Below are positions 1-64,000 of a stretch of DNA of 64,000 bases, piece by piece. Source of the stretch: Candidatus Dojkabacteria bacterium. GTDB lineage: Bacteria; Patescibacteriota; Dojkabacteria; J137. The notes beneath the pieces are model-generated. The model searched no databases. It was not told where the DNA came from and saw only the letters and a list, made by a program, of their open reading frames with translations. Positions within the stretch are counted from its first letter, which is position 1; the number at the start of each line of letters is the position of its first letter. The position numbers were made by a program, and so were the translations under genes. The stretch is from the NCBI GenBank assembly GCA_025999215.1, contig AP024679.1:357645-421644 (forward strand), given 5' to 3'.

Positions 1-569
1 TTAATATTGGGACTTTCTTGTAATAAATTAAAAATAAGGGAATCAGAGTTTAGTATCAATTGAGTATCAGATTCGAGAAAAGATAAAAGTGAACTATTAA
101 AATTTTTTCTAAATAAATTTTGAGAAGTTAATCCGAACAAAAAGTCTTGGTTATCGCTAAAATAAATTTCTAGTGCGTCTAAAATTTTATTATATTTGGG
201 CTTTTCCAAGAAAAGATGAACATTTACATCTGTAACCAAACCATTTTTCACTGAAGTAAAAGTCTCAAATTTTTGATATTGAGGCTTCACAATTTCAACT
301 ATGTATTCACCCTCTGGAATTCCTGTAACCACATTATCTACGGTAGGTTTTTCTTTACCGTTAATATAAACTTTAAAATCTTTAACATTTGATCTAATTC
401 TAATACTGCCAGATGGGACAACTTCGCCTTCTTTAATGTTGATTAAATTGCCCTGAACTACGACCAAAGTAACCACACCTAAAATACTAAAAAAAGTTGC
501 AAGAAAAAAGGTTAAAAACCTTACCCAGATCGGGTTGTAGCGATATGTATACTGATCTGTTTTTTTCAT
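1..569 (-). CDS. Membrane-anchored PEGA-domain protein (5' portion only; C-terminus runs off the window edge)
   Basis: Minus-strand ORF with ATG at 569 (plus-strand cat 567-569), open to position 1. Translation MKKTDQYTYRYNPIWVRFLTFFLATFFSILGVVTLVVV... has one N-terminal TM helix followed by a PEGA-like beta-sandwich pattern (IRIRSNVKDFKVYINGKEKPTVDNVVTGIPEGEYIVEIVKPQYQKFETFTSV). Not in the ORF track because it is truncated by the window. Confidence 0.5.
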   Translation of the reverse strand, partial: MKKTDQYTYRYNPIWVRFLTFFLATFFSILGVVTLVVVQGNLINIKEGEVVPSGSIRIRSNVKDFKVYINGKEKPTVDNVVTGIPEGEYIVEIVKPQYQKFETFTSVKNGLVTDVNVHLFLEKPKYNKILDALEIYFSDNQDFLFGLTSQNLFRKNFNSSLLSFLESDTQLILNSDSLIFNLLQESPNI

Positions 570-659
570 TTTAACTTCGAATTTACTCAAGAATTTTAAC
601 AGAAAAGTTAGTGTGAATAAAATTGTTTTTGTGTTACAATGAAGCATTAGATTACAGTT

Positions 660-1553
660 ATGAAGAAAGTACTTGTTTTGAAAACTAAAAAAGTAAATCC
701 AGCTGATTCTTTGGTTGTAGAGTTAAGTAAATTTTGTGATAAAGATTTCCTAATTGATTTTGCATCACTTCATCAAGACATTGTTTTTAAATTTGTCAAT
801 GGTGCTGAGATTTTCGTCAATGGAAAAAATATTTTAGAATATGATTTAGTTTATTTTAGATCATGGTTTGGGCACTATAAAATTGCTACTGCAGTGTCAA
901 AATATTTGATAGATAATGGTATACCAGTGATAGATTCTGCTTTGCAAAATATATCATTAGGTGGAGTTACCAAAATCTATCAATTTTTAGTGCTAGTTCA
1001 AAATAATTTTCCAGTACCTAAATCTTATGTATTACATCGAGACAATATAAAGAATTTTTTAGATGAAGCAGTTGATGCTTTGGGTGGTTACCCGTTGATA
1101 ATAAAGAAGCACGATGGACACAAAGGTGAAGGAATACATAAAGTTGACAGTGAAAGTGAATTTTATGAAATTTTACCTAATTTAGAGGATAATTATTATT
1201 TTTTACAAGAGTTTATACCAAATGATTTTGACTATAGAGTATTGATTATGGGTAATAAAGTTGTAAGACTAAAGAAAAGAATTAGACCAGAAAACTCAAC
1301 CGATTTTAGAAATAATGTTGCATTAGGAGCTAAAGTTGAATTGGAAGATCCAAAAAAAAATGAAACTGTCAGTAACTTAGGGCTTAAAGCTAGTAAGCTT
1401 TTACAAATTGATATTGCTGGGGTTGATATTGTTATTTCATCTAAAGACAACAAACTTTACATTTTTGAAGTTAATACAAACCCTTCCTTAAACAACGATA
1501 TCACCCAATATAAAGATTTGGCTAATTATTTAAAAAGTGTTGTTAATAATTAA
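660..1553 (+). CDS. RimK-family ATP-grasp amidoligase (alpha-L-glutamate ligase-like)
   Basis: 297 aa. ATP-grasp signature blocks (PLIIKKHDGHKGEGIHKV; YFLQEFIP..DYRVLIMGNKVV; IAGVDIVISSKDNKLYIFEVNTNPSL) match the RimK/glutathione-synthetase-like fold. Diverges from the upstream PEGA gene across a 90 bp promoter region. Confidence 0.7.
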   Translation: MKKVLVLKTKKVNPADSLVVELSKFCDKDFLIDFASLHQDIVFKFVNGAEIFVNGKNILEYDLVYFRSWFGHYKIATAVSKYLIDNGIPVIDSALQNISLGGVTKIYQFLVLVQNNFPVPKSYVLHRDNIKNFLDEAVDALGGYPLIIKKHDGHKGEGIHKVDSESEFYEILPNLEDNYYFLQEFIPNDFDYRVLIMGNKVVRLKKRIRPENSTDFRNNVALGAKVELEDPKKNETVSNLGLKASKLLQIDIAGVDIVISSKDNKLYIFEVNTNPSLNNDITQYKDLANYLKSVVNN

Positions 1554-1752
1554 TTAATTTATAAAAAACGAGTATAAAGATATAACAAAAAATACCTTTA
1601 TCGTTACATAACCTGGAAGCTTTGTAGTCTAATAAAACTGTTACATTCCATAAAAATAAAAGAACAGATTACAAATTTTTGAAAAATGAAGGTTTTGAGA
1701 GAATTTGTAAATATAAACATTAAGTTAGAAATAAAAATTTCTATATAATTTA

Positions 1753-2754
1753 CTAATTTGTGTATTGTTTTATTACTGCATTAATAATTTTTGTAGCGAC
1801 ATCTATAGCCTCTCCATAATCTGGATAATGATGAAAATCTAGTGAAGGTTCGGCATTAATTTCGATTATACTAAATTCTTCAGAACTTATATCTGGTGAA
1901 ATTACATCAACCCCTATTAGATTCAAATTAACATCCAAAAGCATCTTGGATATCATGTAAATTATTTTTGGGTTTACTTCCTTTGTTACTTCAGTTACCG
2001 TTTCTAGATTACTAAAATCCTTATCAACAAAAACTTTCTCATCTTGTTTCGGGATATATGCTAAAGATTCGATTCCTTGTGATTTTAAAAAATTCATTAA
2101 TCTTTGATCTTTTTTAATTCTTCCAACATCTCTTTCAGACTGATCTAAAAATTTATTTTTCCAATTAATTAATGTATCGAGTTGTGAATTACCGTCTCCA
2201 ATAATAAAGCCAGGTTCTCGCTTTAGTGCGCCTATAAGGTTTCCTTCTAAAAATAATAAGCGATAAACATCGCCTGGTATAAACTGTTCAAAAAGTACGC
2301 CTGAATACTTTTTATTTGGAGCAGTGGTAATATTTTGAAAAGCTTCAAGAGCTTTTTCTCTGGTATTTATATCAAGGAAAATATTTTGGCTTTTCATCCC
2401 GTTTGTAGGTTTTGCAATGATTCTTTTATGTTTTTTTAATAACTTATCAATGTTATTTATATTCTGTTGGTTTAATCCAGATTTTTTATAAATATGCACA
2501 TAATTTGGGGTAGGCAAATTATACAATGTAAATAGTTTTTTACAAATAAATTTGTTTTTGGTTAGAGGACGAGCCGATTGATTATTTAAAGGGGTTTGAA
2601 TAGCTTTGAAATATAATAATTTATTTGATACTTTAACTGTAAAACTGTTATTATAAGAATCAATATCTATGATGTCTAAATTTTTATTCAGACATGCTTG
2701 TAGCAACAATCTACAGGATGGTTTCATTAGTTTTATTTTTGTATCTTTATCCAT
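1753..2754 (-). CDS. ATP-grasp protein resembling the N-terminal ATP-grasp domain of cyanophycin synthetase (no Mur-ligase domains)
   Basis: 333 aa. Motifs IIAKPTNGMKSQNIF, GDGNSQLDTLI, IGVDVISPDIS and IIEINAEPSLDFHHYPDYGEAIDVATKIINAV parallel the conserved blocks of the CphA N-domain (GDGxSTIxxLI; aGiDvvtpDIs; EVNAgPGLxMHxxPxxGxxRxVaxaIvd). Confidence 0.6.
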   Translation of the reverse strand: MDKDTKIKLMKPSCRLLLQACLNKNLDIIDIDSYNNSFTVKVSNKLLYFKAIQTPLNNQSARPLTKNKFICKKLFTLYNLPTPNYVHIYKKSGLNQQNINNIDKLLKKHKRIIAKPTNGMKSQNIFLDINTREKALEAFQNITTAPNKKYSGVLFEQFIPGDVYRLLFLEGNLIGALKREPGFIIGDGNSQLDTLINWKNKFLDQSERDVGRIKKDQRLMNFLKSQGIESLAYIPKQDEKVFVDKDFSNLETVTEVTKEVNPKIIYMISKMLLDVNLNLIGVDVISPDISSEEFSIIEINAEPSLDFHHYPDYGEAIDVATKIINAVIKQYTN

Positions 2755-2873
2755 AATATTTAGTTTTAAAAATTACAATACATTAAAGTACTCTGAAAAA
2801 AACATGCTTCAATTTTATAACACAAAGTTATTAAATTAAAATATTGAAACACATTGCTTCTTTAATAATTCTA

Positions 2874-3737
2874 TTAAGATTTCGATAATAAATAATTTAA
2901 TATTTTTTCTGCTAAGTTGATTTTTGTAATTTCTTCAAAAGCTTTAAATCCGGGGCTTGAATTAACTTCTAAAACCAAAGGTTTTTCATCCTTGTAGATT
3001 ATATCAATACCAGAAAATTCTAAGCCTGTTGCCTTAATTATTAATTTACAAATTTCATACATATTAGGAGCAATATGCACTTTCTCAATAGCGCTACCAG
3101 AATTAGTAACAATTGCATTTTTTTTTGCTATTCTTTTATAGCCACCAATAATTTCATATCCCAGGGTAATAATTCTGTAACTTTCTTTAATTTCACCTGT
3201 ATCTACAAAGTCTTGAAACATATATTTACTAATGTGGTCATTCAACTTTGATTTAAGTTCTTCGAGACTGTTAACTTTGTAAATTTCCATTCCTAAACTT
3301 TTGCTGGAGTGTTTTAGAATCACAGGGAATTTGATTTTATATGCGTTTTGCTCCAAAGCTTCAATGGTTGGGAATACGTGTGTATTAATTATTGGTACAT
3401 TGTACAAACTTAGCTTAGCATACGTATCTAGTTTAAGAGAAAATGGATATTTAAACGAGCCGTTTAAAACGATTTTATTCATACTCTGTAAATAATTTCG
3501 CAAACTCTGACTAAGGTGCTTATACTTTGACCCAGAGCTCCTAAAAATATAATGAGTACCATCTAAAACATTTTTACCTTTAGCTGTGGCAATAAGCTTA
3601 TTATCTCTAAACTCTATAATGATATCAGAGTATTTAAAATGTTCAAAAGCAATATTTTTTTTGTTACATTCTTCTCGAAATCTACGAGACGAATAAGAAT
3701 TATAATCTATTTCAGCTAACAATATTACTTTTTTCAT
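2874..3737 (-). CDS. RimK-family ATP-grasp amidoligase
   Basis: 287 aa. FPVILKHSSKSLGMEIYKV, RIITLGYEIIGGYKRIAKK and LVLEVNSSPGFKAFEEI are typical RimK-type ATP-grasp blocks. Lies 17 nt upstream of the next ATP-grasp gene on the same strand. Confidence 0.7.
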   Translation of the reverse strand: MKKVILLAEIDYNSYSSRRFREECNKKNIAFEHFKYSDIIIEFRDNKLIATAKGKNVLDGTHYIFRSSGSKYKHLSQSLRNYLQSMNKIVLNGSFKYPFSLKLDTYAKLSLYNVPIINTHVFPTIEALEQNAYKIKFPVILKHSSKSLGMEIYKVNSLEELKSKLNDHISKYMFQDFVDTGEIKESYRIITLGYEIIGGYKRIAKKNAIVTNSGSAIEKVHIAPNMYEICKLIIKATGLEFSGIDIIYKDEKPLVLEVNSSPGFKAFEEITKINLAEKILNYLLSKS

Positions 3738-3754
3738 AAAAAAAAGATAAAAAA

Positions 3755-5167
3755 TTATGATTTGGTTACGTCAATTATAAAATTTTTAAGGTCAGCCCTC
3801 CCAATAATCATTTTGTAACTTAGATGTGATCTATCTATTATTGTGACATTGGTATCAAATTGAACATCAGATAACTTGATTTTTATTGAAACGATTGGCC
3901 TCAAAGTAATACCATTTCCAGATTTTACAATAGAACGTGCAATTATTTGAGGATGTTCCTTTATTTTACCTTCCTTTATTAATTCATCTCTTTTTTTTGT
4001 TACTGATTTTGCTTCTTCCATAGTTTTGAAAATAGGGTATTTAAATGAATTAAAATAATCTATTATGTCACCATAGCCTAATTCTCGCATTAGGTTTTCG
4101 TCTATTGAAGTTCTATAAGCACCAGTATCTATTTTAGCAAGAACTTCTACGCTTTTACCATTTAGTCCTGTTAGGGTAACTTTTTCATAAATACCAATAA
4201 GTTCTTTTCCGGATAATGTTTCAATTTCTTCTTCAATTTCACCACCAAATAAATCTTTAGCTAATCTAACACCTTTTTCCGTTGTTTTTACTTTAATTCC
4301 ACTTGCTTTTTTAAGTCTCCACCTTAAACCATCATCATTGGCTAGTTGTATTGACAGTCCTGGTCTTGCGTTTAATTCAACAATCAAAGGGCCTTTATCT
4401 TGATCAATCAAAAAGTCTACTGCTACAAAACCAAGCCCGCTCACTTTAGATGCCTCAATAGCATACCTTAGAATTTTGTCCCAATACGGAATTTTTATAC
4501 CAGATAGGGCAAGTTTATTGTCAGGATGTTTTTGGATTGGCGTTGCTTTTCCAATGATTGCATTTGTGGTTTTCCCTATTGCCATGTCAATCCCTGCGCC
4601 AATGGCCCCTCTATCTAGGTTTGCTTTTCCTTCAGATTCTTTTGTGGGAAAACGAACATAAGACATTACTGGAATTTTGTTAAAAACAATTACTCTTACA
4701 TCAGCAGCACCGCGAAAAGAGTAGGGCTTGAGATTTTTATGTTGTCTCACCCTTTCTTCAATTAAAACTATATCTGGTTGATTAAACAGAGAAAATTTAC
4801 CATCTAAAATATCCCTGATATGGTGCTTAATTGATTCTACTGAATGTCTAGAACTATCAGATTTAATCCAATTACCGTTTTCGTCTCGGTTATAGAAAAT
4901 TTCAACACCGCCTCCCCTAACTCCATGAACAGGTTTTATTACAAATGATTTAGGTAAGGTGTCAAAGTCGAACTGAGATAATTCCCATCTATTTTTAATA
5001 ATTGCTATTTTTGATGGAGTTGGAATTTTGTGTTTATTTAAAATTTTTTTAGTCAACACTTTATCGTCAGCTATTTTGATGGCTGAACGTAAATTAAATG
5101 GCCTTATATACTCGAGATACCGCTCGTTTAAACCAAGAACTTTTTTGGCGTTTTTTGTTCTAAACAT
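3755..5167 (-). CDS. Fusion protein: alpha-L-glutamate-ligase-like ATP-grasp domain plus C-terminal retropepsin-like DUF785 (putative ATP-dependent Zn protease / RimB-like) domain
   Basis: 470 aa. N-terminal two-thirds carry ATP-grasp blocks (FVIKPVHGVRGGGVEIF; GAADVRVIVFNKIPVMSYVRFP..GKANLDRGA; LIVELNARPGLSIQ). C-terminal ~130 aa (VEVLAKIDTGAYRTSID ... IIDRSHLSYKMIIGRADL) match the DUF785/Zn-protease family that neighbours RimK in other bacteria (RimB of Pseudomonas rimABK). A 1-nt gap to the downstream 7TM gene implies translational coupling. Confidence 0.65.
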   Translation of the reverse strand: MFRTKNAKKVLGLNERYLEYIRPFNLRSAIKIADDKVLTKKILNKHKIPTPSKIAIIKNRWELSQFDFDTLPKSFVIKPVHGVRGGGVEIFYNRDENGNWIKSDSSRHSVESIKHHIRDILDGKFSLFNQPDIVLIEERVRQHKNLKPYSFRGAADVRVIVFNKIPVMSYVRFPTKESEGKANLDRGAIGAGIDMAIGKTTNAIIGKATPIQKHPDNKLALSGIKIPYWDKILRYAIEASKVSGLGFVAVDFLIDQDKGPLIVELNARPGLSIQLANDDGLRWRLKKASGIKVKTTEKGVRLAKDLFGGEIEEEIETLSGKELIGIYEKVTLTGLNGKSVEVLAKIDTGAYRTSIDENLMRELGYGDIIDYFNSFKYPIFKTMEEAKSVTKKRDELIKEGKIKEHPQIIARSIVKSGNGITLRPIVSIKIKLSDVQFDTNVTIIDRSHLSYKMIIGRADLKNFIIDVTKS

Positions 5168-5168
5168 A

Positions 5169-5873
5169 TTATCTAGGTCTGAAAATCAGAGATCTAAATC
5201 GCCAGTATTCGCTTAAACGTAAACCTTTGTAAGTGCCGATATACATGTTGGCACCAATTATGGCGATTAAAACTAAAATGGGGTAGTTAAATATTAATTC
5301 GTGTAGCGGTTTTGCGCTAATGATTAAAAAACTTAATATGCTAATGATTAAAGTTTGTAAACTAATGTAAAAAGCATATTTAAAATTCTTTCTTGCAAAT
5401 ACTGCAAAAAATCCTTCACACAAAATAATCATCATTACTAATGTGAAAAAATTTACATAAATTAATCCGTATTCATCTATTAAAGTTCCATAAATCATTG
5501 AGGCTATTACACTAATTGATACAGCAGTAACGATTAAAGTTGTTTTAGGTATGTAGTGCATTCTCAGAGGTTTTAATACCCAATAATAAATTGCACCAGT
5601 AGTAATAAAAACAATTAGAAAAAGCACTACCCCTAATTTGATGCTATTTTCTATATCCGGTTTTGTGCTTACTCCTTCTGTGCCTATTTCGTATATTGCA
5701 AAAGGGATGATCAATGGGGCATAAGTGTTAATTGTTTTGAGCCCAAGTAAGTGTCTGCTAAATCCAACCAAAGTCGAAACAATTGGAAGCATCATCAACA
5801 ACAAAAAGGTTTGTTTAATTGAATCAATCTCTGTTACTCCAGCATCCAAAAGTATATTCCAAATTACATCCAT
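5169..5873 (-). CDS. Polytopic (about 7 TM) integral membrane protein, possible 7TM_transglut-like partner of the ATP-grasp/protease genes
   Basis: 234 aa, very hydrophobic with about 7 predicted helices. It is the first gene of the minus-strand operon feeding into the ATP-grasp genes. The family assignment comes from architecture and context, not motif identity. Confidence 0.45.
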   Translation of the reverse strand: MDVIWNILLDAGVTEIDSIKQTFLLLMMLPIVSTLVGFSRHLLGLKTINTYAPLIIPFAIYEIGTEGVSTKPDIENSIKLGVVLFLIVFITTGAIYYWVLKPLRMHYIPKTTLIVTAVSISVIASMIYGTLIDEYGLIYVNFFTLVMMIILCEGFFAVFARKNFKYAFYISLQTLIISILSFLIISAKPLHELIFNYPILVLIAIIGANMYIGTYKGLRLSEYWRFRSLIFRPR

Positions 5874-5930
5874 AGATATTAATTAACTCGCAAATTATAC
5901 CATATTTCTTAAAAATTTTCTATTTTTTAA

Positions 5931-5966
5931 AACAAACAGGCGGGGAAATAACCCCGCCTGTTTGTT
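5931..5966. terminator. Perfect 15-bp GC-rich hairpin (aacaaacaggcgggg / ccccgcctgtttgtt, loop aaataa) between rplL and the 7TM gene; rho-independent terminator of the rplKAJL operon
   Basis: Inverted repeat read directly from the sequence, with T/A runs on both sides; it is the GC-richest element in an AT-rich spacer. Confidence 0.6.
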
Positions 5967-5983
5967 AAGTTTTTGTCAAAGAA

Positions 5984-6388
5984 TTATTTCAATTCTACAG
6001 TTGCTCCAGCTTCTTCTAATTCTTTCTTTACTTTTTCAGCATCTTCTTTCTTTACACCTTCTTTAACTGGTTTTGGAGCAGAGTCAACCAAAGCTTTCGC
6101 TTCAGCCAAACCTAAGCCTGTGATATTTTTAACAACTTTAATTACAGCTATTTTATTTGCTGGTGACCCTACACCTGTCAAAACTACATCAAACTCAGTT
6201 TTTTCTTCTTGAGGTTCTGCACCAGCCGCCCCAGCAACGGGCATTCCTACAGCCATAGGAGCTGCTGCTGTAACATCAAACTCTTCTTCCAAAGCTTTTT
6301 TAAGTTCAAAAGCCTCCACTACTGAGAGTTCTTTTATGCTATCAACGATAGCTTGTACTTTACTGCTTACTTTTTTTTCTTCAGCCAT
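5984..6388 (-). CDS. rplL: 50S ribosomal protein L7/L12
   Basis: 134 aa. Ala/Glu/Lys-rich, with a C-terminal [43 protein letters not shown] block. Confidence 0.9.
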
Positions 6389-6411
6389 TGTATTTAAAAT
6401 AAAATATAAAT

Positions 6412-6948
6412 TTAATTTTTGTCTTTAAAAGCTTGGTCGATTATAGATACATAAGACTGCACACTGTTTTGTAAAACATTTGCGACTCCAGCCACAGCTT
6501 GATCAAGTATTCCCAAAATCATTGCGACACTACCTTGAACTGTAGGTATGTCAGCAAGCTGCTCGACCATATCTTTTTCTAACAATTCTCCATTTAAAAT
6601 TCCTTTTACAATTTTGACACGAGGGTCTTTTTCTTCTTTTGTTTCTTCAATAAAAGCTTTGAGGGCTTTACTTGCATTTACATAATCTTCTGTTGTAAAC
6701 ATTACAGCATTCATTCCATTATCAAGACCATCAATTTCAGGTAACTTTGCATTTTTAAGTGCTATTTTAAACAATGTATTTTTAACTACATGAAAAGATC
6801 CACCAAAATCATAGAGCTTTTTTCTAAAATTATTCACTTCATTTGGCGTGAGTCTTTCAGGTTTTACCACCACTATACACTCAGCGTTTTGTAATTTTTC
6901 AGTGTAGTAGTCTATTATCTCTTTTTTCTGATTTTTATTTTTAGCCAT
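6412..6948 (-). CDS. rplJ: 50S ribosomal protein L10
   Basis: 178 aa; conserved position between rplA and rplL; L10-like sequence. Confidence 0.85.
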
Positions 6949-7082
6949 AAGTATTTATTATAAAAACAAAAAAGCGTCCACCACAGAGACGCACTAACAA
7001 AAAATATGTTTAGCTTCAGCGTCTCGGCAGGATTTATGCATCAAAGCAACCTGCTGTCTTAAACCTGTCTTAAACGTATAAT
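6949..7082 (-). promoter_or_regulatory. Structured leader between rplA and rplJ (candidate L10 autoregulatory leader)
   Basis: The spacer is locally GC-enriched with nested inverted repeats (gcgtc..gacgc; gcagg..cctgc). In many bacteria this position carries the L10(L12)4-binding leader. Confidence 0.3.
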
Positions 7083-7775
7083 TTAAATTTGATTCATTAT
7101 ATCATAAACATCCACTCTAATGCTAGCCCCCATTGTAGGTTTTAGTACAACCTGTTTGATTGGGTTACTAGAAAACTTCTTAGCTTCACTGTTTACTGCT
7201 CTTATAAATGATAAAATGTTATCTTTAATTTGATTTGGTTCCATATCCAATTTTGCAACTCTACCTCTAACAGTTCCTTGTTCTTGAGTCATTCTAAAGT
7301 TAACCCGACCTGATTTGAAGCTTTCTACTGCTTCAACAACATTTTGTGTAATTGTACCATTCTGTGGATTTGGCATCAAACCTTTTGGACCAAGAATTTT
7401 TCCTAATTTGGCAATTTTGGGCATTACGGCTGGTGTAGCAATCACAACATCGTACTCAACTTCACCATTTATAACTTTCTCTATCAAATCATCTAGACCT
7501 GCTTCAACAGCTCCTGCTTTTTTGGCATCATCAGCTTCTTTTTTGTCGGCAAAAACTATAACTTTTTGCGCTTCGCCAACTTGATGAGGTAAACTAACAC
7601 TTCCACGCAAACTTTCTTTTTTCTGGCTTTCTTTTAGATTAAGCTGAATATCAATATCAACGCTACCAACAAATTTGGAATATGAAACTTTTGGAAGTAA
7701 GCTGATTGCTTCATCTAAAGTTTTTAGTTCTCCTAATTGAAATTCTTCTCTAAATTTTTTTGTTTTATTATTCAT
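7083..7775 (-). CDS. rplA: 50S ribosomal protein L1
   Basis: 230 aa; L1 motifs (GPKGLMPNPQNGT; RVNFRM). Confidence 0.9.
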   Translation of the reverse strand: MNNKTKKFREEFQLGELKTLDEAISLLPKVSYSKFVGSVDIDIQLNLKESQKKESLRGSVSLPHQVGEAQKVIVFADKKEADDAKKAGAVEAGLDDLIEKVINGEVEYDVVIATPAVMPKIAKLGKILGPKGLMPNPQNGTITQNVVEAVESFKSGRVNFRMTQEQGTVRGRVAKLDMEPNQIKDNILSFIRAVNSEAKKFSSNPIKQVVLKPTMGASIRVDVYDIMNQI

Positions 7776-7778
7776 ATT

Positions 7779-8204
7779 TTAATCAGTAATTTCTAAACCA
7801 AGACTTTTTGCCGTTCCTTCAACAATTTTTATTGCTGAATCTAAATTGTTTGTGTTGAAATCGGCTAATTTTATTTCTGCAATTTCTTTTAATGCTTGTT
7901 TGGATATTTTACCAACTTTGTTTGTTGAAGGATTTGAAGATCCTTTTTGTATATTTGCTTTTTTCTTAAGCATACTCACAACCGTTGGTTTTTTGATAAC
8001 CATTTTAAAAGATCTATCTTTGTATACATGGACAATTACAGGAATAACACTATCTCCCATGTCTCGCGTTTTTTCATTAAATTCGCTGCAAAAAGACTGA
8101 ATATCAATTCCGTTTTGTCCAAGCATTGGACCCAAAGGTGGAGCTGGGTTAGCTTTACCTGCAGGTATAAGTAATTTTAATGATTTAACTAATTCTTTTG
8201 CCAT
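7779..8204 (-). CDS. rplK: 50S ribosomal protein L11
   Basis: 141 aa; PAGKANPAPPLGP..LGQNGIDIQSFCSEFNE is the hallmark L11 N-terminus. Confidence 0.9.
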   Translation of the reverse strand: MAKELVKSLKLLIPAGKANPAPPLGPMLGQNGIDIQSFCSEFNEKTRDMGDSVIPVIVHVYKDRSFKMVIKKPTVVSMLKKKANIQKGSSNPSTNKVGKISKQALKEIAEIKLADFNTNNLDSAIKIVEGTAKSLGLEITD

Positions 8205-8205
8205 T

Positions 8206-8805
8206 CTATATTTTTGTAACTTGTAAAAAATCTAATTCTACAGGAACCTCACGTCCGAACATTGAAATCAAGACTGTGACTTGTCCCTTACTTTCATTAA
8301 TATTTTGAATGCTACCGACAAAATCTTTAAATGGACCATCAACCACCTTTACAGCATCGTTAATAGAAAAAGGTGATTGGTAAGTCGTTGGTTGTTTAAT
8401 TTGAGTGAATGATTCTATTTCTTTATCTGTAAGAGGAGTTGGCTTATGTGAATGAGAAACTGAACCAATAAAACCTCTAACGCCTTCAGTATTTCTAATT
8501 ATATGCAAAACTTCTTCTGTAGCTACCATTTTGATTAGAATGTAGCCGGGATAAACCCTCTCTTCAACTGTTTGCTTTTTTCCTTTTTTAATAACAATTT
8601 TTTCTTGAGTTGGTACCACTATTGAAGCAACATTATCCTCCAAATTATTAGCAACTATTCTTTGTTCAATTAGTTTCGCTATCTTTTTTTCTTGTCCAGA
8701 TTTGCCATTGATTATATACCACCTATATTTTTCACCTTTTTTGTTGGTGTTCTTTTCGGTGTTTATTTGTTCATTCAAATTTTTTTCTGTATCTTTTTCA
8801 CTCAT
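8206..8805 (-). CDS. nusG: Transcription termination/antitermination factor NusG
   Basis: NGN + KOW architecture (WYIINGKSGQEKK...; KOW block GPFKDFVGSIQNI). Start most likely at MSEKD (8805) rather than the upstream ATG at 8841. Confidence 0.85.
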   Translation of the reverse strand: MSEKDTEKNLNEQINTEKNTNKKGEKYRWYIINGKSGQEKKIAKLIEQRIVANNLEDNVASIVVPTQEKIVIKKGKKQTVEERVYPGYILIKMVATEEVLHIIRNTEGVRGFIGSVSHSHKPTPLTDKEIESFTQIKQPTTYQSPFSINDAVKVVDGPFKDFVGSIQNINESKGQVTVLISMFGREVPVELDFLQVTKI

Positions 8806-8813
8806 AATTACAA

Positions 8814-9017
8814 TTATAATATACTTGTTAAAAATAACCAAGAGCGTATTTCAGTAAAAATTGCATCAATGCCTGCTATTAAAATAGTACCGGCCGTCAA
8901 GAAAAAAAGCACAGTAATGGTATACGATACTGTTTCTTTTTTTGACAACCAATCTACTTTTTTAAGTTCTTGTATTGTTTTCTCGAAAAAAGAGAAAATC
9001 ATTAAAGGTAATTTCAT
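8814..9017 (-). CDS. secE: Preprotein translocase subunit SecE
   Basis: Small single-TM protein with ELKKVDWLSKKET motif, in the conserved position between tRNA-Trp/rpmG and nusG. The MKLPLM start at 9017 is preferred over the ORF-track start at 9044. Confidence 0.65.
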   Translation of the reverse strand: MKLPLMIFSFFEKTIQELKKVDWLSKKETVSYTITVLFFLTAGTILIAGIDAIFTEIRSWLFLTSIL

Positions 9018-9041
9018 TAGGTAATTATAACAATAATAATA

Positions 9042-9112
9042 CACGGGTGCTAGGACTCGAACCTAGAAAAACGGTTTTGGAGACCGTTGTGATACCAATT
9101 TCACCACACCCG
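9042..9112 (-). tRNA. tRNA-Trp (anticodon CCA)
   Basis: Cloverleaf folded by hand: acceptor ACGGGTG/CACCCGT, anticodon loop CTCCAAA, T-arm GGTTCGAGTCC. Classic position between rpmG and secE. Confidence 0.8.
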
Positions 9113-9128
9113 TACTCCAAGATCCTAG

Positions 9129-9311
9129 CTATTTAACCTTCTTTGTTAATTCAAATTCTACGTGTTTTCCTAATTTTCGACTGTACTTTTTAATAGGGTT
9201 TTTTAATAATTTCTCAAAAGCATTTTTACTTAACCTGACGGTGTAATGCTCACCTGTTTCTTTGTTGTAAAATCTATACACATTTGTTTTTTTATTTTTT
9301 TTCTTTGCCAT
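9129..9311 (-). CDS. rpmG: 50S ribosomal protein L33
   Basis: MAKKKNKKTNVYRFYNKETGEHYTVRLSKNAFEKLLKNPIKKYSRKLGKHVEFELTKKVK is L33-like (zinc-free form); conserved rpmG-tRNA-Trp-secE-nusG order. Confidence 0.65.
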   Translation of the reverse strand: MAKKKNKKTNVYRFYNKETGEHYTVRLSKNAFEKLLKNPIKKYSRKLGKHVEFELTKKVK

Positions 9312-9377
9312 AACAAAATTGTAAAAGCAGTTAATTATAAATAAAAGTTTTTGATTTTGCAATTATTTTTTGTAATT

Positions 9378-10199
9378 TTATTTTACTATAAATTTTATAG
9401 TTCCATGTTTGCTTGTGTCAAAAATATTTTTGGTAACTTTTGATATGTTTTTGATTACATCTGGGTGAGGGTGATTGTATTGATTGTTGGCACCTGCTGA
9501 GATTATTACAAAATCAGGGTTAATGTTTTCCACAAAAGTTTCGCTGGTCGATGTAAGACTTCCATGGTGAGATGCTTTTAAAACATTTATTTTTCCTAAT
9601 TTATCGACTAATAAGTTTTCGTAATTATTACCTAAATCTCCTGCAGTAAAAATTTTGAAGTTTTTATAATTTATTAAAATTGATATTGAAGCGTCATTGC
9701 TGTCAAGATTTTCAACTAGCTCAGCATATGGAGAATTTGGCCAAACAACATCAAAAAAAACTTTATCAAAATAAAAATCATTTGAAGAGTCTAAGCCGTA
9801 AATATTTTGTTTGTTAAGCTTGTTTTTCAGTAATTTAATATAATCGTTTGACTTTGTGGTATGGTTAATAAAAATTTTCCCAACGCTATACCGTGAAAGA
9901 ATATTGGATAAATTTTCGAAATGATCAGAATCCGCATGTGTAATGATTACAAGGTCAATATATTTGATATAAGGAATGGCTTTGTTGAGGTTTTTGAGAG
10001 CTATATTTTCCTTCCCAGTGTCAATTAAAACTAAGTGATTTAAAGGGGTTTTGATTAATATACTGTCGCCTTGACCTGCATCTAAAAATTTTATTTCAAA
10101 ATTATCATTTTTAAAACTTTCAATCTGATATAACTTATACAAATTGAAAGAAAAGAAGTTTATGAGAACAAGCAGTATTAAAATTTTAGTTTTTATCAT
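9378..10199 (-). CDS. Secreted/membrane-anchored MBL-fold metallo-hydrolase (ComEC C-terminal beta-lactamase-like domain as a separate protein)
   Basis: 273 aa with its own N-terminal hydrophobic segment. Metallo-beta-lactamase motifs: HADSDH (Hx-x-DH), KASHHGS, HPHPDV. Sits directly downstream of comEC. Confidence 0.7.
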   Translation of the reverse strand: MIKTKILILLVLINFFSFNLYKLYQIESFKNDNFEIKFLDAGQGDSILIKTPLNHLVLIDTGKENIALKNLNKAIPYIKYIDLVIITHADSDHFENLSNILSRYSVGKIFINHTTKSNDYIKLLKNKLNKQNIYGLDSSNDFYFDKVFFDVVWPNSPYAELVENLDSNDASISILINYKNFKIFTAGDLGNNYENLLVDKLGKINVLKASHHGSLTSTSETFVENINPDFVIISAGANNQYNHPHPDVIKNISKVTKNIFDTSKHGTIKFIVK

Positions 10200-11622
10200 T
10201 TGTTAAATATGTAAAATCAATAAGAATAAAAAAGATAATCATAATAAAAATTGCCAGATAATAATTTGAGATGTAATATTCTGGAAAGTTACTAAATAAA
10301 TTTATAGCTAAGTTAGCTATTTTAAGAATGGATTCAACCAAGCTAAATAAAATTTTTGATAAAAAAGGAATAGGGTATAAAATTATACTGATTATACTGG
10401 TTATAGTTGCTAAGCTTACAATCTCAGATATAGCTAAGTTAGCTAATATAGATATTAAGCTTTGCTGATTAAAATAGTAAATCACAATTGGGCTAGTGCC
10501 TAAAAAAGCTACAGTGGATATACTTGCAATTTCTGAAATTAAACTGGGTAAATATTTTTCTAAAATAATTTTGAGTTTATTATTAAATAAAATTATTGAT
10601 AGAGTTGCCATAAAAGATAACTGAAAGCTCACATTTTTGAGAGTTAAAGGGTTTAATAATAAAATTATCATTAAGCTTAATAGTAATCCTTGAAGTGAAA
10701 GTTTAGGTCTTCCGAGTAGTTCAGAGAAAATTATAAAGCTTATCATGATTGATGCTCGCATTGCCGGAAAATTTGTTGTTCCAACGAAAAGTAAATAACT
10801 TAACATTACAAAGAAAGATATGAATAGTAAAACTCTTCTGTTAATTTGTTTTTTGAGTGACATAATAATTGAGAATATGATCATAAAATTAAAACCAGAT
10901 ACGGCCACTATATGAGAAGTTCCGGTTTTTTGAAGCATTTGTTTGTATTCGTCAGAAAATTCATTATCAAAACCAGTAGTTATTCCAACGAACAAAGCTG
11001 TTTCTGGCTCATTAGTATTGAGTTTGATTTTATTAATTATTTTTTGTTTAATTTCGGCAAAAAAAAGAATAATGTTTTTTTCATTTTGTAAATCAACAAT
11101 TTCACCTTCCGCTTCCAAAAAAATATTTTTAGAATTTAAATATTGAACATAACTTTTATTATATTTTTCAGTAATAGGATTAATTTGTAACTTAACGCTT
11201 AGTTTCTGTCCTGGCAAAAGGGTAGGGTATTTGTTTAATTCAGTAATAACATTAGATTTTAAAGTTTCAACGTTTAGAATCACTCTCTGTGAGTAATTAT
11301 TTTGTTTACCTTCCTCAACAACTGTTGCCTGGTATATCTTTTCTTGATAATTAAGCCGAGTTTCGTTAATTCTATCATTTACATAATTTTGTGTGAACAA
11401 ATAAGCAAATAAAAAAATTCCGAAAATTACAAAAATTTTTAAAAATTTTTCTTGTATTAAAACTAAAATTACGAGACAGAACCCAAAAAGATAATTAAAG
11501 CTTGATAAAACTCCAATTACAAAAGAAAGTTCAATTAATCCAATCGTATTTCTCGAAATATCTTTAACAAAAAAAATTATTCTAAAAGGAAGAAATTTAA
11601 AGTAGTGTAAAATTTTTTTCAT
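10186..11622 (-). CDS. comEC: DNA internalization competence protein ComEC/Rec2 (membrane channel portion)
   Basis: 478 aa polytopic membrane protein; competence-domain blocks (SGFNFMIIFSIIM...MRASIMISFIIFSELLGRP); downstream of comEA. Confidence 0.75.
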   Translation of the reverse strand: MKKILHYFKFLPFRIIFFVKDISRNTIGLIELSFVIGVLSSFNYLFGFCLVILVLIQEKFLKIFVIFGIFLFAYLFTQNYVNDRINETRLNYQEKIYQATVVEEGKQNNYSQRVILNVETLKSNVITELNKYPTLLPGQKLSVKLQINPITEKYNKSYVQYLNSKNIFLEAEGEIVDLQNEKNIILFFAEIKQKIINKIKLNTNEPETALFVGITTGFDNEFSDEYKQMLQKTGTSHIVAVSGFNFMIIFSIIMSLKKQINRRVLLFISFFVMLSYLLFVGTTNFPAMRASIMISFIIFSELLGRPKLSLQGLLLSLMIILLLNPLTLKNVSFQLSFMATLSIILFNNKLKIILEKYLPSLISEIASISTVAFLGTSPIVIYYFNQQSLISILANLAISEIVSLATITSIISIILYPIPFLSKILFSLVESILKIANLAINLFSNFPEYYISNYYLAIFIMIIFFILIDFTYLTNDKN

Positions 11623-12161
11623 AAAGTTATAAATGGCTTAAGTTTATTGAGTGTTGCTTCACCTATTCCTGGAACTTTCATTAAATCATTAATTGAGCTG
11701 TAAGGTCTATTTTCTATGATTTTTTGGGCTGTTGATTCTCCAACTCCATCAAGAGCAACAAGTTCTGATAAACTGGAAGAATTTATGCTAACTTTGTTGA
11801 TAGTTTGCTCTAAATTTTCAGAATTTTTAAAAGGTATATAAATGTGCATTCCATCATTTACTTTTTGTGCAAGATTTAATTGTTCATTTACATAAGAGAT
11901 GTCATATTCATCACTGAAGCCACCTGCCAATTGAATTATATCCCAAACTCTTTGATTTGCATTTATCTCATAAATTCCAGGATTCATAACCGCCCCTGAA
12001 ACATAAACTACTTCCTTAGTAAAAACACCACTAACTGGTTCTTTATCAATAAAAGTCAATTCACCCTTTGACTCAAGTGATAAATAAAGAGAGAAAAAAG
12101 TTGAGCTTATTAAGAGTAACAAAATAAGAAACCACAAGCCTATTTGGAAAGACTTTTTCAT
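11619..12161 (-). CDS. comEA: Competence protein ComEA (SLBB domain plus helix-hairpin-helix DNA binding)
   Basis: 180 aa; N-terminal TM; C-terminal HhH motifs (LVALDGVGESTAQKIIENRPYSSINDLMKVPGIGEATLNKL). Confidence 0.75.
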   Translation of the reverse strand: MKKSFQIGLWFLILLLLISSTFFSLYLSLESKGELTFIDKEPVSGVFTKEVVYVSGAVMNPGIYEINANQRVWDIIQLAGGFSDEYDISYVNEQLNLAQKVNDGMHIYIPFKNSENLEQTINKVSINSSSLSELVALDGVGESTAQKIIENRPYSSINDLMKVPGIGEATLNKLKPFITL

Positions 12162-12193
12162 AAAAAATATTTAAAAATTATTTTTTGTGGGGG

Positions 12194-12979
12194 TTACCTA
12201 GTATAAATTTCTATAGACAATATAACTATATCTTGTGTTGGAGTAGGTTTTTTGGGGTCGGAATTATCCACAGGGACAGAGTTTATTGTATCAATTATAT
12301 CACCTCCTGATACAACTTTACCAATCACTGTAAATTTTCCATTCATTTCTTCAATTCGTGGATCATCAACTTGAGCAGTAACGATAAAAAACTGTGAACT
12401 ATTGGTATTTGGACCACTTGATGCCATGGCTACACTCAATCTTTCAAGGGGGGCTGATAGTAATCCAGGTGTTGATTCATAACCATCTTTTTTTAATTTT
12501 TCTCTTTTCTCTTGTGACAAGTCAAGGGCATCCCAGTTTATTTCATCCTCAATAAAATATCCAGCATTACCTTTTCCATCGTTTGTTGGATCATCATCTA
12601 AAGTATTTCTATCGCCCATTTGGAAAAGTAGATTAGGTATTAGCCTGTGAACTTTTGTTTGGTTGTAGTATTTTTTGTTAGCAAGAAAAACAAAGTTATT
12701 AACATTTTGAGGAGCTCTCTTTTCGTATAAGTCAATTGTAAATTCTCCAAAATTTGTTCTCACTCTTGCAAAATAATCTGACTGTGTAGATATAATAAAA
12801 TCTGGCCTTTCAGCAAATTTTATGGGGATAACATCATCTAGTGTTTTTTCTTGATAAATGAGCGGAACCCATATTTCTCTAGAGATTGTAAACAACAATC
12901 CAAACATAATTATGATACCAATTAAGTAAAACCATATTTGGTTATCTTCCTTAAACATAATTTTGCCGTATATATTCAA
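12194..12979 (-). CDS. Peptidyl-prolyl cis-trans isomerase, cyclophilin type, with N-terminal membrane anchor
   Basis: VHRLIPNLLFQMGD...GYFIEDEIN and FFIVT blocks are cyclophilin signatures. Confidence 0.85.
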   Translation of the reverse strand: MNIYGKIMFKEDNQIWFYLIGIIIMFGLLFTISREIWVPLIYQEKTLDDVIPIKFAERPDFIISTQSDYFARVRTNFGEFTIDLYEKRAPQNVNNFVFLANKKYYNQTKVHRLIPNLLFQMGDRNTLDDDPTNDGKGNAGYFIEDEINWDALDLSQEKREKLKKDGYESTPGLLSAPLERLSVAMASSGPNTNSSQFFIVTAQVDDPRIEEMNGKFTVIGKVVSGGDIIDTINSVPVDNSDPKKPTPTQDIVILSIEIYTR

Positions 12980-13670
12980 AAATAATTATTCCTGTCGCTA
13001 CACTCATATTGAGTGAGTTGATGTTGCCAAATTGCGGTATTTCTAAAATTTCATCACATTGCTTTCTAATAGCTTCACTTAGCGATTTATCTTCACCCCC
13101 TATTATAAACAAAGCTTTTTTATCAATATTTGTTTTACAATAGATTTTACCATCTCTTTCAATTCCATATATCCAAAATTCATTTTTTTTCAAAGTTTTT
13201 ATTGTGTTAAATAATGAATCCCTAATGATAGGTAAATTAAATAGTGCGCCAGTAGAAATCTTAATTGCCTCAGAGGTTATATTTTGCTTTGGAGGTATTA
13301 TTATCCCTCTAAAACCAGCAACTTCTGCTGTGCGGGCAATGGCGCCTAGATTTTGGGATAGTTGGCTTTCACTTACATATATAAATGCGTTATGTTTGAA
13401 AGATTTACTTTGATTTAAAAATTTTTTGATTGATTGATAAGTTCTCAATTCAACTTCAGCTACAATTCCTTGATGATTAGCTTTTGAAGTTAAATGATGT
13501 AGTGACTGCAAACCAATCTTTTGAATGGGAATTTTTTTTAAATTAGCAATATTTATAATTTCTTTTATTTTTTGATCAACTTGAGTTCCTTCTTGAAGTT
13601 TTATCTCAAAAACCCGCGTACTATCTGATCTTAGCGCTTCTAAAACTACATTTCTACCATATACCAACAT
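12951..13670 (-). CDS. SpoU/TrmH-family RNA 2'-O-methyltransferase (RlmB-like)
   Basis: 239 aa; SPOUT motifs (GAIARTAEVAGFRGIIIP; LFIIGGEDKSLSEAIRKQCD; GNINSLNMSVATGIIIFE). Confidence 0.8.
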   Translation of the reverse strand: MLVYGRNVVLEALRSDSTRVFEIKLQEGTQVDQKIKEIINIANLKKIPIQKIGLQSLHHLTSKANHQGIVAEVELRTYQSIKKFLNQSKSFKHNAFIYVSESQLSQNLGAIARTAEVAGFRGIIIPPKQNITSEAIKISTGALFNLPIIRDSLFNTIKTLKKNEFWIYGIERDGKIYCKTNIDKKALFIIGGEDKSLSEAIRKQCDEILEIPQFGNINSLNMSVATGIIIFEYIRQNYV

Positions 13671-13673
13671 ATT

Positions 13674-13934
13674 TTATTTTTGTAAAACTATCTGAGGGTT
13701 TTTTTGATGTTGAGACATTTTTTTTAACTTCTTATACATTTTCATGGAAACTTTAATTGTCACTGGAGTACCGTTCATTACAACTTTTAGCTTCCGCAAG
13801 TTTGGCCTCCAAGTTCTGTTAGTTGTTGGCGCTTTAAATCTCCATTGTCCACCTCCCCCCGAAGAACCTCTTCTGTGTTTTTTACTGTGGCCAAAGGCAG
13901 TTTTTTTACCGCTTAAATCACATTGTCTAGACAT
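13674..13934 (-). CDS. rpmB: 50S ribosomal protein L28
   Basis: MSRQCDLSGKKTAFGHSKKHRRGSSGGGGQW...RTWRPNLRK..V.MNGTPVTIKVS matches the L28 pattern. Confidence 0.8.
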   Translation of the reverse strand: MSRQCDLSGKKTAFGHSKKHRRGSSGGGGQWRFKAPTTNRTWRPNLRKLKVVMNGTPVTIKVSMKMYKKLKKMSQHQKNPQIVLQK

Positions 13935-13996
13935 AGTTTAATTTATAAAAGCTAACGTATTTTAACAAAAAAAAATAAAATGTCAAAAATTTGACA

Positions 13997-14069
13997 AGCC
14001 ATCACGCGGGCTTGAACCGCGGACCTCACCCTTACCATGGGTGCGCTCTACCAACTGAGCTATGATGGC
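13997..14069 (-). tRNA. tRNA-Thr (anticodon GGT)
   Basis: Folded by hand: acceptor GCCATCA/TGATGGC, D-arm GCTCAGTTGGTAGAGC, anticodon stem CACCC/GGGTG with loop ATGGTAA, T-loop TTCAAGC. Confidence 0.8.
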
Positions 14070-14079
14070 AAGGATTAAA

Positions 14080-14162
14080 TCCGGGGTGAAGGATTCGAAC
14101 CTCCGTAGCCCTGAGGGCGCCTGATTTACAGTCAGGTGCAATTGACCACTCTGCCAACCCCG
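14080..14162 (-). tRNA. tRNA-Tyr (anticodon GTA), class II with long variable arm
   Basis: Anticodon stem-loop CCTGA-CTGTAAA-TCAGG, long variable arm, T-arm GGAGGTTCGAATCCTTC. Confidence 0.8.
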
Positions 14163-14180
14163 GTTTCTCAGTAGGAACTG

Positions 14181-14253
14181 AGCTGGAGGAGGGACTCGAA
14201 CCCTCGACCCGCTGTTTACAAAACAGCTGCTCTACCAGCTGAGCTACTCCAGC
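14181..14253 (-). tRNA. tRNA-Thr (anticodon TGT)
   Basis: Acceptor GCTGGAG/CTCCAGC, D-arm GCTCAGCTGGTAGAGC, anticodon stem GCTGT/ACAGC with loop TTTGTAA, T-arm GGGTTCGAGTCCC. The Thr-Tyr-Thr order mirrors the E. coli thrU-tyrU-(glyT)-thrT cluster. Confidence 0.75.
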
Positions 14254-14394
14254 TCAGTTCTTACTAAAGTACGGGTAAAGTATAACATACTTTTATTATT
14301 TCGAAAAAATATTTTTATTGTAGTTTGATACAAAGAAATACCAATTTAATTTAGGTATAAGTAGATAATATTTTTCAAAAATTTTCAATTTAAA

Positions 14395-15435
14395 ATGAGA
14401 AAGAGAGCTAGTTTTGTAAATTACTTATTGAGTCATAACGGTGTAGGCAATATGACTGTAGTTAAGTTGTTTAGATTATTTCCAGATTTTAATGATTTAG
14501 TAAATAATTTTGAAAAAAATGAAAAAATACCTAATGATATAAAAAAAATAATTTTCAAGGCTTTATCGCAAGAAAAAGAAGAAGAGGATAATATAATTAC
14601 AATTTGGGATGCTGTTTATCCAAATTTGTTAAAACAAATATATGATCCACCAGTTAGACTTTTTTATAAAGGTAATTTAGATTTTTTAAATAATGTAGGT
14701 ATTAGCATTGTTGGAACAAGAAAATCAAGCGCTTACGGAAAGAAAGTAACGCAAAAATTAATAGAGTTTTTGGAAGGTTATCCTGTATTTACCGTGAGTG
14801 GCATGGCATTAGGGATTGATTCTTTTGTTCATTATGAAAGTTTGAAAAGAAATATAAAAACTGTTGCTATTTTGGGTTCTGGTATTGATAATATAACTCC
14901 TAAATCTAATCAAGCACTCTTTGATGAGATTGTGCATAAGGAAAATCTTGTCTTGAGTGAATACCCCAATGATACAAATGTAGTTCCAGGAATGTTTGCA
15001 TCAAGAAATCGTATCATTGCAGGAATGTCGAAAGTTACTGTTATAGTTGAAGCGGGCCAAAAAAGCGGCGCCTTGATTACAGCTCGATTGGCGCTAGATA
15101 ATAACCGAGACGTATTTGCAGTTCCTGGAAATATTTTTTCAGAAATGTCAAATGGCACCAATATGCTTATAACTCAAGGTGAGGCTTGCTTGTTACATAA
15201 TTTTAATCAAATTTTGGAAGCGCTTAATTTAAAAAAAATAAGCACATCAAAATCAAATAGACCCAAATTAAGACAAGATTTGGAAGAGTTGCTAGATATT
15301 TTTCAAAAAAATAATATGCTAACACCCGATGAAGTAGGTAAAATTACTCAAAAAAACAACTATTTATCACTTTTAGGTGAGCTGGAGCTTTTAGGACTAA
15401 TTGAAAGAGTTGGAGGCGCTTATACTTTATCTTAG
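14395..15435 (+). CDS. dprA: DNA processing protein DprA (Smf)
   Basis: 346 aa; Rossmann-like DprA core (ISIVGTRKSSAYG...GIDSFVH...SRNRIIAGMSKVTVIVEAGQKSGALITARLALDNNRDVFAVPG). Confidence 0.85.
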   Translation: MRKRASFVNYLLSHNGVGNMTVVKLFRLFPDFNDLVNNFEKNEKIPNDIKKIIFKALSQEKEEEDNIITIWDAVYPNLLKQIYDPPVRLFYKGNLDFLNNVGISIVGTRKSSAYGKKVTQKLIEFLEGYPVFTVSGMALGIDSFVHYESLKRNIKTVAILGSGIDNITPKSNQALFDEIVHKENLVLSEYPNDTNVVPGMFASRNRIIAGMSKVTVIVEAGQKSGALITARLALDNNRDVFAVPGNIFSEMSNGTNMLITQGEACLLHNFNQILEALNLKKISTSKSNRPKLRQDLEELLDIFQKNNMLTPDEVGKITQKNNYLSLLGELELLGLIERVGGAYTLS

Positions 15436-15561
15436 AAACTCTTTTTCTCTGTAAAATTTTGCTATTAATTTTTTAATCATAATTCAAATTTTGTAATATC
15501 GTCAATGTCGTGGTAGAATGCCCGGAGTTTACAAGATAAAATTTTGTGTTAAATTAGATTT

Positions 15562-17766
15562 ATGAATTTAGTAATAGTTGAAAGTCCATCAAAAGCCAAG
15601 ACTATTTCAAGGTACTTAGGTAAAGACTACAAAGTTATTGCTTCAAAAGGGCATGTGGTAGATCTTCCAAAATCAAGTTTGGGAATAGACATAGAAAATA
15701 ACTTTGAACCGCAGTATGAGGTTACAAAGCCTGCTGTTTTGAAAAATATAAAAAAAGAGCTAAAAAATTGCGATACAGTTGTTCTTGCAGTAGATTTGGA
15801 CCGTGAGGGTGAGGCCATAGGTTGGCACATTGCGAATAAGCTTAATGTTATTGATAAAAATGCTAAACCAAAAGGCAGTAAAAAAATTTTAAGAATCGTT
15901 TTTAGTGAAATATCCAAACAAGCGCTTCAAAATGCTTTAAAAAATCCTAGAGGAATAAACATGAACCTAGTAAATGCTCAACAAGCGCGCAGAGTATTGG
16001 ATAGATTGGTTGGGTATAAATTATCACCGCTACTATGGAAAAAAATACAGTTTGGTTTGTCGGCTGGTAGAGTGCAATCGGTAGCTTTGAGGTTGATTGT
16101 GGAAAAGGAAGAAGAAAGAGAAGCTTTTGTTGCAGAAGAATTTTGGAATATAAATGTTTATGCTCAAACTAAAAAACATAACAAAAGCATCAAAACAGAC
16201 ATAGTTTTGGCAGACAATAAAGTTGCACCAAATGATGATACTTCTAATTTAATAAATTTTTCACTAACCAAATACAAAAATAAAAAAATAAAAATTGAAA
16301 ATGAATCTCAGGCGAAAGAAATTTTAAATTCTATAAACCAAAAAGTTTGGGAAATAAGTGAAGTTAATAAAACTGAAACACTAAAAAAACCTTCTCCGCC
16401 ATTGATTACTAGCACGCTTCAAAGAGTTGCGGTTAATAAATTTGGATATAGTGCAAAAAAAACTATGAATATTGCGCAAAAGCTCTATGAAAACGGTTTT
16501 ATTACATACATGAGGACTGATTCAACTCATATGTCTAGTGATGCTATTACAAAAGCAAGAAGTTATATTCAAAAAAGTTTTGGAGAAAAGTATCTTAATG
16601 AAAAAGTTAGAAGCTTTAAAGCTAATTCCAAAAATGCTCAAGAAGCTCATGAGTGTATTAGACCTGTTGATTTTAAATTAACTCCAAAAGACTTAAATTT
16701 AGATCAAGAATATAAAAATATTTACAAAATAATTTGGTCGTATGCCTTAGCTTCCCAAATGGCTCCTGCAAAAATTGAAAATATAAAGGTAAAAACCTTG
16801 ATATCAGATTACGAATTTGAAGCTCTGGGCAGTAGAATAATTTTTGATGGGTACTTGAAGGTTGTTGAAACTAATTTTAGTGAAAAAAACTTGCCTGATT
16901 TAAAAGAATCTCAAGAAATTTATCCAGTTTTGTTGCATGCTCAACAAAAATTTACAACACCACCTGCTCGTTATACTGAAGCAACACTTATTAAAAAACT
17001 TGAAGAGTTAGGAATTGGTAGACCTTCTACTTACGCGAGTATTATATCTACTATTTTATCCAGAAAATATGTTGAAAAAATTGATAGATATTTGGCACCA
17101 ACTGATATGGGTAGGGTTGTAAATGCTTTATTGACAAAATATTTTCAAGAGATTGTAGATTACAACTTTACTGCTGAAATGGAGGAGAGTTTGGATTTAA
17201 TTGCCAACGGTGAAAAAGATTGGAAAGAGATGATTAAAAATTTTTATTTCCCTTTTGAAAAAAAATTATCTGAAAATGAAAAATTGATAACACGTGATGA
17301 ATTTAAAATTTTTGGAAAAGCTGATGAATCTATCAAATGCCCTAAATGCTCAAAACAAATGGTAATTAAATTAGGTAAAAACGGTAGATTTTTAAGCTGT
17401 GTAGACTTTCCGGACTGTGATGGAATTAGATCAATTGATGGTAAAACGCAAAAAGAAATAGAAAATGAATCTCAATCAGAAGAGTTTAAACAGACCTACA
17501 AACCTGCTCCTCAGACTGAGGATGGGAGATCTTATGTTCTGAAAGAGGGTAGATATGGAAAATTTTGGGCACATCCAGATTATCCTAAAGTTAAAGATGC
17601 AAGACCTTTGGAATTTACAGATGAAAAAATTAAAGAGATTTATGGTGATCCGCCTAAAACTGATGATGGTAGATTGTATATACTCAAAAAAGGTAGGTTT
17701 GGAGAATTTTGGGCACATCCTGACTATCCAAAGGTTAAAGATATAAAAAAAATTAATAAAAAGTAA
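15562..17766 (+). CDS. topA: DNA topoisomerase I with C-terminal zinc ribbon and duplicated C-terminal repeat
   Basis: 734 aa; Toprim N-terminus (MNLVIVESPSKAKTISRYLG), catalytic-Tyr region (ITYMRTDST), CPKC...C..FPDC zinc ribbon, and two near-identical about 45 aa C-terminal repeats (GRYGKFWAHPDYPKVKD). Confidence 0.9.
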   Translation: MNLVIVESPSKAKTISRYLGKDYKVIASKGHVVDLPKSSLGIDIENNFEPQYEVTKPAVLKNIKKELKNCDTVVLAVDLDREGEAIGWHIANKLNVIDKNAKPKGSKKILRIVFSEISKQALQNALKNPRGINMNLVNAQQARRVLDRLVGYKLSPLLWKKIQFGLSAGRVQSVALRLIVEKEEEREAFVAEEFWNINVYAQTKKHNKSIKTDIVLADNKVAPNDDTSNLINFSLTKYKNKKIKIENESQAKEILNSINQKVWEISEVNKTETLKKPSPPLITSTLQRVAVNKFGYSAKKTMNIAQKLYENGFITYMRTDSTHMSSDAITKARSYIQKSFGEKYLNEKVRSFKANSKNAQEAHECIRPVDFKLTPKDLNLDQEYKNIYKIIWSYALASQMAPAKIENIKVKTLISDYEFEALGSRIIFDGYLKVVETNFSEKNLPDLKESQEIYPVLLHAQQKFTTPPARYTEATLIKKLEELGIGRPSTYASIISTILSRKYVEKIDRYLAPTDMGRVVNALLTKYFQEIVDYNFTAEMEESLDLIANGEKDWKEMIKNFYFPFEKKLSENEKLITRDEFKIFGKADESIKCPKCSKQMVIKLGKNGRFLSCVDFPDCDGIRSIDGKTQKEIENESQSEEFKQTYKPAPQTEDGRSYVLKEGRYGKFWAHPDYPKVKDARPLEFTDEKIKEIYGDPPKTDDGRLYILKKGRFGEFWAHPDYPKVKDIKKINKK

Positions 17767-17889
17767 AAAACCGGTTTGCAAAACCCAGTCAATTTAGTTA
17801 TAATTTAATTAAACCAGCACGCATGAGTTTTCCTTGCTTCAAAACATTGAAGTTATCATGCGGAAGATTTTATTTATTAAAGGAAATTT

Positions 17890-18870
17890 ATGGCGAAGGA
17901 AAAAGAGAAAAAAACTGACGCAAAAGTGTCAGACGATAAAGCCTCAAAAGCTTCAGACCAAGTTAAGGTTAAATTACCTTCAATTGAAGAAATGCTTGAG
18001 GCTGGTGTTCAATTTGGACACGAAACAAAAAGATGGAATCCCAAAATGCGTGATTTCATTTTTACATCAAAAGAAAAAATCCACATTATTGATGTAACCC
18101 AAACTCTTGAAAATTTACAAAAGGCTGTAGAATTTTTGGTAAATATTGCATCAAAGGGAGAAGTTTTGTTTGTGGGAACCAAAAAGCAAGCTCAAGCGAT
18201 AGTTAGACGAGAAGCGGTAAGAGCGGGAGCTCATTTTGTTGATCGGAGATGGGCAGGAGGGCTTTTGACTAATTTTGAAGTTATACAAAAAAGTATAAAT
18301 AAATTGAATGAACTTGAAAGGCAGTTTGAAGAAGGCGTTAAAGATAGAACTAAGTTTGAAATTTCTCAAATGAAAAAAGAATGGTCTAGGTTAGATAAAC
18401 TATACTCTGGTGTTAAGCAAATGAAATCTAAGCCTGTTGCTGCTGTGATAGTTGATATTAAATACGATCGTGGCGCTTTGAAAGAGTGTAGGCAGTTAGG
18501 TATTCCTGTGGTTGCATTGGTTGATACTAATGTTGATCCAGAGCTTGTAAATTATCCAGTACCTTCAAATGATGATGCACTAAAGGTTTTAGAAATGATG
18601 ATTAAGGTTTTTGCTGATGCTGTGCTTGAAGGCAATAAAGGTAAAGGCGTGCAACATCATCTTGAAAATTATCTAGAGAAACAGATTGCAGTATTACATT
18701 CGGAAGATGAAAGTGATAGTGAGAGTACTGTTGTTGCAAATGAAGAAGATTCATCACCAAAAAAGGTTACTGTAAAGAAACAAGTTAAGAGTGTAAGAAA
18801 GAAAGCTGAAAAAGTACAAGCAAAAGGAATTTTGGAAAAAGTTCAAAAAGCTAAAGAGCAAGAAAAATAA
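17890..18870 (+). CDS. rpsB: 30S ribosomal protein S2, with about 70 aa charged C-terminal extension
   Basis: S2 core (AGVQFGHETKRWNPKM; FVGTKKQA; IPVVALVDTN) followed by an acidic/lysine-rich tail. Confidence 0.9.
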   Translation: MAKEKEKKTDAKVSDDKASKASDQVKVKLPSIEEMLEAGVQFGHETKRWNPKMRDFIFTSKEKIHIIDVTQTLENLQKAVEFLVNIASKGEVLFVGTKKQAQAIVRREAVRAGAHFVDRRWAGGLLTNFEVIQKSINKLNELERQFEEGVKDRTKFEISQMKKEWSRLDKLYSGVKQMKSKPVAAVIVDIKYDRGALKECRQLGIPVVALVDTNVDPELVNYPVPSNDDALKVLEMMIKVFADAVLEGNKGKGVQHHLENYLEKQIAVLHSEDESDSESTVVANEEDSSPKKVTVKKQVKSVRKKAEKVQAKGILEKVQKAKEQEK

Positions 18871-18894
18871 TTTTAATTTGTTAATTAAAAAAAT

Positions 18895-19503
18895 ATGTCT
18901 ATAGAATTAATAAAAGAGCTAAGAGAAAAAACAGGCGCAGGTATCAGCGCTATTCAAGAAGCTTTAGAAGAATCTAACGGAGATGTAGAAAAAGCGATAA
19001 TATATTTGAGGCAAAAAGGCGTTACTAAAGGGGAAAAAAGAGCTGGAAAGCAAGCTAATGAAGGAATTATTTCAACTTATGTTCATCACAACAATAGGTT
19101 GGTTGTGGTTGTTGAAGTTAATACAGAAACTGATTTTGCTGCTAACTCTGAAGATTTGCAAAAATTTGCGAAAGATTTGGCAGTTCATATTGCGGCTATG
19201 AATCCTCGAGCAATTAGCTTAGAAGATCTTGATTCAAGTTTAGTGGAGAAGGAAAAAGCTGTTTTTGAAAAAGAGCTGGAAGGTAAACCTGAAGAGGTAA
19301 AACAAAAAATAGTTGAAGGTAAAATGCAAAAATTTTATGAAGAAAATGTGTTGCTTAAACAATCTCTGTTTTCAGATGATAGTAAAACGGTAGAAGATTA
19401 TTTAAACGAGATGGTTGCAAAAATTGGTGAGAAGATTGTTATTAGATATTTTTATAGATTTGAATTAGGAAAGCCTGTTGTATTTAGCGAAGCTAAAGAG
19501 TAA
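18895..19503 (+). CDS. tsf: Elongation factor Ts (short form)
   Basis: N-terminal UBA-like motif (LIKELREKTGAGISAIQEAL) and the rpsB-tsf order. Confidence 0.85.
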   Translation: MSIELIKELREKTGAGISAIQEALEESNGDVEKAIIYLRQKGVTKGEKRAGKQANEGIISTYVHHNNRLVVVVEVNTETDFAANSEDLQKFAKDLAVHIAAMNPRAISLEDLDSSLVEKEKAVFEKELEGKPEEVKQKIVEGKMQKFYEENVLLKQSLFSDDSKTVEDYLNEMVAKIGEKIVIRYFYRFELGKPVVFSEAKE

Positions 19504-19533
19504 TTTTAGACTTTATTTTTTACTATCATAAAA

Positions 19534-20079
19534 ATGCTTTACAACGAAGCAGAACTCAAAAACAAATTAGAAAAAATAGTAAAGTCCTTTGAGACAGAGA
19601 TTAAAAAAATTCGATCTGGAAAAGCTAGTATGGATATTTTTGAAAACATTGAAGTCAATGCTTATGGAACAAAGAATAAATTGACCGCAGTTGCAAATGT
19701 TATGATAGAAGATGCCCTAAATGTAAGAATAAATATTTGGGATAAAAGTGTTGTACCGAATGTTGAAGAAGCTATTAGAGATGCAAATTTGGGTGCATCT
19801 ATAATTATAGAAAAAGATCATATTAGATTAAGATTTTCTCCTCTTACCGAAGAGGTTAGGCTTGCAAGTGTAAAAGAGTTAAGAAGATTGTTAGAAGAGT
19901 ATAAAATAAAAATTAGACAAGTTAGACAAGATTTTTTGAAAGACTTAGGGGAGTTAGACGGTGTATCAGAAGACGAACAAAAAAGAGATGAAAAAAGCAT
20001 TCAAAAACATATAGACGATTATATAGCTAAGTTAGACAACATAGCTAAAAATAAAGAAGAATCAATTATGAAGCTCTAA
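19534..20079 (+). CDS. frr: Ribosome recycling factor
   Basis: 181 aa; RRF-like (IRSGKASMDIFENIEV...LTEEVRL..VKELRRLLEEYKIKIRQVRQD). Confidence 0.85.
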   Translation: MLYNEAELKNKLEKIVKSFETEIKKIRSGKASMDIFENIEVNAYGTKNKLTAVANVMIEDALNVRINIWDKSVVPNVEEAIRDANLGASIIIEKDHIRLRFSPLTEEVRLASVKELRRLLEEYKIKIRQVRQDFLKDLGELDGVSEDEQKRDEKSIQKHIDDYIAKLDNIAKNKEESIMKL

Positions 20080-20086
20080 AGCAAAC

Positions 20087-21496
20087 ATGACTTTTTTTAT
20101 CACCACCACAATAACGCTGTTAATAATTAGTTTTCTTGTTTTTATACACGAGTTTGGACACTTTGCAGCAGCAAGGTTGACCGGTGTTAAAGTCAAAGAA
20201 TTTTCAATTGGATTTGGAAAGTCAATTTTTCAATTTGTAAAAGGTGAAACAAAGTATAAAATTGGAATAGTGCCTCTGGGTGGTTATGTGCAACTTGAAG
20301 GGGAGCAAAGCGATACTGGACCAGATAGTTTCAGATCAAAGCCTTACTTATCAAAATTTTTTATTCTAGTTGCAGGAGTGCTGATGAACTTGTTGTTTGC
20401 AGTTGTATTTTTTGCAATTTCATTATCTAGTTCAAATTATAGGTTTGTTGTACCTAAATTTGGCGATTTTCAATTTAGTAATGTAGAGAAAGTAATTGAT
20501 GCATACCCTGTAACTTTTGCTGATATATCTCCAAATTCACCAATTGCTGCTTATTGGGATCAAGATGAACTTACAATAATATCAATTAACAATCAAAGAT
20601 TTGAAAACTATCAACAGTTTAAGGATCTTTTTGATCAAAACATAGGAAAAATTGTGCAAGTTGAAGCGATAGATTTAGAGAATTTTGAAATCCAAAATTT
20701 AGAATTAGTTCTTGGTGATAATCAAAGTCCTCAAGTAAGTAACGTTTACATAGTTGATGTTGATGAAACCAGCCCATTGAAAAATTTAATATATCCTGGC
20801 GATCAAGTAATTAGCATTAATGGAATTGTTCCAAATAGCCCAGATGAATTTAATAAAATAATTGATCAAAATGAAGGAAAAGAGATTAATTTAAAAATTT
20901 TAAGAAACGGGCAAGAGGTTGAAATAAAATTTACTCCAATTCTTCAAGATAAAATAAACATAAATGGCGAAGAATTTAAAATTTATTTGAAAGCTTTATT
21001 AGCCCAATACGAATATGGTTATGCTGTAATTTATGATAGTGAAACTAATAGGTCTGCTTATTTTATTCAGTACAAGCCAAGTATCTTATCAGGAGTTTTT
21101 ATGGTTTATGATTTAACACGATATCAATTTGTTGCGCTTGCAAATATTTTTACAACTGCGCAGCAAACAGGTGATTTGACAGAGATATCTAATTCGTTTG
21201 GTGGTGTTGCTCAAGTTGGTGATCAAGTAGGCCAAGTCGTTGAACTCCAAGCGTTCAGTTTTTTGGTTCCGTTAGCAGGTTTAATCAGTTTGGCTTTAGC
21301 AACATTTAACATTTTACCTTTTCCAGCGCTTGATGGTGGGCAAGTAGTTGTGATCACGATTGAATCTCTGATTAGGCGACCTATTCCCGATAGAGTTTTA
21401 TCCATTATTAATACAGCAGGTTTTATTGTGTTGATTATTTTTGGAATTTTGGTTACAATCAAGGACGTAATTCAGCTTGGTTGGATTAATTTTTAA
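20087..21496 (+). CDS. rseP: RIP metalloprotease RseP (site-2 protease, M50) with PDZ domains
   Basis: HEFGH zinc motif near the N-terminus inside a TM helix; PDZ-like middle; C-terminal LDGG motif (ALDGGQVVVITIE). Confidence 0.8.
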   Translation: MTFFITTTITLLIISFLVFIHEFGHFAAARLTGVKVKEFSIGFGKSIFQFVKGETKYKIGIVPLGGYVQLEGEQSDTGPDSFRSKPYLSKFFILVAGVLMNLLFAVVFFAISLSSSNYRFVVPKFGDFQFSNVEKVIDAYPVTFADISPNSPIAAYWDQDELTIISINNQRFENYQQFKDLFDQNIGKIVQVEAIDLENFEIQNLELVLGDNQSPQVSNVYIVDVDETSPLKNLIYPGDQVISINGIVPNSPDEFNKIIDQNEGKEINLKILRNGQEVEIKFTPILQDKININGEEFKIYLKALLAQYEYGYAVIYDSETNRSAYFIQYKPSILSGVFMVYDLTRYQFVALANIFTTAQQTGDLTEISNSFGGVAQVGDQVGQVVELQAFSFLVPLAGLISLALATFNILPFPALDGGQVVVITIESLIRRPIPDRVLSIINTAGFIVLIIFGILVTIKDVIQLGWINF

Positions 21497-21514
21497 GAAG
21501 AATTTAAATACTAT

Positions 21515-21542
21515 TTGAAAAAGTAAAAAATTTTGTTATAAT
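21515..21542 (+). promoter_or_regulatory. Candidate sigma70-type promoter for rpsU (TTGAAA - 16 nt - TATAAT)
   Basis: Hexamers read directly: ttgaaa at 21515-21520 and tataat at 21537-21542, about 30 nt upstream of the rpsU start. Confidence 0.35.
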
Positions 21543-21572
21543 CAACTTGTAATTTTTATAAAACAATAGTTT

Positions 21573-21773
21573 ATGTCAGTAATAGTTCACGAAGACATGT
21601 CAATTGATTTAGCTCTCAGATTGCTTTGGAGAGAAGCTATGCGTGAGGGTATAATTGAAGCATTGCAAAAAAAACGATATTACATTCCACCTTCTGTTGA
21701 GAGGCATCAAGTAAAAAAAGTTTGGCAAAAGGCAAAAAAACGAAGAGCTAGGATGAGGAGGAGAAATAAGTAA
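21573..21773 (+). CDS. rpsU: 30S ribosomal protein S21
   Basis: 66 aa, basic, with the S21 pattern (VIVHEDMSIDLALRLLWRE..REGII..LQKKRYY..PS..RHQVKK...KAKKRR). Confidence 0.8.
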   Translation: MSVIVHEDMSIDLALRLLWREAMREGIIEALQKKRYYIPPSVERHQVKKVWQKAKKRRARMRRRNK

Positions 21774-21823
21774 AAACATTTTTTGAAGTTATGCTAAAAT
21801 ATTCCCAGTTAAAAACTTAATTA

Positions 21824-23236
21824 ATGAGTGTTGTATATAGAAAATACAGACCTCAAACATTCTCAGATGTTTTAGGGCAAGATCATGTAGTCAAAATACT
21901 CAAAGAGGCAATAAAACAAGACAAACTTTCTCATGCGTACCTGTTTAGTGGACCTCGAGGTACAGGCAAAACTACAATGGCTAGATTACTTGCCAAAGCT
22001 GTGAATTGTGTTAATTTCCATGAAAATGAAGATGTATGTAATGAGTGTAGTGTGTGTCTTGAAGTGAATTCAGGAAGCGCACTGGATGTCATTGAAATGG
22101 ATGCTGCTTCCAATCGGGGAATTGAAGAAATTAGGACTCTTAAAGACGGAATTAATTTTGCGCCTAATAGTTTTAACAAAAAAATTTACATAATTGATGA
22201 AGCGCACATGTTGACTAAGGATGCTTTCAATGCGCTTTTAAAAACTCTCGAAGAACCACCAAATCATGTGTTGTTTGTGCTTGCAACTACTGAAGCTCAT
22301 AAATTGCCTATAACAATTCTTTCAAGAGTCCAGAGATTTGATTTCAGATTGGCAGACAAAGCAAAAGTTATAGAAAAACTAACAAAAATTTTTGCTCAAG
22401 AGGGTCTTGATGTTGAAGAGCAGGTTTATGAAATCATTTATAATCACTCAAAGGGAAGTTTTAGGGATGCAGAAAGTTTGGTTGGTAAAATACTAAGTAG
22501 CGCAGGTGGTCAAATGATTTCTAAAGATTATGTTTTTGAAGTCTTAGGACTAGTGCCAGAAGATATTGTTAGGAAGTTTTTAAATAGCTTAATTGAGAAA
22601 AACCATGAAAAAGCCTTAGAGATTATTGAAAATGTAAATTCTCAAGGGCAAAATGTTTCTGTTTTTATAGACCAAGTTTTAAGTTATTTGGAAGAGCTTT
22701 TAATAGAAGGTAGAGTAAATAGAGGAGTTTTAATTAAAATTTCTAAGTTACTAATACAAGCAAAATTGGATATGAAGTATCTAAATGATAAACTATTTCC
22801 ACTTAAAGTAGCTATTTTTGAATTAACTCAAAATTCTGGTAATTTAACCAATTTGGTAGAAAGTAGTGTAGAGAGAAAAAACGAACCTAGAGTAAAAAAA
22901 GAAAAAAAAATCGAAGAAATTAAACAGAATGAAGAACCTGATCAAAATAATAGAGTAGGTGATTTACGCCAAATTTTGTTACAAAGTGAAAAATTACCAA
23001 TGATTATAAAAACTCAGCTACAAACTACCAAAATAACTAATAAAAATGGTAAAATTGAGATAGAGTGTGAGGAGGAGATTGTGAATTTTTTAGATAAAGC
23101 TGATAAAAAAAATTTATTGTTAAGCGCTTTAAAAGAGCATGGTTTTGGTGAAATTGATATAATTTTTAGGGTGTTGGAAAATAATCTTGATCAAGAAGAA
23201 GATAATTCAGATTTGGTTGAAAGTATTATTCTATAG
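21824..23236 (+). CDS. dnaX: DNA polymerase III subunit gamma/tau
   Basis: Walker A GPRGTGKTT, zinc module CNECSVC, DEAH-like IIDEAHML and sensor SRVQRF motifs. Confidence 0.85.
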   Translation: MSVVYRKYRPQTFSDVLGQDHVVKILKEAIKQDKLSHAYLFSGPRGTGKTTMARLLAKAVNCVNFHENEDVCNECSVCLEVNSGSALDVIEMDAASNRGIEEIRTLKDGINFAPNSFNKKIYIIDEAHMLTKDAFNALLKTLEEPPNHVLFVLATTEAHKLPITILSRVQRFDFRLADKAKVIEKLTKIFAQEGLDVEEQVYEIIYNHSKGSFRDAESLVGKILSSAGGQMISKDYVFEVLGLVPEDIVRKFLNSLIEKNHEKALEIIENVNSQGQNVSVFIDQVLSYLEELLIEGRVNRGVLIKISKLLIQAKLDMKYLNDKLFPLKVAIFELTQNSGNLTNLVESSVERKNEPRVKKEKKIEEIKQNEEPDQNNRVGDLRQILLQSEKLPMIIKTQLQTTKITNKNGKIEIECEEEIVNFLDKADKKNLLLSALKEHGFGEIDIIFRVLENNLDQEEDNSDLVESIIL

Positions 23237-23257
23237 TTTATTTTTTAAAATTTTTGT

Positions 23258-23581
23258 ATGGGAATTCTTGATACAACGAAATTAGCTTTAAAAGCTCGAC
23301 AGGCACAAAAGAAAATGAAAAAGATGGAAGTTGTTGGTTCAGATGATAAGGATATTTTTAGAGTTTTGTTAAATGGTTTAGGGGAAGTGGTTGCTACTGA
23401 GTTAAATGTTGAAAGTTTATCAAGTGAATTAGGTGATGAATTAACGAGCGAACAGTTGGAAAAATTAAAAACAATAATTGAAGATAGCGTTAAACAAGCA
23501 ATGCAAACTGCTAAAAAGAACTTAGAAAAAGAGATTGCTAGTTCAACAAGCTTGGACGATTTAAAAGATTTGTTTTCGTAA
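23258..23581 (+). CDS. ybaB: Nucleoid-associated protein YbaB/EbfC
   Basis: 107 aa coiled-coil protein in the canonical dnaX-ybaB-recR position. Confidence 0.75.
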   Translation: MGILDTTKLALKARQAQKKMKKMEVVGSDDKDIFRVLLNGLGEVVATELNVESLSSELGDELTSEQLEKLKTIIEDSVKQAMQTAKKNLEKEIASSTSLDDLKDLFS

Positions 23582-24186
23582 TGGCAAGGTTACCTCAAGA
23601 AATACAAAGAGTAAGTGAAATGTTCTCCAGTTTTCCTGGGATTGGACCAAAATTATCTTATCGCTTGGGATTATTTGCGGCTATTAAAGGTAAACAAAAT
23701 GCTCAAAATTTGGTAGACTCCATCAACAAAATGCTGAGAGTAATTACAGTTTGCAAGGAGTGCGGAAATGTTGCTAGTCAAAACATTTGTGATATTTGCA
23801 ATGATCCAAAAAGAGACAAAGAAACGATTGTGGTAGTTGAAGATTCTCTAGATCTTTATAGTATTGAAGATACAAAAGTTTATAATGGTCTTTATCACGT
23901 TTTGCAAGGTGTAATTTCACCGATCAATGGGGTTACGCCTGATGATTTAACAATTTCACTGTTGCTTCAAAGGGTTAAGTCTGGAAATGTCAAAGAGGTT
24001 GTTTTTGCGCTAAATCCAACAGTGGAAGGAGATTCAACTGTTTTATATATTCAAAAGAAGATACAAGAGATAAACTCTCAGATTAAAACAACCAGACTCG
24101 CTAAAGGAATTCCTTCTGGTAGTGATTTAGAGTTTATTGCACCGCAAACCATAGCAGAAAGTTTAAAAAGAAGAGATATCATTTAG
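23581..24186 (+). CDS. recR: Recombination protein RecR
   Basis: HhH N-terminus (FPGIGPKLSYRL), C4 zinc finger (CKECGNV...CDIC), Toprim (IVVVEDSLD). Confidence 0.85.
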   Translation: MARLPQEIQRVSEMFSSFPGIGPKLSYRLGLFAAIKGKQNAQNLVDSINKMLRVITVCKECGNVASQNICDICNDPKRDKETIVVVEDSLDLYSIEDTKVYNGLYHVLQGVISPINGVTPDDLTISLLLQRVKSGNVKEVVFALNPTVEGDSTVLYIQKKIQEINSQIKTTRLAKGIPSGSDLEFIAPQTIAESLKRRDII

Positions 24187-24195
24187 CTTAAAAAT

Positions 24196-24663
24196 ATGAA
24201 GAAAGTAGTTATATTGGATGATAATATCGAAATTAGACAAAAAATTAAGAGAATTTTAGGTAAATTTATTGCTGATGGATTTAAATTACAAATATTTGCA
24301 GATAAAAACGAAATTGAAGGATTAAATTTAATTTTTAGGTACTCTCCTGATTTAGTAATTATAGATTTGACTTTGCCGAAAAACTCAGGAATGGAGGTAA
24401 TTATGTATTTAAATTCTAATCAAGAAATAGTTGCTAATTCCAAAATTATAATTTTGGCAGAAAATCCGGATGATATCCGCACTTTAAATTTATCTGAAAA
24501 TTTTATAGTATTTGATAAGACTGAAAAAAATATTTTCATGAAATTAGAAAGAGAGTTAGCTAAATTTTTAGAAGTGAAAGAGAAAGCTAGTTTTGCAGGT
24601 AGATTAAAAGAATATTCTGCAAACAAATTAGAGTTTTTAAATAAAATTTTTTTAAAAAGGTAA
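24196..24663 (+). CDS. Stand-alone response-regulator receiver (REC) domain protein
   Basis: 155 aa CheY-like pattern (KVVILDDN...DLVIIDLTLPKNSGMEV...KIIILAE); no output domain. Confidence 0.55.
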   Translation: MKKVVILDDNIEIRQKIKRILGKFIADGFKLQIFADKNEIEGLNLIFRYSPDLVIIDLTLPKNSGMEVIMYLNSNQEIVANSKIIILAENPDDIRTLNLSENFIVFDKTEKNIFMKLERELAKFLEVKEKASFAGRLKEYSANKLEFLNKIFLKR

Positions 24664-24733
24664 AAATATTTTACTAATTGTGAAATTTATATTATAATTC
24701 AATCGTTATTATTTATTCGTTAAAGATAGTAAT

Positions 24734-25027
24734 ATGCAAACAGATTATGAGCTAATGGTAGTGCTAAAGCCACTTTTGATGGAGGATATTAAAGATAAAA
24801 TTATCCCAAAGATAAGTAAAGAAGTAAAAAAACTTGGTGGAACTTTAGAACTCAAAGATAACATGGGTAAGAGAATCCTTGCTTATCCTATCAAGGGTTA
24901 TAAAGAAGGGTATTATTTAGTGTACAAATTAACAATAGATTCTGATAAAATAAATGAACTAAATAATTGGCTCAAAATTTATGACGCGCTTTTACGTCAT
25001 TTAATTATTAGAGAAGATCAACTTTAA
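24734..25027 (+). CDS. rpsF: 30S ribosomal protein S6
   Basis: 97 aa; YELMVVLKP...G..ELKD.MGKR.LAYPIKG...GYYLVYKL is the S6 fold signature; rpsF-ssb-rpsR order. Confidence 0.85.
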   Translation: MQTDYELMVVLKPLLMEDIKDKIIPKISKEVKKLGGTLELKDNMGKRILAYPIKGYKEGYYLVYKLTIDSDKINELNNWLKIYDALLRHLIIREDQL

Positions 25028-25051
25028 TTTTTATTTTTTATTATAGAAAAC

Positions 25052-25534
25052 ATGGCAAAGGCAAGATCTTTAAACAAAGTAATATTAATAGGAAACTTAA
25101 CTCGAGACCCTGTCTTAAGAGAAACTTCAAACGGAGTTTTGGTGTGCACTTTCGGGGTTGCAACAAATAGTTCATGGAAAGATTCTAACGGTGAGGTTCA
25201 AGAAAGAGCTGAATTTCATAACATTGTTGCATTCAATAAACTTGCTGAAATTTGCGCTCAAGTCTTGGCAGTTGGTATGTATGTATACATTGAAGGAGAA
25301 CTTCGAACAAGAGTAAAAACTGATGCTAATGGTAATAAAGTTTATCGAACCGAAGTTAAGCTAAATGACATGTTGCTTTTGGATGCAAAAGAGAAACAAG
25401 GAGTTGGGATTGAAGCTGCTAGGGAAGCAGGTAAAAGTCTTCCCGCAAGAGAAGGTGATGATGAAGTAGCTTTAGATGATGCTAACAATGAGCAATCATC
25501 TGATGAAGATTTTAATGAAGAAGAATTATTTTAG
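25052..25534 (+). CDS. ssb: Single-stranded DNA-binding protein
   Basis: OB fold (NKVILIGNLTRDP..R.T..G..V) and acidic C-terminal tip DEDFNEEELF. Confidence 0.85.
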   Translation: MAKARSLNKVILIGNLTRDPVLRETSNGVLVCTFGVATNSSWKDSNGEVQERAEFHNIVAFNKLAEICAQVLAVGMYVYIEGELRTRVKTDANGNKVYRTEVKLNDMLLLDAKEKQGVGIEAAREAGKSLPAREGDDEVALDDANNEQSSDEDFNEEELF

Positions 25535-25550
25535 TCATAAATTTTAAAGG

Positions 25551-25808
25551 TTGGTTATGTCCAAAGAAAAAAAGAATGTTGAAGAACAATTTGAACAATC
25601 AAATGTAACTTTGTCTTGTCCATTTCAAGGTGGACCTGATAGCATTGATTACAAAGATATAAATACTCTAAAAAAATTCATTACGACTAGAGGTAGGATT
25701 TTGCCACCTTCTAAAACTGGGGTGTGCGCAAAGTGCCAAAGAAAACTTGCAAAGTCTATCAAACGAGCAAGGCAAGTAGCTTTGTTGCCATACACTCAGT
25801 ATGTCTAA
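25551..25808 (+). CDS. rpsR: 30S ribosomal protein S18
   Basis: CPF...IDYKD...LKKFIT.RGRILP...[24 protein letters not shown]. Confidence 0.85.
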
Positions 25809-25826
25809 GTTTAAAATGCTATCAAA

Positions 25827-27077
25827 ATGAAAAATGTTAGAGATACGGCTAGAGAAGTTTTTCCTTTTTGGGTAGTTTCAGCACTTTTTGCTGGAATTGC
25901 TTTTGGGATAACTTTGACTAAAATTCCAAATTTTTTAAATTCTGCTCAAGAAAGAGTTAATCAGTCAACATATCAAGCTGGTGGTTTGGAAGATTTAAAT
26001 TTAGATACTAAGCTTTTCAATGAAGTTTACAAGTATCTAAATACTACTTACATTGGAGAGATTCCGGAATCAAAAGAAATAGAATATGGTCTAATAAAAG
26101 GCTTGATAAATTCTTTAAATGATGAATATACTAGCTTCTTAACCCCGGAGGAGGCTAAACTCTATCAAGATAGTTTAGTGGAAAATTTTGAAGGAATTGG
26201 GGTAACATTATCATACAATGGTGAATATACTTACGTAGAAACAGTATTGGAGGGATTGCCCGCGTACCAAAATGGGATTTTACCTGGTGATGTTATTTTG
26301 AGAGTTGATGATGAAGATGTAACTGGAAAATTACCACAGTTAGTAGCAAGTAAGATTAGAGGAGAGAGAGGAACTGAGGTAAAGTTAACTATCTTTCGAT
26401 CGCTGGAGGGTGGTTTGGGTGAAACTAAAGAATTTAGAATAATTCGAGATAAAATAGTTGTAGAAAATATAATGTGGAAAGAAAAAGAAGATGGCTTGGT
26501 GGTAATTGATATTTCGCAGTTTAATGCATCAAGTCTTGATGAATTTAAGAAAAATTGGGATGAAGTAGTAGCTGAAGTAAGTAATCTTGATAATTTAGAT
26601 GGTATTGTTGTAGATTTAAGAAATAATCCTGGTGGACTGGTTGCAGGAGTAAGTTACATTTTGGAAGAATTTTTGAATGAAGGAAACGTAATTTATGGTG
26701 AGAGATCTAAAAGTCAAAGGACCGCTTATTATAAAGATAGTAGGGAGGGTAAGTTTGAAAATGTAGAGCTAGTTGTGCTAGTTAATGAAGGTAGTGCATC
26801 AGCTTCAGAAATTTTTGCAGGTGCAATTCAAGAAAATAATCGAGGCGAGGTTGTTGGTATGCCGACTGTTGGAAAGGGAGTAGAGCAAATAATTATTGAT
26901 TTTGAAGATGGTAGTATGTTGATTTTAGTTTTTCAAGAATGGCTCACTCCGTCAGGCAGAGTTTTGAATAAAGAAAATCCAATAATCCCAGATATCGAGG
27001 TTGATTATACAATAGAGGATTTTGAAAATGGGGTTGATCCGCAGATGGAAAAAGCCTTAGAGTTATTGAGATCTTAA
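25827..27077 (+). CDS. Carboxyl-terminal processing protease (S41 family) with PDZ domain and N-terminal membrane anchor
   Basis: PDZ (GIGVTLSYNG..GDVILRVDDEDV) and S41 catalytic blocks (VVDLRNNPGG; LVNEGSASASEIFAGAIQ). Confidence 0.8.
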   Translation: MKNVRDTAREVFPFWVVSALFAGIAFGITLTKIPNFLNSAQERVNQSTYQAGGLEDLNLDTKLFNEVYKYLNTTYIGEIPESKEIEYGLIKGLINSLNDEYTSFLTPEEAKLYQDSLVENFEGIGVTLSYNGEYTYVETVLEGLPAYQNGILPGDVILRVDDEDVTGKLPQLVASKIRGERGTEVKLTIFRSLEGGLGETKEFRIIRDKIVVENIMWKEKEDGLVVIDISQFNASSLDEFKKNWDEVVAEVSNLDNLDGIVVDLRNNPGGLVAGVSYILEEFLNEGNVIYGERSKSQRTAYYKDSREGKFENVELVVLVNEGSASASEIFAGAIQENNRGEVVGMPTVGKGVEQIIIDFEDGSMLILVFQEWLTPSGRVLNKENPIIPDIEVDYTIEDFENGVDPQMEKALELLRS

Positions 27078-28142
27078 AAAATCATTGACGCTATTTACAA
27101 TATCATCTATATCTCCATTCATTATGTCTTCAATATTGTACCAGGTTTTGGGTATTCTATGATCTGTAACTCTTCCTTGAGGAAAATTATAAGTTCTTAT
27201 TTTGACAGATCTATCGCCACTTTTGATTGCTTCTTGCCTTATTGATCCTGTTTCGCTTTGAAGTTTTTTATCTTCAATTTCTTGTAGCTTGCTAAGTAAA
27301 ATTGACATTGCCATTTCTTTGTTTTTGTGTTGAGATTTACCGTTTTGACAACTAACAACTATTCCAGTTGGTAAATGAGTAATTCTAACAGCAGAATCAG
27401 TGGTATTTACAGATTGACCTCCTGGACCGCTTGACCGAAATACATCAATTCTTAAATCTTGAGGGTCGATTTGTATTTCTGATTTTATTATTTGTGGGAT
27501 CACAACAACTGATGCACTTGATGTATGAATTCTTCCAGATGATTCAGTAGCCGGGATTCTCTGAACTCTATGCACTCCTGATTCAAATCGCAAATGACCA
27601 TAACTTCCTATTTCATCAACCAAAAAAATTACCTCGCTTATTCCCCCTTCGGTATTGTATGTTATTGAATAAATTTCAATTTTCCAATTAAGATTATTTA
27701 TATATTTGACATACATTTTATAAAGATCTTCTGCAAAAAGTGCTGCTTCGGTTCCTCCAACTCCTTGTCTAATTTCAATTATAGTTTTTTGGTCATCATT
27801 TTTAAGCGGTTTAATTGTTAAAATTTTGAGTTTTTTAGCTAAGTTAGATATGTTAGACATTATTTGCTCGTTTTCTTCTTCTGCTAGAGACCTGTATTCA
27901 TCATCTTGCATCAATTTTTTATTTTCTTCTATTTGTGAAAAAAGAGTTTCTAGTTTTGTACAAATTTCTAAAATCTCTTTAATTTTGTTGTATTTTTTAA
28001 TTGTTTTTATGGATTCATCAGATCCTGATGATAAAAAAACATTATCTTGGAGCTTTTTTGTTATCTCTTCAAATTCTCTTTCAAGAGATTTTAAATCAAT
28101 ATTAAAATGATTGAGTATATCTGAATAACTAGAATATTCCAT
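27063..28142 (-). CDS. prfA: Peptide chain release factor 1
   Basis: PATESSGRIHTS (the PxT stop-codon-recognition motif of RF1) and SGPGGQSVN (GGQ) are both present. Confidence 0.9.
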   Translation of the reverse strand: MEYSSYSDILNHFNIDLKSLEREFEEITKKLQDNVFLSSGSDESIKTIKKYNKIKEILEICTKLETLFSQIEENKKLMQDDEYRSLAEEENEQIMSNISNLAKKLKILTIKPLKNDDQKTIIEIRQGVGGTEAALFAEDLYKMYVKYINNLNWKIEIYSITYNTEGGISEVIFLVDEIGSYGHLRFESGVHRVQRIPATESSGRIHTSSASVVVIPQIIKSEIQIDPQDLRIDVFRSSGPGGQSVNTTDSAVRITHLPTGIVVSCQNGKSQHKNKEMAMSILLSKLQEIEDKKLQSETGSIRQEAIKSGDRSVKIRTYNFPQGRVTDHRIPKTWYNIEDIMNGDIDDIVNSVNDFLRSQ

Positions 28143-28148
28143 TTGAAT

Positions 28149-28469
28149 TTATTGCGATACGCTTTTGAGCATATCTTTCAAGGTTACTTGTCCGGTAGTG
28201 TTTACAGTTTTTCTTGTTCTCATAGCTCTTTTTTGTTTTTTGGATCTTACTTTTTGAGCAAGACTCTGAGCTTTTTGTTGTTTTTCTTTAAACTTTTCAA
28301 CAAGATTATCAGTATCTACAAGTGTTTCTTGACCTGTATAAAAAGGATGATTACCAGACCAGATTTCAACATTTAACTCTTCTAGAGTTGAACCCACATG
28401 CATTACAACCTGACCATTAACAACAACTTTTGCTTTTTTGTGCCACTTTGGATGAATTCCTTTTTTCAT
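28149..28469 (-). CDS. rpmE: 50S ribosomal protein L31 with lysine-rich C-terminal extension
   Basis: MKKGIHPKWH...V.GSTLEELNVEIWSGNHPFYTGQ is the L31 pattern; the likely start is MKKGIHP (28469). The C-terminal about 45 aa extension is K/Q-rich. Confidence 0.8.
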   Translation of the reverse strand: MKKGIHPKWHKKAKVVVNGQVVMHVGSTLEELNVEIWSGNHPFYTGQETLVDTDNLVEKFKEKQQKAQSLAQKVRSKKQKRAMRTRKTVNTTGQVTLKDMLKSVSQ

Positions 28470-28623
28470 ATTTTTTCTATAACATATCAACAATACGATC
28501 AATTATATCATAACCATGATAAATGTAAAGGAAAATTTTTTTTAATATTGTTAAATTTTGTTTGTCTTTACCAATGTTAAATTACTTGATAAAATTAAAA
28601 TGTTTAAATTTTAGTCTATTGGT

Positions 28624-29163
28624 ATGAAAATAAAACGTGGAAAAGGCGGAAGTGTAGAATTCGCCGGTAAAAAAGTTGTTGCTTTAGCAATGTGGGATGA
28701 TATAGAGAAAGCATTAATTGTGAAAGTCACCTACAATGAAAAAGAAGTAATAATTTCTTCCCCCGGTGAATATGAATACTCTGGACTTGGAATAGTTGCG
28801 ATTGAAGCAACTAGTGATAAATACTCCGGTAAAATAAATCTTGCTAGAATAAGTGTAGATGGAGTGAGTGCATTATTTGTGCCACAAGATTTTTCCGTAT
28901 CCAAGGAAGTGAAAGATTTGATGGGAGTCTGCAATATTTTGGTGGTTAGTAATATTAATCCTGCAAATTTAAAAACTTTAGTTGATAATTTCAATTCAGA
29001 GTTTGTAGTCATTGATGCTCAGAATAATTTAGAAGAGTATTCTAAAGTTCTAAAAAAACAATTTGGGGTTGATAATTTAGTTTCAGAAAGTGTAATATCC
29101 TTAGAAGAAAAAGATTTTGATACTGAAGAAGATACTCCAATTACTTTTGTTCAATTAGCTTAA
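28624..29163 (+). CDS. Hypothetical protein (179 aa), no recognisable family
   Basis: Clean ORF in a coding-dense region just upstream of dnaB, where rplI often sits, but with no L9-like sequence. Confidence 0.4.
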   Translation: MKIKRGKGGSVEFAGKKVVALAMWDDIEKALIVKVTYNEKEVIISSPGEYEYSGLGIVAIEATSDKYSGKINLARISVDGVSALFVPQDFSVSKEVKDLMGVCNILVVSNINPANLKTLVDNFNSEFVVIDAQNNLEEYSKVLKKQFGVDNLVSESVISLEEKDFDTEEDTPITFVQLA

Positions 29164-29166
29164 TTT

Positions 29167-30483
29167 ATGATTGAAAGAATGCCTCCACACAACTTAGAAG
29201 CAGAACAGGCTGTGTTGGGCGCCGTTTTAATAGATAATGAAGTTCTTATTAAAGTGGTGGATCAGCTAGATGAAAAACATTTTTATGAACCCAGAAACAG
29301 AATCATATTCGAGCAAATAAGAGATTTATTTTCCAAAAATTTGGCTGTTGATGTTTTGACTCTATCTGCTTCTCTCAAAAAGAAAAAGAAATTTGAGCAA
29401 GTTGGTGGAAGTAAATACATTGGTGATTTGGCTGCAATAGTTCCTACATCGGCTAACATTGATGATTACATCAAAATTATTAAAGAAAATGCTCACAGGA
29501 GAAGTTTGATATCTTATGCATCAAAGCTAGATGAATTGGCACGACAAGAAGAAAGAGATATAGAAGACATTTTGGATGAATTAGAATCTGATTTATTAGC
29601 AATTACACAATCTAGCATTAAAACAGACTTTTTGGATTCTGAGACTTTACTTGAGATGCAAATGAAACTTGCGGATGAATATGCCAAAAATCCTAATGCT
29701 TTGAGAGGGCATAGTACTGGTCTGAAGTCAGTTGATCATTTATTGGGAGGCTTGCACAAATCTGATTTAATAATTTTGGCAGCTCGTCCGAGTGTAGGAA
29801 AAAGTGCTTTTGCTTTTGATATTGCAAGGCATGTTGCTGTGAATGAAAAGAAAAATGTAGCGATTTTTAGTTTGGAGATGCCGGCTGTTCAGGTTATTAC
29901 AAGAATGTTGGCACAACAGATTGAGGTGAGTTTGTGGAAACTTAGAATGGGTGGACTCAAAGATTATGAATTTAAAAAGTATAACATGGGAGTTGCAAAA
30001 CTTGCTGATGCGGGAATTTATATTGATGATTCAGCAGGGCTCAATATTATGCAACTTAGAAGCAAAGCACGAAAGTTAATGCTTGAAAAAAAATTAGATC
30101 TTATAGTGATTGACTATTTGCAACTTATGCAAGGTCACTCAAGAATTGAAAATAGAACTCAAGAAATTGGTGAAATATCAAGATCATTAAAAATTTTGGC
30201 TAGAGAATTGAATATTCCAATAATTGCATTATCACAGCTAAACCGAGCTGTAGAAAATAGAGGAGAAAGAATTCCTCAACTGTCTGATTTGAGAGAATCA
30301 GGTTCTATAGAGCAAGATGCAGATATAGTAATTTTTTTGAGTAGAGACATAATGTCAGATGAGCAAGAGGATGATTCAGAAAAGAGAGTTGATGTACTTA
30401 TTGCAAAACACAGGAATGGACCAACAGGTAGGGTTGTGATAAAATTCAAAGGAGAATTTCAGAAATTCTACGATAACGAATAA
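29167..30483 (+). CDS. dnaB: Replicative DNA helicase DnaB
   Basis: N-terminal DnaB domain (PPHNLEAEQAVLGAVL), Walker A (AARPSVGKSAFAF), Walker B (LIVIDYLQLM), arginine finger region. Confidence 0.9.
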   Translation: MIERMPPHNLEAEQAVLGAVLIDNEVLIKVVDQLDEKHFYEPRNRIIFEQIRDLFSKNLAVDVLTLSASLKKKKKFEQVGGSKYIGDLAAIVPTSANIDDYIKIIKENAHRRSLISYASKLDELARQEERDIEDILDELESDLLAITQSSIKTDFLDSETLLEMQMKLADEYAKNPNALRGHSTGLKSVDHLLGGLHKSDLIILAARPSVGKSAFAFDIARHVAVNEKKNVAIFSLEMPAVQVITRMLAQQIEVSLWKLRMGGLKDYEFKKYNMGVAKLADAGIYIDDSAGLNIMQLRSKARKLMLEKKLDLIVIDYLQLMQGHSRIENRTQEIGEISRSLKILARELNIPIIALSQLNRAVENRGERIPQLSDLRESGSIEQDADIVIFLSRDIMSDEQEDDSEKRVDVLIAKHRNGPTGRVVIKFKGEFQKFYDNE

Positions 30484-30484
30484 T

Positions 30485-30573
30485 GCCGGAGTGGTGGAAT
30501 TGGTAGACACGTCGGACTCAAAATCCGATGAAGGTTAAACTTCGTGTGGGTTCGAGTCCCACCTCCGGTACCA
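30485..30573 (+). tRNA. tRNA-Leu (anticodon CAA), class II, CCA encoded
   Basis: Anticodon stem-loop TCGGA-CTCAAAA-TCCGA, long variable arm, T-arm GTGGGTTCGAGTCCCAC, 3' ACCA. Confidence 0.8.
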
Positions 30574-30997
30574 GTATTTATAAAAATTTGATTGTAAATT
30601 ATTTGTTTTGGTGCTGTTTTTTAATTTAAAGTTCAGTCTTTTTGGTTAATAATATTTTTCGAATACTTCATATCAAACTAAAGTTTAAGTTGATTTAATA
30701 TTTCACTAATTTTTTTTATTTAAAAGATTTTGTAGAATTTTTAAAGTCTTAGCTTCGAGATAATTGAACCTAAATTTATAATTTTTATTTTTTATATTTT
30801 TAAGGTAATATTTTTTTATAGAAAATTTAGCTCGTGTGATTAGAGTAATTGTTTTTCAATTTTAAACTTATTAATAAACAAAGAACCTAAATCCATAAAA
30901 AGAACTTCTAAATTTTAAAATCGAAAATAATAATGTAGTATGCTATAACTTAAGAGTTAATTTAATAGAAAAATAGTTTATTTCATTGTAAAATTCG

Positions 30998-31708
30998 TTG
31001 ATTATATATTTTCAAATGATTAATTTAATTCTTCAAATAGCAGAGTCTGAGATAAATTATAGAAGCCTACTTCTTTATATTTTTGTATATTTGGGTGTTT
31101 TGTGGTTTATGTTTTCAGCTTGGGTTTTTGTTGATGCTCAAAAAAAATTTAAAAACCCATTTCTTTCTTTATTTTTTGCAATTATAGTTTTTTTACTAAA
31201 TTTTCCTGCATTAATTTTTTATTTGATAGTAAGACCTGAGAATGAAAACGAAGTATTGGTTTTGGACTCCGCTAGCAATAATAATTCTGGTATCAATATA
31301 CCAATAATAAATTTAAAAAATGGAGAAGAGACAGTTTTGACATTTGAAGTTAAGCTCAATCAACAAGCTTTAAAACCAAACTTGGTTGTTAATGTTGATG
31401 TAGATGATAGCTTAGATGCACAAAGTGAAGTGGTAGCTGAACAAAATATTGAAAATATTTCACAGAATGAAATTAACCAAAAAGCAAATGTTAATATTCA
31501 AAAATATTTTGAAAAATTCATTTTAAAATCTAAAGCGGTATTTTCCAATATTCAAAACTATGCTCAAAAAATTGAGAAGGTTGATAATTCTGATAACAAT
31601 GATTCAAAACAAAGTTTACAGCAAACTGATTCTAAAGCTTCCAAGGTAAAACAAAATATCAAATCTAAGAAATCTCAAAAGAGAAAATCAAGAAGTAAAA
31701 GGCGATGA
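30998..31708 (+). CDS. Hypothetical membrane protein with low-complexity N/Q/K/S-rich tail
   Basis: Two N-terminal TM helices followed by a compositionally biased region; preceded by a 424 bp AT-rich intergenic region downstream of tRNA-Leu. Confidence 0.4.
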   Translation: MIIYFQMINLILQIAESEINYRSLLLYIFVYLGVLWFMFSAWVFVDAQKKFKNPFLSLFFAIIVFLLNFPALIFYLIVRPENENEVLVLDSASNNNSGINIPIINLKNGEETVLTFEVKLNQQALKPNLVVNVDVDDSLDAQSEVVAEQNIENISQNEINQKANVNIQKYFEKFILKSKAVFSNIQNYAQKIEKVDNSDNNDSKQSLQQTDSKASKVKQNIKSKKSQKRKSRSKRR

Positions 31709-33031
31709 GAAAACAGGCCTCTAAATCAAAACTTAAAAATATAAGCATATTTTACCAAAAATATTCGCCCATATTGAAGCTAAAAAAGTGGAGGAGAAAC
31801 AAATTGATTGAGAAAAAAAGTAATTCTAAAAAAAATGTTGTTTCTAGATTTAAAAATAGATTTAGATATTCTGTTTCTATAGCTATAATAGCTATGTTAG
31901 CTATATTAGCTATTTATTATCATCTTAATACTTACTTTAAAATCAAGCCTATACCTTTCGAAAATCAAAAAACTCAATCTAGTTTTACTTTTCCTTATTA
32001 CAACGTTGTTTTTTTATGGTTTGATGAAGAAAATGAAAAATATTTTGCGGATGGAGTGGTCGTGGTTTCGATTAACGCTAGTGATGAAACAGTTAAGATC
32101 CTTGGGATAAACTCAGATTTTATAATCAACTATCAACCTTTAAAACAAAGTTTTACCTCTAAAAACTCTTATATAATCAAATCAATACTCAAGATAGCTT
32201 AATTAAATATATTAGGGAGTTAGAAAGTTTTACAGGTTTGAGAATTGATAGATATGTAATAATTACAAAATCAAATGCCAAAAATTTAATTGCTCAAAAT
32301 TTATTAGAAGTGAAACATTGATGTGGAGGTGGAAGTTAATGGAAAAGTCTTTTACAAAAGGATCAAAACTTAATGCAAATGATGCTTTAGAATATATTTT
32401 TGAAGTGAAAAGTGGATCTGATAGAAATAAAATAATTACAAACATTACTACAAATTTTCTGAGTAGTAAAAAAGGGCTTTTGGATTTATATTTTTTATTT
32501 TGGGATGCTCCAGAGTTAACTCGAAATTTGTACACTGACATGAACCGTGATGAATTTTTTACTTTTTTTGATTTGCTCAGAGGAAAAAGGGAAAGTAAAC
32601 CTTTATTGTTAGGTGATAATGTGGGAATTCCAGCATCAACAGGGCTGGAAGATGGTATTGCTAAAAACTCGATAGCTTTTGAAGAAGCTTTGCGAGAATA
32701 TTTGCAAAGCCTTTCAATATTGACGGAACAAGCTCAAGTTGAGATTTACAATGCTACAAAAGAAAGTGGTATCGCTGGAAATTTATCAAAACAAATCTCA
32801 TCTTATGGAGTTAACGTGGTTAAAGTAGGAAATTTTTCTGAGGAGCGTTTTTATACTCAAATATTACTTTTTTCAGAAGATGAAAGTGTTTTTCCAAATA
32901 CCCTTTCGATAATTAGTAAAGCGGTTAAACTTGCTGACTTTGAATTTGAAATTAGAGATCCAGAGGAATCTGGAAATTTTACTGGTGATATTGTTATAAT
33001 TTTGGGACAAGATTATGTTGATAGTTTATAA
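31705..33031 (+). pseudogene. LytR-CpsA-Psr (LCP) family protein gene disrupted by two frameshifts (three reading frames)
   Basis: ORF 31705..32202 (N-terminal TM plus start of the LCP domain), a frame-0 stretch at 32202..32317 encoding IKYIRELESFTGLRIDRYVIITKSNAKNLIAQNLL (LCP block: ..kltGvkIdhYv.v.f..f), and ORF 32318..33031 together reconstruct one LCP protein. Confidence 0.45.
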
Positions 33032-33049
33032 TTTTTAATTTTGTAGAAA

Positions 33050-33727
33050 ATGGCAGGGCATTCCAAATGGGCAAATATTAAGCATACAAAAAGTTTAATG
33101 GATAAAAAGAGAGGTAAACTTTTTAGTAAATTATCTCGTGATATCTCTGTAGCTGTGAAATTGTCGGGTAGTGAAAATAGCGCACTTGCAAAACTTGCAA
33201 TTGAAAAAGCTAAAGCTGCCAATATGCCAAAAGACAAAATTATGGTGGCAATTGACAGAGGTTTAGGAAGAGGTAAAGACACGGAAGTTTTGTATGAGAA
33301 TACTTATGAAGCGTATGCTCCAGGCAATGTTGCATGTTTAATTGATACTCAAACTGATAACCCCAATAGAACATTGACTGAGATTAAAACCATTGTTAAT
33401 AAATCAGGTGGAAAATTTTTGTCTTCGGGCTCAGTAAGTTGGATGTTTGATGAGGTTGGTAGAATAATAGTTGATGCATCAAAATTGAAAGATACTGAAG
33501 CATTCACTTTAAGTATTATGGAAGCTGAGGGATTGCTAGATGTTTCAATTCAGAATGATCAGGTTGAAATAATCACTGAAAAAGAAAAACTTAATTCTAT
33601 TCAAGAGTTAATTTTAAATAATTATCCAGAGACCGAATTTAAAGAGGTTGAAATAATCAAAAAACCCAAAAAAGAAAATGTGTTAATTCGGACAGAGATT
33701 TGTCCGAATTCTTGTCCGAATTATTAG
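33050..33727 (+). CDS. yebC: YebC/PmpR-family transcriptional regulator
   Basis: MAGHSKWANIKH..K...D.KR.K.F.KL.R.I is the canonical YebC N-terminus. The last about 13 codons (IRTEICPNSCPNY) are encoded by the TTCGGACA/TGTCCGAA repeat hairpin. Confidence 0.85.
   Translation: MAGHSKWANIKHTKSLMDKKRGKLFSKLSRDISVAVKLSGSENSALAKLAIEKAKAANMPKDKIMVAIDRGLGRGKDTEVLYENTYEAYAPGNVACLIDTQTDNPNRTLTEIKTIVNKSGGKFLSSGSVSWMFDEVGRIIVDASKLKDTEAFTLSIMEAEGLLDVSIQNDQVEIITEKEKLNSIQELILNNYPETEFKEVEIIKKPKKENVLIRTEICPNSCPNY
33686..33721. repeat. TTCGGACA / TGTCCGAA motif cluster forming a 9-bp-stem hairpin (attcggaca-gagatt-tgtccgaat) plus a third copy
   Basis: Read directly from the sequence at the 3' end of yebC: one forward and two reverse copies of the 8-mer. 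Confidence 0.55.
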
Positions 33728-33760
33728 ATCATGATGATGTAGTATCCGTTTGGACTAATC

Positions 33761-34266
33761 ATGTATGAACAAATTATTTTAGGTGTTGATGTAGGTTTTG
33801 CAATTACTGGATGGGCGATACTAGAGTCATCCTCAAAAATTAATCTTCTTGATTATGGCGCAATAACTACTAAATCAAAGCTATCTATAGATGAGATTGG
33901 TTAAATTATTTATTCGATGGAATTGTTGAAGTAATAAATACTTATAAACCTACAGACATGGCTGTTGAGTCGATTTTTTATTTTAAAAACCAAAAAACTG
34001 TTATAGATGTGGGCCAGGCTAGAGGAGTAATATTATTAGCTGGATGTCAGAATAACTTGAATATATCTCACTACACTCCGCTTCAGGTTAAAATGTCAAT
34101 AACGGGATATGGTAGAGCATCAAAAGAGCAAATGCAACAAATGGTTAAATCTATCTTTGGTTTAAAAGAAATTCCCAAGCCGGATGATGTGGCAGATGCA
34201 ATCGCTGTTGCTTATTGTCATAGTTCATCAAGTAAATTTTATTCCAATTTGAATACCAAAACATAA
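33761..34266 (+). pseudogene. ruvC: Holliday junction resolvase RuvC with an apparent 1-nt deletion frameshift near 33896-33904
   Basis: N-terminal 47 codons (MYEQIILGVDVGFAITGWAILE...KLSIDEIG*) hit a stop at 33902-33904. The +2 frame continues LNYLFDGIVEVINTYKPTDMAVESIFYFKNQKTVIDVGQARG... to 34266. Both parts have RuvC motifs (GiDpG..tG; catalytic region D.ADA.A.A..H). Confidence 0.7.
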
Positions 34267-34292
34267 TTATTTTTTAGTGTTATAATGATTTA

Positions 34293-34805
34293 ATGATAAA
34301 GTTATTAAGCGGGCGAGTAGTCTCTCAAAAAAATGGAGCAACGATAATCCAAACCAATGATGGGGTAGGTTGGGATGTAAAAACTGGTAGTATTGTTTTG
34401 GAAGTAGGTCAGCAGGCTGAACTTTATATTTTTACACAATTTAGAGAATACGAAATATCATTGTGGGGCTTTTTGAGTTTGAATGATTTAGAAATGTTTG
34501 AACTTTTGATTTCTGTAAATGGAGTCGGAGCAAGGATTGCGCATAGTATGGTAACTGAATTGGGGAGAGATCTGATAATCAAAGCAATTAGTTTAAATGA
34601 TGCAAATTCTCTTAAAATATCGGGTGTTGGTCTTAAGACTGCTCAAAAAATAATTTTTGCTCTTAAAGAAAAAATTACTGATCAAGATTTTGCGGTAGAT
34701 GAAAGTCAATTAAATTTAAATCAAAATTTCAAAGAAGCACTTGATGCCCTAGAGGGCTTGGGGTATAACAAAGTTCAAGTTAGTAAAATTTTAAAGGACA
34801 TATAA
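34293..34805 (+). CDS. ruvA: Holliday junction DNA helicase RuvA (short form)
   Basis: OB-fold N-terminus (MIKLLSGRVV...) and HhH pairs (LISVNGVGARIAHSMV; ISGVGLKTAQKII). Confidence 0.8.
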   Translation: MIKLLSGRVVSQKNGATIIQTNDGVGWDVKTGSIVLEVGQQAELYIFTQFREYEISLWGFLSLNDLEMFELLISVNGVGARIAHSMVTELGRDLIIKAISLNDANSLKISGVGLKTAQKIIFALKEKITDQDFAVDESQLNLNQNFKEALDALEGLGYNKVQVSKILKDI

Positions 34806-34890
34806 CGGAGAGTTTTCTAATTTGAGTACTGAAGAGTTGGTTAAGCTAGCTTTAAAAAACTTAAAATAATATTTTTTAAAAATTTTAAAA

Positions 34891-35841
34891 TTGAACAGTA
34901 GATTTGTTTCATCTTCTCTGAAAAATGAAAACGAGGAGAGATTTGAGCAATCTCTTAGGCCTAAAACTTTTGATGAAGTTATTGGTCGAGAAGCTGAAAA
35001 ACAAAGTTTAAGCATAATGATTGAATCTGCCAAAAAAAGAGGAAAAGCTCTAGATCATATTATGTTTCATGGCCCACCTGGGTTGGGAAAAACAACTTTA
35101 TCTTACGTAGTTGCGTCCGAAATGAACGTACCAATACATATTACAAGTGGCTCGGCTATTGAAAAAACAGGAGATTTGGCGGCCATTTTGACATCACTTG
35201 AACCCAATTCAATTTTATTTATTGATGAAATACATAGACTTAAAAGAACAATTGAGGAGATTCTTTATCCGGCAATGGAAGATAATGTTTTGGACATTGT
35301 TATTGGTAAGGGTCCAAGCGCAAAAACTCTACGTTTAGAGCTTAATCAATTTACAATCATCGGTGCAACCACGAAACTTTCAATGATTAGCGCGCCGCTT
35401 AGAGATAGATTTGGAATGCATTTTAGACTAGATTTTTATTCTGACGATGAGTTGACCTTACTGGTACAGCAAAAAGCAAGGTTACTTGGTATAGAGATTG
35501 ACGATGAAGCTTCTCTTAAAATTGCTCAAAGGAGTAGAATGACAGCGCGAATAGCTATTAGAATTTTGAAAAGAGTTTTTGATTTGGCGGTGGTGAAAGG
35601 TGAGAAAATAATTAATCCTTATCTTGTTGAAGAAACACTTTCTATGATGGGAGTTGATGAAAACGGTTTAGATGAATTGGATAGAGCAATACTAAGATCT
35701 ATTTTGAAAAATTTTAACAATCGCCCTGTTGGTTTGAATACACTAGCAGCGTCTTTATCAGAAGAGCCAGAAACTATAGAATTGGTTTATGAACCTTTTT
35801 TAATTAAAAAAGGGTTTGATACAAAGAACTATGAGGGGTAG
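34891..35841 (+). CDS. ruvB: Holliday junction DNA helicase RuvB
   Basis: LRPKTFDEVIGRE, Walker A GPPGLGKTT, Walker B LFIDEIHRL, sensor and winged-helix C-terminus. The start is probably a TTG/GTG. Confidence 0.9.
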   Translation: MNSRFVSSSLKNENEERFEQSLRPKTFDEVIGREAEKQSLSIMIESAKKRGKALDHIMFHGPPGLGKTTLSYVVASEMNVPIHITSGSAIEKTGDLAAILTSLEPNSILFIDEIHRLKRTIEEILYPAMEDNVLDIVIGKGPSAKTLRLELNQFTIIGATTKLSMISAPLRDRFGMHFRLDFYSDDELTLLVQQKARLLGIEIDDEASLKIAQRSRMTARIAIRILKRVFDLAVVKGEKIINPYLVEETLSMMGVDENGLDELDRAILRSILKNFNNRPVGLNTLAASLSEEPETIELVYEPFLIKKGFDTKNYEG

Positions 35842-37732
35842 AATTGCTACAGATTTAGCTCAAAAACTTTATGGAGATAAATTGTAAAATTTTATATTTA
35901 AATGAAATTTAATTTTAAAAAACTAACAGTTAGACAAAAAGTAACAATATCTTCTTTTTTTTATCTTTGCTTATTTTTTTCTTGATTAGTCCACTGGGTA
36001 GGTATTTTGGTAAGTTTAGTAACTCCACCAAAGACTGTAAAAAATATTTTTATATTATCAAAAAATAATGAAATAGAAATTAGTTATCTCTCAAAATAAA
36101 GAAGTTGATTTCAGTGCATACATAATTACATTAAAAAGAGAAGGAACTGTTGAAAAAGAAATTATAACTCAAGAAACAAGAGTTCTTATTTCGGACATTT
36201 CGGACAGTGTAGAGTATGATCTGGAGATAAAAAGTAAAGATAAATTTGGGCTTGAATCTAGTACTGTTGCTACTAAAGTTACGCCTAGTTTTGACTTGAT
36301 TCTCAAACATTAAATTCTTTTGATAGAAATGATACTTTTGATTTTTACTTGATAGTAATGTTTTGATTGTGGTTGTTGTTGGTTCTATATTTTCATTCTG
36401 GATAGTTGGATTTAATCAAAATAAACAGTTGCTTTTACTATAATTTTATTTCCTATGTGCTTGAATGCCTATTTTACTTTTTATTAAGTTCTGTCAGTTT
36501 TTATATTAATCACATATTGATAATAAGTTTTATTTTTCAATTTGTCTAGTGTAGGGTTGTTTTTGTATTTTATTTTTTGTTTTTGACTATGAATATTTTG
36601 TTTAATGCTCACTTTAGATCAATACCCTTGAACAAGCTGCAAAAGCGTCTCAATTTATTTTTATATTGATATCAACATATATTTTGTTAATTTATGCTTT
36701 TGGTTCAAATGTTAATTTTATTTTTAAAATAGGTTGAGTTTCTCTAATGATATTTTATTTTTCATATGTTTCAATGTGGACTTTGAAAGAATCTCAACAG
36801 AGCAAATACAATTAGAAGCTTGGTGATGGTTATGATTATGGTAATGTCTGTGGTTGATATTTTCTATTTGGCCAGTTAATTATATTTATGCAATGCTTAT
36901 CAAGCGCAATTATTTTTTATATTATGTTGAGTATTAGCTTGGAAGTTAGGACTTTTTAGGTAGGTATGTGTGGCTGGAATACGGAATCTTAGTTTTACTA
37001 ACTACTTTCTACTTTTATTTACAGTAGTTGGGGATAATGGAAGTTTATAATGTTAATATTCATAGTTTAATTAATTTAATAAATAGAAGATTTAATAACC
37101 ACTTTCATAATTACTAGAGTAGTGTAGCTTAATTTCTATTTGATTTTACTTTATAAGTTTTTTTAATTTCAAATTAATTCTTTTCGATTTTTTAAATAAT
37201 TAAAAATATTCTAAAAAAATCGTAAGAGTAGTATATCAATTGTGGATAACTGTAAGTATAGTTACTGAGTATAATGTATCTTATATTTAGTAAAATGGTG
37301 GAAAAACAGAATAGTAATATGCAACTAATTTAATTATTTTTTTTCTTCATATTTTATAATTCTTTTTATATTAATAACGTTGTTAATTTTTTAACTTCAA
37401 CTTTTTTTTTAGCGACTTTTAACTTTTATCTTTTATTCTTTTATTCTCTAATTTTAACTTTTAATTTTTTTTTGTTTTTACTATGTTTCATAAAGGATTT
37501 AAAACTAATTTTGACTAATTTTTAATCTTGAAGTTTTGAACTTGAAAATCTTTATTATTTTTAGATGAGTAAAATATCAGTTTTAAAAAAACAGGCCTTA
37601 AATCGCATCTGAGCGCTTCGTTTGTGGATAGTTTTACTAGCAATGGTTTTAGGGCTTTATGTAAAATAATTGCTAATTTACTAAATTTAAATTTGTTAGT
37701 TTTTTTTTATATTTTATCTTTAACTAAAAACT
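35842..37732. other. 1.9 kb ORF-free AT-rich region between convergent ruvB and gyrA, with a gene remnant and DnaA-box-like 9-mers
   Basis: No ORF of 60 aa or more on any frame. Contains a stop-initiated 77-codon coding-like remnant (36080-36312), the tandem repeat tttcggaca-tttcggaca (36189-36206), TGTGGATAA at 37241-37249 and TGTGGATAG at 37623-37631, long poly-T tracts and strong T-over-A strand skew. Confidence 0.5.
36189..36206. repeat. Direct tandem duplication tttcggaca-tttcggaca
   Basis: Read directly from the sequence. Confidence 0.55.
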
Positions 37733-40342
37733 TTAAACAATTGCAACGGTTGCGACAACATCATCATCTTTAACTCTCATTAATCGAACACCTGAAGTTT
37801 GTCGGCCTTGAATTGGTAAATCATCAGTTGCGATCCTCACAGCCTGACCTTTTGCGCTTAAAATCAAAAGTTCTTTGTGAGGATGATCTAGTATTCTTGC
37901 AACCACAAGTTTGCCAGTTTTATTGTTAATTTTTGCTGCAAAAATACCTGAACCGCCTCGGTTTTGAATTGTGTAATTATTCAGGGTCGTTAATTTACCA
38001 AAACCTTTTTCGCTTACTGTAAGCATAAAATCTTCATTTTTTCTAACTATATCCATTGATATAACTTCGTCATCTTTTTTTAATCTAATACCTCTAACAC
38101 CTCGTGCGGTTCTACCTGTTTCACGCACATCTGTTTCACGGAAATGTATAGATTTGGCATTTCGGGTAACAATAATAACATGATCATTACCAGTGCTTGG
38201 TTTAACCCAAACTAATTCATCATTATCATCTAGGGAAATTGCAATTAAACCATTAGATCTAATATTATCAAAATGACTTAACTCTGTTTTCTTAACAACT
38301 CCAAATTTTGTTGCCATAATCAAGTATTTGTATTCTATGCCTTGTTTCTCAGATAAAGTTTCACCTTCTTGGCTGATATCTTCATCAATGATTCCTCCTT
38401 CCTTAGACCGTGTTAAAATACTTGTTATCAATTCATCTTGCTCAATATTAATCAAATTAATAACAGGTATGCCTTTGGCTGTTCTTGAATATTCAGGAAT
38501 TTCATGAACTTTCAACGAATAGACTTTTCCTTTGTTGGAGAAAAATAAAATTTCATCATGAGTAGAGCATGTAAAAACATGTCTAACTTCATCGTTTTCT
38601 TTTGTAGTCATTGCTTTTTTCCCTACTCCACCCCTTTTTTGGGCTGAAAGCGCATCATGTTTTACTCTTTTTATATACCCATTTTTGCTTATAGTTACGA
38701 TTGTTTCTTCATTTGGAATTAGATCTTCTTCACTAATTTCGCCTACTCCACCCTTTACGAATTTTGTTTTTCTTTCATCACCAAATTTATTTTTAATTTC
38801 TTCAAACTCATTTTTAATTACATTTAAAATTTTGTCTGGTGAAGATAATAATTCTAGTGTCTCTTTAATTGATTTCAAAACTTGTTTATATTCTTCCTCA
38901 ATCTTCTGTCTTTCAAGAGCTGCTAGTTTTCGAAGTTGCATATCAAGGATTGCTTGAGCTTGAATTTCAGTGAGCTTAAACTTAGTTATAAGAGCTAACT
39001 TTGCGGTTTCTGCATCTTTTGAGCTTCTAATTGTTTGAATTATCTCATCAATGTTATCAAGAGCAATCATTAAACCTTCTAGAATATGTTCTCTTTCTCT
39101 TAGTTTTCCTAATTCAAATTCATTTCTTCTAATTACTATTTCTTGGCGATGAGATATGAAAAGTTGCAAAATTTGTTTAATATTTAGAAGCTTGGGATCT
39201 CCATCAACCAAAGCTAGCATATTGGCATTAAATGTTTTTTGGAGTTCAGTGAACTTATAAAGTTGATTTTGTACAGTTTTTGGTTTTGCTTCTCTTTTTA
39301 ATTCTATGACTATCCTAATTCCCTCACGACTATTTGATTCATCCCTTAAGTCTGAAATCCCATCAATTTTTTTATCTTTATAGAGCATTGCTATTTTGGC
39401 AATTAAATTTGCTTTGTTGACTTGATAAGGCAAATCTGTAATGATTATACGCATTCGGCCATTTTTATGTTCTTCAATTTTGGATGTACCTCTCATCACT
39501 ACGCGTCCTTTTCCTGTTTCATAAACTTTCATTATTTCTTTTTGATCATAAATTGTCCCGCCCGTTGGAAAATCTGGACCTTTTATTTCGGACATTATTT
39601 CGGACACTGACAAACTTGTCTCAAATTTGTGGAATCTATTTTTTGGTAAATTCTCAATATCAGAAACCGTTTTTACTGCATTAGAATAATCAACTTTTTC
39701 GATATCAACAAAATCCCATTCGTTGCCAGCTTCAATCATTTTAATTAAAGCATTCATTACTTCAGTTAAATTGTGAGGTGGAATTTTGGTAGCCATACCA
39801 ACTGCAATTCCTTCTGATCCATTCAATAATAATGTAGGCAAAACAGTAGGCAATACAACAGGCTCTTCTTCGTTTCCATCATAGTTTGGTATAAAATCAA
39901 CAGTTTTTTTATCTAATTCTTCAAGCATTTTGGCCCCGTATTTATCTAACCTTGCTTCTATATATCTCATTGCTGCTGGTGGATCACCGTCTATAGATCC
40001 GTAGTTACCTTGCCCATCAATTAGGGTATATCTCATGTTGAAATCTTGTCCCATTCTGACCAATGCATCAGAAATTGAAGCATCTCCATGAGGGTGATAC
40101 TTACCCATTACTTCTCCAACGATTCTTGCAACTTTTTTATATTGAGAAGAAGGGCCTATATTCATCCTGTGCATGGTGTAAAGAATTCTTCTTTGCACAG
40201 GTTTTAATCCATCACGAACATCTGGAAGTGCTCTTGATACAATTACGCTCATCGCATAATTGATATAGCTTTTCTTAAGCTCATTTACAATATCTTCTCC
40301 AACTGAAGCTTTTTTATTTAATTTGGTTTCTTCTTCAATCAT
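37733..40342 (-). CDS. gyrA: DNA gyrase subunit A, with a lineage-specific insertion of about 35-40 aa between PPHNLTEV and GPDFPT
   Basis: 869 aa; active-site region (AMRYIEARL), GyrA box, six C-terminal beta-pinwheel blades. The segment 39598-39756 is about 38 aa longer than in E. coli GyrA, and its 3' part is the tandem 12-mer atttcggacatt-atttcggacact. Confidence 0.9.
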   Translation of the reverse strand: MIEEETKLNKKASVGEDIVNELKKSYINYAMSVIVSRALPDVRDGLKPVQRRILYTMHRMNIGPSSQYKKVARIVGEVMGKYHPHGDASISDALVRMGQDFNMRYTLIDGQGNYGSIDGDPPAAMRYIEARLDKYGAKMLEELDKKTVDFIPNYDGNEEEPVVLPTVLPTLLLNGSEGIAVGMATKIPPHNLTEVMNALIKMIEAGNEWDFVDIEKVDYSNAVKTVSDIENLPKNRFHKFETSLSVSEIMSEIKGPDFPTGGTIYDQKEIMKVYETGKGRVVMRGTSKIEEHKNGRMRIIITDLPYQVNKANLIAKIAMLYKDKKIDGISDLRDESNSREGIRIVIELKREAKPKTVQNQLYKFTELQKTFNANMLALVDGDPKLLNIKQILQLFISHRQEIVIRRNEFELGKLREREHILEGLMIALDNIDEIIQTIRSSKDAETAKLALITKFKLTEIQAQAILDMQLRKLAALERQKIEEEYKQVLKSIKETLELLSSPDKILNVIKNEFEEIKNKFGDERKTKFVKGGVGEISEEDLIPNEETIVTISKNGYIKRVKHDALSAQKRGGVGKKAMTTKENDEVRHVFTCSTHDEILFFSNKGKVYSLKVHEIPEYSRTAKGIPVINLINIEQDELITSILTRSKEGGIIDEDISQEGETLSEKQGIEYKYLIMATKFGVVKKTELSHFDNIRSNGLIAISLDDNDELVWVKPSTGNDHVIIVTRNAKSIHFRETDVRETGRTARGVRGIRLKKDDEVISMDIVRKNEDFMLTVSEKGFGKLTTLNNYTIQNRGGSGIFAAKINNKTGKLVVARILDHPHKELLILSAKGQAVRIATDDLPIQGRQTSGVRLMRVKDDDVVATVAIV
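39595..39618. repeat. Tandem 12-nt duplication containing ATTTCGGACA twice, in-frame inside gyrA (encodes SEIMSEIK on the minus strand)
   Basis: Read directly from the sequence. Confidence 0.55.
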
Positions 40343-40371
40343 TTTATTTTATTTTAAATTAAGTCTAAAAA

Positions 40372-42283
<1,912 letters not shown>

Positions 42284-42335
42284 AGCTTAACGTGAAGATT
42301 TTACCAAATAAATGAAAAATAGTCCAATTAATGAT

Positions 42336-42842
42336 TTATAATTTTTTAGATTTTCTTTCTTGAAATTTATGAAAAATAGCCATTTCCAGCTCTCCGATCA
42401 CAGGAATGCTGTAAGTAACAATGGCTGTTATAAGGATGGCAATAACACTTATTAAAACGTCTACCACCTCAGCAGATCGCCCTGATATTTCAATCTGAAT
42501 TACTTCTTCCATTATAGAGATCAAAGTTGACGCAAAAATAGCTATTATTGTTACCAATGTTTCGATTATTAATACAAATTCTGAGTCTTCAATTTTTTCT
42601 TTTTTGGATCTCCAAGCTGACAATCGTGATACAGTGCTTTTGAGGCTTATGATTATTGATCTAAAAATGAAAATAAACAACATTGAATAAAGTATCATTC
42701 TAAACAAAACTTTAATTATCTGGTCAAGCATTTCATTACTTTCATTGGCTTCTAAGTTTGGCACGGTTGCTAACCAGAAAAGTAAAGCAATAAAAATGAA
42801 GGTGGAGCCCCAAGCATATAGTAAAAACGCAAGTTTTTTCAT
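42336..42842 (-). CDS. Hypothetical integral membrane protein
   Basis: 168 aa with about 4 hydrophobic helices; no recognisable family. Confidence 0.4.
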   Translation of the reverse strand: MKKLAFLLYAWGSTFIFIALLFWLATVPNLEANESNEMLDQIIKVLFRMILYSMLFIFIFRSIIISLKSTVSRLSAWRSKKEKIEDSEFVLIIETLVTIIAIFASTLISIMEEVIQIEISGRSAEVVDVLISVIAILITAIVTYSIPVIGELEMAIFHKFQERKSKKL

Positions 42843-42905
42843 AAATCGATAATTTAAAAATAATCAACTACATTATACATAATAATTCTTTATCTTCAAA
42901 ATTTT

Positions 42906-43553
42906 TTAAATTTTGGTGTTTTTAAAATTATTTTCAATAAGAATGTTTAGATTATCAAAAACTAAATTTGATTGAACTGACGAGTTTATGGCTTTTTGTA
43001 AAAAAATTAATTCTCTGAGAATTTTAGGTTTGTTTATTTTTTTTATAGCAAAGTTACTTAAATCTTCTAAAAATTTTACTTGTTCAATTTTGTCTAAGTT
43101 AGCTAACTTTTGAAATTCGATACTTCTTTCAAAATAACTTTTTTTCAGAAAATCTTCAAAATCGACATTTAGATTATTTTTGTAGGTAGGCATAATCACT
43201 ATTCTACATCTCGATTTTATAGTTTCAATTATTGCATCTAAATTTTTTGTTACAAGACAAATTAGGGTGTTTTGAGTGGGCTCTTCAATAATTTTTAACA
43301 GAGAATTTTGTATTATTTCGCTTAAATTTTGAGAATTTTGTATGAGTAAAACTTTAACTCCTTTTTCTGTTTTTTTACTACTCCACTCTAACAAATAGTC
43401 TAGATCTTCTATTTTTAAGGTTTGTCCGTCAAATACCAAGTTAAATTCTTGGTTAGCAATTTGGATATTATTAAATTCTTTTTTAATAATTTCATAAATT
43501 TCATTTGGTGTTACTTGAAATGAATTTTGGATTAATAGCGATTGGTAAATCAT
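42906..43553 (-). CDS. holB: DNA polymerase III delta-prime-like clamp-loader subunit (short form, no P-loop)
   Basis: Sensor-1/SRC region LLKIIEEPTQNTLICLVTKNLDAIIETIKSRCRIV is characteristic of delta-prime and gamma clamp-loader subunits. Confidence 0.55.
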   Translation of the reverse strand: MIYQSLLIQNSFQVTPNEIYEIIKKEFNNIQIANQEFNLVFDGQTLKIEDLDYLLEWSSKKTEKGVKVLLIQNSQNLSEIIQNSLLKIIEEPTQNTLICLVTKNLDAIIETIKSRCRIVIMPTYKNNLNVDFEDFLKKSYFERSIEFQKLANLDKIEQVKFLEDLSNFAIKKINKPKILRELIFLQKAINSSVQSNLVFDNLNILIENNFKNTKI

Positions 43554-43641
43554 AATTAAGTTGTCTAAATTATCTTACTTTTTTAACTTTAAGTTTATTT
43601 CTAAATATTGTATATTATTTAAAACTATAAAATTGTAGCAT

Positions 43642-45585
43642 ATGGACTCAAAAAACAATGTATCAAATTCAAATAATGATGATTCTCTAAATAGTAGTTT
43701 GGGAGTTGTACAGTCATCTAATGACGATGCCCTTCCAAATTCAAATCTTTCTGATTCCCAAAGCGATTTAGTTTCTTTATCAAAAAACTTTCTACAACAA
43801 AAAACAAAAAAAACAGATTCAAACCAAAAATCTGCTATCGGAGTCAAAGGCATATCAAATATTTTAGATGCTGTTTTAAGTAAAGGTTTAATAGATATAG
43901 ATCAGTACAATAGTATAAAATTTGAATCCGTAAACACTGGCAAAACAATTGAAAAGATTTTGCTTGAGCAGAATATTGTAGATGAAAAGGAGTTAGCAAG
44001 AATTAACGCTGAGATGAGAGGATTTAGTTTTGCTGACTTGCTAAACATGAATATTGACTCAGATACCATCAATTTGCTTCCTCAATCAATAGCTAGAGCG
44101 AACAAGGCGGTTGTTTTTGAATCTCTACCCAACAAAGTTAAGGTGGCAATGAAAGATCCGCTTGATTTGCAAAAAATTCAGTATTTAGAATCTATTTTGA
44201 AAAAAAGAATAGAGCCTTTTTATGCATCAGAAAGCGATATTAAGCGAATCATTGATACTCGTTATGGTGCTGAAATAAATAAAGAGGTTACAGAGGCGTT
44301 AGAAGATATTGGGGAATATGATTTAAACAAAGCTAAAAAGGAGGCAGAAAATTCTGATGGACAAGATGCACCAATAATTCGATTGGTAAATATGATTTTA
44401 GATTATGGGATTAAAAATAAAGCTTCAGATATACACATTGAACCAAGAGAAACTAAAGTGGCTGTAAGGTTCAGAATAAGAGGAATTTTAACTGAAAAAT
44501 TAACCATTCCAAAAAAGTTACATCCAGCAGTTGTGGCAAGGATAAAAATTTTGTCAAATTTAAAAATTGATGAGCACAGAATACCTCAAGATGGAAGATT
44601 CCCAGTTAAAAATAATGATGTATCAATTGATGTGAGAGTTTCAGTGATGCCAAGTTTATATGGTGAAAAAATAGTTTTAAGATTGCTCGAAAAATCTTCC
44701 GGAATCATGAAATTAGAAGAAACAGGCATTCGTGGAATTAGTTACACCAGACTTAAGGAGGCGTTGAAAAAAACACAAGGATTGATCTTGGTAACAGGAC
44801 CAACTGGAAGTGGAAAGACGCAGACTGTTGCAAGCTGTTTAGACATTATAAATTCCCCTGAAGTTAATATTATCACTCTTGAAGATCCCGTTGAAATTAG
44901 AATTGAAGGCATTAATCAAACTCAAGTGAATCCAGAAGTCGGCCTTACTTTTGCTACTGGGTTGAGATCAATTTTGAGGCAGGACCCAGATATCATATTT
45001 GTTGGAGAAATTCGTGATGGTGAAACAGCGGCTCTTGCAGTGCAAGCAGCTCTAGTTGGAAGATTAGTACTTTCAACATTGCACACAAATAGCGCGGCTG
45101 GAGTCTTTCCTAGGCTTTTAGATATGGGGGTTGAAGTTTTTTTATTAACATCTACAATAAATGTAGCGTTGGGTCAACGTCTTGTTCGTACTCTTTGTGA
45201 AGAATGTAAAGAACCATACAAGGCACCTGATAATATTTTAAAAATTTTACATTCTGAGTTAGATGTATTGGGGAATTTGACAGTTTACGATGAAGCAAAG
45301 CATGTGAAGGCGCATTTCGATAAAAACACAAATGACGTAACATTATACAAACCTGTAGGATGTCCGAAATGTAACGATACTGGCTTTAATGGCCGAATTG
45401 GTATTTTTGAATGTCTGGAAATGTCCGAAAGTATTAAAAAAGCAGTTGTACAAAAAAGATCAATAAGCGAAATTCAAGATATAGCTGTGAAGGAAGGAAT
45501 GATAACAATGGCACAAGATGGGTTTATAAGAGTATTGGAAGGAGTTACAACTATAGAAGAAGTATTAAGAGTTAAAAATGAATAA
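43642..45585 (+). CDS. pilB: Type IV pilus assembly ATPase PilB (GspE family) with low-complexity N-terminal region and CxxC zinc motif
   Basis: GSPII_E N-domain; Walker A GPTGSGKTQT; Asp/His boxes; CPKC...C zinc tetracysteine. Confidence 0.9.
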   Translation: MDSKNNVSNSNNDDSLNSSLGVVQSSNDDALPNSNLSDSQSDLVSLSKNFLQQKTKKTDSNQKSAIGVKGISNILDAVLSKGLIDIDQYNSIKFESVNTGKTIEKILLEQNIVDEKELARINAEMRGFSFADLLNMNIDSDTINLLPQSIARANKAVVFESLPNKVKVAMKDPLDLQKIQYLESILKKRIEPFYASESDIKRIIDTRYGAEINKEVTEALEDIGEYDLNKAKKEAENSDGQDAPIIRLVNMILDYGIKNKASDIHIEPRETKVAVRFRIRGILTEKLTIPKKLHPAVVARIKILSNLKIDEHRIPQDGRFPVKNNDVSIDVRVSVMPSLYGEKIVLRLLEKSSGIMKLEETGIRGISYTRLKEALKKTQGLILVTGPTGSGKTQTVASCLDIINSPEVNIITLEDPVEIRIEGINQTQVNPEVGLTFATGLRSILRQDPDIIFVGEIRDGETAALAVQAALVGRLVLSTLHTNSAAGVFPRLLDMGVEVFLLTSTINVALGQRLVRTLCEECKEPYKAPDNILKILHSELDVLGNLTVYDEAKHVKAHFDKNTNDVTLYKPVGCPKCNDTGFNGRIGIFECLEMSESIKKAVVQKRSISEIQDIAVKEGMITMAQDGFIRVLEGVTTIEEVLRVKNE

Positions 45586-46799
45586 TGAATGATAATTTAA
45601 ACACACAAAATTTACAACAAAATAATCAAAATTTAGGGAATGATAGCTTACCAGTTGAGCAAAAATTTGATAATGGAGTGAGGCAAATTCAAAATACTGA
45701 TCAAATGGCTTCAAATAATATGAATGTCCAAAACTTGGTTCCTAAAGAGATGGGATTATTTGATATATTAAAGCAGGCAATTTTACAAGAGGCCTCAGAT
45801 ATTCATCTTTCAAGTGGTTACCGAGCGATTCTTAGAGTTGATGGAAAATTAAAAACTTTATTTTCTCAAGTTTTAACGTCTGATCAGATTAGAAATTTTG
45901 TAATTGAGATTCTTGGTAACAAAAGAGTTAACTTAGATACAATTGAGCAGCTCGATTTAAGTTATGAGTTTCAACAAAATAGATTTAGAGTAAATATTTT
46001 TAAAGAATTAGGAGAGTTTTCTGTGGTCATGAGGTTAATTCCAAAGACTATTCAGACTATAGAAGAGTTAGATTTACCTGATTCATTAAAACAAATAACC
46101 AATCTATCTCAAGGTTTAGTATTAGTAACTGGTCCTACCGGAAGTGGAAAATCAACTACAATAGCTTCACTAATAAACATGATCAATCTAACTCAGCCTA
46201 GGCATATTATTACACTTGAGGATCCAGTCGAATACATTTTTCCAAAAGGTATGGGATTGGTAGATCAAAGAGAATTTGGTATTGATTTTTCAAAATGGAC
46301 TGATGCAATTAGGTCAACACTCAGGCAAGACCCTGATGTCGTATTGGTTGGTGAAATGAGAGATTTTGAAACCATAGCTTCGACAATTACTTTAGCAGAA
46401 ACTGGCCACTTGGTGTTTGCTACTCTACACACTAATTCTTCGGCGCAAGCAGTAGATAGAATAATTGATGTTTTTCCGTCAAGCCAACAAACTCAAATCA
46501 GGGCGCAACTTGCAAATGTAATTGAAGCGGTTGTATCTCAGAGATTGGTTCCTATTCAAGGAGGAGGTAGAAAACCTGCAGTTGAAATATTATTTGCAAC
46601 TAGTGCAGTTAGAAATGCCATAAGAGAGGCTAAAACTCATCAGATAGATAATTTAATTCAAACAAGTCAAAACTTAGGAATGATGACCATGGAACAATCA
46701 TTAGTTAATATGGTCAGAAGAGGATATATAAGCGTAGAACAAGCAGAAAGAATAAGTTTGAAACCAGACCAAATTAAGTTGTTACTTCAAAGTTCATGA
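45585..46799 (+). CDS. pilT: Type IV pilus retraction ATPase PilT
   Basis: Walker A GPTGSGKSTT; His box ATLHTNSSAQAVDRI; AIRNAIRE motif; no zinc CxxC. Confidence 0.85.
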   Translation: MNDNLNTQNLQQNNQNLGNDSLPVEQKFDNGVRQIQNTDQMASNNMNVQNLVPKEMGLFDILKQAILQEASDIHLSSGYRAILRVDGKLKTLFSQVLTSDQIRNFVIEILGNKRVNLDTIEQLDLSYEFQQNRFRVNIFKELGEFSVVMRLIPKTIQTIEELDLPDSLKQITNLSQGLVLVTGPTGSGKSTTIASLINMINLTQPRHIITLEDPVEYIFPKGMGLVDQREFGIDFSKWTDAIRSTLRQDPDVVLVGEMRDFETIASTITLAETGHLVFATLHTNSSAQAVDRIIDVFPSSQQTQIRAQLANVIEAVVSQRLVPIQGGGRKPAVEILFATSAVRNAIREAKTHQIDNLIQTSQNLGMMTMEQSLVNMVRRGYISVEQAERISLKPDQIKLLLQSS

Positions 46800-48028
46800 A
46801 TTTTAAGTATGTTGCAATAAATTCTGAAGGAAAAAGAATTGAAGGAAATCGCGAAGCTGACAGTCGTGAAGATGTTGTAAATTTCTTACTTAATCAGGAT
46901 TTAACAATTGTTTCAATAAGTGAAAATATAAATTTAGATTTTAAAAAAATTTTAAGTTCTGATATTGGAGGACTACCTTTGGCAGAAAAATTAGTATTAG
47001 TAAAACAGTTGTCTACAATGATTTCTGCGGGTATTCCACTACTTCAGGCTTTAGACATCTTGGTACAACAAACAGAAAAGGAGGCACTTAAAGAAAAATT
47101 ACAAAAAGTATATGAAGGTGTTGAATCTGGTCAAACACTGTCCAAATCTTTTGCTAAGGTTGGCGGAATTTTTTCTGAAGTTCAACTGAGTTTAATATCT
47201 GCTGGAGAACAATCAGGAAATCTTGCAGAGATGCTATTAAAAGTTACAGATGATCTAGAAGAGAGTAAAAATTTAAGAGGAAAAATTGTTGGGGCATTGA
47301 TTTATCCGGCAATTATTTTGACAGTGTTGGTTGTGGTTGTGGTTGTAATGATTGTCTTTATGGTTCCTCAAATTGAAGCTTTATACGAAAGTTTGAATAG
47401 AGATGATTTAGAGTTACCTATAACCACCAGGTTTTTTATTTTTATTAGCAACTTTTTTAGAAATCCATTTGGTTTAATTATATTTTTAATATCTATGTTT
47501 GGGCTTTATCTGGGCTTTAGAGCTTATGCATCTACTCCTGGTGGTAGGTTAAATGTAGATAGATTTAAACTCAAAATACCTGTTTTTGGAAAATTAATTA
47601 TAAAAGCTGAATTAACTCAATTTACAAGAGTTTTATCTATGTTATTACAAAGTGGAATTCCGATAATAGAATCAATTAAGATAACTGCTGAGGCACTTGG
47701 TAACGAAGCGTTCAAGCAAACAGTTAAAGCTTCTGTTGATGGCGTAAAAAAAGGAGAATCACTTTCTGTATCACTGGCAAAGAATAATAAGTATAACGTT
47801 TTGCCGCTTATTTTGTTGAAAATGATAGCGACAGGTGAAGAATCAGGCAAACTAGATAAAGTTTTGGAAGATATAAGTAGATTCTATAACGCAGAAGTTA
47901 AACAGACCACTGATAATTTAACTAAACTTTTAGAACCATTTATTCTATTGTTTGCTGGGGTTATGGTTGCTTTTTTAGCTTTGTCTATATATTTGCCAAT
48001 ATATCAAATTATGAATGCAGTTCAATGA
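46796..48028 (+). CDS. pilC: Type IV pilus platform protein PilC (GspF family)
   Basis: Two GspF repeats, each with TM helices (LSTMISAGIPLLQAL...; LSMLLQSGIPIIESI...). Confidence 0.9.
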   Translation: MNFKYVAINSEGKRIEGNREADSREDVVNFLLNQDLTIVSISENINLDFKKILSSDIGGLPLAEKLVLVKQLSTMISAGIPLLQALDILVQQTEKEALKEKLQKVYEGVESGQTLSKSFAKVGGIFSEVQLSLISAGEQSGNLAEMLLKVTDDLEESKNLRGKIVGALIYPAIILTVLVVVVVVMIVFMVPQIEALYESLNRDDLELPITTRFFIFISNFFRNPFGLIIFLISMFGLYLGFRAYASTPGGRLNVDRFKLKIPVFGKLIIKAELTQFTRVLSMLLQSGIPIIESIKITAEALGNEAFKQTVKASVDGVKKGESLSVSLAKNNKYNVLPLILLKMIATGEESGKLDKVLEDISRFYNAEVKQTTDNLTKLLEPFILLFAGVMVAFLALSIYLPIYQIMNAVQ

Positions 48029-48044
48029 TTCGGACATTCGGACA
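48029..48044. repeat. Adjacent tandem attcggac-attcggaca immediately after the pilC stop codon
   Basis: Read directly from the sequence (cagttcaaTGAttcggacattcggacaagg). Confidence 0.55.
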
Positions 48045-48154
48045 AGGGTAAGTTTTTTGTTTAGTTTTAGATATAGTTTGAAAATGTATTGACAAAAAAT
48101 AAAAAAATTGAGAAATTGATATAGTCATATTAATTTATTTGTTAATTCAAAAAT

Positions 48155-48598
48155 ATGAAAAATAAAAAAGCGTTTACGCTACTTGAACTGATGGTAGCAA
48201 TGGGAATTATTGCGATTCTTGCTGCTATCAGTGTAGTAGGTATTTCTGTTGTGCAAAGATCTCTTAGAAATACGGAAAGGAGAAAGGTCTTAGAGAATAT
48301 TAATCTCTCTATAGCTGAGTATTTTGGAACTTATGGGGAATATCCAGCACTGGGAGCAGGTGGATTGCAATTCTTCACAGACAGAGTTGAATTAGAAGGT
48401 AATGTGATTGTAGAGTTGAATGGAGCTACTCAGGCAACTAATGGTACCGATACAACATCTGGAGCAACAGCATATTGTTATACTCAAATCAATGGTGGTG
48501 GATCATATTCTTTAGGAGTTGATTTGGAAGGATCAAATTGGGGATTCCAGCTAGGAGACCCATTGCAAGCTGATTGCGCTACACAAAATGTATTGTAA
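48155..48598 (+). CDS. pilA: Type IV major pilin (PilA-like)
   Basis: Class III signal peptide and N-methylated-Phe helix MKNKKAFTLLELMVAMGIIAILAAI; C-terminal Cys pair (C..C) for the D-region. Confidence 0.8.
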   Translation: MKNKKAFTLLELMVAMGIIAILAAISVVGISVVQRSLRNTERRKVLENINLSIAEYFGTYGEYPALGAGGLQFFTDRVELEGNVIVELNGATQATNGTDTTSGATAYCYTQINGGGSYSLGVDLEGSNWGFQLGDPLQADCATQNVL

Positions 48599-48619
48599 AA
48601 GGTGTAAAAATAGTTATTT

Positions 48620-49087
48620 ATGAAAAATTTATTGAAGAAAAATTTAGGCCGTAAGCCTAAATTTTTCTTTGTCGACAAAACCAAAAAAGCTTTCACCATG
48701 ATTGAAATAGTGGTGGGCTTAGCTGTGATTACGGTTTTAGTTGCTCTAGGTGTAACAGGAATTTCAATTTTACAAAAAAATAGTCGCGATTCAATGCGAA
48801 AAGAAAAGTTACTTGAAGTTGCAACTTTGGTTGAAAATTACTTCCGTGAGAATTTGACATATCCTAGTTCTCAAAGCCTTGTTTTTAGTGGCAATCAAAT
48901 TTTACTTGAAGGTGATATAGTATCAGATATAAAAGGTCATTTACAAGTTGGGGATGTAACTACATCTTCGCAAACTAGATATTACTATCAAGCTACTTCA
49001 AGTGGTTATGCCTTGTGTGCAGTTTTAGAAAATAATAAAGTTTATTCAGCGGGAAAAATTGAGTGTCCGGATCCTTCAATGTGGTAG
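48620..49087 (+). CDS. Type IV pilin-like protein (second pilin); true start probably downstream of 48620
   Basis: KKAFTMIEIVVGLAVITVLVALG prepilin N-terminus; C-terminal Cys pair. The 5' end of the ORF-track model overlaps the pilA terminator, so a later start codon is likely. Confidence 0.65.
   Translation: MKNLLKKNLGRKPKFFFVDKTKKAFTMIEIVVGLAVITVLVALGVTGISILQKNSRDSMRKEKLLEVATLVENYFRENLTYPSSQSLVFSGNQILLEGDIVSDIKGHLQVGDVTTSSQTRYYYQATSSGYALCAVLENNKVYSAGKIECPDPSMW
48638..48670 (+). terminator. Rho-independent terminator after pilA (aaaaatttaggc-cgtaa-gcctaaattttt followed by cttt)
   Basis: 12-bp stem read directly from the sequence; U-rich 3' side. Confidence 0.5.
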
Positions 49088-49093
49088 CTTGAC

Positions 49094-49924
49094 ATGCTAT
49101 TCTTAAGTATGGAAAATTTATTAATTTTGTTAGGTTTCTTGTTAGGAGGCATAGGTGCAAAGTTGAGTGCGTTTTATATTGCATCAAATCTAAATCTCAA
49201 AAATTTTAAAAACGTAGAAAGTAAGAGAAATTTTTACATTTTTTTTCCTTTAAGTTCTTTTTTCTTAAAAAATAATTTTTTGAAAAAGGAAATTTTTCCA
49301 ATTTTATTTCTTGAACTTTTTGGAATGGTTTTAGGTGGAGCTTTTGTTGTCTCCATCTTGAAATATATTTCAACATTACAATTAAATTTTGCAGGAGAGG
49401 TTTTTATGGTTTCAATTTTTTTAGTTGTAACTTTTACTCTATTGTTTTTATCTGTTTTTGATATATTGACTTTAAGTGTGCCTACCAATTTGGTTAAAAG
49501 TTTATATATTTTTACGATATTGATTAATTTATTCATAGCTTTATTAAAACTTCTATCACTAAGATTTGGTTGGGGTATGTTTGTAGAAAATGTTCCGTTG
49601 GGCGGATTTGATAACTTAATATGCGCCTTATTATTATCTTTGTTAGTTTGGTTACTTTCAAAGTTAACCAAAGAATCTGCAATGGGGATGGGTGATGTCG
49701 ATATCGCTGGAATTGTAGGAATAATGCTGGGATGGCCAAATATTATTGCAGGATTTATGTATACCTTGTATGTTGGTGGCTTTGTTGGGATAATATACAT
49801 GATATTTTTAAAAAAATTTAGAGACACGCTAGTTCCATTTGTTCCGATTATCACTTTAGGGTTTGTATTGAGTTTGGGGTTTTATAAAATTGTTACAGAT
49901 TTATTTTTGTATGGTGTATATTAA
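49094..49924 (+). CDS. pilD: Prepilin peptidase PilD (A24 family)
   Basis: Polytopic membrane protein with GMGDVDIAGIVGIMLGW (the second catalytic Asp motif of A24 peptidases). Confidence 0.7.
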   Translation: MLFLSMENLLILLGFLLGGIGAKLSAFYIASNLNLKNFKNVESKRNFYIFFPLSSFFLKNNFLKKEIFPILFLELFGMVLGGAFVVSILKYISTLQLNFAGEVFMVSIFLVVTFTLLFLSVFDILTLSVPTNLVKSLYIFTILINLFIALLKLLSLRFGWGMFVENVPLGGFDNLICALLLSLLVWLLSKLTKESAMGMGDVDIAGIVGIMLGWPNIIAGFMYTLYVGGFVGIIYMIFLKKFRDTLVPFVPIITLGFVLSLGFYKIVTDLFLYGVY

Positions 49925-50468
49925 AAAAGCTTTTTCATTGTTAGAAATAATTGTAGTTTTGGGGATTACCGCTGCAGTTATGAGCGGTGGGGTTTTGGCG
50001 TTGATCAGGTTTCAAGATTCAGCTGAATTTAATAGATATTTTTCTGATACTGTTTCTTTGATTAAGACAACTCAAAATCGCTCATACAATGGTGTTTTAA
50101 GTCAGACCAAATCGCTAGCTCTTGGTGGAAATGCGCTAGAATCAGTACCAGAATACTATGCAATTATCATTGATGAGAATGATGATTCGATTGGTCTTTA
50201 TTATTGTGATGAAACATTGACTGGTATTTTATCGTGTTTTCGAGAACAAGAAATTTTAGTAATTGATTTTCCAAGTGATATTCAAGTTAGTAGTACTGGG
50301 TGTAGTGGTGTTGGGTTTAAAACTTTAAATCCAGATATAATTTTAATAAATTCTAATGGGACTTTTACAACCAACGGAGTGTGTGAAATCACCTTGACAC
50401 ATACTAACCTAAATCGAAATAATACTTTAGAATTTAATGCAGATAACAATGTTTTTGAACTTAATTAA
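49890..50468 (+). CDS. Minor (pseudo)pilin with prepilin-type N-terminus
   Basis: IKKAFSLLEIIVVLGITAAV N-terminus (G-F-S-L-L-E). Confidence 0.6.
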   Translation: MLQIYFCMVYIKKAFSLLEIIVVLGITAAVMSGGVLALIRFQDSAEFNRYFSDTVSLIKTTQNRSYNGVLSQTKSLALGGNALESVPEYYAIIIDENDDSIGLYYCDETLTGILSCFREQEILVIDFPSDIQVSSTGCSGVGFKTLNPDIILINSNGTFTTNGVCEITLTHTNLNRNNTLEFNADNNVFELN

Positions 50469-50988
50469 ATTAAAAATAAAGAATCAAAAATTGAAGAAAG
50501 CATCAAGTCTGGTCGAGGTTTTAATCATTTTGAGCATTATCTCAACTACTGTAATTGCATCAACAACAATTGCAGTTAATTCTCAAAAGTCTCTCATACG
50601 CAATGAAAGAGAGGAGGTAGTTAATGCAAGCATAATTGCGGGGTTAGAAATTGTTAAAAGTCCTACCAATGTTTTAGTTTTGGGTGATCCAATTAATCCT
50701 GGCTCTTCTAAAGTGTATAGATTAACAAAACAAACAAATCCTGACAGGTATGTGTTAGAGGAAAGATCTGAAGAATTACAAAACTGTACAAATAATAGCC
50801 CTTTTCAAGTATCCATTGATAATTTGGGGCAAGAAGTAAATTTTCCGTTATGTTTGAGCGTTACAATTACTAGACAACAGGGACAAGAAAGTTACTTGGT
50901 TACCGTCAAAGCAGTTTATCAAAATGCTAGCACACAAGATACAAAGACTTTAATTGGTTATAGAAATGATGAATTTACTTTTATTTAA
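50437..50988 (+). CDS. Minor (pseudo)pilin with prepilin-type N-terminus
   Basis: KKASSLVEVLIILSIISTTVIA N-terminus. Confidence 0.6.
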   Translation: MQITMFLNLIKLKIKNQKLKKASSLVEVLIILSIISTTVIASTTIAVNSQKSLIRNEREEVVNASIIAGLEIVKSPTNVLVLGDPINPGSSKVYRLTKQTNPDRYVLEERSEELQNCTNNSPFQVSIDNLGQEVNFPLCLSVTITRQQGQESYLVTVKAVYQNASTQDTKTLIGYRNDEFTFI

Positions 50989-51490
50989 AACAAAAAAAGG
51001 CTACTCCTTAGTTGAGGTGGTCGTTAGCTTAGCAATAATTGCTATTATTATAACTATATTGTTTAACACTGTTTTGATAACTATTAGAATTAGTTATAAA
51101 AATTTTGCAAGAAGTTTAATCCGTGAAGAGTTGTCCGAAATATCAACTTTGATATCAAGGGATGTCCGAAATGCTGACCAAATTCTATCGTGTACTGGTA
51201 GCGCTTGTGAGATGGTCAGAGATGGTGTTATTATTCGTTGGACTCTTTGCGATTCTGTTTCTGTTTGTAGACAAGAGTCTCAAGATGGTATAAATTATGT
51301 TAATTTGTATCAAACTTTAGATTTTATAATTATAAATTTATTAAATTTTGAGAATGGTTTTGGTGTTGATGAAAATTTAGCCCAGAGAAATATAGTTTTT
51401 ACTATGGTAGCTGAGCATTCAAATCCAGATTTAAGTATTTCAAATGTTATAAGACAACAAAGTGTATCAACTAGAAACTTTAGCCGCTAA
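50954..51490 (+). CDS. Minor (pseudo)pilin with prepilin-type N-terminus
   Basis: KKGYSLVEVVVSLAIIAIIITILF N-terminus; contains two GTCCGAAAT motifs 38 nt apart. Confidence 0.6.
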   Translation: MVIEMMNLLLFKTKKGYSLVEVVVSLAIIAIIITILFNTVLITIRISYKNFARSLIREELSEISTLISRDVRNADQILSCTGSACEMVRDGVIIRWTLCDSVSVCRQESQDGINYVNLYQTLDFIIINLLNFENGFGVDENLAQRNIVFTMVAEHSNPDLSISNVIRQQSVSTRNFSR

Positions 51491-52352
51491 AAAAAATGCT
51501 CAAATAATGTTAATTACCTTAATGGTTTTAGTTATTTTGGGGGTAATTATAAGTGGAATTGTAATTATTTTACAAAGTGATACCAGTCAAACTGTATCAA
51601 ATGAAAAATACGAACAGTTGTATAATAATGCCGAAGAGAACTTGAAAAAAATCGCTAAAGATTACGCTGCTTACACAGTATCTTTATCTTCAATTCCCAC
51701 TAATTTTACGGAATGTGTAGAACAAATTGCTGGCATAAAATATCAATGTCAATTCAATGATTCACAATTTACCACCATTTCCGTTTCAAACACTACCCAA
51801 ATAGAAGAGTCTAAGGTGGTTAGTGATTATGAAATTAAAAAAGATGAAATGTTTACAATTAATTTAAATAATTATAAAAATGAAATTATTTTTAAATGGG
51901 ATCGTGACTCTGCAATTGAGTTAGGTTTATTATTTCAAGATTCTGCGGGACAATATAGAATAGTTAAAGATGTTTTTGATCCCACAAATTTATTTAGCAG
52001 TGGGACCGTTAATCCACATTCATTTAATTTTAGTCCAATAAGCGGAGAGGATCCTAATAAAAGTTTTTCTATCGATTTATCTAGCGTATCTAGTGTAGGT
52101 TCGACAGACAATTTATTGTATCTTACTGTAACACCAAGAATGAGAGATACTTTTGGGAGTATTAGAATAAATATTGAACCCCTTGATCCTTCAACTTTTC
52201 CATATCAGGTACGAATTATTACTTCTTCCTCACTTGATCAAAATGATGGACAAAGCCCAGTTGTAAAACTACAAACTCAAATACCGCTCACTCCGCAAAT
52301 AGATTCAATATTTGACTACTCTCTTTTGTCAAATGGAGATATAGGTTTATAG
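51462..52352 (+). CDS. PilX-like minor pilin / pilus tip-associated protein (no Glu5)
   Basis: Hydrophobic N-terminal helix AQIMLITLMVLVILGVIISGIVIIL without the conserved Glu, as in PilX-N-terminal-domain proteins; located in the pilin block. Confidence 0.4.
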   Translation: MYQLETLAAKKNAQIMLITLMVLVILGVIISGIVIILQSDTSQTVSNEKYEQLYNNAEENLKKIAKDYAAYTVSLSSIPTNFTECVEQIAGIKYQCQFNDSQFTTISVSNTTQIEESKVVSDYEIKKDEMFTINLNNYKNEIIFKWDRDSAIELGLLFQDSAGQYRIVKDVFDPTNLFSSGTVNPHSFNFSPISGEDPNKSFSIDLSSVSSVGSTDNLLYLTVTPRMRDTFGSIRINIEPLDPSTFPYQVRIITSSSLDQNDGQSPVVKLQTQIPLTPQIDSIFDYSLLSNGDIGL

Positions 52353-52404
52353 AAATTGTAATTATTAAAATTTTAAATTATCATTAAATAGTTTATATTA
52401 AAAT

Positions 52405-53442
52405 TTGTTTATGGCACAGTTACCAGATTTTTTCGGACTAGATTTAGGACATAATTCCTTTAAGATGATTGATTTAAAGCTTAAAAATAATAAGGCAGAG
52501 CTTGAAAATTTACATGTAGCAAAAGCGCAGGAATTAGATTGGAATAATATGGACGCGTCTACCATCAAAAAGGTTTCTGAAATTTTAAGTAGTGAAATTA
52601 AAAAATCAAAAATTAAGGCTAAAAATTGTGTTTTATCTCTTCCAGAATCTTCAGTATTTTCTCGATTAATTAGGCTTCCAAAAGTCAAAGATGATGAAGT
52701 TTCAGAATCAATTCAGTGGGCTATCAAGCCTTTAATACCTGTAGATATAAATGATGTAAATATTTCTTTTTTGGAAATTGACACTGTGAATGAAGACAAG
52801 CAGGAATTTATAAATTGGTATGTAGTAGCTGCACCTAAAAAATTAGTTGAAAAGATTGTTGATACAATTGAGGGGGCTGGATTGAGGCTTTTGGCAATTG
52901 AGACTGAAGCCCTAGCCATAACGCGATCGGTTTACTTTAATCATTCTCCAAAAAGCGATGTGATAATAATAGATTTTGGTGCTAAAAGTACTAATGTCAT
53001 ACTCTCTAGAAATGGAGTTGTTATGTTTGCTCAAACAATTAATACAGGATCAGACGATTTGACAAAAGTAATAGCTTCTGATTACGGTATTGATATTGAA
53101 ATTGCAGAAAAATATAAAAACTCGTTTGGTATTGATAAAACTTTAGGGGAGGGAAAAATTGCAAGTTCAATTGAACCTGTAATGAATGTAATGATAAGTG
53201 AAATTTCTCGGGCTTTGACTTATTTTCGCGAAAGAATAAGCGATAAACCAGCAAATGAAATATACCTAACTGGAGGAGGTGCGAGTTTGCCTGGATTAGA
53301 GTCATATGTCACAAGTAAAATTGGTCTTCAGGCAAAGCTTGTTAATCCGTTTTTAAATATAGATTTGAAAAATAAAAAGCTTGAAAACATGAATATAAAT
53401 AGCTTTAGTGTTGCAGTTGGATTAGCTTTAAAAACTAGTTAG
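52405..53442 (+). CDS. pilM: Type IV pilus assembly protein PilM (actin-like ATPase fold)
   Basis: FFGLDLGHNSFKMIDL N-terminus and actin/FtsA-like phosphate motifs (IIIDFGAKSTNV; YLTGGGASLPGL). Confidence 0.85.
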   Translation: MFMAQLPDFFGLDLGHNSFKMIDLKLKNNKAELENLHVAKAQELDWNNMDASTIKKVSEILSSEIKKSKIKAKNCVLSLPESSVFSRLIRLPKVKDDEVSESIQWAIKPLIPVDINDVNISFLEIDTVNEDKQEFINWYVVAAPKKLVEKIVDTIEGAGLRLLAIETEALAITRSVYFNHSPKSDVIIIDFGAKSTNVILSRNGVVMFAQTINTGSDDLTKVIASDYGIDIEIAEKYKNSFGIDKTLGEGKIASSIEPVMNVMISEISRALTYFRERISDKPANEIYLTGGGASLPGLESYVTSKIGLQAKLVNPFLNIDLKNKKLENMNINSFSVAVGLALKTS

Positions 53443-53443
53443 T

Positions 53444-54016
53444 ATGAGTAATAAAGGGAAGCAATTATTTAAATTTAACTTAATACCTCCAAAATCAAAA
53501 CAAGAGCAGGAGGTTTTAGCTGAACGAGATAACTCCCTACTATATTCAGTCTTTTTAATTTTCTTTGTTTCTTTTGTGTACTTTTTAATGACTGTTGTCG
53601 ATACCTTTGTGATAATTCCTCGTATACAAAATTTGGATAAAAGTATAGCGCAACAAACAAGTCAAATTAAAACATATGATTTTGTTAGAGAATTGAAAGG
53701 CGAATTATTTGTTAAAGCTCAGGTTTTGGAACCACTATTGGAACTAGATATTGAAGCAATTGAGTTGTTAAGGAATTCAGATTTAATTTTAACTGAAGTT
53801 TCAAATGCTCAAATTGTAGCTTATGAAAGAGAACCTGATGGTACCTTTGTTATTACCGTGATAGTTGATAGCTATGAAGATTCAAAAAAAATACTTGATA
53901 ATGCATTAAACAATTCGAACCTTGATGAAGTTTTTTTAAGGCAGGCGCGATATCAAGATAATAATGCGACTGTAAGAGTAACTTTGGCATTTGTTATAAA
54001 ATCTGATCTAAAATGA
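53444..54016 (+). CDS. pilN: PilN-like bitopic pilus assembly protein
   Basis: Single TM after a short cytoplasmic N-terminus, immediately downstream of pilM with the stop and start adjacent. Confidence 0.55.
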   Translation: MSNKGKQLFKFNLIPPKSKQEQEVLAERDNSLLYSVFLIFFVSFVYFLMTVVDTFVIIPRIQNLDKSIAQQTSQIKTYDFVRELKGELFVKAQVLEPLLELDIEAIELLRNSDLILTEVSNAQIVAYEREPDGTFVITVIVDSYEDSKKILDNALNNSNLDEVFLRQARYQDNNATVRVTLAFVIKSDLK

Positions 54017-54747
54017 ACGATTTTATTGTAAAACCAAAAACTAAAAAACAACAACAACGAGAAGAGATTATTAAAAATTTGAAGCTTTTTGTTTTACCTT
54101 TGTTTACATTTTTGGTATTCATTGCAATATTATTTTTCTTTGTCATACCAAAGTTACAGATTTTGTTTGAACATGCGGAAGAGATAAATATAAAAAATCA
54201 AGAAATTAAGAAAAATAATGAAGAATTGGCGGATTTAGATTCCGTTTTTCAGCAAGTGCCAGTTATTGAAAACCAACTTTCTGAAGTTGAAGAAATAGCA
54301 AGTTCAGGAGATACTAAAATTGTTGAGTATAGAAACAGAGTTGTAAAGCTTGCCCAAGATAATGGTTTGGTGGTTAAATCTGAACGATTGAACGAAGTTG
54401 TTGAGGCAAGAATACCGGATGATTTAAGTCAAACTAATTTTATATCAAGGTTGGGCTTACAAGAAGTTCCAGCATTTTTTGAATTTAGAGGTTCTTTAAA
54501 TAACTTAAAAGAGTTTTTAACAGAATTAGATACTCTACCCGACTTTGTAATAATAAAAGAACTTGACTTTAATATTGCTAATGCCAGTGAAGTTAATTTT
54601 AGAGATCAGGAATGGGCTTTGGAAATTCAGCTTGTAAAATATCAATTTAGAGTGAAAGATGAAGAGTTAAAAGATCTCTACAGAAACATACCAATCAATG
54701 TTCAAATTAATGATAGAATCATTGAATATTTAACAAATAGAAGTTAG
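54013..54747 (+). CDS. pilO: PilO-like bitopic pilus assembly protein
   Basis: Single TM plus coiled-coil, overlapping the stop of the PilN-like gene by 4 nt; conserved pilMNO order. Confidence 0.5.
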   Translation: MNDFIVKPKTKKQQQREEIIKNLKLFVLPLFTFLVFIAILFFFVIPKLQILFEHAEEINIKNQEIKKNNEELADLDSVFQQVPVIENQLSEVEEIASSGDTKIVEYRNRVVKLAQDNGLVVKSERLNEVVEARIPDDLSQTNFISRLGLQEVPAFFEFRGSLNNLKEFLTELDTLPDFVIIKELDFNIANASEVNFRDQEWALEIQLVKYQFRVKDEELKDLYRNIPINVQINDRIIEYLTNRS

Positions 54748-54757
54748 ATAGAAAAAA

Positions 54758-55129
54758 TTATGATTGTGAGTTAGCGTTTTCTGAAGCTTCTACTTCCTCT
54801 GTTTTTTGTTCTTGAACATCATTAGTTTCACTTTTCTGCTTTCGTTCTTGAGATTTTTTCCCTGGTTCTTTTTTGAAAGTTTTAGTTGGTAGAGGCTCGA
54901 TCAATCCTTTTTTAGCTAACATTCTATGTACAGTATCTGAAGGTTTTGCGCCCACAGATAGCCAATATTTAATCCTATCTTCTTTTAAAAGAATTTCTTT
55001 AGTGTGAGGATTGTAGCTTCCTAGATACTCAATTGCTTTAGAGTCTCTAGCATATCTGCTATCAATAGCAACAATTCTATAAGTTGCATAATTCTTTCTT
55101 CCTGTTCTTGTTAATCTAATTGCTACCAT
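54758..55129 (-). CDS. rpsP: 30S ribosomal protein S16 with charged C-terminal extension
   Basis: MVAIRLTRTGRKNYATYRIVAIDSRYARDSKAIEYLGSYNP is the S16 signature. Confidence 0.9.
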   Translation of the reverse strand: MVAIRLTRTGRKNYATYRIVAIDSRYARDSKAIEYLGSYNPHTKEILLKEDRIKYWLSVGAKPSDTVHRMLAKKGLIEPLPTKTFKKEPGKKSQERKQKSETNDVQEQKTEEVEASENANSQS

Positions 55130-55182
55130 ATTTTTGTAATTAAACTTTATTATTCTATCAGAAAAAACAAATTAAAACAATA

Positions 55183-55899
55183 TTAATCATTAAAAAATTT
55201 TTTATATAAATCATCCCAATTGTTTAGAGCTTTGGTTGCTGCGTCTTGTTCTGCCTCTTGCTTACTTTTTCCTTTTCCTGTAGCAAAAATATAATCACCA
55301 ATTTTGACAGCCATTTCAAAAACTTTGTTGTGATCAGGTCCGCTTGCTGATACTAGTTCATACGTTGGTGTAATTTTTGTAACTTCCTGAGAAAGTTCTT
55401 GTAATTTGGATTTTGAATCAATATCAAGTCTTTTATTAATAATTTTTTCAATTTTATAGCAAATATTTTTAATTATGAAGGTTTGGCAGGCTTTATACCC
55501 TTGATCTAAGTATAGAGCTCCTATCACTGCTTCTAGAGTGTTGGCTAAAATGTATGGTCGCTCTCTGCCACCTGTAGCCTCTTCTCCATTGCTCATGTAT
55601 ATAAATTTGCCAATTCCTAATCGTTTGGCTTCTTCAGCTAAACTTTCTGTTTTAACTAAAGCTGCTCTGAAGCTTGTTAAATCTCCTTCCGGATAGCTAG
55701 GATAATTTAAATATAAAAATTCAGTAGTGACTAACTCAAGCACAGCATCTCCCAAAAACTCTAGTCTTTCATTACTTTCAAAATTATTGTTTGCTTCGTT
55801 TATTATTGATTTGTGAACTAATGCTGTGTGAAACAAATCCTCTGTTTTTGGATTTATTTCTAATTTTTCAAAAAATTTTTTTAAATCATTTTTTTTCAT
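55183..55899 (-). CDS. rnc: Ribonuclease III
   Basis: RNase III signature ERLEFLGDAVLELV plus a C-terminal dsRBD. Confidence 0.9.
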   Translation of the reverse strand: MKKNDLKKFFEKLEINPKTEDLFHTALVHKSIINEANNNFESNERLEFLGDAVLELVTTEFLYLNYPSYPEGDLTSFRAALVKTESLAEEAKRLGIGKFIYMSNGEEATGGRERPYILANTLEAVIGALYLDQGYKACQTFIIKNICYKIEKIINKRLDIDSKSKLQELSQEVTKITPTYELVSASGPDHNKVFEMAVKIGDYIFATGKGKSKQEAEQDAATKALNNWDDLYKKFFND

Positions 55900-56368
55900 A
55901 TAAATTAGCTAACTTTTCTTTTAGTTCTTGTGAATCTAAAATTGAACCTAAAACACCGTTTACAAAAGCACCATTTTCTTTGGATCCCATTTCTTTTGCA
56001 AGTTCAATTGCTTCATCTATTACAACCTTTTCGGGGTTTCTTCTTTCTATAAACCCTTCATAAATGGCCATTCTTAATATGTTCAAATCCACAGGATTGA
56101 TAAGTTCTATAGGCCATGAGGGCGCTAATTTTTGAATTATTGGATCAATTTCTTTAATGTATTTAAGAGTTCCTTCTACAAGCGCTTCATATAAACTCGT
56201 ATTAAACTTTGTTTCTTCCAGTTCTGCTAGGATTGAATTAGGTTCCAAAGGGACCATGTGATCAATGACATCTGAAAATTTAGGGGCTTGAGTAACATAA
56301 AAAAGATACTGCACTGCTAGCAGTCTTGCAAGATGTCTAGGATCTTTAATTTTTTGTAAATTATTCAT
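55886..56368 (-). CDS. nusB: Transcription antitermination factor NusB
   Basis: All-helical about 160 aa with RHLARLLAVQYLF N-terminal motif. Confidence 0.75.
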   Translation of the reverse strand: MNNLQKIKDPRHLARLLAVQYLFYVTQAPKFSDVIDHMVPLEPNSILAELEETKFNTSLYEALVEGTLKYIKEIDPIIQKLAPSWPIELINPVDLNILRMAIYEGFIERRNPEKVVIDEAIELAKEMGSKENGAFVNGVLGSILDSQELKEKLANLYEKK

Positions 56369-56374
56369 TAGAAC

Positions 56375-56587
56375 TTAATTATTAATCACTTTCACCCCTT
56401 TATGTTCTGGATTTAGTTTGGTAACTCTATGCGGAGGTACTTTAACATTATTTTTAGCTTTAATTAAAAATGTCCCTCCGTATTTTCTTAATTTTTTAAA
56501 CTTTTTAAGTAATTTATCATATCGATCAGCTCCTCTTGTAGATTTTCTTTTGCTGGAGCTTCTTCTGTGTTTCATTGTTGCTGCCAT
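56375..56587 (-). CDS. Small basic protein (70 aa), function unknown; weak L27-like N-terminus
   Basis: MAATMKHRRSSSKRKSTRGADRYDKLLKKFKKLRKYGG... The KH..SS...R..D and K.L.K.GG spacing is reminiscent of the bL27 N-terminus, but the C-terminal half does not match. Co-directional with nusB at a 6-nt gap. Confidence 0.35.
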   Translation of the reverse strand: MAATMKHRRSSSKRKSTRGADRYDKLLKKFKKLRKYGGTFLIKAKNNVKVPPHRVTKLNPEHKGVKVINN

Positions 56588-56666
56588 GAGTTTTCCATTA
56601 AAATTTTATACCTCAAATTTTAGCATTGTTTTTAAAATTAGTCTAATAAATTTTTATTTTGATAAA

Positions 56667-56699
56667 AGAAGCGATGGGCGAATTTCGCCCATCGCTTCT
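56667..56699 (-). terminator. Perfect 14-bp GC-rich hairpin (agaagcgatgggcg-aattt-cgcccatcgcttct) with T-runs on both sides, between rsmD and the small basic protein gene
   Basis: Read directly from the sequence; a likely intrinsic terminator or attenuator, usable from either strand. Confidence 0.55.
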
Positions 56700-56788
56700 T
56701 TTTCTCTAGGTCCTACCCCCAACATCCTAGATTTACTACTTTATATCAAATGAGTTTTGCTTATTCATTGTATTATGACGCAAATTTT

Positions 56789-57325
56789 TTAATTTTTTTT
56801 TAGAAAGTAAATTTTGTTACTTCCCAAAGTTTTTTCAAGTATTAAAAAATATTTTGTTTGATTTAAAGATTGCGAGCTTGGCCATTTTAAAATAATTATG
56901 CCGTTAGTGTTTAAAATTTCATCAACTTCATCAAGCACTAAGGAGTTTAGATTATTAAAAGGTGGGTCAATGAAAACAATATCAAATTTTTCACTACAAT
57001 TTTTTATGAATTTTTTAAATGATGATTTGACTACTCTAAAACTATCTTGTTGTAGTTTTAATTTTTGCGCATTTTGTAAAATAATATTGGTCGCTTCACT
57101 ATCATTATCAACAAAAACACAAAAGTTAGCGCCTCTGCTCAATGCTTCAAAGCCGAAACTACCTGAACCCGCAAAAAGATCCAAAACTTGTGCATTTTTT
57201 ATTAACTCACCAAGTGTGTCAAATATAGAAGTTTTAATTCTATCGGTTACTGGTCTTGCATTTTGTGGAACTTTAAGTTTTTGGTTTTTAAACTTTCCGG
57301 AAATGATTCTTGGATTCATGAACAA
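56789..57325 (-). CDS. rsmD: 16S rRNA (guanine966-N2)-methyltransferase RsmD
   Basis: VLDLFAGSGSFGFEALSRGA (SAM motif I) and FDIVFIDPPF (DPPF/NPPY-type motif IV). Confidence 0.8.
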   Translation of the reverse strand: MFMNPRIISGKFKNQKLKVPQNARPVTDRIKTSIFDTLGELIKNAQVLDLFAGSGSFGFEALSRGANFCVFVDNDSEATNIILQNAQKLKLQQDSFRVVKSSFKKFIKNCSEKFDIVFIDPPFNNLNSLVLDEVDEILNTNGIIILKWPSSQSLNQTKYFLILEKTLGSNKIYFLKKN

Positions 57326-57771
57326 AAAATAATATGCGATATGATTATTCCCGCTGATGTTGCTACGTTTAAAGATTCTTTTTGCCCTTGCATGGGAATA
57401 TGTACCGTTCCTAAAGAATTTGTTAAAAAACTTAAAGATACACCTGTAATTTCATGTCCGAATACTATTCCCAATTTGTCCGGATATTTAAATTTATGAA
57501 ATGGCACAGAATTTTTTGTAATTTCTGCTGTAATAATTGGTATATTGAGGGATTGAAGTTTATTTATACAATCTTCATTTTGTTTAAAATATTCCCACTC
57601 TACCCATTCTGTTGCGCCTAGAGCTGTTTTTTGAAGTTTTTTGTGTGGTGGGTATGGAGTTATGCCAGTAAGAAAAATTTTTTTTACTCCTAAGCCTTCG
57701 CATGTTCTAAAAATAGCCCCTACATTCAGCGCTGATCGAATGTTGTCTAAAATTACAAAAATGTCTTTCAT
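57316..57771 (-). CDS. SpoU/TrmH-family tRNA 2'-O-methyltransferase (TrmL-like, about 150 aa)
   Basis: NVGAIFRTCEGLGV, KLGIVFGHEITG and SLNVATSAGIII SPOUT motifs; size matches TrmL. Confidence 0.7.
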   Translation of the reverse strand: MKDIFVILDNIRSALNVGAIFRTCEGLGVKKIFLTGITPYPPHKKLQKTALGATEWVEWEYFKQNEDCINKLQSLNIPIITAEITKNSVPFHKFKYPDKLGIVFGHEITGVSLSFLTNSLGTVHIPMQGQKESLNVATSAGIIISHIIFCS

Positions 57772-57778
57772 TATATTA

Positions 57779-58606
57779 TTAGAGTATTAAAATAGTAATC
57801 AAACCAATAAAAATCATATATAGGCCGAAAATTCTCAAATTGGCATGCTTTAGAAAATTTATTAAAAATTCAATAGCTAGGTAGCCTGAAACAAATGAAA
57901 TTATAACTGCACTTAGTATGATGTCAAAATCTACAGCACTGATACTTTTATAATCAGTTAGTATTTTCCAAAATATGCCACCGCCAATTGATGGTATGCT
58001 AAGTAAAAATGCAAAATCAACGGCATCTTTAGTATTTAGTCCAACCATTTTGGAGCTAACAATACTCATTCCAGACCGTGATATTCCGTAAAACAAGGCC
58101 AAACTTTGACCGATACCAACAATGAATGCTCTTTTAAATCCTAAGTTTTTGAGAGAAGTTTTCTTTGAGGGATAAAAAAATGGCGCAAAAATATAGGTAA
58201 TACCCAACGCTACAAAGGAAAAAGACAGTATCAATACTACTTCAAATGATTCCTTTTCATAAAAATTTTCAACAAATGAATCAAATAAAACGCCAACTAC
58301 GCTCACCGGGATTGAAGCGATAATTAAAAGTTTAATAATTTTTAAGTTCTCTTCCTCTTTTCTTTTTAGTTTTGATTTCAAAATAAATTTTTTAACGCTT
58401 ATCAAAAATTTCATTATTTTTTTTTGATAATAAATGATTACAGCTATAAAAGTTCCTAAGTGAAGAAAAAGATTGATTGTGTTGGCACTTTCTTTTTCTA
58501 TGTTCAGAAGTTTATAAACAAGCAACACATGACCGCTGCTGGAGACCGGGATAAACTCTGTTGCACCCTGAACAATTGCTAATATCGCTACGTCTAAAAA
58601 ATTCAT
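57779..58606 (-). CDS. uppP: Undecaprenyl-diphosphate phosphatase UppP/BacA
   Basis: IVQGATEFIPVSSSGH and SRSGMSIVSSKMVG signatures; 8 TM helices. Confidence 0.85.
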   Translation of the reverse strand: MNFLDVAILAIVQGATEFIPVSSSGHVLLVYKLLNIEKESANTINLFLHLGTFIAVIIYYQKKIMKFLISVKKFILKSKLKRKEEENLKIIKLLIIASIPVSVVGVLFDSFVENFYEKESFEVVLILSFSFVALGITYIFAPFFYPSKKTSLKNLGFKRAFIVGIGQSLALFYGISRSGMSIVSSKMVGLNTKDAVDFAFLLSIPSIGGGIFWKILTDYKSISAVDFDIILSAVIISFVSGYLAIEFLINFLKHANLRIFGLYMIFIGLITILIL

Positions 58607-58615
58607 TGTAAATTA

Positions 58616-59116
58616 TTAAAATAAATTAATTTCCTTAATACCTTGATTATATAACATTTTGGCAATTTTTTTGCTTTTTTTGATAGTTTCTAAATTATTA
58701 AGTTGTGCTATTTTTAAATTTGGAATTCCAGTTTGAAGAGTGCCATAAATTTCACCAGGACCACGATTTTCTAGGTCAAATTGAGCTATTTTCATACCGT
58801 CAGAATTTTTAGCAAAAAATTCAATTCGTGATAGTTGCTTTGGATTTAAATTGTCAGCTGTAAATAAAAAACAGTAACTTTGCTTATCACCTCGGCCTAC
58901 CCTACCTCTAATTTGATGAAGTTGAGCGAGCCCAAATCGTTCGGCATTTTGTATCACCATAATTGTTGCATTTGGCACATCTATTCCAACCTCAATAACA
59001 GAAGTTGCAACGAGTATATCGATTTTATTGTCTTTGAAATTTTTCATGATTTCTTGTTTTTCTTTTTCTTTCATTTTTCCGTGTAAAAGTCCAACTTTAA
59101 ATTGTTTAAGATTCAT
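58616..59116 (-). CDS. recG: ATP-dependent DNA helicase RecG, C-terminal helicase-C fragment (gene disrupted by frameshifts)
   Basis: LLHGKMKEKEK...ILVATSVIEVGIDVPNATIMVIQNAERFGLAQLHQIRGRVGRG are RecG motifs V and VI. Confidence 0.85.
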   Translation of the reverse strand: MNLKQFKVGLLHGKMKEKEKQEIMKNFKDNKIDILVATSVIEVGIDVPNATIMVIQNAERFGLAQLHQIRGRVGRGDKQSYCFLFTADNLNPKQLSRIEFFAKNSDGMKIAQFDLENRGPGEIYGTLQTGIPNLKIAQLNNLETIKKSKKIAKMLYNQGIKEINLF

Positions 59117-59176
59117 TGTTTAAAAAATTGAAAACTTCTTTGCTTGATTTGGCATTTAATTTTTCACTTTCTTCTA

Positions 59177-60619
59177 CTAGCGGACAAACCCAGTACGCTT
59201 GAGCTTTGTTTTGTGTAATTTCCTTTGTTGAGCCAATTGAGTAAATCCATTAGCTTGTTTGTGTGGTGTGATGAAAGTTTTAATGGGCTTTCTGTTTGTA
59301 GGTTTTGATTTGATTTCTATTACGCTTACGTCTCCAAACATGGTCTGGGCAATGGTGCGAGGAATTGGGGTTGCGCTCATGTTTATGAAATGCGGGAATT
59401 CTTTTTTGTTAAGTATAGATGTAAAAGGAGATAAAAGATCTTCTCTTTGATTTACTCCAAATCTATGTTGTTCATCGACGATTACTAGTCCTGGTTTGTT
59501 AATTAAATTTTGCTTTCTAGCAAGAACAGCTGTTGTACCAATTAAAATATCAGCTTGTTGTTGTTTTTTGGTTTTGCCAGTAACGAGGTTAATTGACAAA
59601 TTAAAATTTTTTAAAAATGTTTGAAAATTTTTGTACTGTTGTTCTGCAAGAATTGTGGTTGGAGCCAAAAAAATTACTTGATATCCGCTTAAAATTACTG
59701 GTATAGAAATTGCAATACTCACAATTGTTTTTCCACTTCCCACATCACCTTGAATCAATGCGTTAATTATATCTTTTTGCATCATTTGAGAGTTGAGATT
59801 TTGTATTGCTTCCATTTGATCTTTAGTTAGTTTAAATGGAAGTTCGTTTATTAATTTTTCTTGTTCCATAAAACTTTTGGGATTAATTTCAATAGCTTTA
59901 TGTTTTTTAAATTTTGCTCTGTTATTTTCTAGTTTAAGTTGGATTTGTATTAGCTCAATTAGACTAAGTAAGTTTATACTTTCTTCTAAAGCATCATAGT
60001 TTTCTGGAAAATGAATATTTTTCAATGCTTTCTTGATGTACTCTTGAGTTATTTCTATGGCTTCAAAATCTCTAGGCATTTCAACTGAAGAAATATTTTC
60101 AACCAAAAATTTCATTCTATTTCTAAACCACTTTTCACTAATACCTGAAGTGAGTGAGTATTTTGGAGTGATTCTTGCGGTATGAACTAAATCCTTCTCA
60201 GGTTTGAGAGCTTCAATGGTTGTTGGATACAAAACGAACTTAGATTTATTTTTTGTAAACTTTCCAATAATCATGTATTCGGTTTCAGGGTTTATAAAAT
60301 TAAGCAGATAAGGCTGGTTAAACCATATGCATTCTAGTTTTCCAGATTTATCATAAGCAATACCTTTTTGAATGCTTTTTTGAGATTTTAAGCGGATATT
60401 TTTAATATCTTCAAAAAAAACTTTTAATTGAATTTTTGTATCAAGTTTAGTATCGTCAAGGAGTACTTGCTGAATCGTTAAAATTTCTGTTGAATCTTCA
60501 TATTTTCTTGGAAAATACGTAAGTAAATCCTTTACTGTAAAGATATTTAACTTGTTTAGTTTTTTTGAATAGTACTCACTGATGTAAGGTAGAGATGATA
60601 TTTTATCTTGAAGATGCAT
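59177..60619 (-). CDS. recG: ATP-dependent DNA helicase RecG, N-terminal wedge plus DEAD-box fragment (gene disrupted by frameshifts)
   Basis: Walker A GDVGSGKT; DEQHRFGV; SATPIPRT. A third frame across 59120-59240 encodes ...EITQNKAQAYWVCPLVEESEKLNAKSSKEVFNFLNNE, the canonical RecG segment linking the two fragments, so there are two indels. Confidence 0.85.
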   Translation of the reverse strand: MHLQDKISSLPYISEYYSKKLNKLNIFTVKDLLTYFPRKYEDSTEILTIQQVLLDDTKLDTKIQLKVFFEDIKNIRLKSQKSIQKGIAYDKSGKLECIWFNQPYLLNFINPETEYMIIGKFTKNKSKFVLYPTTIEALKPEKDLVHTARITPKYSLTSGISEKWFRNRMKFLVENISSVEMPRDFEAIEITQEYIKKALKNIHFPENYDALEESINLLSLIELIQIQLKLENNRAKFKKHKAIEINPKSFMEQEKLINELPFKLTKDQMEAIQNLNSQMMQKDIINALIQGDVGSGKTIVSIAISIPVILSGYQVIFLAPTTILAEQQYKNFQTFLKNFNLSINLVTGKTKKQQQADILIGTTAVLARKQNLINKPGLVIVDEQHRFGVNQREDLLSPFTSILNKKEFPHFINMSATPIPRTIAQTMFGDVSVIEIKSKPTNRKPIKTFITPHKQANGFTQLAQQRKLHKTKLKRTGFVR

Positions 60620-60896
60620 AATTAACCTAGAATCACATCAATTATTATGATTAAGGGAGTTAAAACTAAGCTTACAAGTATCATAAATGTAATAAAAAGC
60701 GATACTAATTTTTTCAGTCTTGATTTTGTAAAAATTTTCATGAGTTATTTTATAACACTTTTTAAATCAAAGCAATTTTAGAAAAAGTTCAAAATATTTA
60801 TACATGTTGAACAAAATTATTACACATTCAATGTTAAAAACAACATGCTTTTTATTCACATGTTGTTTTTAACCTATTTCTAATTGAATAACTTGT

Positions 60897-61241
60897 TTAG
60901 TATTGCTTTTCCCTTGCTAGCGCTACTACTAAGTTCATTCCTTGGAAGTCTGAACCATTTGTATCTTCAATGAATTTATCATTACTTTCAAAATTTTCGT
61001 TAATAACAATCTCAACAAATCCAAAACCTTTTGATCTGGGTGGTCTATCCTGATCTCCAAATTTATTTCTTTCTTTGATTATGTTAACTTTTTCTACAGT
61101 GTAGCCAAAGCTTTCAAAGTGTTCCCTGAGTTCTGCTTCAGAGGCGCTAAATTTAATTTTTGCAACAAAGAATTTAACTGTGTCTGTTGCGACTAAAACG
61201 GTATCTGTACTCATATGTACAAAATAAAAAATAAAATTCAT
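60897..61241 (-). CDS. RRM-domain RNA-binding protein
   Basis: RNP-2 (KFFVAKI) and RNP-1 (KGFGFVEI) motifs. The start may be the internal Met (MSTDTV, 61214). Confidence 0.75.
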   Translation of the reverse strand: MNFIFYFVHMSTDTVLVATDTVKFFVAKIKFSASEAELREHFESFGYTVEKVNIIKERNKFGDQDRPPRSKGFGFVEIVINENFESNDKFIEDTNGSDFQGMNLVVALAREKQY

Positions 61242-61365
61242 TTACTGGTAAACCAATAAATACTAATTTACAAATGAAGGCTCATGAACTGGAAGTAATT
61301 CACAGGAAGAGATAATTCACTTGAACACATTAATTCTATCAAATTAAATCTCTAGTGTCAAACTT

Positions 61366-63213
61366 TTATTTTGTTTTGTAACCTTTGGCTTGAAGTTTGA
61401 AAAAACGCGCATATGTTCCATTTTTTTTCATTAGCTGATCGTGACTTCCTTCTTCTATAATTTTACCTTCATCTATTACAATTATTCTATCGGCATTTTT
61501 AACTGTAGAAAATCGGTGAGATATTATTATTACCGTTTTGTTTTTGATAAATTGATAAATGTTATTAAATATTTGATACTCTGCTTCGGCATCAATTGAT
61601 GCTGTAGGTTCATCAAGTATCAAAAGATAAGGATCTCTAAAGAAAAATCTAGCTAGGGCAATTTTTTGCCATTGACCAGTGGAAGGTCTTATTCCTCCTG
61701 TATATCTTTCGCTAAGCGTTTGGTCAAATTTTTTTGGATACTTTGCAATAAATTCGTATGCATCTGCATCTTTGCTTGCTTTAATTACTTTATTTTTGAC
61801 TTCTTCATCATTCTCGTTGCCTTCAGGTTTTCCGATAAAAATATTTTCAAAAGCTGTTAGATCGGGATAGGTGTTGTAATCTTGAAATAAACCTCCTATT
61901 TTTTTGTACCAGCTTTCAATTTTCAAATCATTTATGTTTATCCCATCAATTAAAATTTCACCACTTGTAACTTGGTAAAATCTAGTGATTAGCTTCATCA
62001 AGGTGGTTTTTCCTGCCCCATTTTTTCCAACGATAGCTAATTTTTCGCCGGGATTTATTGTTAGATTAAAGTTTTCATATACATACTTATCTGAGCCTGG
62101 ATATTTAAAACTTACATTTTTGAACTCAATTTTTGGAGCATGGTTACCTTTGAGTGTGATTGTTCCATCTTTTTGTATTGGCTCTCTATTCAAAAAGCTC
62201 TTTATTTCCTCAATTCTAACGTATCCTTCATTAATATTTGATAAGGCAAAAACTATTTGATTAATAGTACCACCAAACCGAGTCAGTAAAGAAAAATAAA
62301 ATGTAACTAGTCCTATAGTGATGGTTTGTTCGAGTGCTTGGTTGACAATTATCAAAAGCCCTATACCAACTAGCACTCTATCAACTGTCGCTACGAAAGC
62401 AGTAGATAAAAACCACTTAAATCTTATTTTTCCTATTTGATGCAAGTATGAATTATAGAAATTTACAAAAATTTGTTTTAAAAAATTAAATGAATTTGTG
62501 ATGTAAATTTCTTTGAGTGTTACAGGGTTAGCAATATTATTAAAAGATCCCCAAGCTTTTCTTTCATCACTTGTTACTTCTTTGTCTAACTTCCAAATTT
62601 GTTGTATATGTTTTTTGTGAATATAAAATTTTGGAAGCATCATTAATATACTTAGTACAATAAACCATGGGATAATGTTAATTAGTGATGGAATAATTAA
62701 AGTTAAGTATACTAGGGCATTCAGGATGTATGTGATGTTCCAAACAAAAGAATTAAAAACACTATAATTATCTTTAAACCTTTGAACTTCATCAGCAATT
62801 TGAGGGTTTTCAAGCGCCTCTACTCCCAAAGATATTAATTTTTTGTATAATAAAATACTTGCAGCATATTGAATTTTGATTTTTAAATGATTAGAAATTA
62901 AAGACTCTGCCCAACTTAGAAGAGAAGATAATAAATTAAATACAACAATTATTCCGAGTAACATAAAAATATTGTTGGTGTCTTGAGTAGTTCCGTTAGT
63001 ATACTGAACTAATCTATCAATAATTTGGGCGATTAAAAAAACATTTATCCATTCTGCACTTCCTAATACGATAGATATTAAAAATTTTAAAGATACTAAA
63101 AGAGGAGACATGGAAAGTACGACTTTTGTACTCCAAAAAAGTGTGGCTAGGAAGTGTGTGATGTTTTTTAAGAAATTTTTTATCATAGTGAGAAACTCCG
63201 TTAATTTTAACAT
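61366..63213 (-). CDS. ABC transporter, fused permease/ATP-binding exporter (MsbA/lipid A exporter-like)
   Basis: Six-TM N-domain; Walker A GKNGAGKTT, signature GGIRPSTGQWQKIALAR (LSGGQ-like), Walker B LLILDEPTASID, H-loop. Confidence 0.85.
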   Translation of the reverse strand: MLKLTEFLTMIKNFLKNITHFLATLFWSTKVVLSMSPLLVSLKFLISIVLGSAEWINVFLIAQIIDRLVQYTNGTTQDTNNIFMLLGIIVVFNLLSSLLSWAESLISNHLKIKIQYAASILLYKKLISLGVEALENPQIADEVQRFKDNYSVFNSFVWNITYILNALVYLTLIIPSLINIIPWFIVLSILMMLPKFYIHKKHIQQIWKLDKEVTSDERKAWGSFNNIANPVTLKEIYITNSFNFLKQIFVNFYNSYLHQIGKIRFKWFLSTAFVATVDRVLVGIGLLIIVNQALEQTITIGLVTFYFSLLTRFGGTINQIVFALSNINEGYVRIEEIKSFLNREPIQKDGTITLKGNHAPKIEFKNVSFKYPGSDKYVYENFNLTINPGEKLAIVGKNGAGKTTLMKLITRFYQVTSGEILIDGININDLKIESWYKKIGGLFQDYNTYPDLTAFENIFIGKPEGNENDEEVKNKVIKASKDADAYEFIAKYPKKFDQTLSERYTGGIRPSTGQWQKIALARFFFRDPYLLILDEPTASIDAEAEYQIFNNIYQFIKNKTVIIISHRFSTVKNADRIIVIDEGKIIEEGSHDQLMKKNGTYARFFKLQAKGYKTK

Positions 63214-63320
63214 GTAAGAACACTATTAGCAAAATAATGAATGAATTTAGTAATTAGATTGATTAAAAAATGTAAATTATTACATTTGAAATTAAAATAT
63301 AGTATAATTAAAAACAACTT

Positions 63321-63410
63321 GGAGAGATGGCAGAGTGGTCGAATGCGGCGGTCTTGAAAACCGTTAGGCGCGCAAGCGTCTCCTGGGTTCGAATCCCAGT
63401 CTCTCCGCCA
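63321..63410 (+). tRNA. tRNA-Ser (anticodon TGA), class II, CCA encoded
   Basis: Acceptor GGAGAGA/TCTCTCC, anticodon stem-loop GCGGT-CTTGAAA-ACCGT, long variable arm, T-arm GGGTTCGAATCCC, then GCCA. Confidence 0.8.
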
Positions 63411-63470
63411 GATAGACTATAAAATATTAAAGATAAGAAGGTTAAGGTATTTTATATCTTGAGAATAATT

Positions 63471-64000
63471 ATGAATAACCCTGAAATAACATTTAATCCC
63501 AGCAGTTCTAGTGATGAAGCTTGGCAAAGTGATTTGTTAAATAGGGTAAGGAAAATGAATTTAGTAGAGCAAGAGGAGCTTCGAAAATTAGGTTTCGAAG
63601 TTGATAAAGAAGGAAATTTAATTGTTCCACTACCTCGAAAAAGAAATGTATTGGATAAATTAAAAGAGATTGCTTATAGTAGGATAAAATCTATAGGAGA
63701 AAATTTTTTTCCAGAAGAAGTTGATCAGGGTAGGCGAACTGTTTTAAAAGTGATGGCTGCTACTACTGCTGCTGTTATTTTACCTGTTGAAGCTAATGAT
63801 TCAACTGAATTACCTGATTCACCTGAAACACCTCGATCAGTTCGCGATAATGTTGAAAATCAAGAAGAAATTATAATTAAATCGGCTTTTGAACGAATGG
63901 AATCAGGAGAAGATTTAGCCACTATTGTGTTGGCTGATGAAATAGCTTTATATCCAAATGCTCCAAATCCAGCTAATAGAGATAATGTTACTGTTCCCGA
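63471..64000 (+). CDS. Hypothetical protein, 5' portion (continues beyond window)
   Basis: Open frame from ATG 63471 to the window end; contains a hydrophobic segment (VLKVMAATTAAVILPV) after an RR pair. Confidence 0.45.
   Translation, partial: MNNPEITFNPSSSSDEAWQSDLLNRVRKMNLVEQEELRKLGFEVDKEGNLIVPLPRKRNVLDKLKEIAYSRIKSIGENFFPEEVDQGRRTVLKVMAATTAAVILPVEANDSTELPDSPETPRSVRDNVENQEEIIIKSAFERMESGEDLATIVLADEIALYPNAPNPANRDNVTVP

Follow-up and report, generated by a model that had tools for sequence, protein, structure and literature searches.

The locus raises the question of what four ATP-grasp ligases, a retropepsin-like protease and a seven-helix membrane protein make together in the tiny genome of a Candidatus Dojkabacteria (Patescibacteria/CPR) bacterium. 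We find that it is a streamlined variant of the RloABC operon known from Pseudomonas aeruginosa and other Gammaproteobacteria (Lormand et al. 2025, PMC12239564), and not a new kind of system. All six open reading frames of the preliminary description are present at the positions it gave in the window, the 64,000-nt stretch of DNA analysed here (Table 1), and its domain assignments agree with Pfam and NCBIfam profile matches; the g5 stop lies 1 nt from the g4 start, as claimed. The five genes of the locus are consecutive but do not form a single operon, since g1, on the plus strand, runs towards g2 and is preceded by a divergent promoter region of its own. The term "paralogous", applied earlier to the four ligases, is valid at the superfamily level only, because they fall into three distinct ATP-grasp families of remote kinship: in BLASTP comparisons among the four, g1 and g3 share 25% identity (2e-9), and the remaining pairs give weak partial matches at best (1.6e-4, 5.6e-5) or none. 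Alignments to RimK, CphA2, Ddl and RloC show that all four keep the catalytic residues of the fold, namely the Lys/Gly-rich loop and the D...E-x-N metal-binding triad.

Table 1. Features of the locus, in positions of the 64,000-nt window.
Feature	Positions	Strand	Basis or remark
g5, 7-TM protein, 234 aa	5169-5873	-	PF14402, 2.5e-18
g4 ligase domain, RloC-type ATP-grasp, residues 1-307	4247-5167	-	TIGR02291, PF14397
g4 fusion-specific linker, residues 308-320	4208-4246	-	near-invariant, predicted disordered
g4 retropepsin domain, RloA/RimB-type, residues 321-470 + stop	3755-4207	-	PF05618, RloA2
g3, RimK-family ATP-grasp, 287 aa	2874-3737	-	accessory cassette; PF08443
g2, cyanophycin-synthetase-G-domain/Ngg-type ATP-grasp, 333 aa	1753-2754	-	accessory cassette; TIGR02068
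g1, RimK-family ATP-grasp, 297 aa	660-1553	+	accessory cassette, separate transcript; PF08443
PEGA-domain membrane protein, partial ORF	1-~569	-	PF08308, 2.8e-7
rplL-g5 intergenic hairpin and T-run, then promoter-like sequence	5894-5966	-	

The 470-residue g4 protein (3755-5167, minus strand) joins an N-terminal ATP-grasp ligase to a C-terminal retropepsin. Its ligase part matches ATPgrasp_ST (PF14397, 2.7e-66) and the "alpha-L-glutamate ligase-like" model TIGR02291 (2.7e-78), the latter with 263 bits and thus under the 314-bit equivalog cut-off, and aligns with Legionella RloC over the whole length of RloC (34% identity, 8e-59). Among solved structures, the closest folds are those of ArgX/LysX, RimK and CphA1, and K78, D251, E264, N266 and R268 are invariant in the homologue alignment. 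Canonical RloC terminates at ...KEMF, immediately before the g4 linker (GGEIEEEIETLSG, residues 308-320), which is nearly invariant in sequence, with FGGE kept in at least 95% of 80 fusions, and predicted to be disordered, with pLDDT <50 at residues 310-318. The C-terminal domain matches Zn_protease (PF05618, 1e-8) and scores better with RloA2 (4.9e-10) than with RimB (2e-4); it is 29% identical to Legionella RloA (3e-7), and a profile of 53 homologues finds the RloA crystal structures 9g58 (1.3e-6) and 9g59 (8e-6). The AKIDTGA and IIGR motifs read from this domain earlier are confirmed, D347, G349 and G456 being invariant across the 53 homologues. Residues K345, D347, R423 and R446, all four invariant, align with K46, D48, R114 and R137 of RloA, its poly-Glu-binding and catalytic residues, and mutational evidence links R114 and R137 to poly-Glu cleavage (PMC12239564). 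Lacking a signal peptide and joined to the ligase, the protease domain is predicted to be cytoplasmic.

The resemblance of g5 to 7TM_transglut, anticipated in the preliminary description, is real, with PF14402 matched over profile positions 53-247 of 248 and the RloB model NF052267 over positions 310-506 of 508; a profile search detects no transglutaminase-like ectodomain (Transglut_i_TM, PF14400) in g5. The alignment to Legionella RloB residues 307-503 (24% identity, 2e-11) includes the C-terminal G..G.RL.E..RF motif. An AlphaFold2 model has seven transmembrane helices (mean pLDDT 81), and the conserved residues cluster at the cytoplasmic face, including the terminal GLRLxEYxRF motif, which is kept as far as Legionella RloB. 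We find no solved relative of the 7TM fold, and g5 may be an exporter, a sensor, an anchor or an acceptor.

In all of the related loci (77/77) the fusion gene is immediately preceded by a g5 homologue, and the two genes often overlap at their stop and start codons. More than 120 protein clusters show the fusion, and relatives of it are encoded by at least 312 species of the genome collection, so the module is widespread in Patescibacteria and its presence in a reduced genome is not the surprise it was first taken to be. The fit to a computationally predicted ATP-grasp, DUF785-protease and 7TM trio was correctly recognised; an RloABC-type trio was reportedly predicted in this way by Iyer, Abhiman, Burroughs and Aravind in 2009.

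The three further ligases, thought at first to be fixed members, belong to a variable cassette, which sits between fixed flanks and occurs in two different synteny backgrounds. Related loci carry from zero to four extra amide ligases: 45 of 60 have at least one right behind the core, and the other 15 have none; g2 and g3 are absent from the closest relative (fusion 74% identical), and their participation is therefore not obligatory. The g1 protein matches RimK (PF08443, 1.4e-20; TIGR00768, 3.7e-32) and RimK structures (6e-11), its DFRNN motif aligning with DFRSN of RimK, and g1-like genes are on the same strand and in the operon in many related loci. The g3 gene starts 17 nt downstream of g4, and its product gives similar matches (PF08443, 4e-26; TIGR00768, 2.5e-29, under the model cut-off; RimK structures, 1e-9). 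Both proteins reach 42-49 bits with the S6-Glu ligase model, whose cut-off is 331 bits. The likeness of g2 to the ligase domain of cyanophycin synthetase is borne out by its best match, TIGR02068 positions 157-473 (G domain only, 1e-42), with 146 bits against a cut-off of 850; it also matches GshAB and N-acetylglutaminylglutamine synthetase (TIGR03103, 4.6e-24, again far under the curated cut-off) and, in the PDB, 7ta5 (629 aa, deposited as "Glutathione synthase"; 4.5e-24) and cyanophycin synthases (1e-20). Seven of eight g2 homologues at 43-49% identity are GNAT and ATP-grasp fusions of ~500 aa; this GNAT domain is missing from g2, as are the N and M domains. In locus L085 the gene for one such homologue overlaps the fusion gene at its end, the overlapping order being fusion, GNAT-ATP-grasp, RimK. 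Five close g2 homologues share a contig with a fusion gene (two seen directly, in L009 and L085, and three inferred from contigs of identical length).

The preliminary description reasonably pointed to a machine for non-ribosomal peptides or poly-amino acids. We favour, with moderate confidence, a Patescibacteria form of the Rlo-type amidoligase module that would make an acidic, poly-alpha-Glu-like peptide at the membrane and trim it. Here g5 is an RloB homologue cut down to its membrane half, N-terminus out and C-terminus in, whose cytoplasmic face may dock the translationally coupled g4, and g4 unites in one cytoplasmic polypeptide an RloC-type ligase and a homodimeric aspartic endopeptidase (retropepsin) of RloA/RimB type. 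Homology suggests that the ligase extends a carboxyl terminus by amino acids at the expense of ATP, which would yield an acidic chain, in analogy to ArgX/LysX and RimK, whose target in a protein or peptide is an acidic residue at the C-terminus. The amino acid would most likely be L-glutamate, alpha-linked, a specificity that we extrapolate for an RloC-type ligase from RimK and from the protease cleft. The fused protease, with the Lys/Arg poly-Glu cleft of RloA, would cut the chain, and may act as RimB does with RimK, both trimming chains and being needed for detectable free poly-alpha-Glu. The cassette ligases, two of the RimK family and one of CphA-G/Ngg type, may prime, extend or diversify the g4 peptide. 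RimB stimulates poly-alpha-Glu synthesis by RimK, and natural RimBK hybrids are active (PMC11957791); loss of the RloA proteases is suppressed by deletion of rloB or rloC (PMC12239564).

As in RloABC, a TIGR02291/PF14397 ATP-grasp, a PF05618 retropepsin and a PF14402 7TM domain share one operon, and the poly-Glu-binding Lys/Arg, the catalytic Asp and the cytoplasmic C-terminal motif of the 7TM protein are conserved. The differences are that ligase, linker and protease are fused and cytoplasmic here, whereas RloA is a separate, secreted protein, which possibly implies a different logic such as processing before export; that the RloB homologue lacks the Transglut_i_TM ectodomain; that the order is 7TM, ligase-protease rather than protease, 7TM, ligase; that a variable cassette of extra ligases follows; and that the host belongs to the Patescibacteria, 96% of RloB matches being in Proteobacteria (PMC12239564). 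RimK/RimB and the natural RimBK hybrid (Little et al. 2025, PMC11957791) likewise couple an ATP-grasp Glu ligase, functionally or (RimBK) physically, to a cytoplasmic poly-Glu-cutting retropepsin that stimulates production of free poly-alpha-Glu. In contrast, the g4 ligase is RloC-type and not RimK-type, its protease is C-terminal rather than N-terminal as in RimBK and scores higher with RloA models than with the RimB model, it has an obligatory 7TM partner, and S6 here lacks the acidic C-terminus that RimK extends. With CphA1/CphA2 and Ngg (TIGR03103), g2 shares the ATP-grasp (G) domain common to both, most of its closest orthologues carry an Ngg-like N-terminal GNAT domain, and some relatives encode a separate CphA-M-domain-like protein, but g2 itself is stripped of the adjoining domains and resides in an Rlo-type operon, not beside asnO, an M42 peptidase or cyanophycinase.

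An alternative is cell-envelope modification: with the 7TM protein as membrane partner, the ligases would assemble or modify a peptide carried by peptidoglycan or by some other surface polymer, much as ATP-grasp and Mur-type ligases make the stem peptides and cross-bridges of murein and pseudomurein. This strikes us as unlikely, if worth weighing. In either synteny type, cell-wall or morphogenesis genes flank the module (PBP1A at 31 loci, MreB at 25, also PEGA), Pseudomonas Rlo mutants show cell-shape and beta-lactam phenotypes, Shewanella hypervesiculates on loss of its RloB homologue, g1 and g4 weakly match the archaeal pseudomurein ATP-grasp model NF053643, and eight cassettes contain Mur-ligase-like genes. 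These flanks are, however, fixed within each lineage and the variable cassette is inserted between them and the core, so the adjacency can be plain synteny. The PEGA-domain membrane protein beside g1 is real, but it does not behave as the cluster member it was proposed to be: conserved as a flank within Dojkabacteria, also at loci without an accessory ligase, it is nearly absent outside them, occurs in 1 of 29 loci unlinked to rplL, and is probably a syntenic flank outside the module. Moreover, the g4 protease cleft is of poly-Glu type, no sugar- or lipid-carrier genes are seen in the module, and the Mur-ligase-like protein is a much better fit to the M domain of cyanophycin synthetase (5e-27) than to MurE (1e-10). 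That fit, obtained for the one representative tested (TIGR02068 positions 562-859), speaks instead for a cyanophycin-like store, with g2, alone or with other ligases, polymerising Asp/Glu or beta-Asp-Arg-type units and the fused protease mobilising a nitrogen or amino-acid reserve. A g2-like gene shares the cassette in five of the eight relatives that have the Mur-ligase-like gene, the two would amount to a split CphA-like pair, and g2 matches the CphA G domain and solved cyanophycin synthases. Such a store is nevertheless improbable: the M-domain-like gene is not found in the window, g2 lacks the CphA N domain and falls far below the model cut-off, the architecture of seven of its eight homologues is that of N-acetylglutaminylglutamine synthetase, whose product is a dipeptide and not a polymer, many core-keeping loci lack g2, and no cyanophycinase is seen.

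Protein tagging, directed at the cytoplasmic tail of the 7TM protein (Iyer/Aravind-style) or at S6 or L7/L12 (RimK-style), appears distinctly improbable. RimK, LysX and ArgX all modify protein C-termini, some Dojkabacteria 7TM proteins end in ...EEE or ...SESD, and rplL precedes the module in 35 of 68 loci; yet g5 of the window ends in ...IFRPR, tails beyond the conserved motif vary, L7/L12 ends in ...VELK, and S6 (24734-25027, 97 aa) ends in ...REDQL with no acidic tail, while g1 and g3 score far below the S6-Glu ligase cut-off. Nor does the link to S6 and the ribosomal operon suggested earlier survive, since about half of the related loci lie away from ribosomal genes and since rplL and g5 are set apart by a terminator, a GC-rich hairpin of 15 bp (5931-5966) with a T-run, and then by a promoter, the extended -10 promoter-like sequence TAGAAA-17-TGgTATAAT (5922-5894). 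A strong hairpin occupies the equivalent position in 37 of 37 rplL-linked (Dojkabacteria-type) loci, and the rplL adjacency is lineage-specific synteny. It is highly improbable that the extra ligases came to lie beside an Rlo-type pair by chance and serve unrelated ends, such as the glutamylation of cofactors or the making of dipeptide osmolytes; the separate strand and promoter region of g1, the widely varying cassette content and the loci without an extra ligase fit this, but extra amide ligases follow the core directly in three quarters of loci and in two synteny backgrounds, cassette genes overlap in L085, and close g2 homologues recur on contigs with the fusion gene.

For the Rlo-type module that we favour, the physiological role is probably envelope or osmotic homeostasis, to judge from the Rlo phenotypes. 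Since RloABC has been characterised experimentally (PMC12239564) and ligase-retropepsin hybrids are known in RimBK (PMC11957791), the novelty of the locus is lowered; what is new is a fused cytoplasmic ligase-protease, an RloB homologue devoid of its ectodomain and a variable cassette of ligases, in tiny-genome Patescibacteria.

We find that the adjacent genes g5, encoding a 7TM protein of 234 aa, and g4, encoding a 470-aa ligase-retropepsin fusion, very probably constitute a variant of the Rlo system, that is, of the RloABC trio of Pseudomonas and Legionella that comprises a retropepsin (RloA), an inactive-transglutaminase/7TM protein (RloB) and an ATP-grasp ligase (RloC). All six ORFs listed in the preliminary description of the window are present, and searches with Pfam and NCBIfam profiles return every domain that it had assigned. 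The five genes are consecutive, as it held, but they do not form one transcript, as g1 is encoded on the other strand and converges on g2, which puts it outside the transcript of g2. Likewise, there are four ATP-grasp ligases, but they are paralogues at superfamily level only, since they fall into three families that are barely alignable to one another. Alignments to RimK, CphA2, Ddl and RloC, together with a motif listing, show that the Lys/Gly-rich loop and D...E-x-N triad are intact in each ligase, and we take these to be the ATP- and Mg-binding residues of the superfamily. The accessory ligases g1 and g3 score 74 and 92 bits against PF08443 (cut-off 21) and 112 and 103 bits against TIGR00768, below its cut-off of 143; an in-operon orthologue in the related locus L085 lies above it, at 160 bits.

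Genes at the left end of the window and their best domain assignments
Feature	Position	Strand	Assignment
g1	660-1553	+	RimK-family ATP-grasp, 1.4e-20
g2	1753-2754	-	ATP-grasp; best model cyanophycin synthetase, positions 157-473, 1e-42
g3	2874-3737	-	RimK-family ATP-grasp, 4e-26
g4	3755-5167	-	ATPgrasp_ST, 2.7e-66; TIGR02291 'alpha-L-glutamate ligase-like', 2.7e-78; C-terminal Zn_protease/RloA-type retropepsin, 1e-8 / 4.9e-10
g5	5169-5873	-	7TM_transglut, 2.5e-18
Truncated ORF	left edge of window		PEGA domain

The names of the NCBIfam models led us to the RloABC operon, a trio reportedly predicted computationally by Iyer in 2009, and for comparison we used an rloABC operon annotated on a plasmid of Legionella adelaidensis. 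g4 scores 224 bits against PF14397 (cut-off 31.4) and 263 bits against TIGR02291, short of the 314-bit cut-off, and is thus a family member below the equivalog level; RloC is a cytoplasmic ATP-grasp of this same family. Residues 10-307 of g4 match Legionella RloC end to end (34% identity, 8e-59), and residues 321-469 match Legionella RloA (29% identity, 3e-7), with the retropepsin domain at 35.6 bits against PF05618 (cut-off 27). RloA is a separate, secreted protein with a signal peptide, whereas g4 is a cytoplasmic fusion with a non-hydrophobic N-terminus and carries its retropepsin as the C-terminal domain. The active-site and poly-Glu-coordinating residues are nonetheless common to both: K345, D347, R423 and R446 of g4, invariant in 53 homologues, align with K46, D48, R114 and R137 of RloA, which represent the catalytic Asp and the poly-Glu-binding cleft, with R114 and R137 backed by mutagenesis (PMC12239564). 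An AlphaFold2 model of g4 built from a 53-sequence alignment has two confident domains (mean pLDDT 88), and the nearest folds to its ligase domain are ArgX/LysX, RimK and CphA1.

The three functions united in the rloABC operon are likewise united in g5-g4, with a reduced membrane component. RloB, as in Legionella, carries a PF14400 ectodomain followed by PF14402, whereas g5 has PF14402 alone, with about 20 residues ahead of TM1. The expected similarity to 7TM_transglut is real (PF14402, 66.9 bits), while g5 reaches 55 bits against NF052267, with a cut-off of 900. Residues 18-229 align with the final 200 residues of Legionella RloB (24% identity, 2e-11), a match that takes in the terminal motif, GTYKGLRLSEYWRF in g5 and GQYRGYRLLELVRF in Legionella RloB. 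The model of g5 (mean pLDDT 81) bears out the seven TM helices, and by the positive-inside rule the N-terminus is placed outside and the Arg/Lys-rich C-terminus inside; the conserved positions R40, G44, R104-MHYIPK110, K162 and G217-LRLxEYxRF226 are then all on the cytoplasmic side. Confidence in the model is low at the terminal motif, as would be expected of a partner-binding segment. A fold search of the g5 model against the PDB returns nothing at E <0.1, and thus no solved structure like the 7TM fold. The family is small, with 775 matches at E <=1e-3 among 1.84 billion representative proteins; the best 150 of these include 71 that are 7TM-only, 36 with a short N-terminal extension and 34 that are RloB-like (~500 aa), and 34 of the top 35 are 7TM-only.

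The two domains of g4 are joined by a linker, F-G-G-E-I-E-E-E-I-E (window 4208-4249, minus strand; residues 307-320), that starts exactly where canonical RloC ends. It is among the best-conserved stretches of the protein, with FGGE found in at least 95% of 80 fusions, and its residues 310-318 are disordered in the AlphaFold2 model (pLDDT <50). The linker is nearly invariant although the fusions share only 45-74% identity. Measured requirements for contiguous Glu are at least six for RimB, a cytoplasmic relative of RloA, and at least eight for RloA; the linker has at most three and so is no obvious substrate by these rules, and autoprocessing of the linker would, by this analogy, be unsupported.

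g4 has a 100% identical counterpart on an 862-kb contig of a Candidatus Dojkabacteria MAG (KatS3mg085), which makes the host a genome-reduced member of the Patescibacteria/CPR. The fusion is widespread. Across the best 120 protein clusters (54-100% identity), the matches span 98-100% of g4, and a scan of one genome per species finds a g4 relative in at least 312 species; the best 80 of the 312 are nearly all full-length fusions (45-64% identity) and are labelled Dojkabacteria, Moranbacteria, Paceibacteria, Woesebacteria and Parcubacteria. A few relatives have records under other names, with synteny unchanged. Separately, an archaeal plasmid of Halobacterium sp. DL1 (CP007061.1, 106119-107030) encodes an RloC-like ATP-grasp, 33% identical over 94% of the query. 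Gene calls in 82 related loci, classified by comparison with the proteins of the window, show the core to be co-conserved: the 7TM gene immediately precedes the fusion in all 77 loci that have sufficient upstream DNA, the stop codon of the former often overlapping the start codon of the latter (1 nt separates them in the window). The pair is preceded by rplL, the ribosomal L7/L12 gene, in 35 of 68 loci (the Dojkabacteria type) and by YebC and RuvC in the remainder.

Downstream of this core lies a variable cassette of one to four extra amide ligases (45 of 60 loci), at least one of them on the same strand in 40 of the 45, positioned between the core and fixed, lineage-specific flanks (MreB and PEGA for loci of the Dojkabacteria type, PBP1A for the second type). 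Its members are g1-like, g2-like and g3-like ligases, a fifth, GshB/RimK-like ATP-grasp and a Mur-ligase-like protein, sometimes with a MATCAP/QEGLA carboxypeptidase or a DUF3541 protein; in L085 the 7TM, fusion, GNAT-ATP-grasp and RimK genes overlap end to end. In the closest relative (L001; fusion 74% identical), the cassette is reduced to one g1-like gene plus a Mur-ligase-like remnant, which argues that it turns over quickly. This remnant-like ORF of 118 aa (L001:9537-9893, minus strand), which groups with the Mur-ligase-like proteins, is found where the window has g3 and g2. The carboxypeptidase (DUF1704) occurs in seven loci (e.g. L066:6303-7637), and the DUF3541 protein in at least one related operon (L003:10425-11381).

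g2 corresponds to the G domain of cyanophycin synthetase, without its N or M domain (146 bits against a TIGR02068 cut-off of 850), and its closest solved relatives belong to the cyanophycin-synthase family: 7ta5 (629 aa, deposited as 'Glutathione synthase', 4.5e-24), 8fxh and several cyanophycin synthases. Of the eight sequences most similar to g2 (43-49% identity), seven are GNAT + ATP-grasp fusions of about 500 aa, the architecture of N-acetylglutaminylglutamine synthetase, but none attains the TIGR03103 cut-off of 569 bits; g2 itself, at 85 bits, has no GNAT domain, having lost it or never had it. That synthetase forms a trio with asnO plus an M42 peptidase, whereas the g2 orthologues, mostly GNAT-bearing, occur in Rlo-type operons, and five close homologues can be placed on a fusion-bearing contig, two directly (L009, L085) and three by inference from contigs of identical length. 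Stand-alone Mur-ligase-like genes occur at L038:12636-13898 and in L006, L016, L034, L041, L061 and L084; a representative best matches the cyanophycin synthetase M domain (TIGR02068 positions 562-859, 5e-27), and five such loci carry a g2-like G-domain gene in the same cassette. Judged from these matches, the two genes would be a split CphA-like pair, of which we know of no earlier description. A search of the window for an M-domain-like ligase, MATCAP/QEGLA carboxypeptidase, the fifth ATP-grasp type, DUF3541, PBP1A and MreB finds none of them.

P. aeruginosa depends on its three redundant secreted retropepsins, RloA1-3, to tolerate hypo-osmotic conditions and beta-lactams, to keep a normal cell shape and to form biofilms; these enzymes cleave runs of at least eight Glu in vitro, and their loss is suppressed by deleting RloB or RloC (PMC12239564). 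RimB trims poly-Glu and is needed for detectable free poly-alpha-Glu from RimK, and natural RimBK hybrids exist and are active (PMC11957791). What the Patescibacteria module makes, and to what end, is a more tentative matter, in which our confidence falls slightly short of even. The minimal 7TM partner would hold or control the cytoplasmic bifunctional enzyme, which would build an acidic peptide, most likely alpha-linked and Glu-rich, and then cut that same peptide, while the variable extra ligases would prime, extend or diversify the chain. The rivals to this acidic-peptide reading are modification of the envelope, with the beta-lactam and cell-shape phenotypes of Rlo to be kept in mind; a cyanophycin-like polymer, to be considered with the G-domain character of g2; tagging of proteins; and chance clustering of the extra ligases. 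Searches for a precursor peptide of the RiPP/graspetide type in the g1-g2 and g2-g3 spacers yield only short, hydrophobic, low-complexity ORFs and no candidate. Anti-phage defence was likewise set aside, none of the five proteins having a PADLOC match.

One form of protein tagging, the RimK-type modification of ribosomal protein S6 at which the preliminary description had hinted, is rejected. E. coli RimK needs an acidic S6 tail; S6 of the window (24734-25027, 97 aa) ends in ...REDQL and so has no acidic tail for such extension. Scores against the S6-Glu ligase model NF007764 (cut-off 331 bits) are far too low, at 42, 49 and 17 bits for g1, g3 and g4. A terminator and a promoter also separate g5 from the ribosomal genes: 3' of rplL on the coding strand is a 15-bp GC-rich hairpin with a T-run, then, about 20 nt before the start codon of g5, TAGAAA-17-TGgTATAAT, and all 37 rplL-linked relatives have a hairpin of comparable strength in this spacer. 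Finally, the synteny with rplL is limited to Dojkabacteria.

Other features of the window are recorded here. The 1.9 kb between ruvB and gyrA (35842-37732; ~26% GC) has no ORF of 60 aa or more and returns nothing from Rfam at E <=0.1; it holds three DnaA-box-like 9-mers (one perfect) inside 600 nt, with ~0.2 expected from the window-wide density, and may be an oriC-like region. gyrB (40372-42283, minus strand) is seemingly two ORFs ~85 nt apart, encoding an N-terminal ATPase part of 331 aa (41288-42283) and a C-terminal part of 276 aa (40372-41202), which could reflect a frameshift, a pseudogene or an assembly error. A RuvC-like ORF (33958-34266, plus strand) has just 102 aa, against ~170 aa in relatives, and apparently lacks an N-terminal part, which would fall between the yebC end at 33727 and 33958. 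A long co-directional cluster (43642-54747, plus strand) encodes ATPase-like, PilC-like and several pilin-like proteins with N-terminal 'KKAFTLLE/KGYSLVE' motifs and, going by the ORF translations, looks like type IV pilus genes.

Systems of this kind are already known, having been predicted in 2009 and characterized by genetics and structures in 2025, and ligase-retropepsin hybrids are known too. Four aspects appear undescribed in the literature searched: the RloC-RloA fusion in this domain order, an RloB homologue that lacks the transglutaminase-like domain, the variable cassette of ligases attached to the pair, and the wide distribution in Patescibacteria, as against 96% of RloB hits in Proteobacteria (PMC12239564). 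Our search for literature on Patescibacteria/CPR with ATP-grasp and RimK returned a single paper that mentions ATP-grasp, on graspetides, and no title or abstract describing this module. A bolder reading, which we consider improbable, is that the fused module is a membrane-gated 'write-and-erase' machine for a polyanionic peptide (poly-alpha-Glu or a cassette-dependent, possibly cyanophycin-like heteropolymer) that serves as an amino-acid/osmolyte buffer in cells unable to make amino acids, with a role for the invariant, disordered GGEIEEEIE linker as an internal primer, a pseudosubstrate or a site of autoprocessing; if so, the product of the Rlo ligase would be handled first in the cytoplasm, revising the periplasm-centred Pseudomonas picture.

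In Pseudomonas, Rlo influences osmotic tolerance, cell shape, the formation of biofilms and sensitivity to beta-lactams. The ligase-protease fusion is 'Rosetta-stone' evidence that both activities act on the same molecule and are able to do so in the cytoplasm. It never occurs without its minimal 7TM partner in the loci compared and is kept in hundreds of genome-reduced Patescibacteria species. The two proteins also offer biochemists a simpler system. From the variability of the ligase cassette it would seem that the peptide product has diversified between lineages, and the known range of the Rlo system reaches well past the Proteobacteria.

Follow-up and report, generated by a model that had tools for sequence, protein, structure and literature searches.

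Paired, helically phased copies of an 8-bp motif in the ruv, gyrase and type IV pilus genes of Dojkabacteria, and their possible role as protein-binding arrays

The window analysed here, the whole of a 64-kb stretch of Dojkabacteria DNA, raises the question of why one short word, TTCGGACA/TGTCCGAA, recurs in it so often. Fourteen exact copies are present, seven on each strand, against 0.82 expected from dinucleotide shuffles, none of 100 of which reached 14, and 0.54 expected from an order-3 Markov model of the window. This agrees with an initial annotation of the sequence, which had reported at least 14 copies where fewer than one was expected and which had proposed a DNA-uptake signal, with the site of a dimeric regulator or a miniature repeat as alternatives. 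All of the exact copies lie between positions 33687 and 57462, and none occurs in positions 1-33600. As had also been claimed, the genes for competence and for a type IV pilus with minor pilins are present in full; the window encodes ComEC, ComEA, DprA, PilB/T/C, pilins, PilD and PilM/N/O.

The over-representation is real and sharp. TTCGGACA ranks first among the over-represented 8-mers of the window and its 6-mer core, TCGGAC, was observed 19 times with 4.85 expected, while one-mismatch variants show no overall enrichment (20 observed, about 29 expected); the near-copies reported earlier at 8253, 35115 and 52432 are all present. Across the 14 sites the eight positions are invariant and the flanks carry information only at two 5' bases (A-W), with A at position -2 in 10 of the 14 and A or T at position -1 in all of them. 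Orientation is balanced with respect to transcription (four sense, four antisense) and alternates along the region, and the equal division between strands lacks the strong skew of polar signals such as Chi and KOPS. Copies fall in several reading frames, most being genic and one site intergenic, and the codons involved are the rarest choices (TCC 5.7%, TCG 3.8%, CCG 9.4% and CGG 2.4%), which bears out the in-frame use of rare TCC and CCG codons suggested earlier. Because all frames and rare codons are used, and because amino-acid-changing substitutions have created copies, selection acts on the DNA and not on the peptide.

Table 1. Motif sites in the window (positions counted from its first nucleotide)
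Feature	Coordinates	Strand	Details
Triple TTCGGACA	33687..33720	33687 (+), 33701 (-), 33713 (-)	True 3' end of yebC
Tandem pair ATTTCGGACATTTCGGACA	36190..36206	+	9-bp period; encodes ISDISD
Tandem pair	39587..39606	+	12-bp period; inside gyrA (gene on - strand)
Two exact copies, 61 bp apart	45361..45429	-	3' part of pilB; frames 0 and 1
Abutting tandem pair	48029..48044	+	8-bp period; begins at first base after pilC stop
Two copies, 31 bp apart	51132..51170	-	Minor-pilin gene 50954-51490 (N_methyl); frames 1 and 2
Degenerate pair TTCGGACT, TTAGGACA	52432..52451 (52432/52444)	+	12-bp period; 5' end of pilM
Exact copy (57455) and one-mismatch copy TCCGGACA (57477)	57455..57484	-	22 bp apart

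The sites are listed in Table 1, and the seven clusters of the window are spaced fairly regularly, at 2.5-6.3 kb. Those described earlier at the 3' end of yebC, immediately behind pilC and within gyrA, pilB and a pilin gene were confirmed, and the coordinates given for the tandem pairs stand apart from those of the gyrA pair, which had been placed 10 bp too far along, at 39597-39616. The copy at 57455, which had been described as single, has a one-mismatch partner.

The triple at yebC lies 41 nt upstream of the ruvC ATG (33761) and forms a hairpin with a 12-bp stem (AATTCGGACA / TGTCCGAATT), for which an RNA folding energy of -18.8 kcal/mol (z = -3.6) is predicted. The related lineage L001 has an inverted pair at the equivalent place (16802/16828), and a stable hairpin was also found in a pilin gene of lineage L204. 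These three hairpins lie inside coding sequence and none is accompanied by a T-run or T-tract. A role as -35 element or terminator was set aside, the promoter and terminator scan being uninformative in such AT-rich DNA, and no Rfam family overlaps the motif sites of the window. The split genes near the motif are interrupted by single-base frameshifts, of which only that in yebC adjoins a motif copy; neither insertions nor an alternative genetic code therefore explain the splits.

Comparison with L001 shows how individual sites have changed. The pair at 36190 lies inside an ortholog, riddled with frameshifts, of the gene for a 388-aa fn3/membrane protein; L001 has kept the first copy, and its second copy is a different one at a distance of 28 nt. 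In gyrA the mRNA of the pair reads GTG TCC GAA ATA ATG TCC GAA ATA (VSEIMSEI) and the L001 equivalent, VAEIMTEI, is without the motif; both copies therefore arose by substitution, Ala to Ser and Thr to Ser, and in lineage L203 this loop holds a motif copy that points the other way. Between the two exact copies in pilB, which lie 156-224 nt upstream of the pilT start, there is a one-mismatch copy, TTCGGCCA, at 45390. The copy encoding CPK (TGT CCG AAA) is common to L204 (4547) and L288 (4862), while L001 has CSK and no motif. The abutting pair after pilC is an insertion relative to L001, the intergenic region of which is free of the motif; it is followed by a conserved TTGACA about 45 nt downstream and by the ATG of the major pilin 111 nt downstream. 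The 57455 pair is inside a SpoU-type methylase gene, some 130-160 nt upstream of an rsmD-like start (57325, - strand). Among the pairs are in-frame duplications (LSEF-LSEL, SEIM-SEI and ISD-ISD).

The copies are also paired. For every one of the 14 in the window a partner copy, exact or with one mismatch, lies within 61 nt and, for the clade as a whole, 37 of 57 copies have such a partner within 70 nt, where chance predicts 0.096 partners per site; L288 has four single copies and no pairs. Direct pairs show periods of 8, 9, 12 and 12 bp, together with 22, 31 and 61 bp, and degenerate copies often stand 10-12 bp from exact ones (L132, L204 and L124). Inverted pairs account for about a third of those in the clade and most pairs in the window are direct. 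Distances between copies in the same orientation cluster at about 10, 30 and 60 bp, and they are phased with the DNA helix: the Rayleigh statistic reaches R = 0.63 at 10-10.25 bp, with p of about 0.0004 if the helical period is taken a priori and 0.005 for the scan as a whole. Since only 8 of the 19 distances are multiples of 3, the phasing is not an effect of the codon period.

The motif is shared by related Dojkabacteria, as the comparison with related genomes shows, and it recurs there at shifting positions, with different positions within the same genes, so that positional turnover is rapid. It is also limited to one region. On the ruv-gyrase-pilus side, 32 copies were counted in 127 kb pooled from six lineages, against 1.3 expected (about 25-fold enrichment), while the adjoining topA/comEC/dprA side, taken from four to five of the same lineages, yielded 2 copies in 107 kb, against 1.0 expected. 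The difference in clusters between the two sides gives a binomial p of about 1e-4, calculated by hand from the counts, and the sharp left boundary of the zone is kept in four lineages. Because the flanks of the copies differ, this confinement is not the result of a local duplication. Dojkabacteria with 50-72% GyrA identity show about 3-fold enrichment, and no alternative dialect of the motif was identified; a control set of distant CPR, consisting of metagenome contigs from a topA search at 48% identity or less, carries 21 copies in 937 kb, a ratio of 0.9. A search with ABC-transporter homologues, bearing on the DNA beyond the window's right-hand end, found no close ortholog in the relatives. 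In the zone itself hardly any copies fall in gyrB, vanZ and holB, whereas the flanking gyrA and pilB are rich, although for gyrA against gyrB, pooled over all lineages (10 clusters in 61 kb and 1 in 40 kb), significance is marginal (p about 0.035).

With respect to genes, the arrays cluster in three neighbouring operons (yebC-ruvCAB, gyrBA and that for the type IV pilus), and many of them are followed, at a distance of 20-330 nt, by an internal gene start (ruvC, pilT, the major pilin and rsmD). Sites upstream of pilT recur in three lineages and are not homologous. Several others are buried in gyrA or the fn3 gene, a long way from a start codon, and a manual tally over the five best-annotated lineages placed 10-11 of 19 clusters 0-370 nt upstream of a co-oriented start, which does not differ significantly from the approximately 7 expected by chance.

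Obligate pairing and helical phasing point to a protein-binding site rather than an uptake signal, and the arrays may well be cooperative binding sites for a putative sequence-specific DNA-binding protein, which is the reading that we tentatively favour. The regulator site suggested by the initial annotation would thus survive as a protein-binding site, but not as that of a fixed dimer, the variable spacing being better suited to cooperative multimers. Each A-W-TTCGGACA unit would dock one subunit, and two or more units on one face of the helix, about one, three or six turns apart and sometimes including a degenerate partner, could be occupied cooperatively, so that the DNA is bent or looped in a nucleoprotein complex; degenerate copies at 10-12 bp might then be weaker sites beside an exact anchor site. 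From these properties we infer protein binding, cooperativity and a regulatory effect and, as many of the arrays lie near internal gene starts in three operons, the most likely output would be local transcriptional or architectural control of yebC-ruvCAB, gyrBA and the pilus operons. The rapid turnover of positions between relatives is unusual for operators.

The nearest precedent for such arrays appears to be BldC of Streptomyces, a MerR/Xis-like winged-helix protein of 68 aa whose monomers oligomerise head-to-tail on direct repeats with AATTCGGACA as the optimal unit; these vary in number and have a 9-bp period (PDB 6AMA/6AMK); the family has been reported in about 500 bacterial species (PMC5859096). 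The 10-bp unit A-W-TTCGGACA matches the BldC crystallisation site CAATTCGGACAATTCGGACA (AATTCGGACA unit), and the arrays resemble those of BldC in having direct repeats in variable numbers, a 9-bp period at 36190, an AT-rich tetrad before a GC core and a mixture of exact and degenerate units. They differ in that BldC reads few bases (AATTxxxxC), whereas the Dojkabacteria motif is invariant at all eight, and in that the inverted pairs and the periods of 8 and 12 bp misfit a strict head-to-tail packing at 9 bp; spacings of 22, 31 and 61 bp occur as well. Moreover, many of the sites are intragenic and the host is a CPR bacterium, not an actinomycete. Searches with tblastn and phmmer, with an ad hoc HTH_17 profile and with Pfam scans of small ORFs found no BldC-, HTH_17- or MerR-like small ORF in the window or in the related Dojkabacteria loci searched, which make up a small part of any one genome and less than 10% of the source genome. 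YebC was considered as the binding protein and rejected, since the one published motif of its family that was found, SSTAGACR, shares just GACR with TTCGGACA.

Other systems offer partial parallels. Lambda Xis and similar recombination directionality factors (RDF) are winged-helix monomers that bind closely spaced, phased repeats cooperatively, but there is no trace of a prophage, integrase or att site in the window. The same 10-mer occurs in dense intergenic arrays (TTTCGGACAT) in unrelated phage contigs (L088, L084, L071 and L076), which adjoin YdaS/Cro-like HTH genes and a primase gene rather than pilus or gyrase genes. These arrays therefore indicate that the 10-mer is workable as a protein-recognition sequence; among the matches listed, the scan of viral contigs for the paired pattern otherwise gave mostly chance singles, and also unrelated high-GC phage arrays.

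Alternatively, the pilus, ComEA and ComEC could preferentially bind and import DNA carrying TTCGGACA, biased uptake and recombination accumulating the motif in the clade's genomes as a signal like the DUS of Neisseria and the USS of Pasteurellaceae. The sharp excess (14 against 0.5-0.8) with one-mismatch variants at chance, the use of both strands, any frame and any orientation in coding and intergenic DNA, the rare codons, and the origin of copies by nonsynonymous changes and one intergenic insertion are all as such a signal would have them. So are the differing positions in the same genes of relatives, including one gyrA loop with the opposite orientation, the conservation at the level of the lineage, the inverted pairs that form hairpins at a gene end, and a host equipped with ComEC, ComEA, DprA and a full pilus cluster. 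Classical DUS and USS occur at about 1 per kb, however, and the density in the rich zone here, 0.25 per kb, is about 4-fold lower, while the window's first 33.6 kb holds no copy and the adjacent 107 kb is close to chance beside 25-fold enrichment next door. Enrichment of a k-mer within one region is enough to mimic an uptake signal, and the adjacent 100 kb is the decisive control; with 2 copies there against 32, the copies in the DNA covered are confined to this region, the outcome that the initial annotation had itself named as refuting its proposal, and a genome-wide signal of the DUS/USS kind is not supported. Obligate close pairs, direct tandems and helical phasing are likewise absent from known uptake signals, and the hairpins lack the T-tract of a terminator. 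ComEC-dependent natural transformation has been demonstrated in another CPR phylum (PMC10633639), but a literature search found no uptake sequence reported for Patescibacteria. We therefore regard uptake as unlikely, and it is similarly doubtful that TTCGGACA is a first CPR uptake or self-recognition signal whose same-face pairs are read by a multivalent pilus receptor, its concentration in gyrase and pilus genes resulting from favoured allelic exchange.

A dedicated protein might instead organise, anchor or segregate the zone through the motif, in the manner of parS, matS or the ram sites of B. subtilis RacA. This would account for exact, rare words in coding DNA irrespective of gene position, the kilobase-scale spacing and the conserved left boundary, and for positions that drift while the motif persists in the zone as a whole; RacA and Xis, both architectural proteins, are among the structural relatives of BldC (PMC5859096). 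However, parS, ram, matS and NBS are palindromes, bound by symmetric dimers, and the Dojkabacteria unit is asymmetric and arranged in direct or inverted pairs. Canonical parS is absent from the window, no ParB- or RacA-like gene was seen, and the emptiness of gyrB, vanZ and holB beside the richness of gyrA and pilB looks gene-specific rather than zonal, all of which makes this reading improbable. That the motif is a functionless by-product, whether of a preference for certain peptides or codons, of slippage, or of an element acting in RNA as a hairpin or for stability, is very improbable: some pairs are indeed in-frame duplications, the yebC hairpin is stable as RNA and another enriched 8-mer, GGAATTCC, simply encodes Gly-Ile-Pro, but the peptide explanation that holds for GGAATTCC does not hold for TTCGGACA, which occurs in different frames, in sense and antisense, in intergenic DNA, in the rarest codons and as an identical word at non-homologous sites in many lineages, and slippage cannot account for one 8-mer at every site. 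The miniature repeat of the initial annotation, a MITE/REP-like element or the footprint of one, can draw on the apparent insertion in the pilC-pilin spacer; it is effectively refuted by the flank logo, in which nothing is conserved beyond the 5' A-W, and by ortholog alignments, in which most copies result from point substitutions within conserved codons, and copies stand in-frame in essential genes.

To our knowledge, very few regulators are known in the CPR/Patescibacteria and no cis-elements have been characterised. A motif written into the coding sequences of gyrA and the pilus genes despite its amino-acid cost provides a handle on a putative DNA-binding system in these bacteria and, if the binder controls the pilus, it would bear on their episymbiotic lifestyle and competence. 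Should the uptake reading prove true, uptake-signal biology would extend beyond the Proteobacteria, and the motif would suggest how DNA might be designed for transforming uncultured CPR lineages.

The GC-rich 8-mer TTCGGACA, with its other strand form TGTCCGAA, occurs 14 times in the window, seven times on each strand, over the span 33687-57462. Expected numbers are 0.82 from shuffled sequences and 0.54 from an order-3 Markov model and the word ranks first among the over-represented 8-mers, which bears out the enrichment described in the initial annotation. The tandem pair reported there for gyrA also exists, at 39587-39606 rather than at 39597-39616. The motif is sharply defined, since its one-mismatch variants are no commoner than chance predicts (20 occur, about 29 are expected); five of these adjoin exact copies or each other (45390, 52432/52444, 57477). 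Flanking conservation is limited to an A at position -2 in 10 of 14 copies and an A or T at position -1 in all 14, so that the unit is A-W-TTCGGACA, without a longer conserved element. No Rfam families overlap the motif sites in the window.

Each of the 14 window copies, and 37 of the 57 in the clade, is accompanied within 70 nt by a second copy that has one mismatch at most; chance predicts 0.096 partners per site. Phasing was examined for nearest neighbours after removal of near-duplicate lineages, leaving 19 same-orientation distances: 8, 9, 10, 10, 10, 12, 12, 22, 27, 28, 29, 29, 31, 32, 51, 60, 60, 60 and 62 bp. A Rayleigh test gave R = 0.63 at 10-10.25 bp, with p about 0.0004 when the helical period alone is considered and 0.005 when all periods from 7 to 15 bp are scanned, and 11 of the 12 distances above 12 bp differ from a multiple of 10 by no more than 2 bp. 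Codon periodicity was rejected as the source of this phasing because only 8 of the 19 distances are multiples of three. Copies on the same helical face at one, three and six turns would constitute a signature of cooperative protein binding; to our knowledge, same-face phasing is not a signature of any known uptake signal.

Selection acts on the DNA and not on the encoded peptide. Copies within a single gene fall in different reading frames (0 and 1 in pilB, 1 and 2 in a minor pilin gene), the clusters are divided into four sense and four antisense, with one intergenic pair, and the codons used are among the rarest of this genome, namely TCC (5.7%) and TCG (3.8%) of Ser, CCG (9.4%) of Pro, CGG (2.4%) of Arg and GTC (6%) of Val. 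The most telling evidence is the main comparison, with the syntenic relative L001 (JGI Ga0373981_00007; 89% GyrA identity). An amino acid change underlies each gyrA copy, the window encoding VSEIMSEI and L001 VAEIMTEI, one pilB copy involves a change of CSK to CPK and the pair in the pilC-pilin spacer is an insertion relative to L001, while in the fn3 gene one copy is common to both and the second differs in each. In L203 (75% identity) the same gyrA loop carries the motif reversed, using ISD and not SE codons, and the rare CCG codon of the pilB CPK copy is kept in the window and in two related loci, L204 and L288.

The window GyrA shows 100% identity to a protein of a Candidatus Dojkabacteria MAG that consists of one 862,240-bp contig, so that the organism belongs to candidate division WS6, within the CPR/Patescibacteria. 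The GC content of the window is 28-33%. Its gene order is summarised in the table. The ComEC domains are divided between two overlapping ORFs, one with DUF4131 and Competence domains and the other with the metallo-beta-lactamase, and the same arrangement in all three relatives compared indicates that the split is a natural feature of the clade and not an assembly error. There are six tRNA genes in the window and none of them carries the motif.

Coordinates of genes, frameshifts and sequence words in the window, and of selected features in related loci and phage contigs
Feature	Locus	Coordinates	Remark
ATP-grasp genes, ribosomal proteins, SecE, NusG	window		left part
ComEC	window	10186-11622 + 9378-10199	two overlapping ORFs
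ComEC	L285	3825-5799	two ORFs
ComEC	L286	486-2775	two ORFs
ComEC	L289	3463-5785	two ORFs
ComEA	window	11619-12161	
tRNA Thr-Tyr-Thr	window	13997-14253	between rpmB and dprA
tRNA Trp, Leu, Ser	window	9041-9114, 30485-30573, 63321-63410	
DprA	window	14395-15435	
TopA, RpsB, DnaX, RecR, SSB, DnaB	window		after DprA
yebC-ruvC-ruvA-ruvB, then fn3/membrane protein gene	window		next block
GyrA	window	37733-40342	- strand
gyrA-gyrB-vanZ-holB	window		opposite strand from yebC-ruvC-ruvA-ruvB
pilB, pilT, pilC, two pilins, pilD, several minor pilins, pilM/N/O	window		complete type IV pilus cluster; minor pilins at 48620-52352
rpsP, rnc, nusB, rsmD, SpoU methylase, uppP, recG, ABC transporter	window		right end
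Frameshift, yebC	window	33680-33770	
Frameshift, ruvC	window	33890-33960	
Frameshift, fn3/membrane gene	window	35900-37000	
Frameshift, gyrB	window	41200-41290	
Frameshift, recG	window	59110-59180	
GGGTAGG	window	e.g. 11220, 17109, 34363	
GGAATTCC	window	316, 24106, 32624, 42039, 47654, 58722	
TAGCGTGTGATGA	L143	e.g. 17773/18459/18910	
Phage array	L088	4724-4833	
Phage array	L084	4445-4540	
Phage array	L071	5193-5300	
Phage array	L076	498-606	
Phage array	L050	11854-11965	

The enrichment is local. The motif is absent from the first 33.6 kb of the window, here termed the topA side, and from the last 6.5 kb. Related topA-side loci carry no copies in L285 (same contig as L001) and L289 (contiguous with L288), and one each in L287 (same assembly as L204) and L286 (same sample as L202), so that the topA side altogether has 2 copies in 107 kb against 1.0 expected; with clusters counted as independent events, 2 against 22 on the ruv-gyrase-pilus side, a binomial test gives p of about 1e-4. 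The pattern cannot be put down to competence genes or to genome-maintenance genes, since the topA side includes both (comEC, comEA, dprA, topA, ssb, recR and dnaX) with the motif at about chance level. The initial annotation had proposed an uptake signal and had itself named confinement of the copies to one region as evidence against it, which is what the counts show; nor is the confinement due to local duplication, the meaning proposed there for it.

Within the species-representative collection the best GyrA identity was 72%, with none closer. In twenty-odd Dojkabacteria loci the number of copies ranges from 0 to 6, and their positions vary among gyrA, gyrB, ruvB, yebC, pilB/T/C, pilins and spacers. 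Measured against per-locus Markov expectations, the ruv-gyrase-pilus side of the window and the five closest lineages yields 32 copies against 1.3 (25-fold), other Dojkabacteria with 58-72% GyrA identity 18 against 5.8 (3.1-fold), those with 50-52% identity 7 against 2.0 (3.5-fold) and distant CPR 21 against 22.6 (0.9-fold). The motif thus characterises this clade, and its presence in short-read assemblies of independent samples rules out a sequencing artefact. Among individual lineages, the window, L204, L203, L288, L193 and L132 carry it, and L202 and L126 appear to lack it.

Single-base frameshifts break several window genes, some of them essential. The gyrB, ruvC, yebC and fn3/membrane genes are unbroken in relatives (recG had no relative for comparison), the gyrB break consists of one additional A in TTAAC, that in recG lies near a T6 run and the window ortholog of a 388-aa fn3 gene shows many shifts. 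They look like uncorrected long-read indel errors in this 862-kb single-contig MAG rather than pseudogenisation, and only the yebC frameshift adjoins a motif copy. Across the window, stretches of at least nine A or T are strongly depleted (for the 9-mer, 9 occur where 57 are expected) despite a genome of about 69% A+T, which could reflect homopolymer compression in long-read assembly or real avoidance.

Other words are also enriched. In Dojkabacteria with about 51% GyrA identity (L143, L145, L151, L152, L166, L196 and L197), TAGCGTGTGATGA forms convergent pairs spaced by 300-900 nt, the conserved flanking sequences being AAAACAAAATAGCGTGTGATGA and CCTAGAAGACTCTAGCGTGTGATGA, and its core 8-mer GCGTGTGA occurs 15 times against 0.7 expected. 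This word, not found in the window, includes a box-C-like GTGATGA and may lie at the boundaries of small RNA genes or of an element. The top words in pooled close relatives (L129, L133, L136, L151, L193 and L196) are the GAGTAGGGGA-related 8-mers CCCTACTC and GTAGGGGA, with about 30 observed against 6-7 expected, counts of a kind that pooling of homologous loci inflates; the related 7-mer GGGTAGG occurs 9 times in the window against 1.5, mainly in coding sequence. The palindrome GGAATTCC has six window sites against about 0.7 expected and, since five are in coding sequence and the word can encode Gly-Ile-Pro, its enrichment is probably peptide-driven.

Of the 19 motif clusters in the five best-annotated lineages, 10-11 have a co-oriented start codon 0-370 nt downstream of them, including those of ruvC in the window and L001, the major pilin, a minor pilin, rsmD, and pilT at non-homologous positions in the window, L203 and L204; in L203 the pilC start codon itself carries a cluster. 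As about 7 of 19 are expected by chance, this placement is suggestive only, and other clusters are buried far inside gyrA or the fn3 gene. A generic promoter and terminator scan was uninformative in such AT-rich DNA. At the yebC end, the window copies and those of L001 alike fold into a stable hairpin (z about -3.3 to -3.6), in neither case with a T-tract.

A full-text search for the 8-mer led to the Streptomyces protein BldC (Schumacher et al. 2018, PMC5859096), a 68-residue MerR/Xis-like winged-helix monomer, of a family reported from about 500 species, which binds head-to-tail on variable numbers of 9-bp direct repeats. Its crystallised site, whiI opt, reads CAATTCGGACAATTCGGACA, and TGTCCGAA is part of the native one (PMC5859096); the protein sequence agrees with PDB 6AMA/6AMK. 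There is close agreement in the A-W-TTCGGACA unit, in the tandem layout and in the 9-bp period seen at 36190, although BldC itself reads only AATTxxxxC (PMC5859096), and the resemblance may be taken as a lead rather than proof of membership. No BldC homolog was detected in the window, which covers less than 10% of the source genome, or in the Dojkabacteria loci compared here by tblastn, phmmer or an ad hoc HTH_17 profile, nor any BldC-like domain by Pfam scans of their unassigned ORFs. High-GC phage contigs (IMG/VR, 58-65% GC) carry dense arrays of the motif 10-mer in both orientations, consisting of (T)TTCGGACA(T) units with 5-7 copies in about 110 nt. That of L088 is intergenic, just 3' of a gene for a 682-aa primase/helicase-like protein and before the downstream gene, and a YdaS/Cro-like HTH ORF is present on L088, directly upstream of the primase gene, and on L084. 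These are probably operator or origin arrays of an unrelated phage group using the same 10-mer, and such dense arrays beside HTH genes show it serving as a putative protein-recognition unit in unrelated systems.

We tentatively favour, at somewhat under even chances, the proposal that the motif arrays are cooperative protein-binding sites with local regulatory output. Such sites would account for the restriction to one region, for the match to the BldC unit and, among the copies themselves, for pairing, phasing and degenerate partners. Harder to reconcile with this reading are the exact word, the sites in mid-gene, the fast turnover and the failure to find a candidate binder in the window or the Dojkabacteria loci compared. 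That the motif is an uptake signal seems unlikely. Such a signal would explain the sharpness, strand symmetry, invasion of coding sequence and turnover, but it leaves the local restriction, obligate pairing and phasing unexplained, and motif density is low. More doubtful still is an architectural or landmark variant (parS-, ram- or matS-like), which fits an exact word in coding DNA and its zone-level persistence but is at odds with the asymmetric unit and with a gyrB-vanZ-holB stretch nearly empty of copies. Explanations as a mobile repeat, an RNA element or a by-product are largely excluded.

In the searchable literature no uptake sequence or cis-regulatory motif has been described for Dojkabacteria or Patescibacteria. 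The elements are best called putative cooperative direct-repeat binding sites, and they would be unusual among such sites in being written into essential coding sequence.
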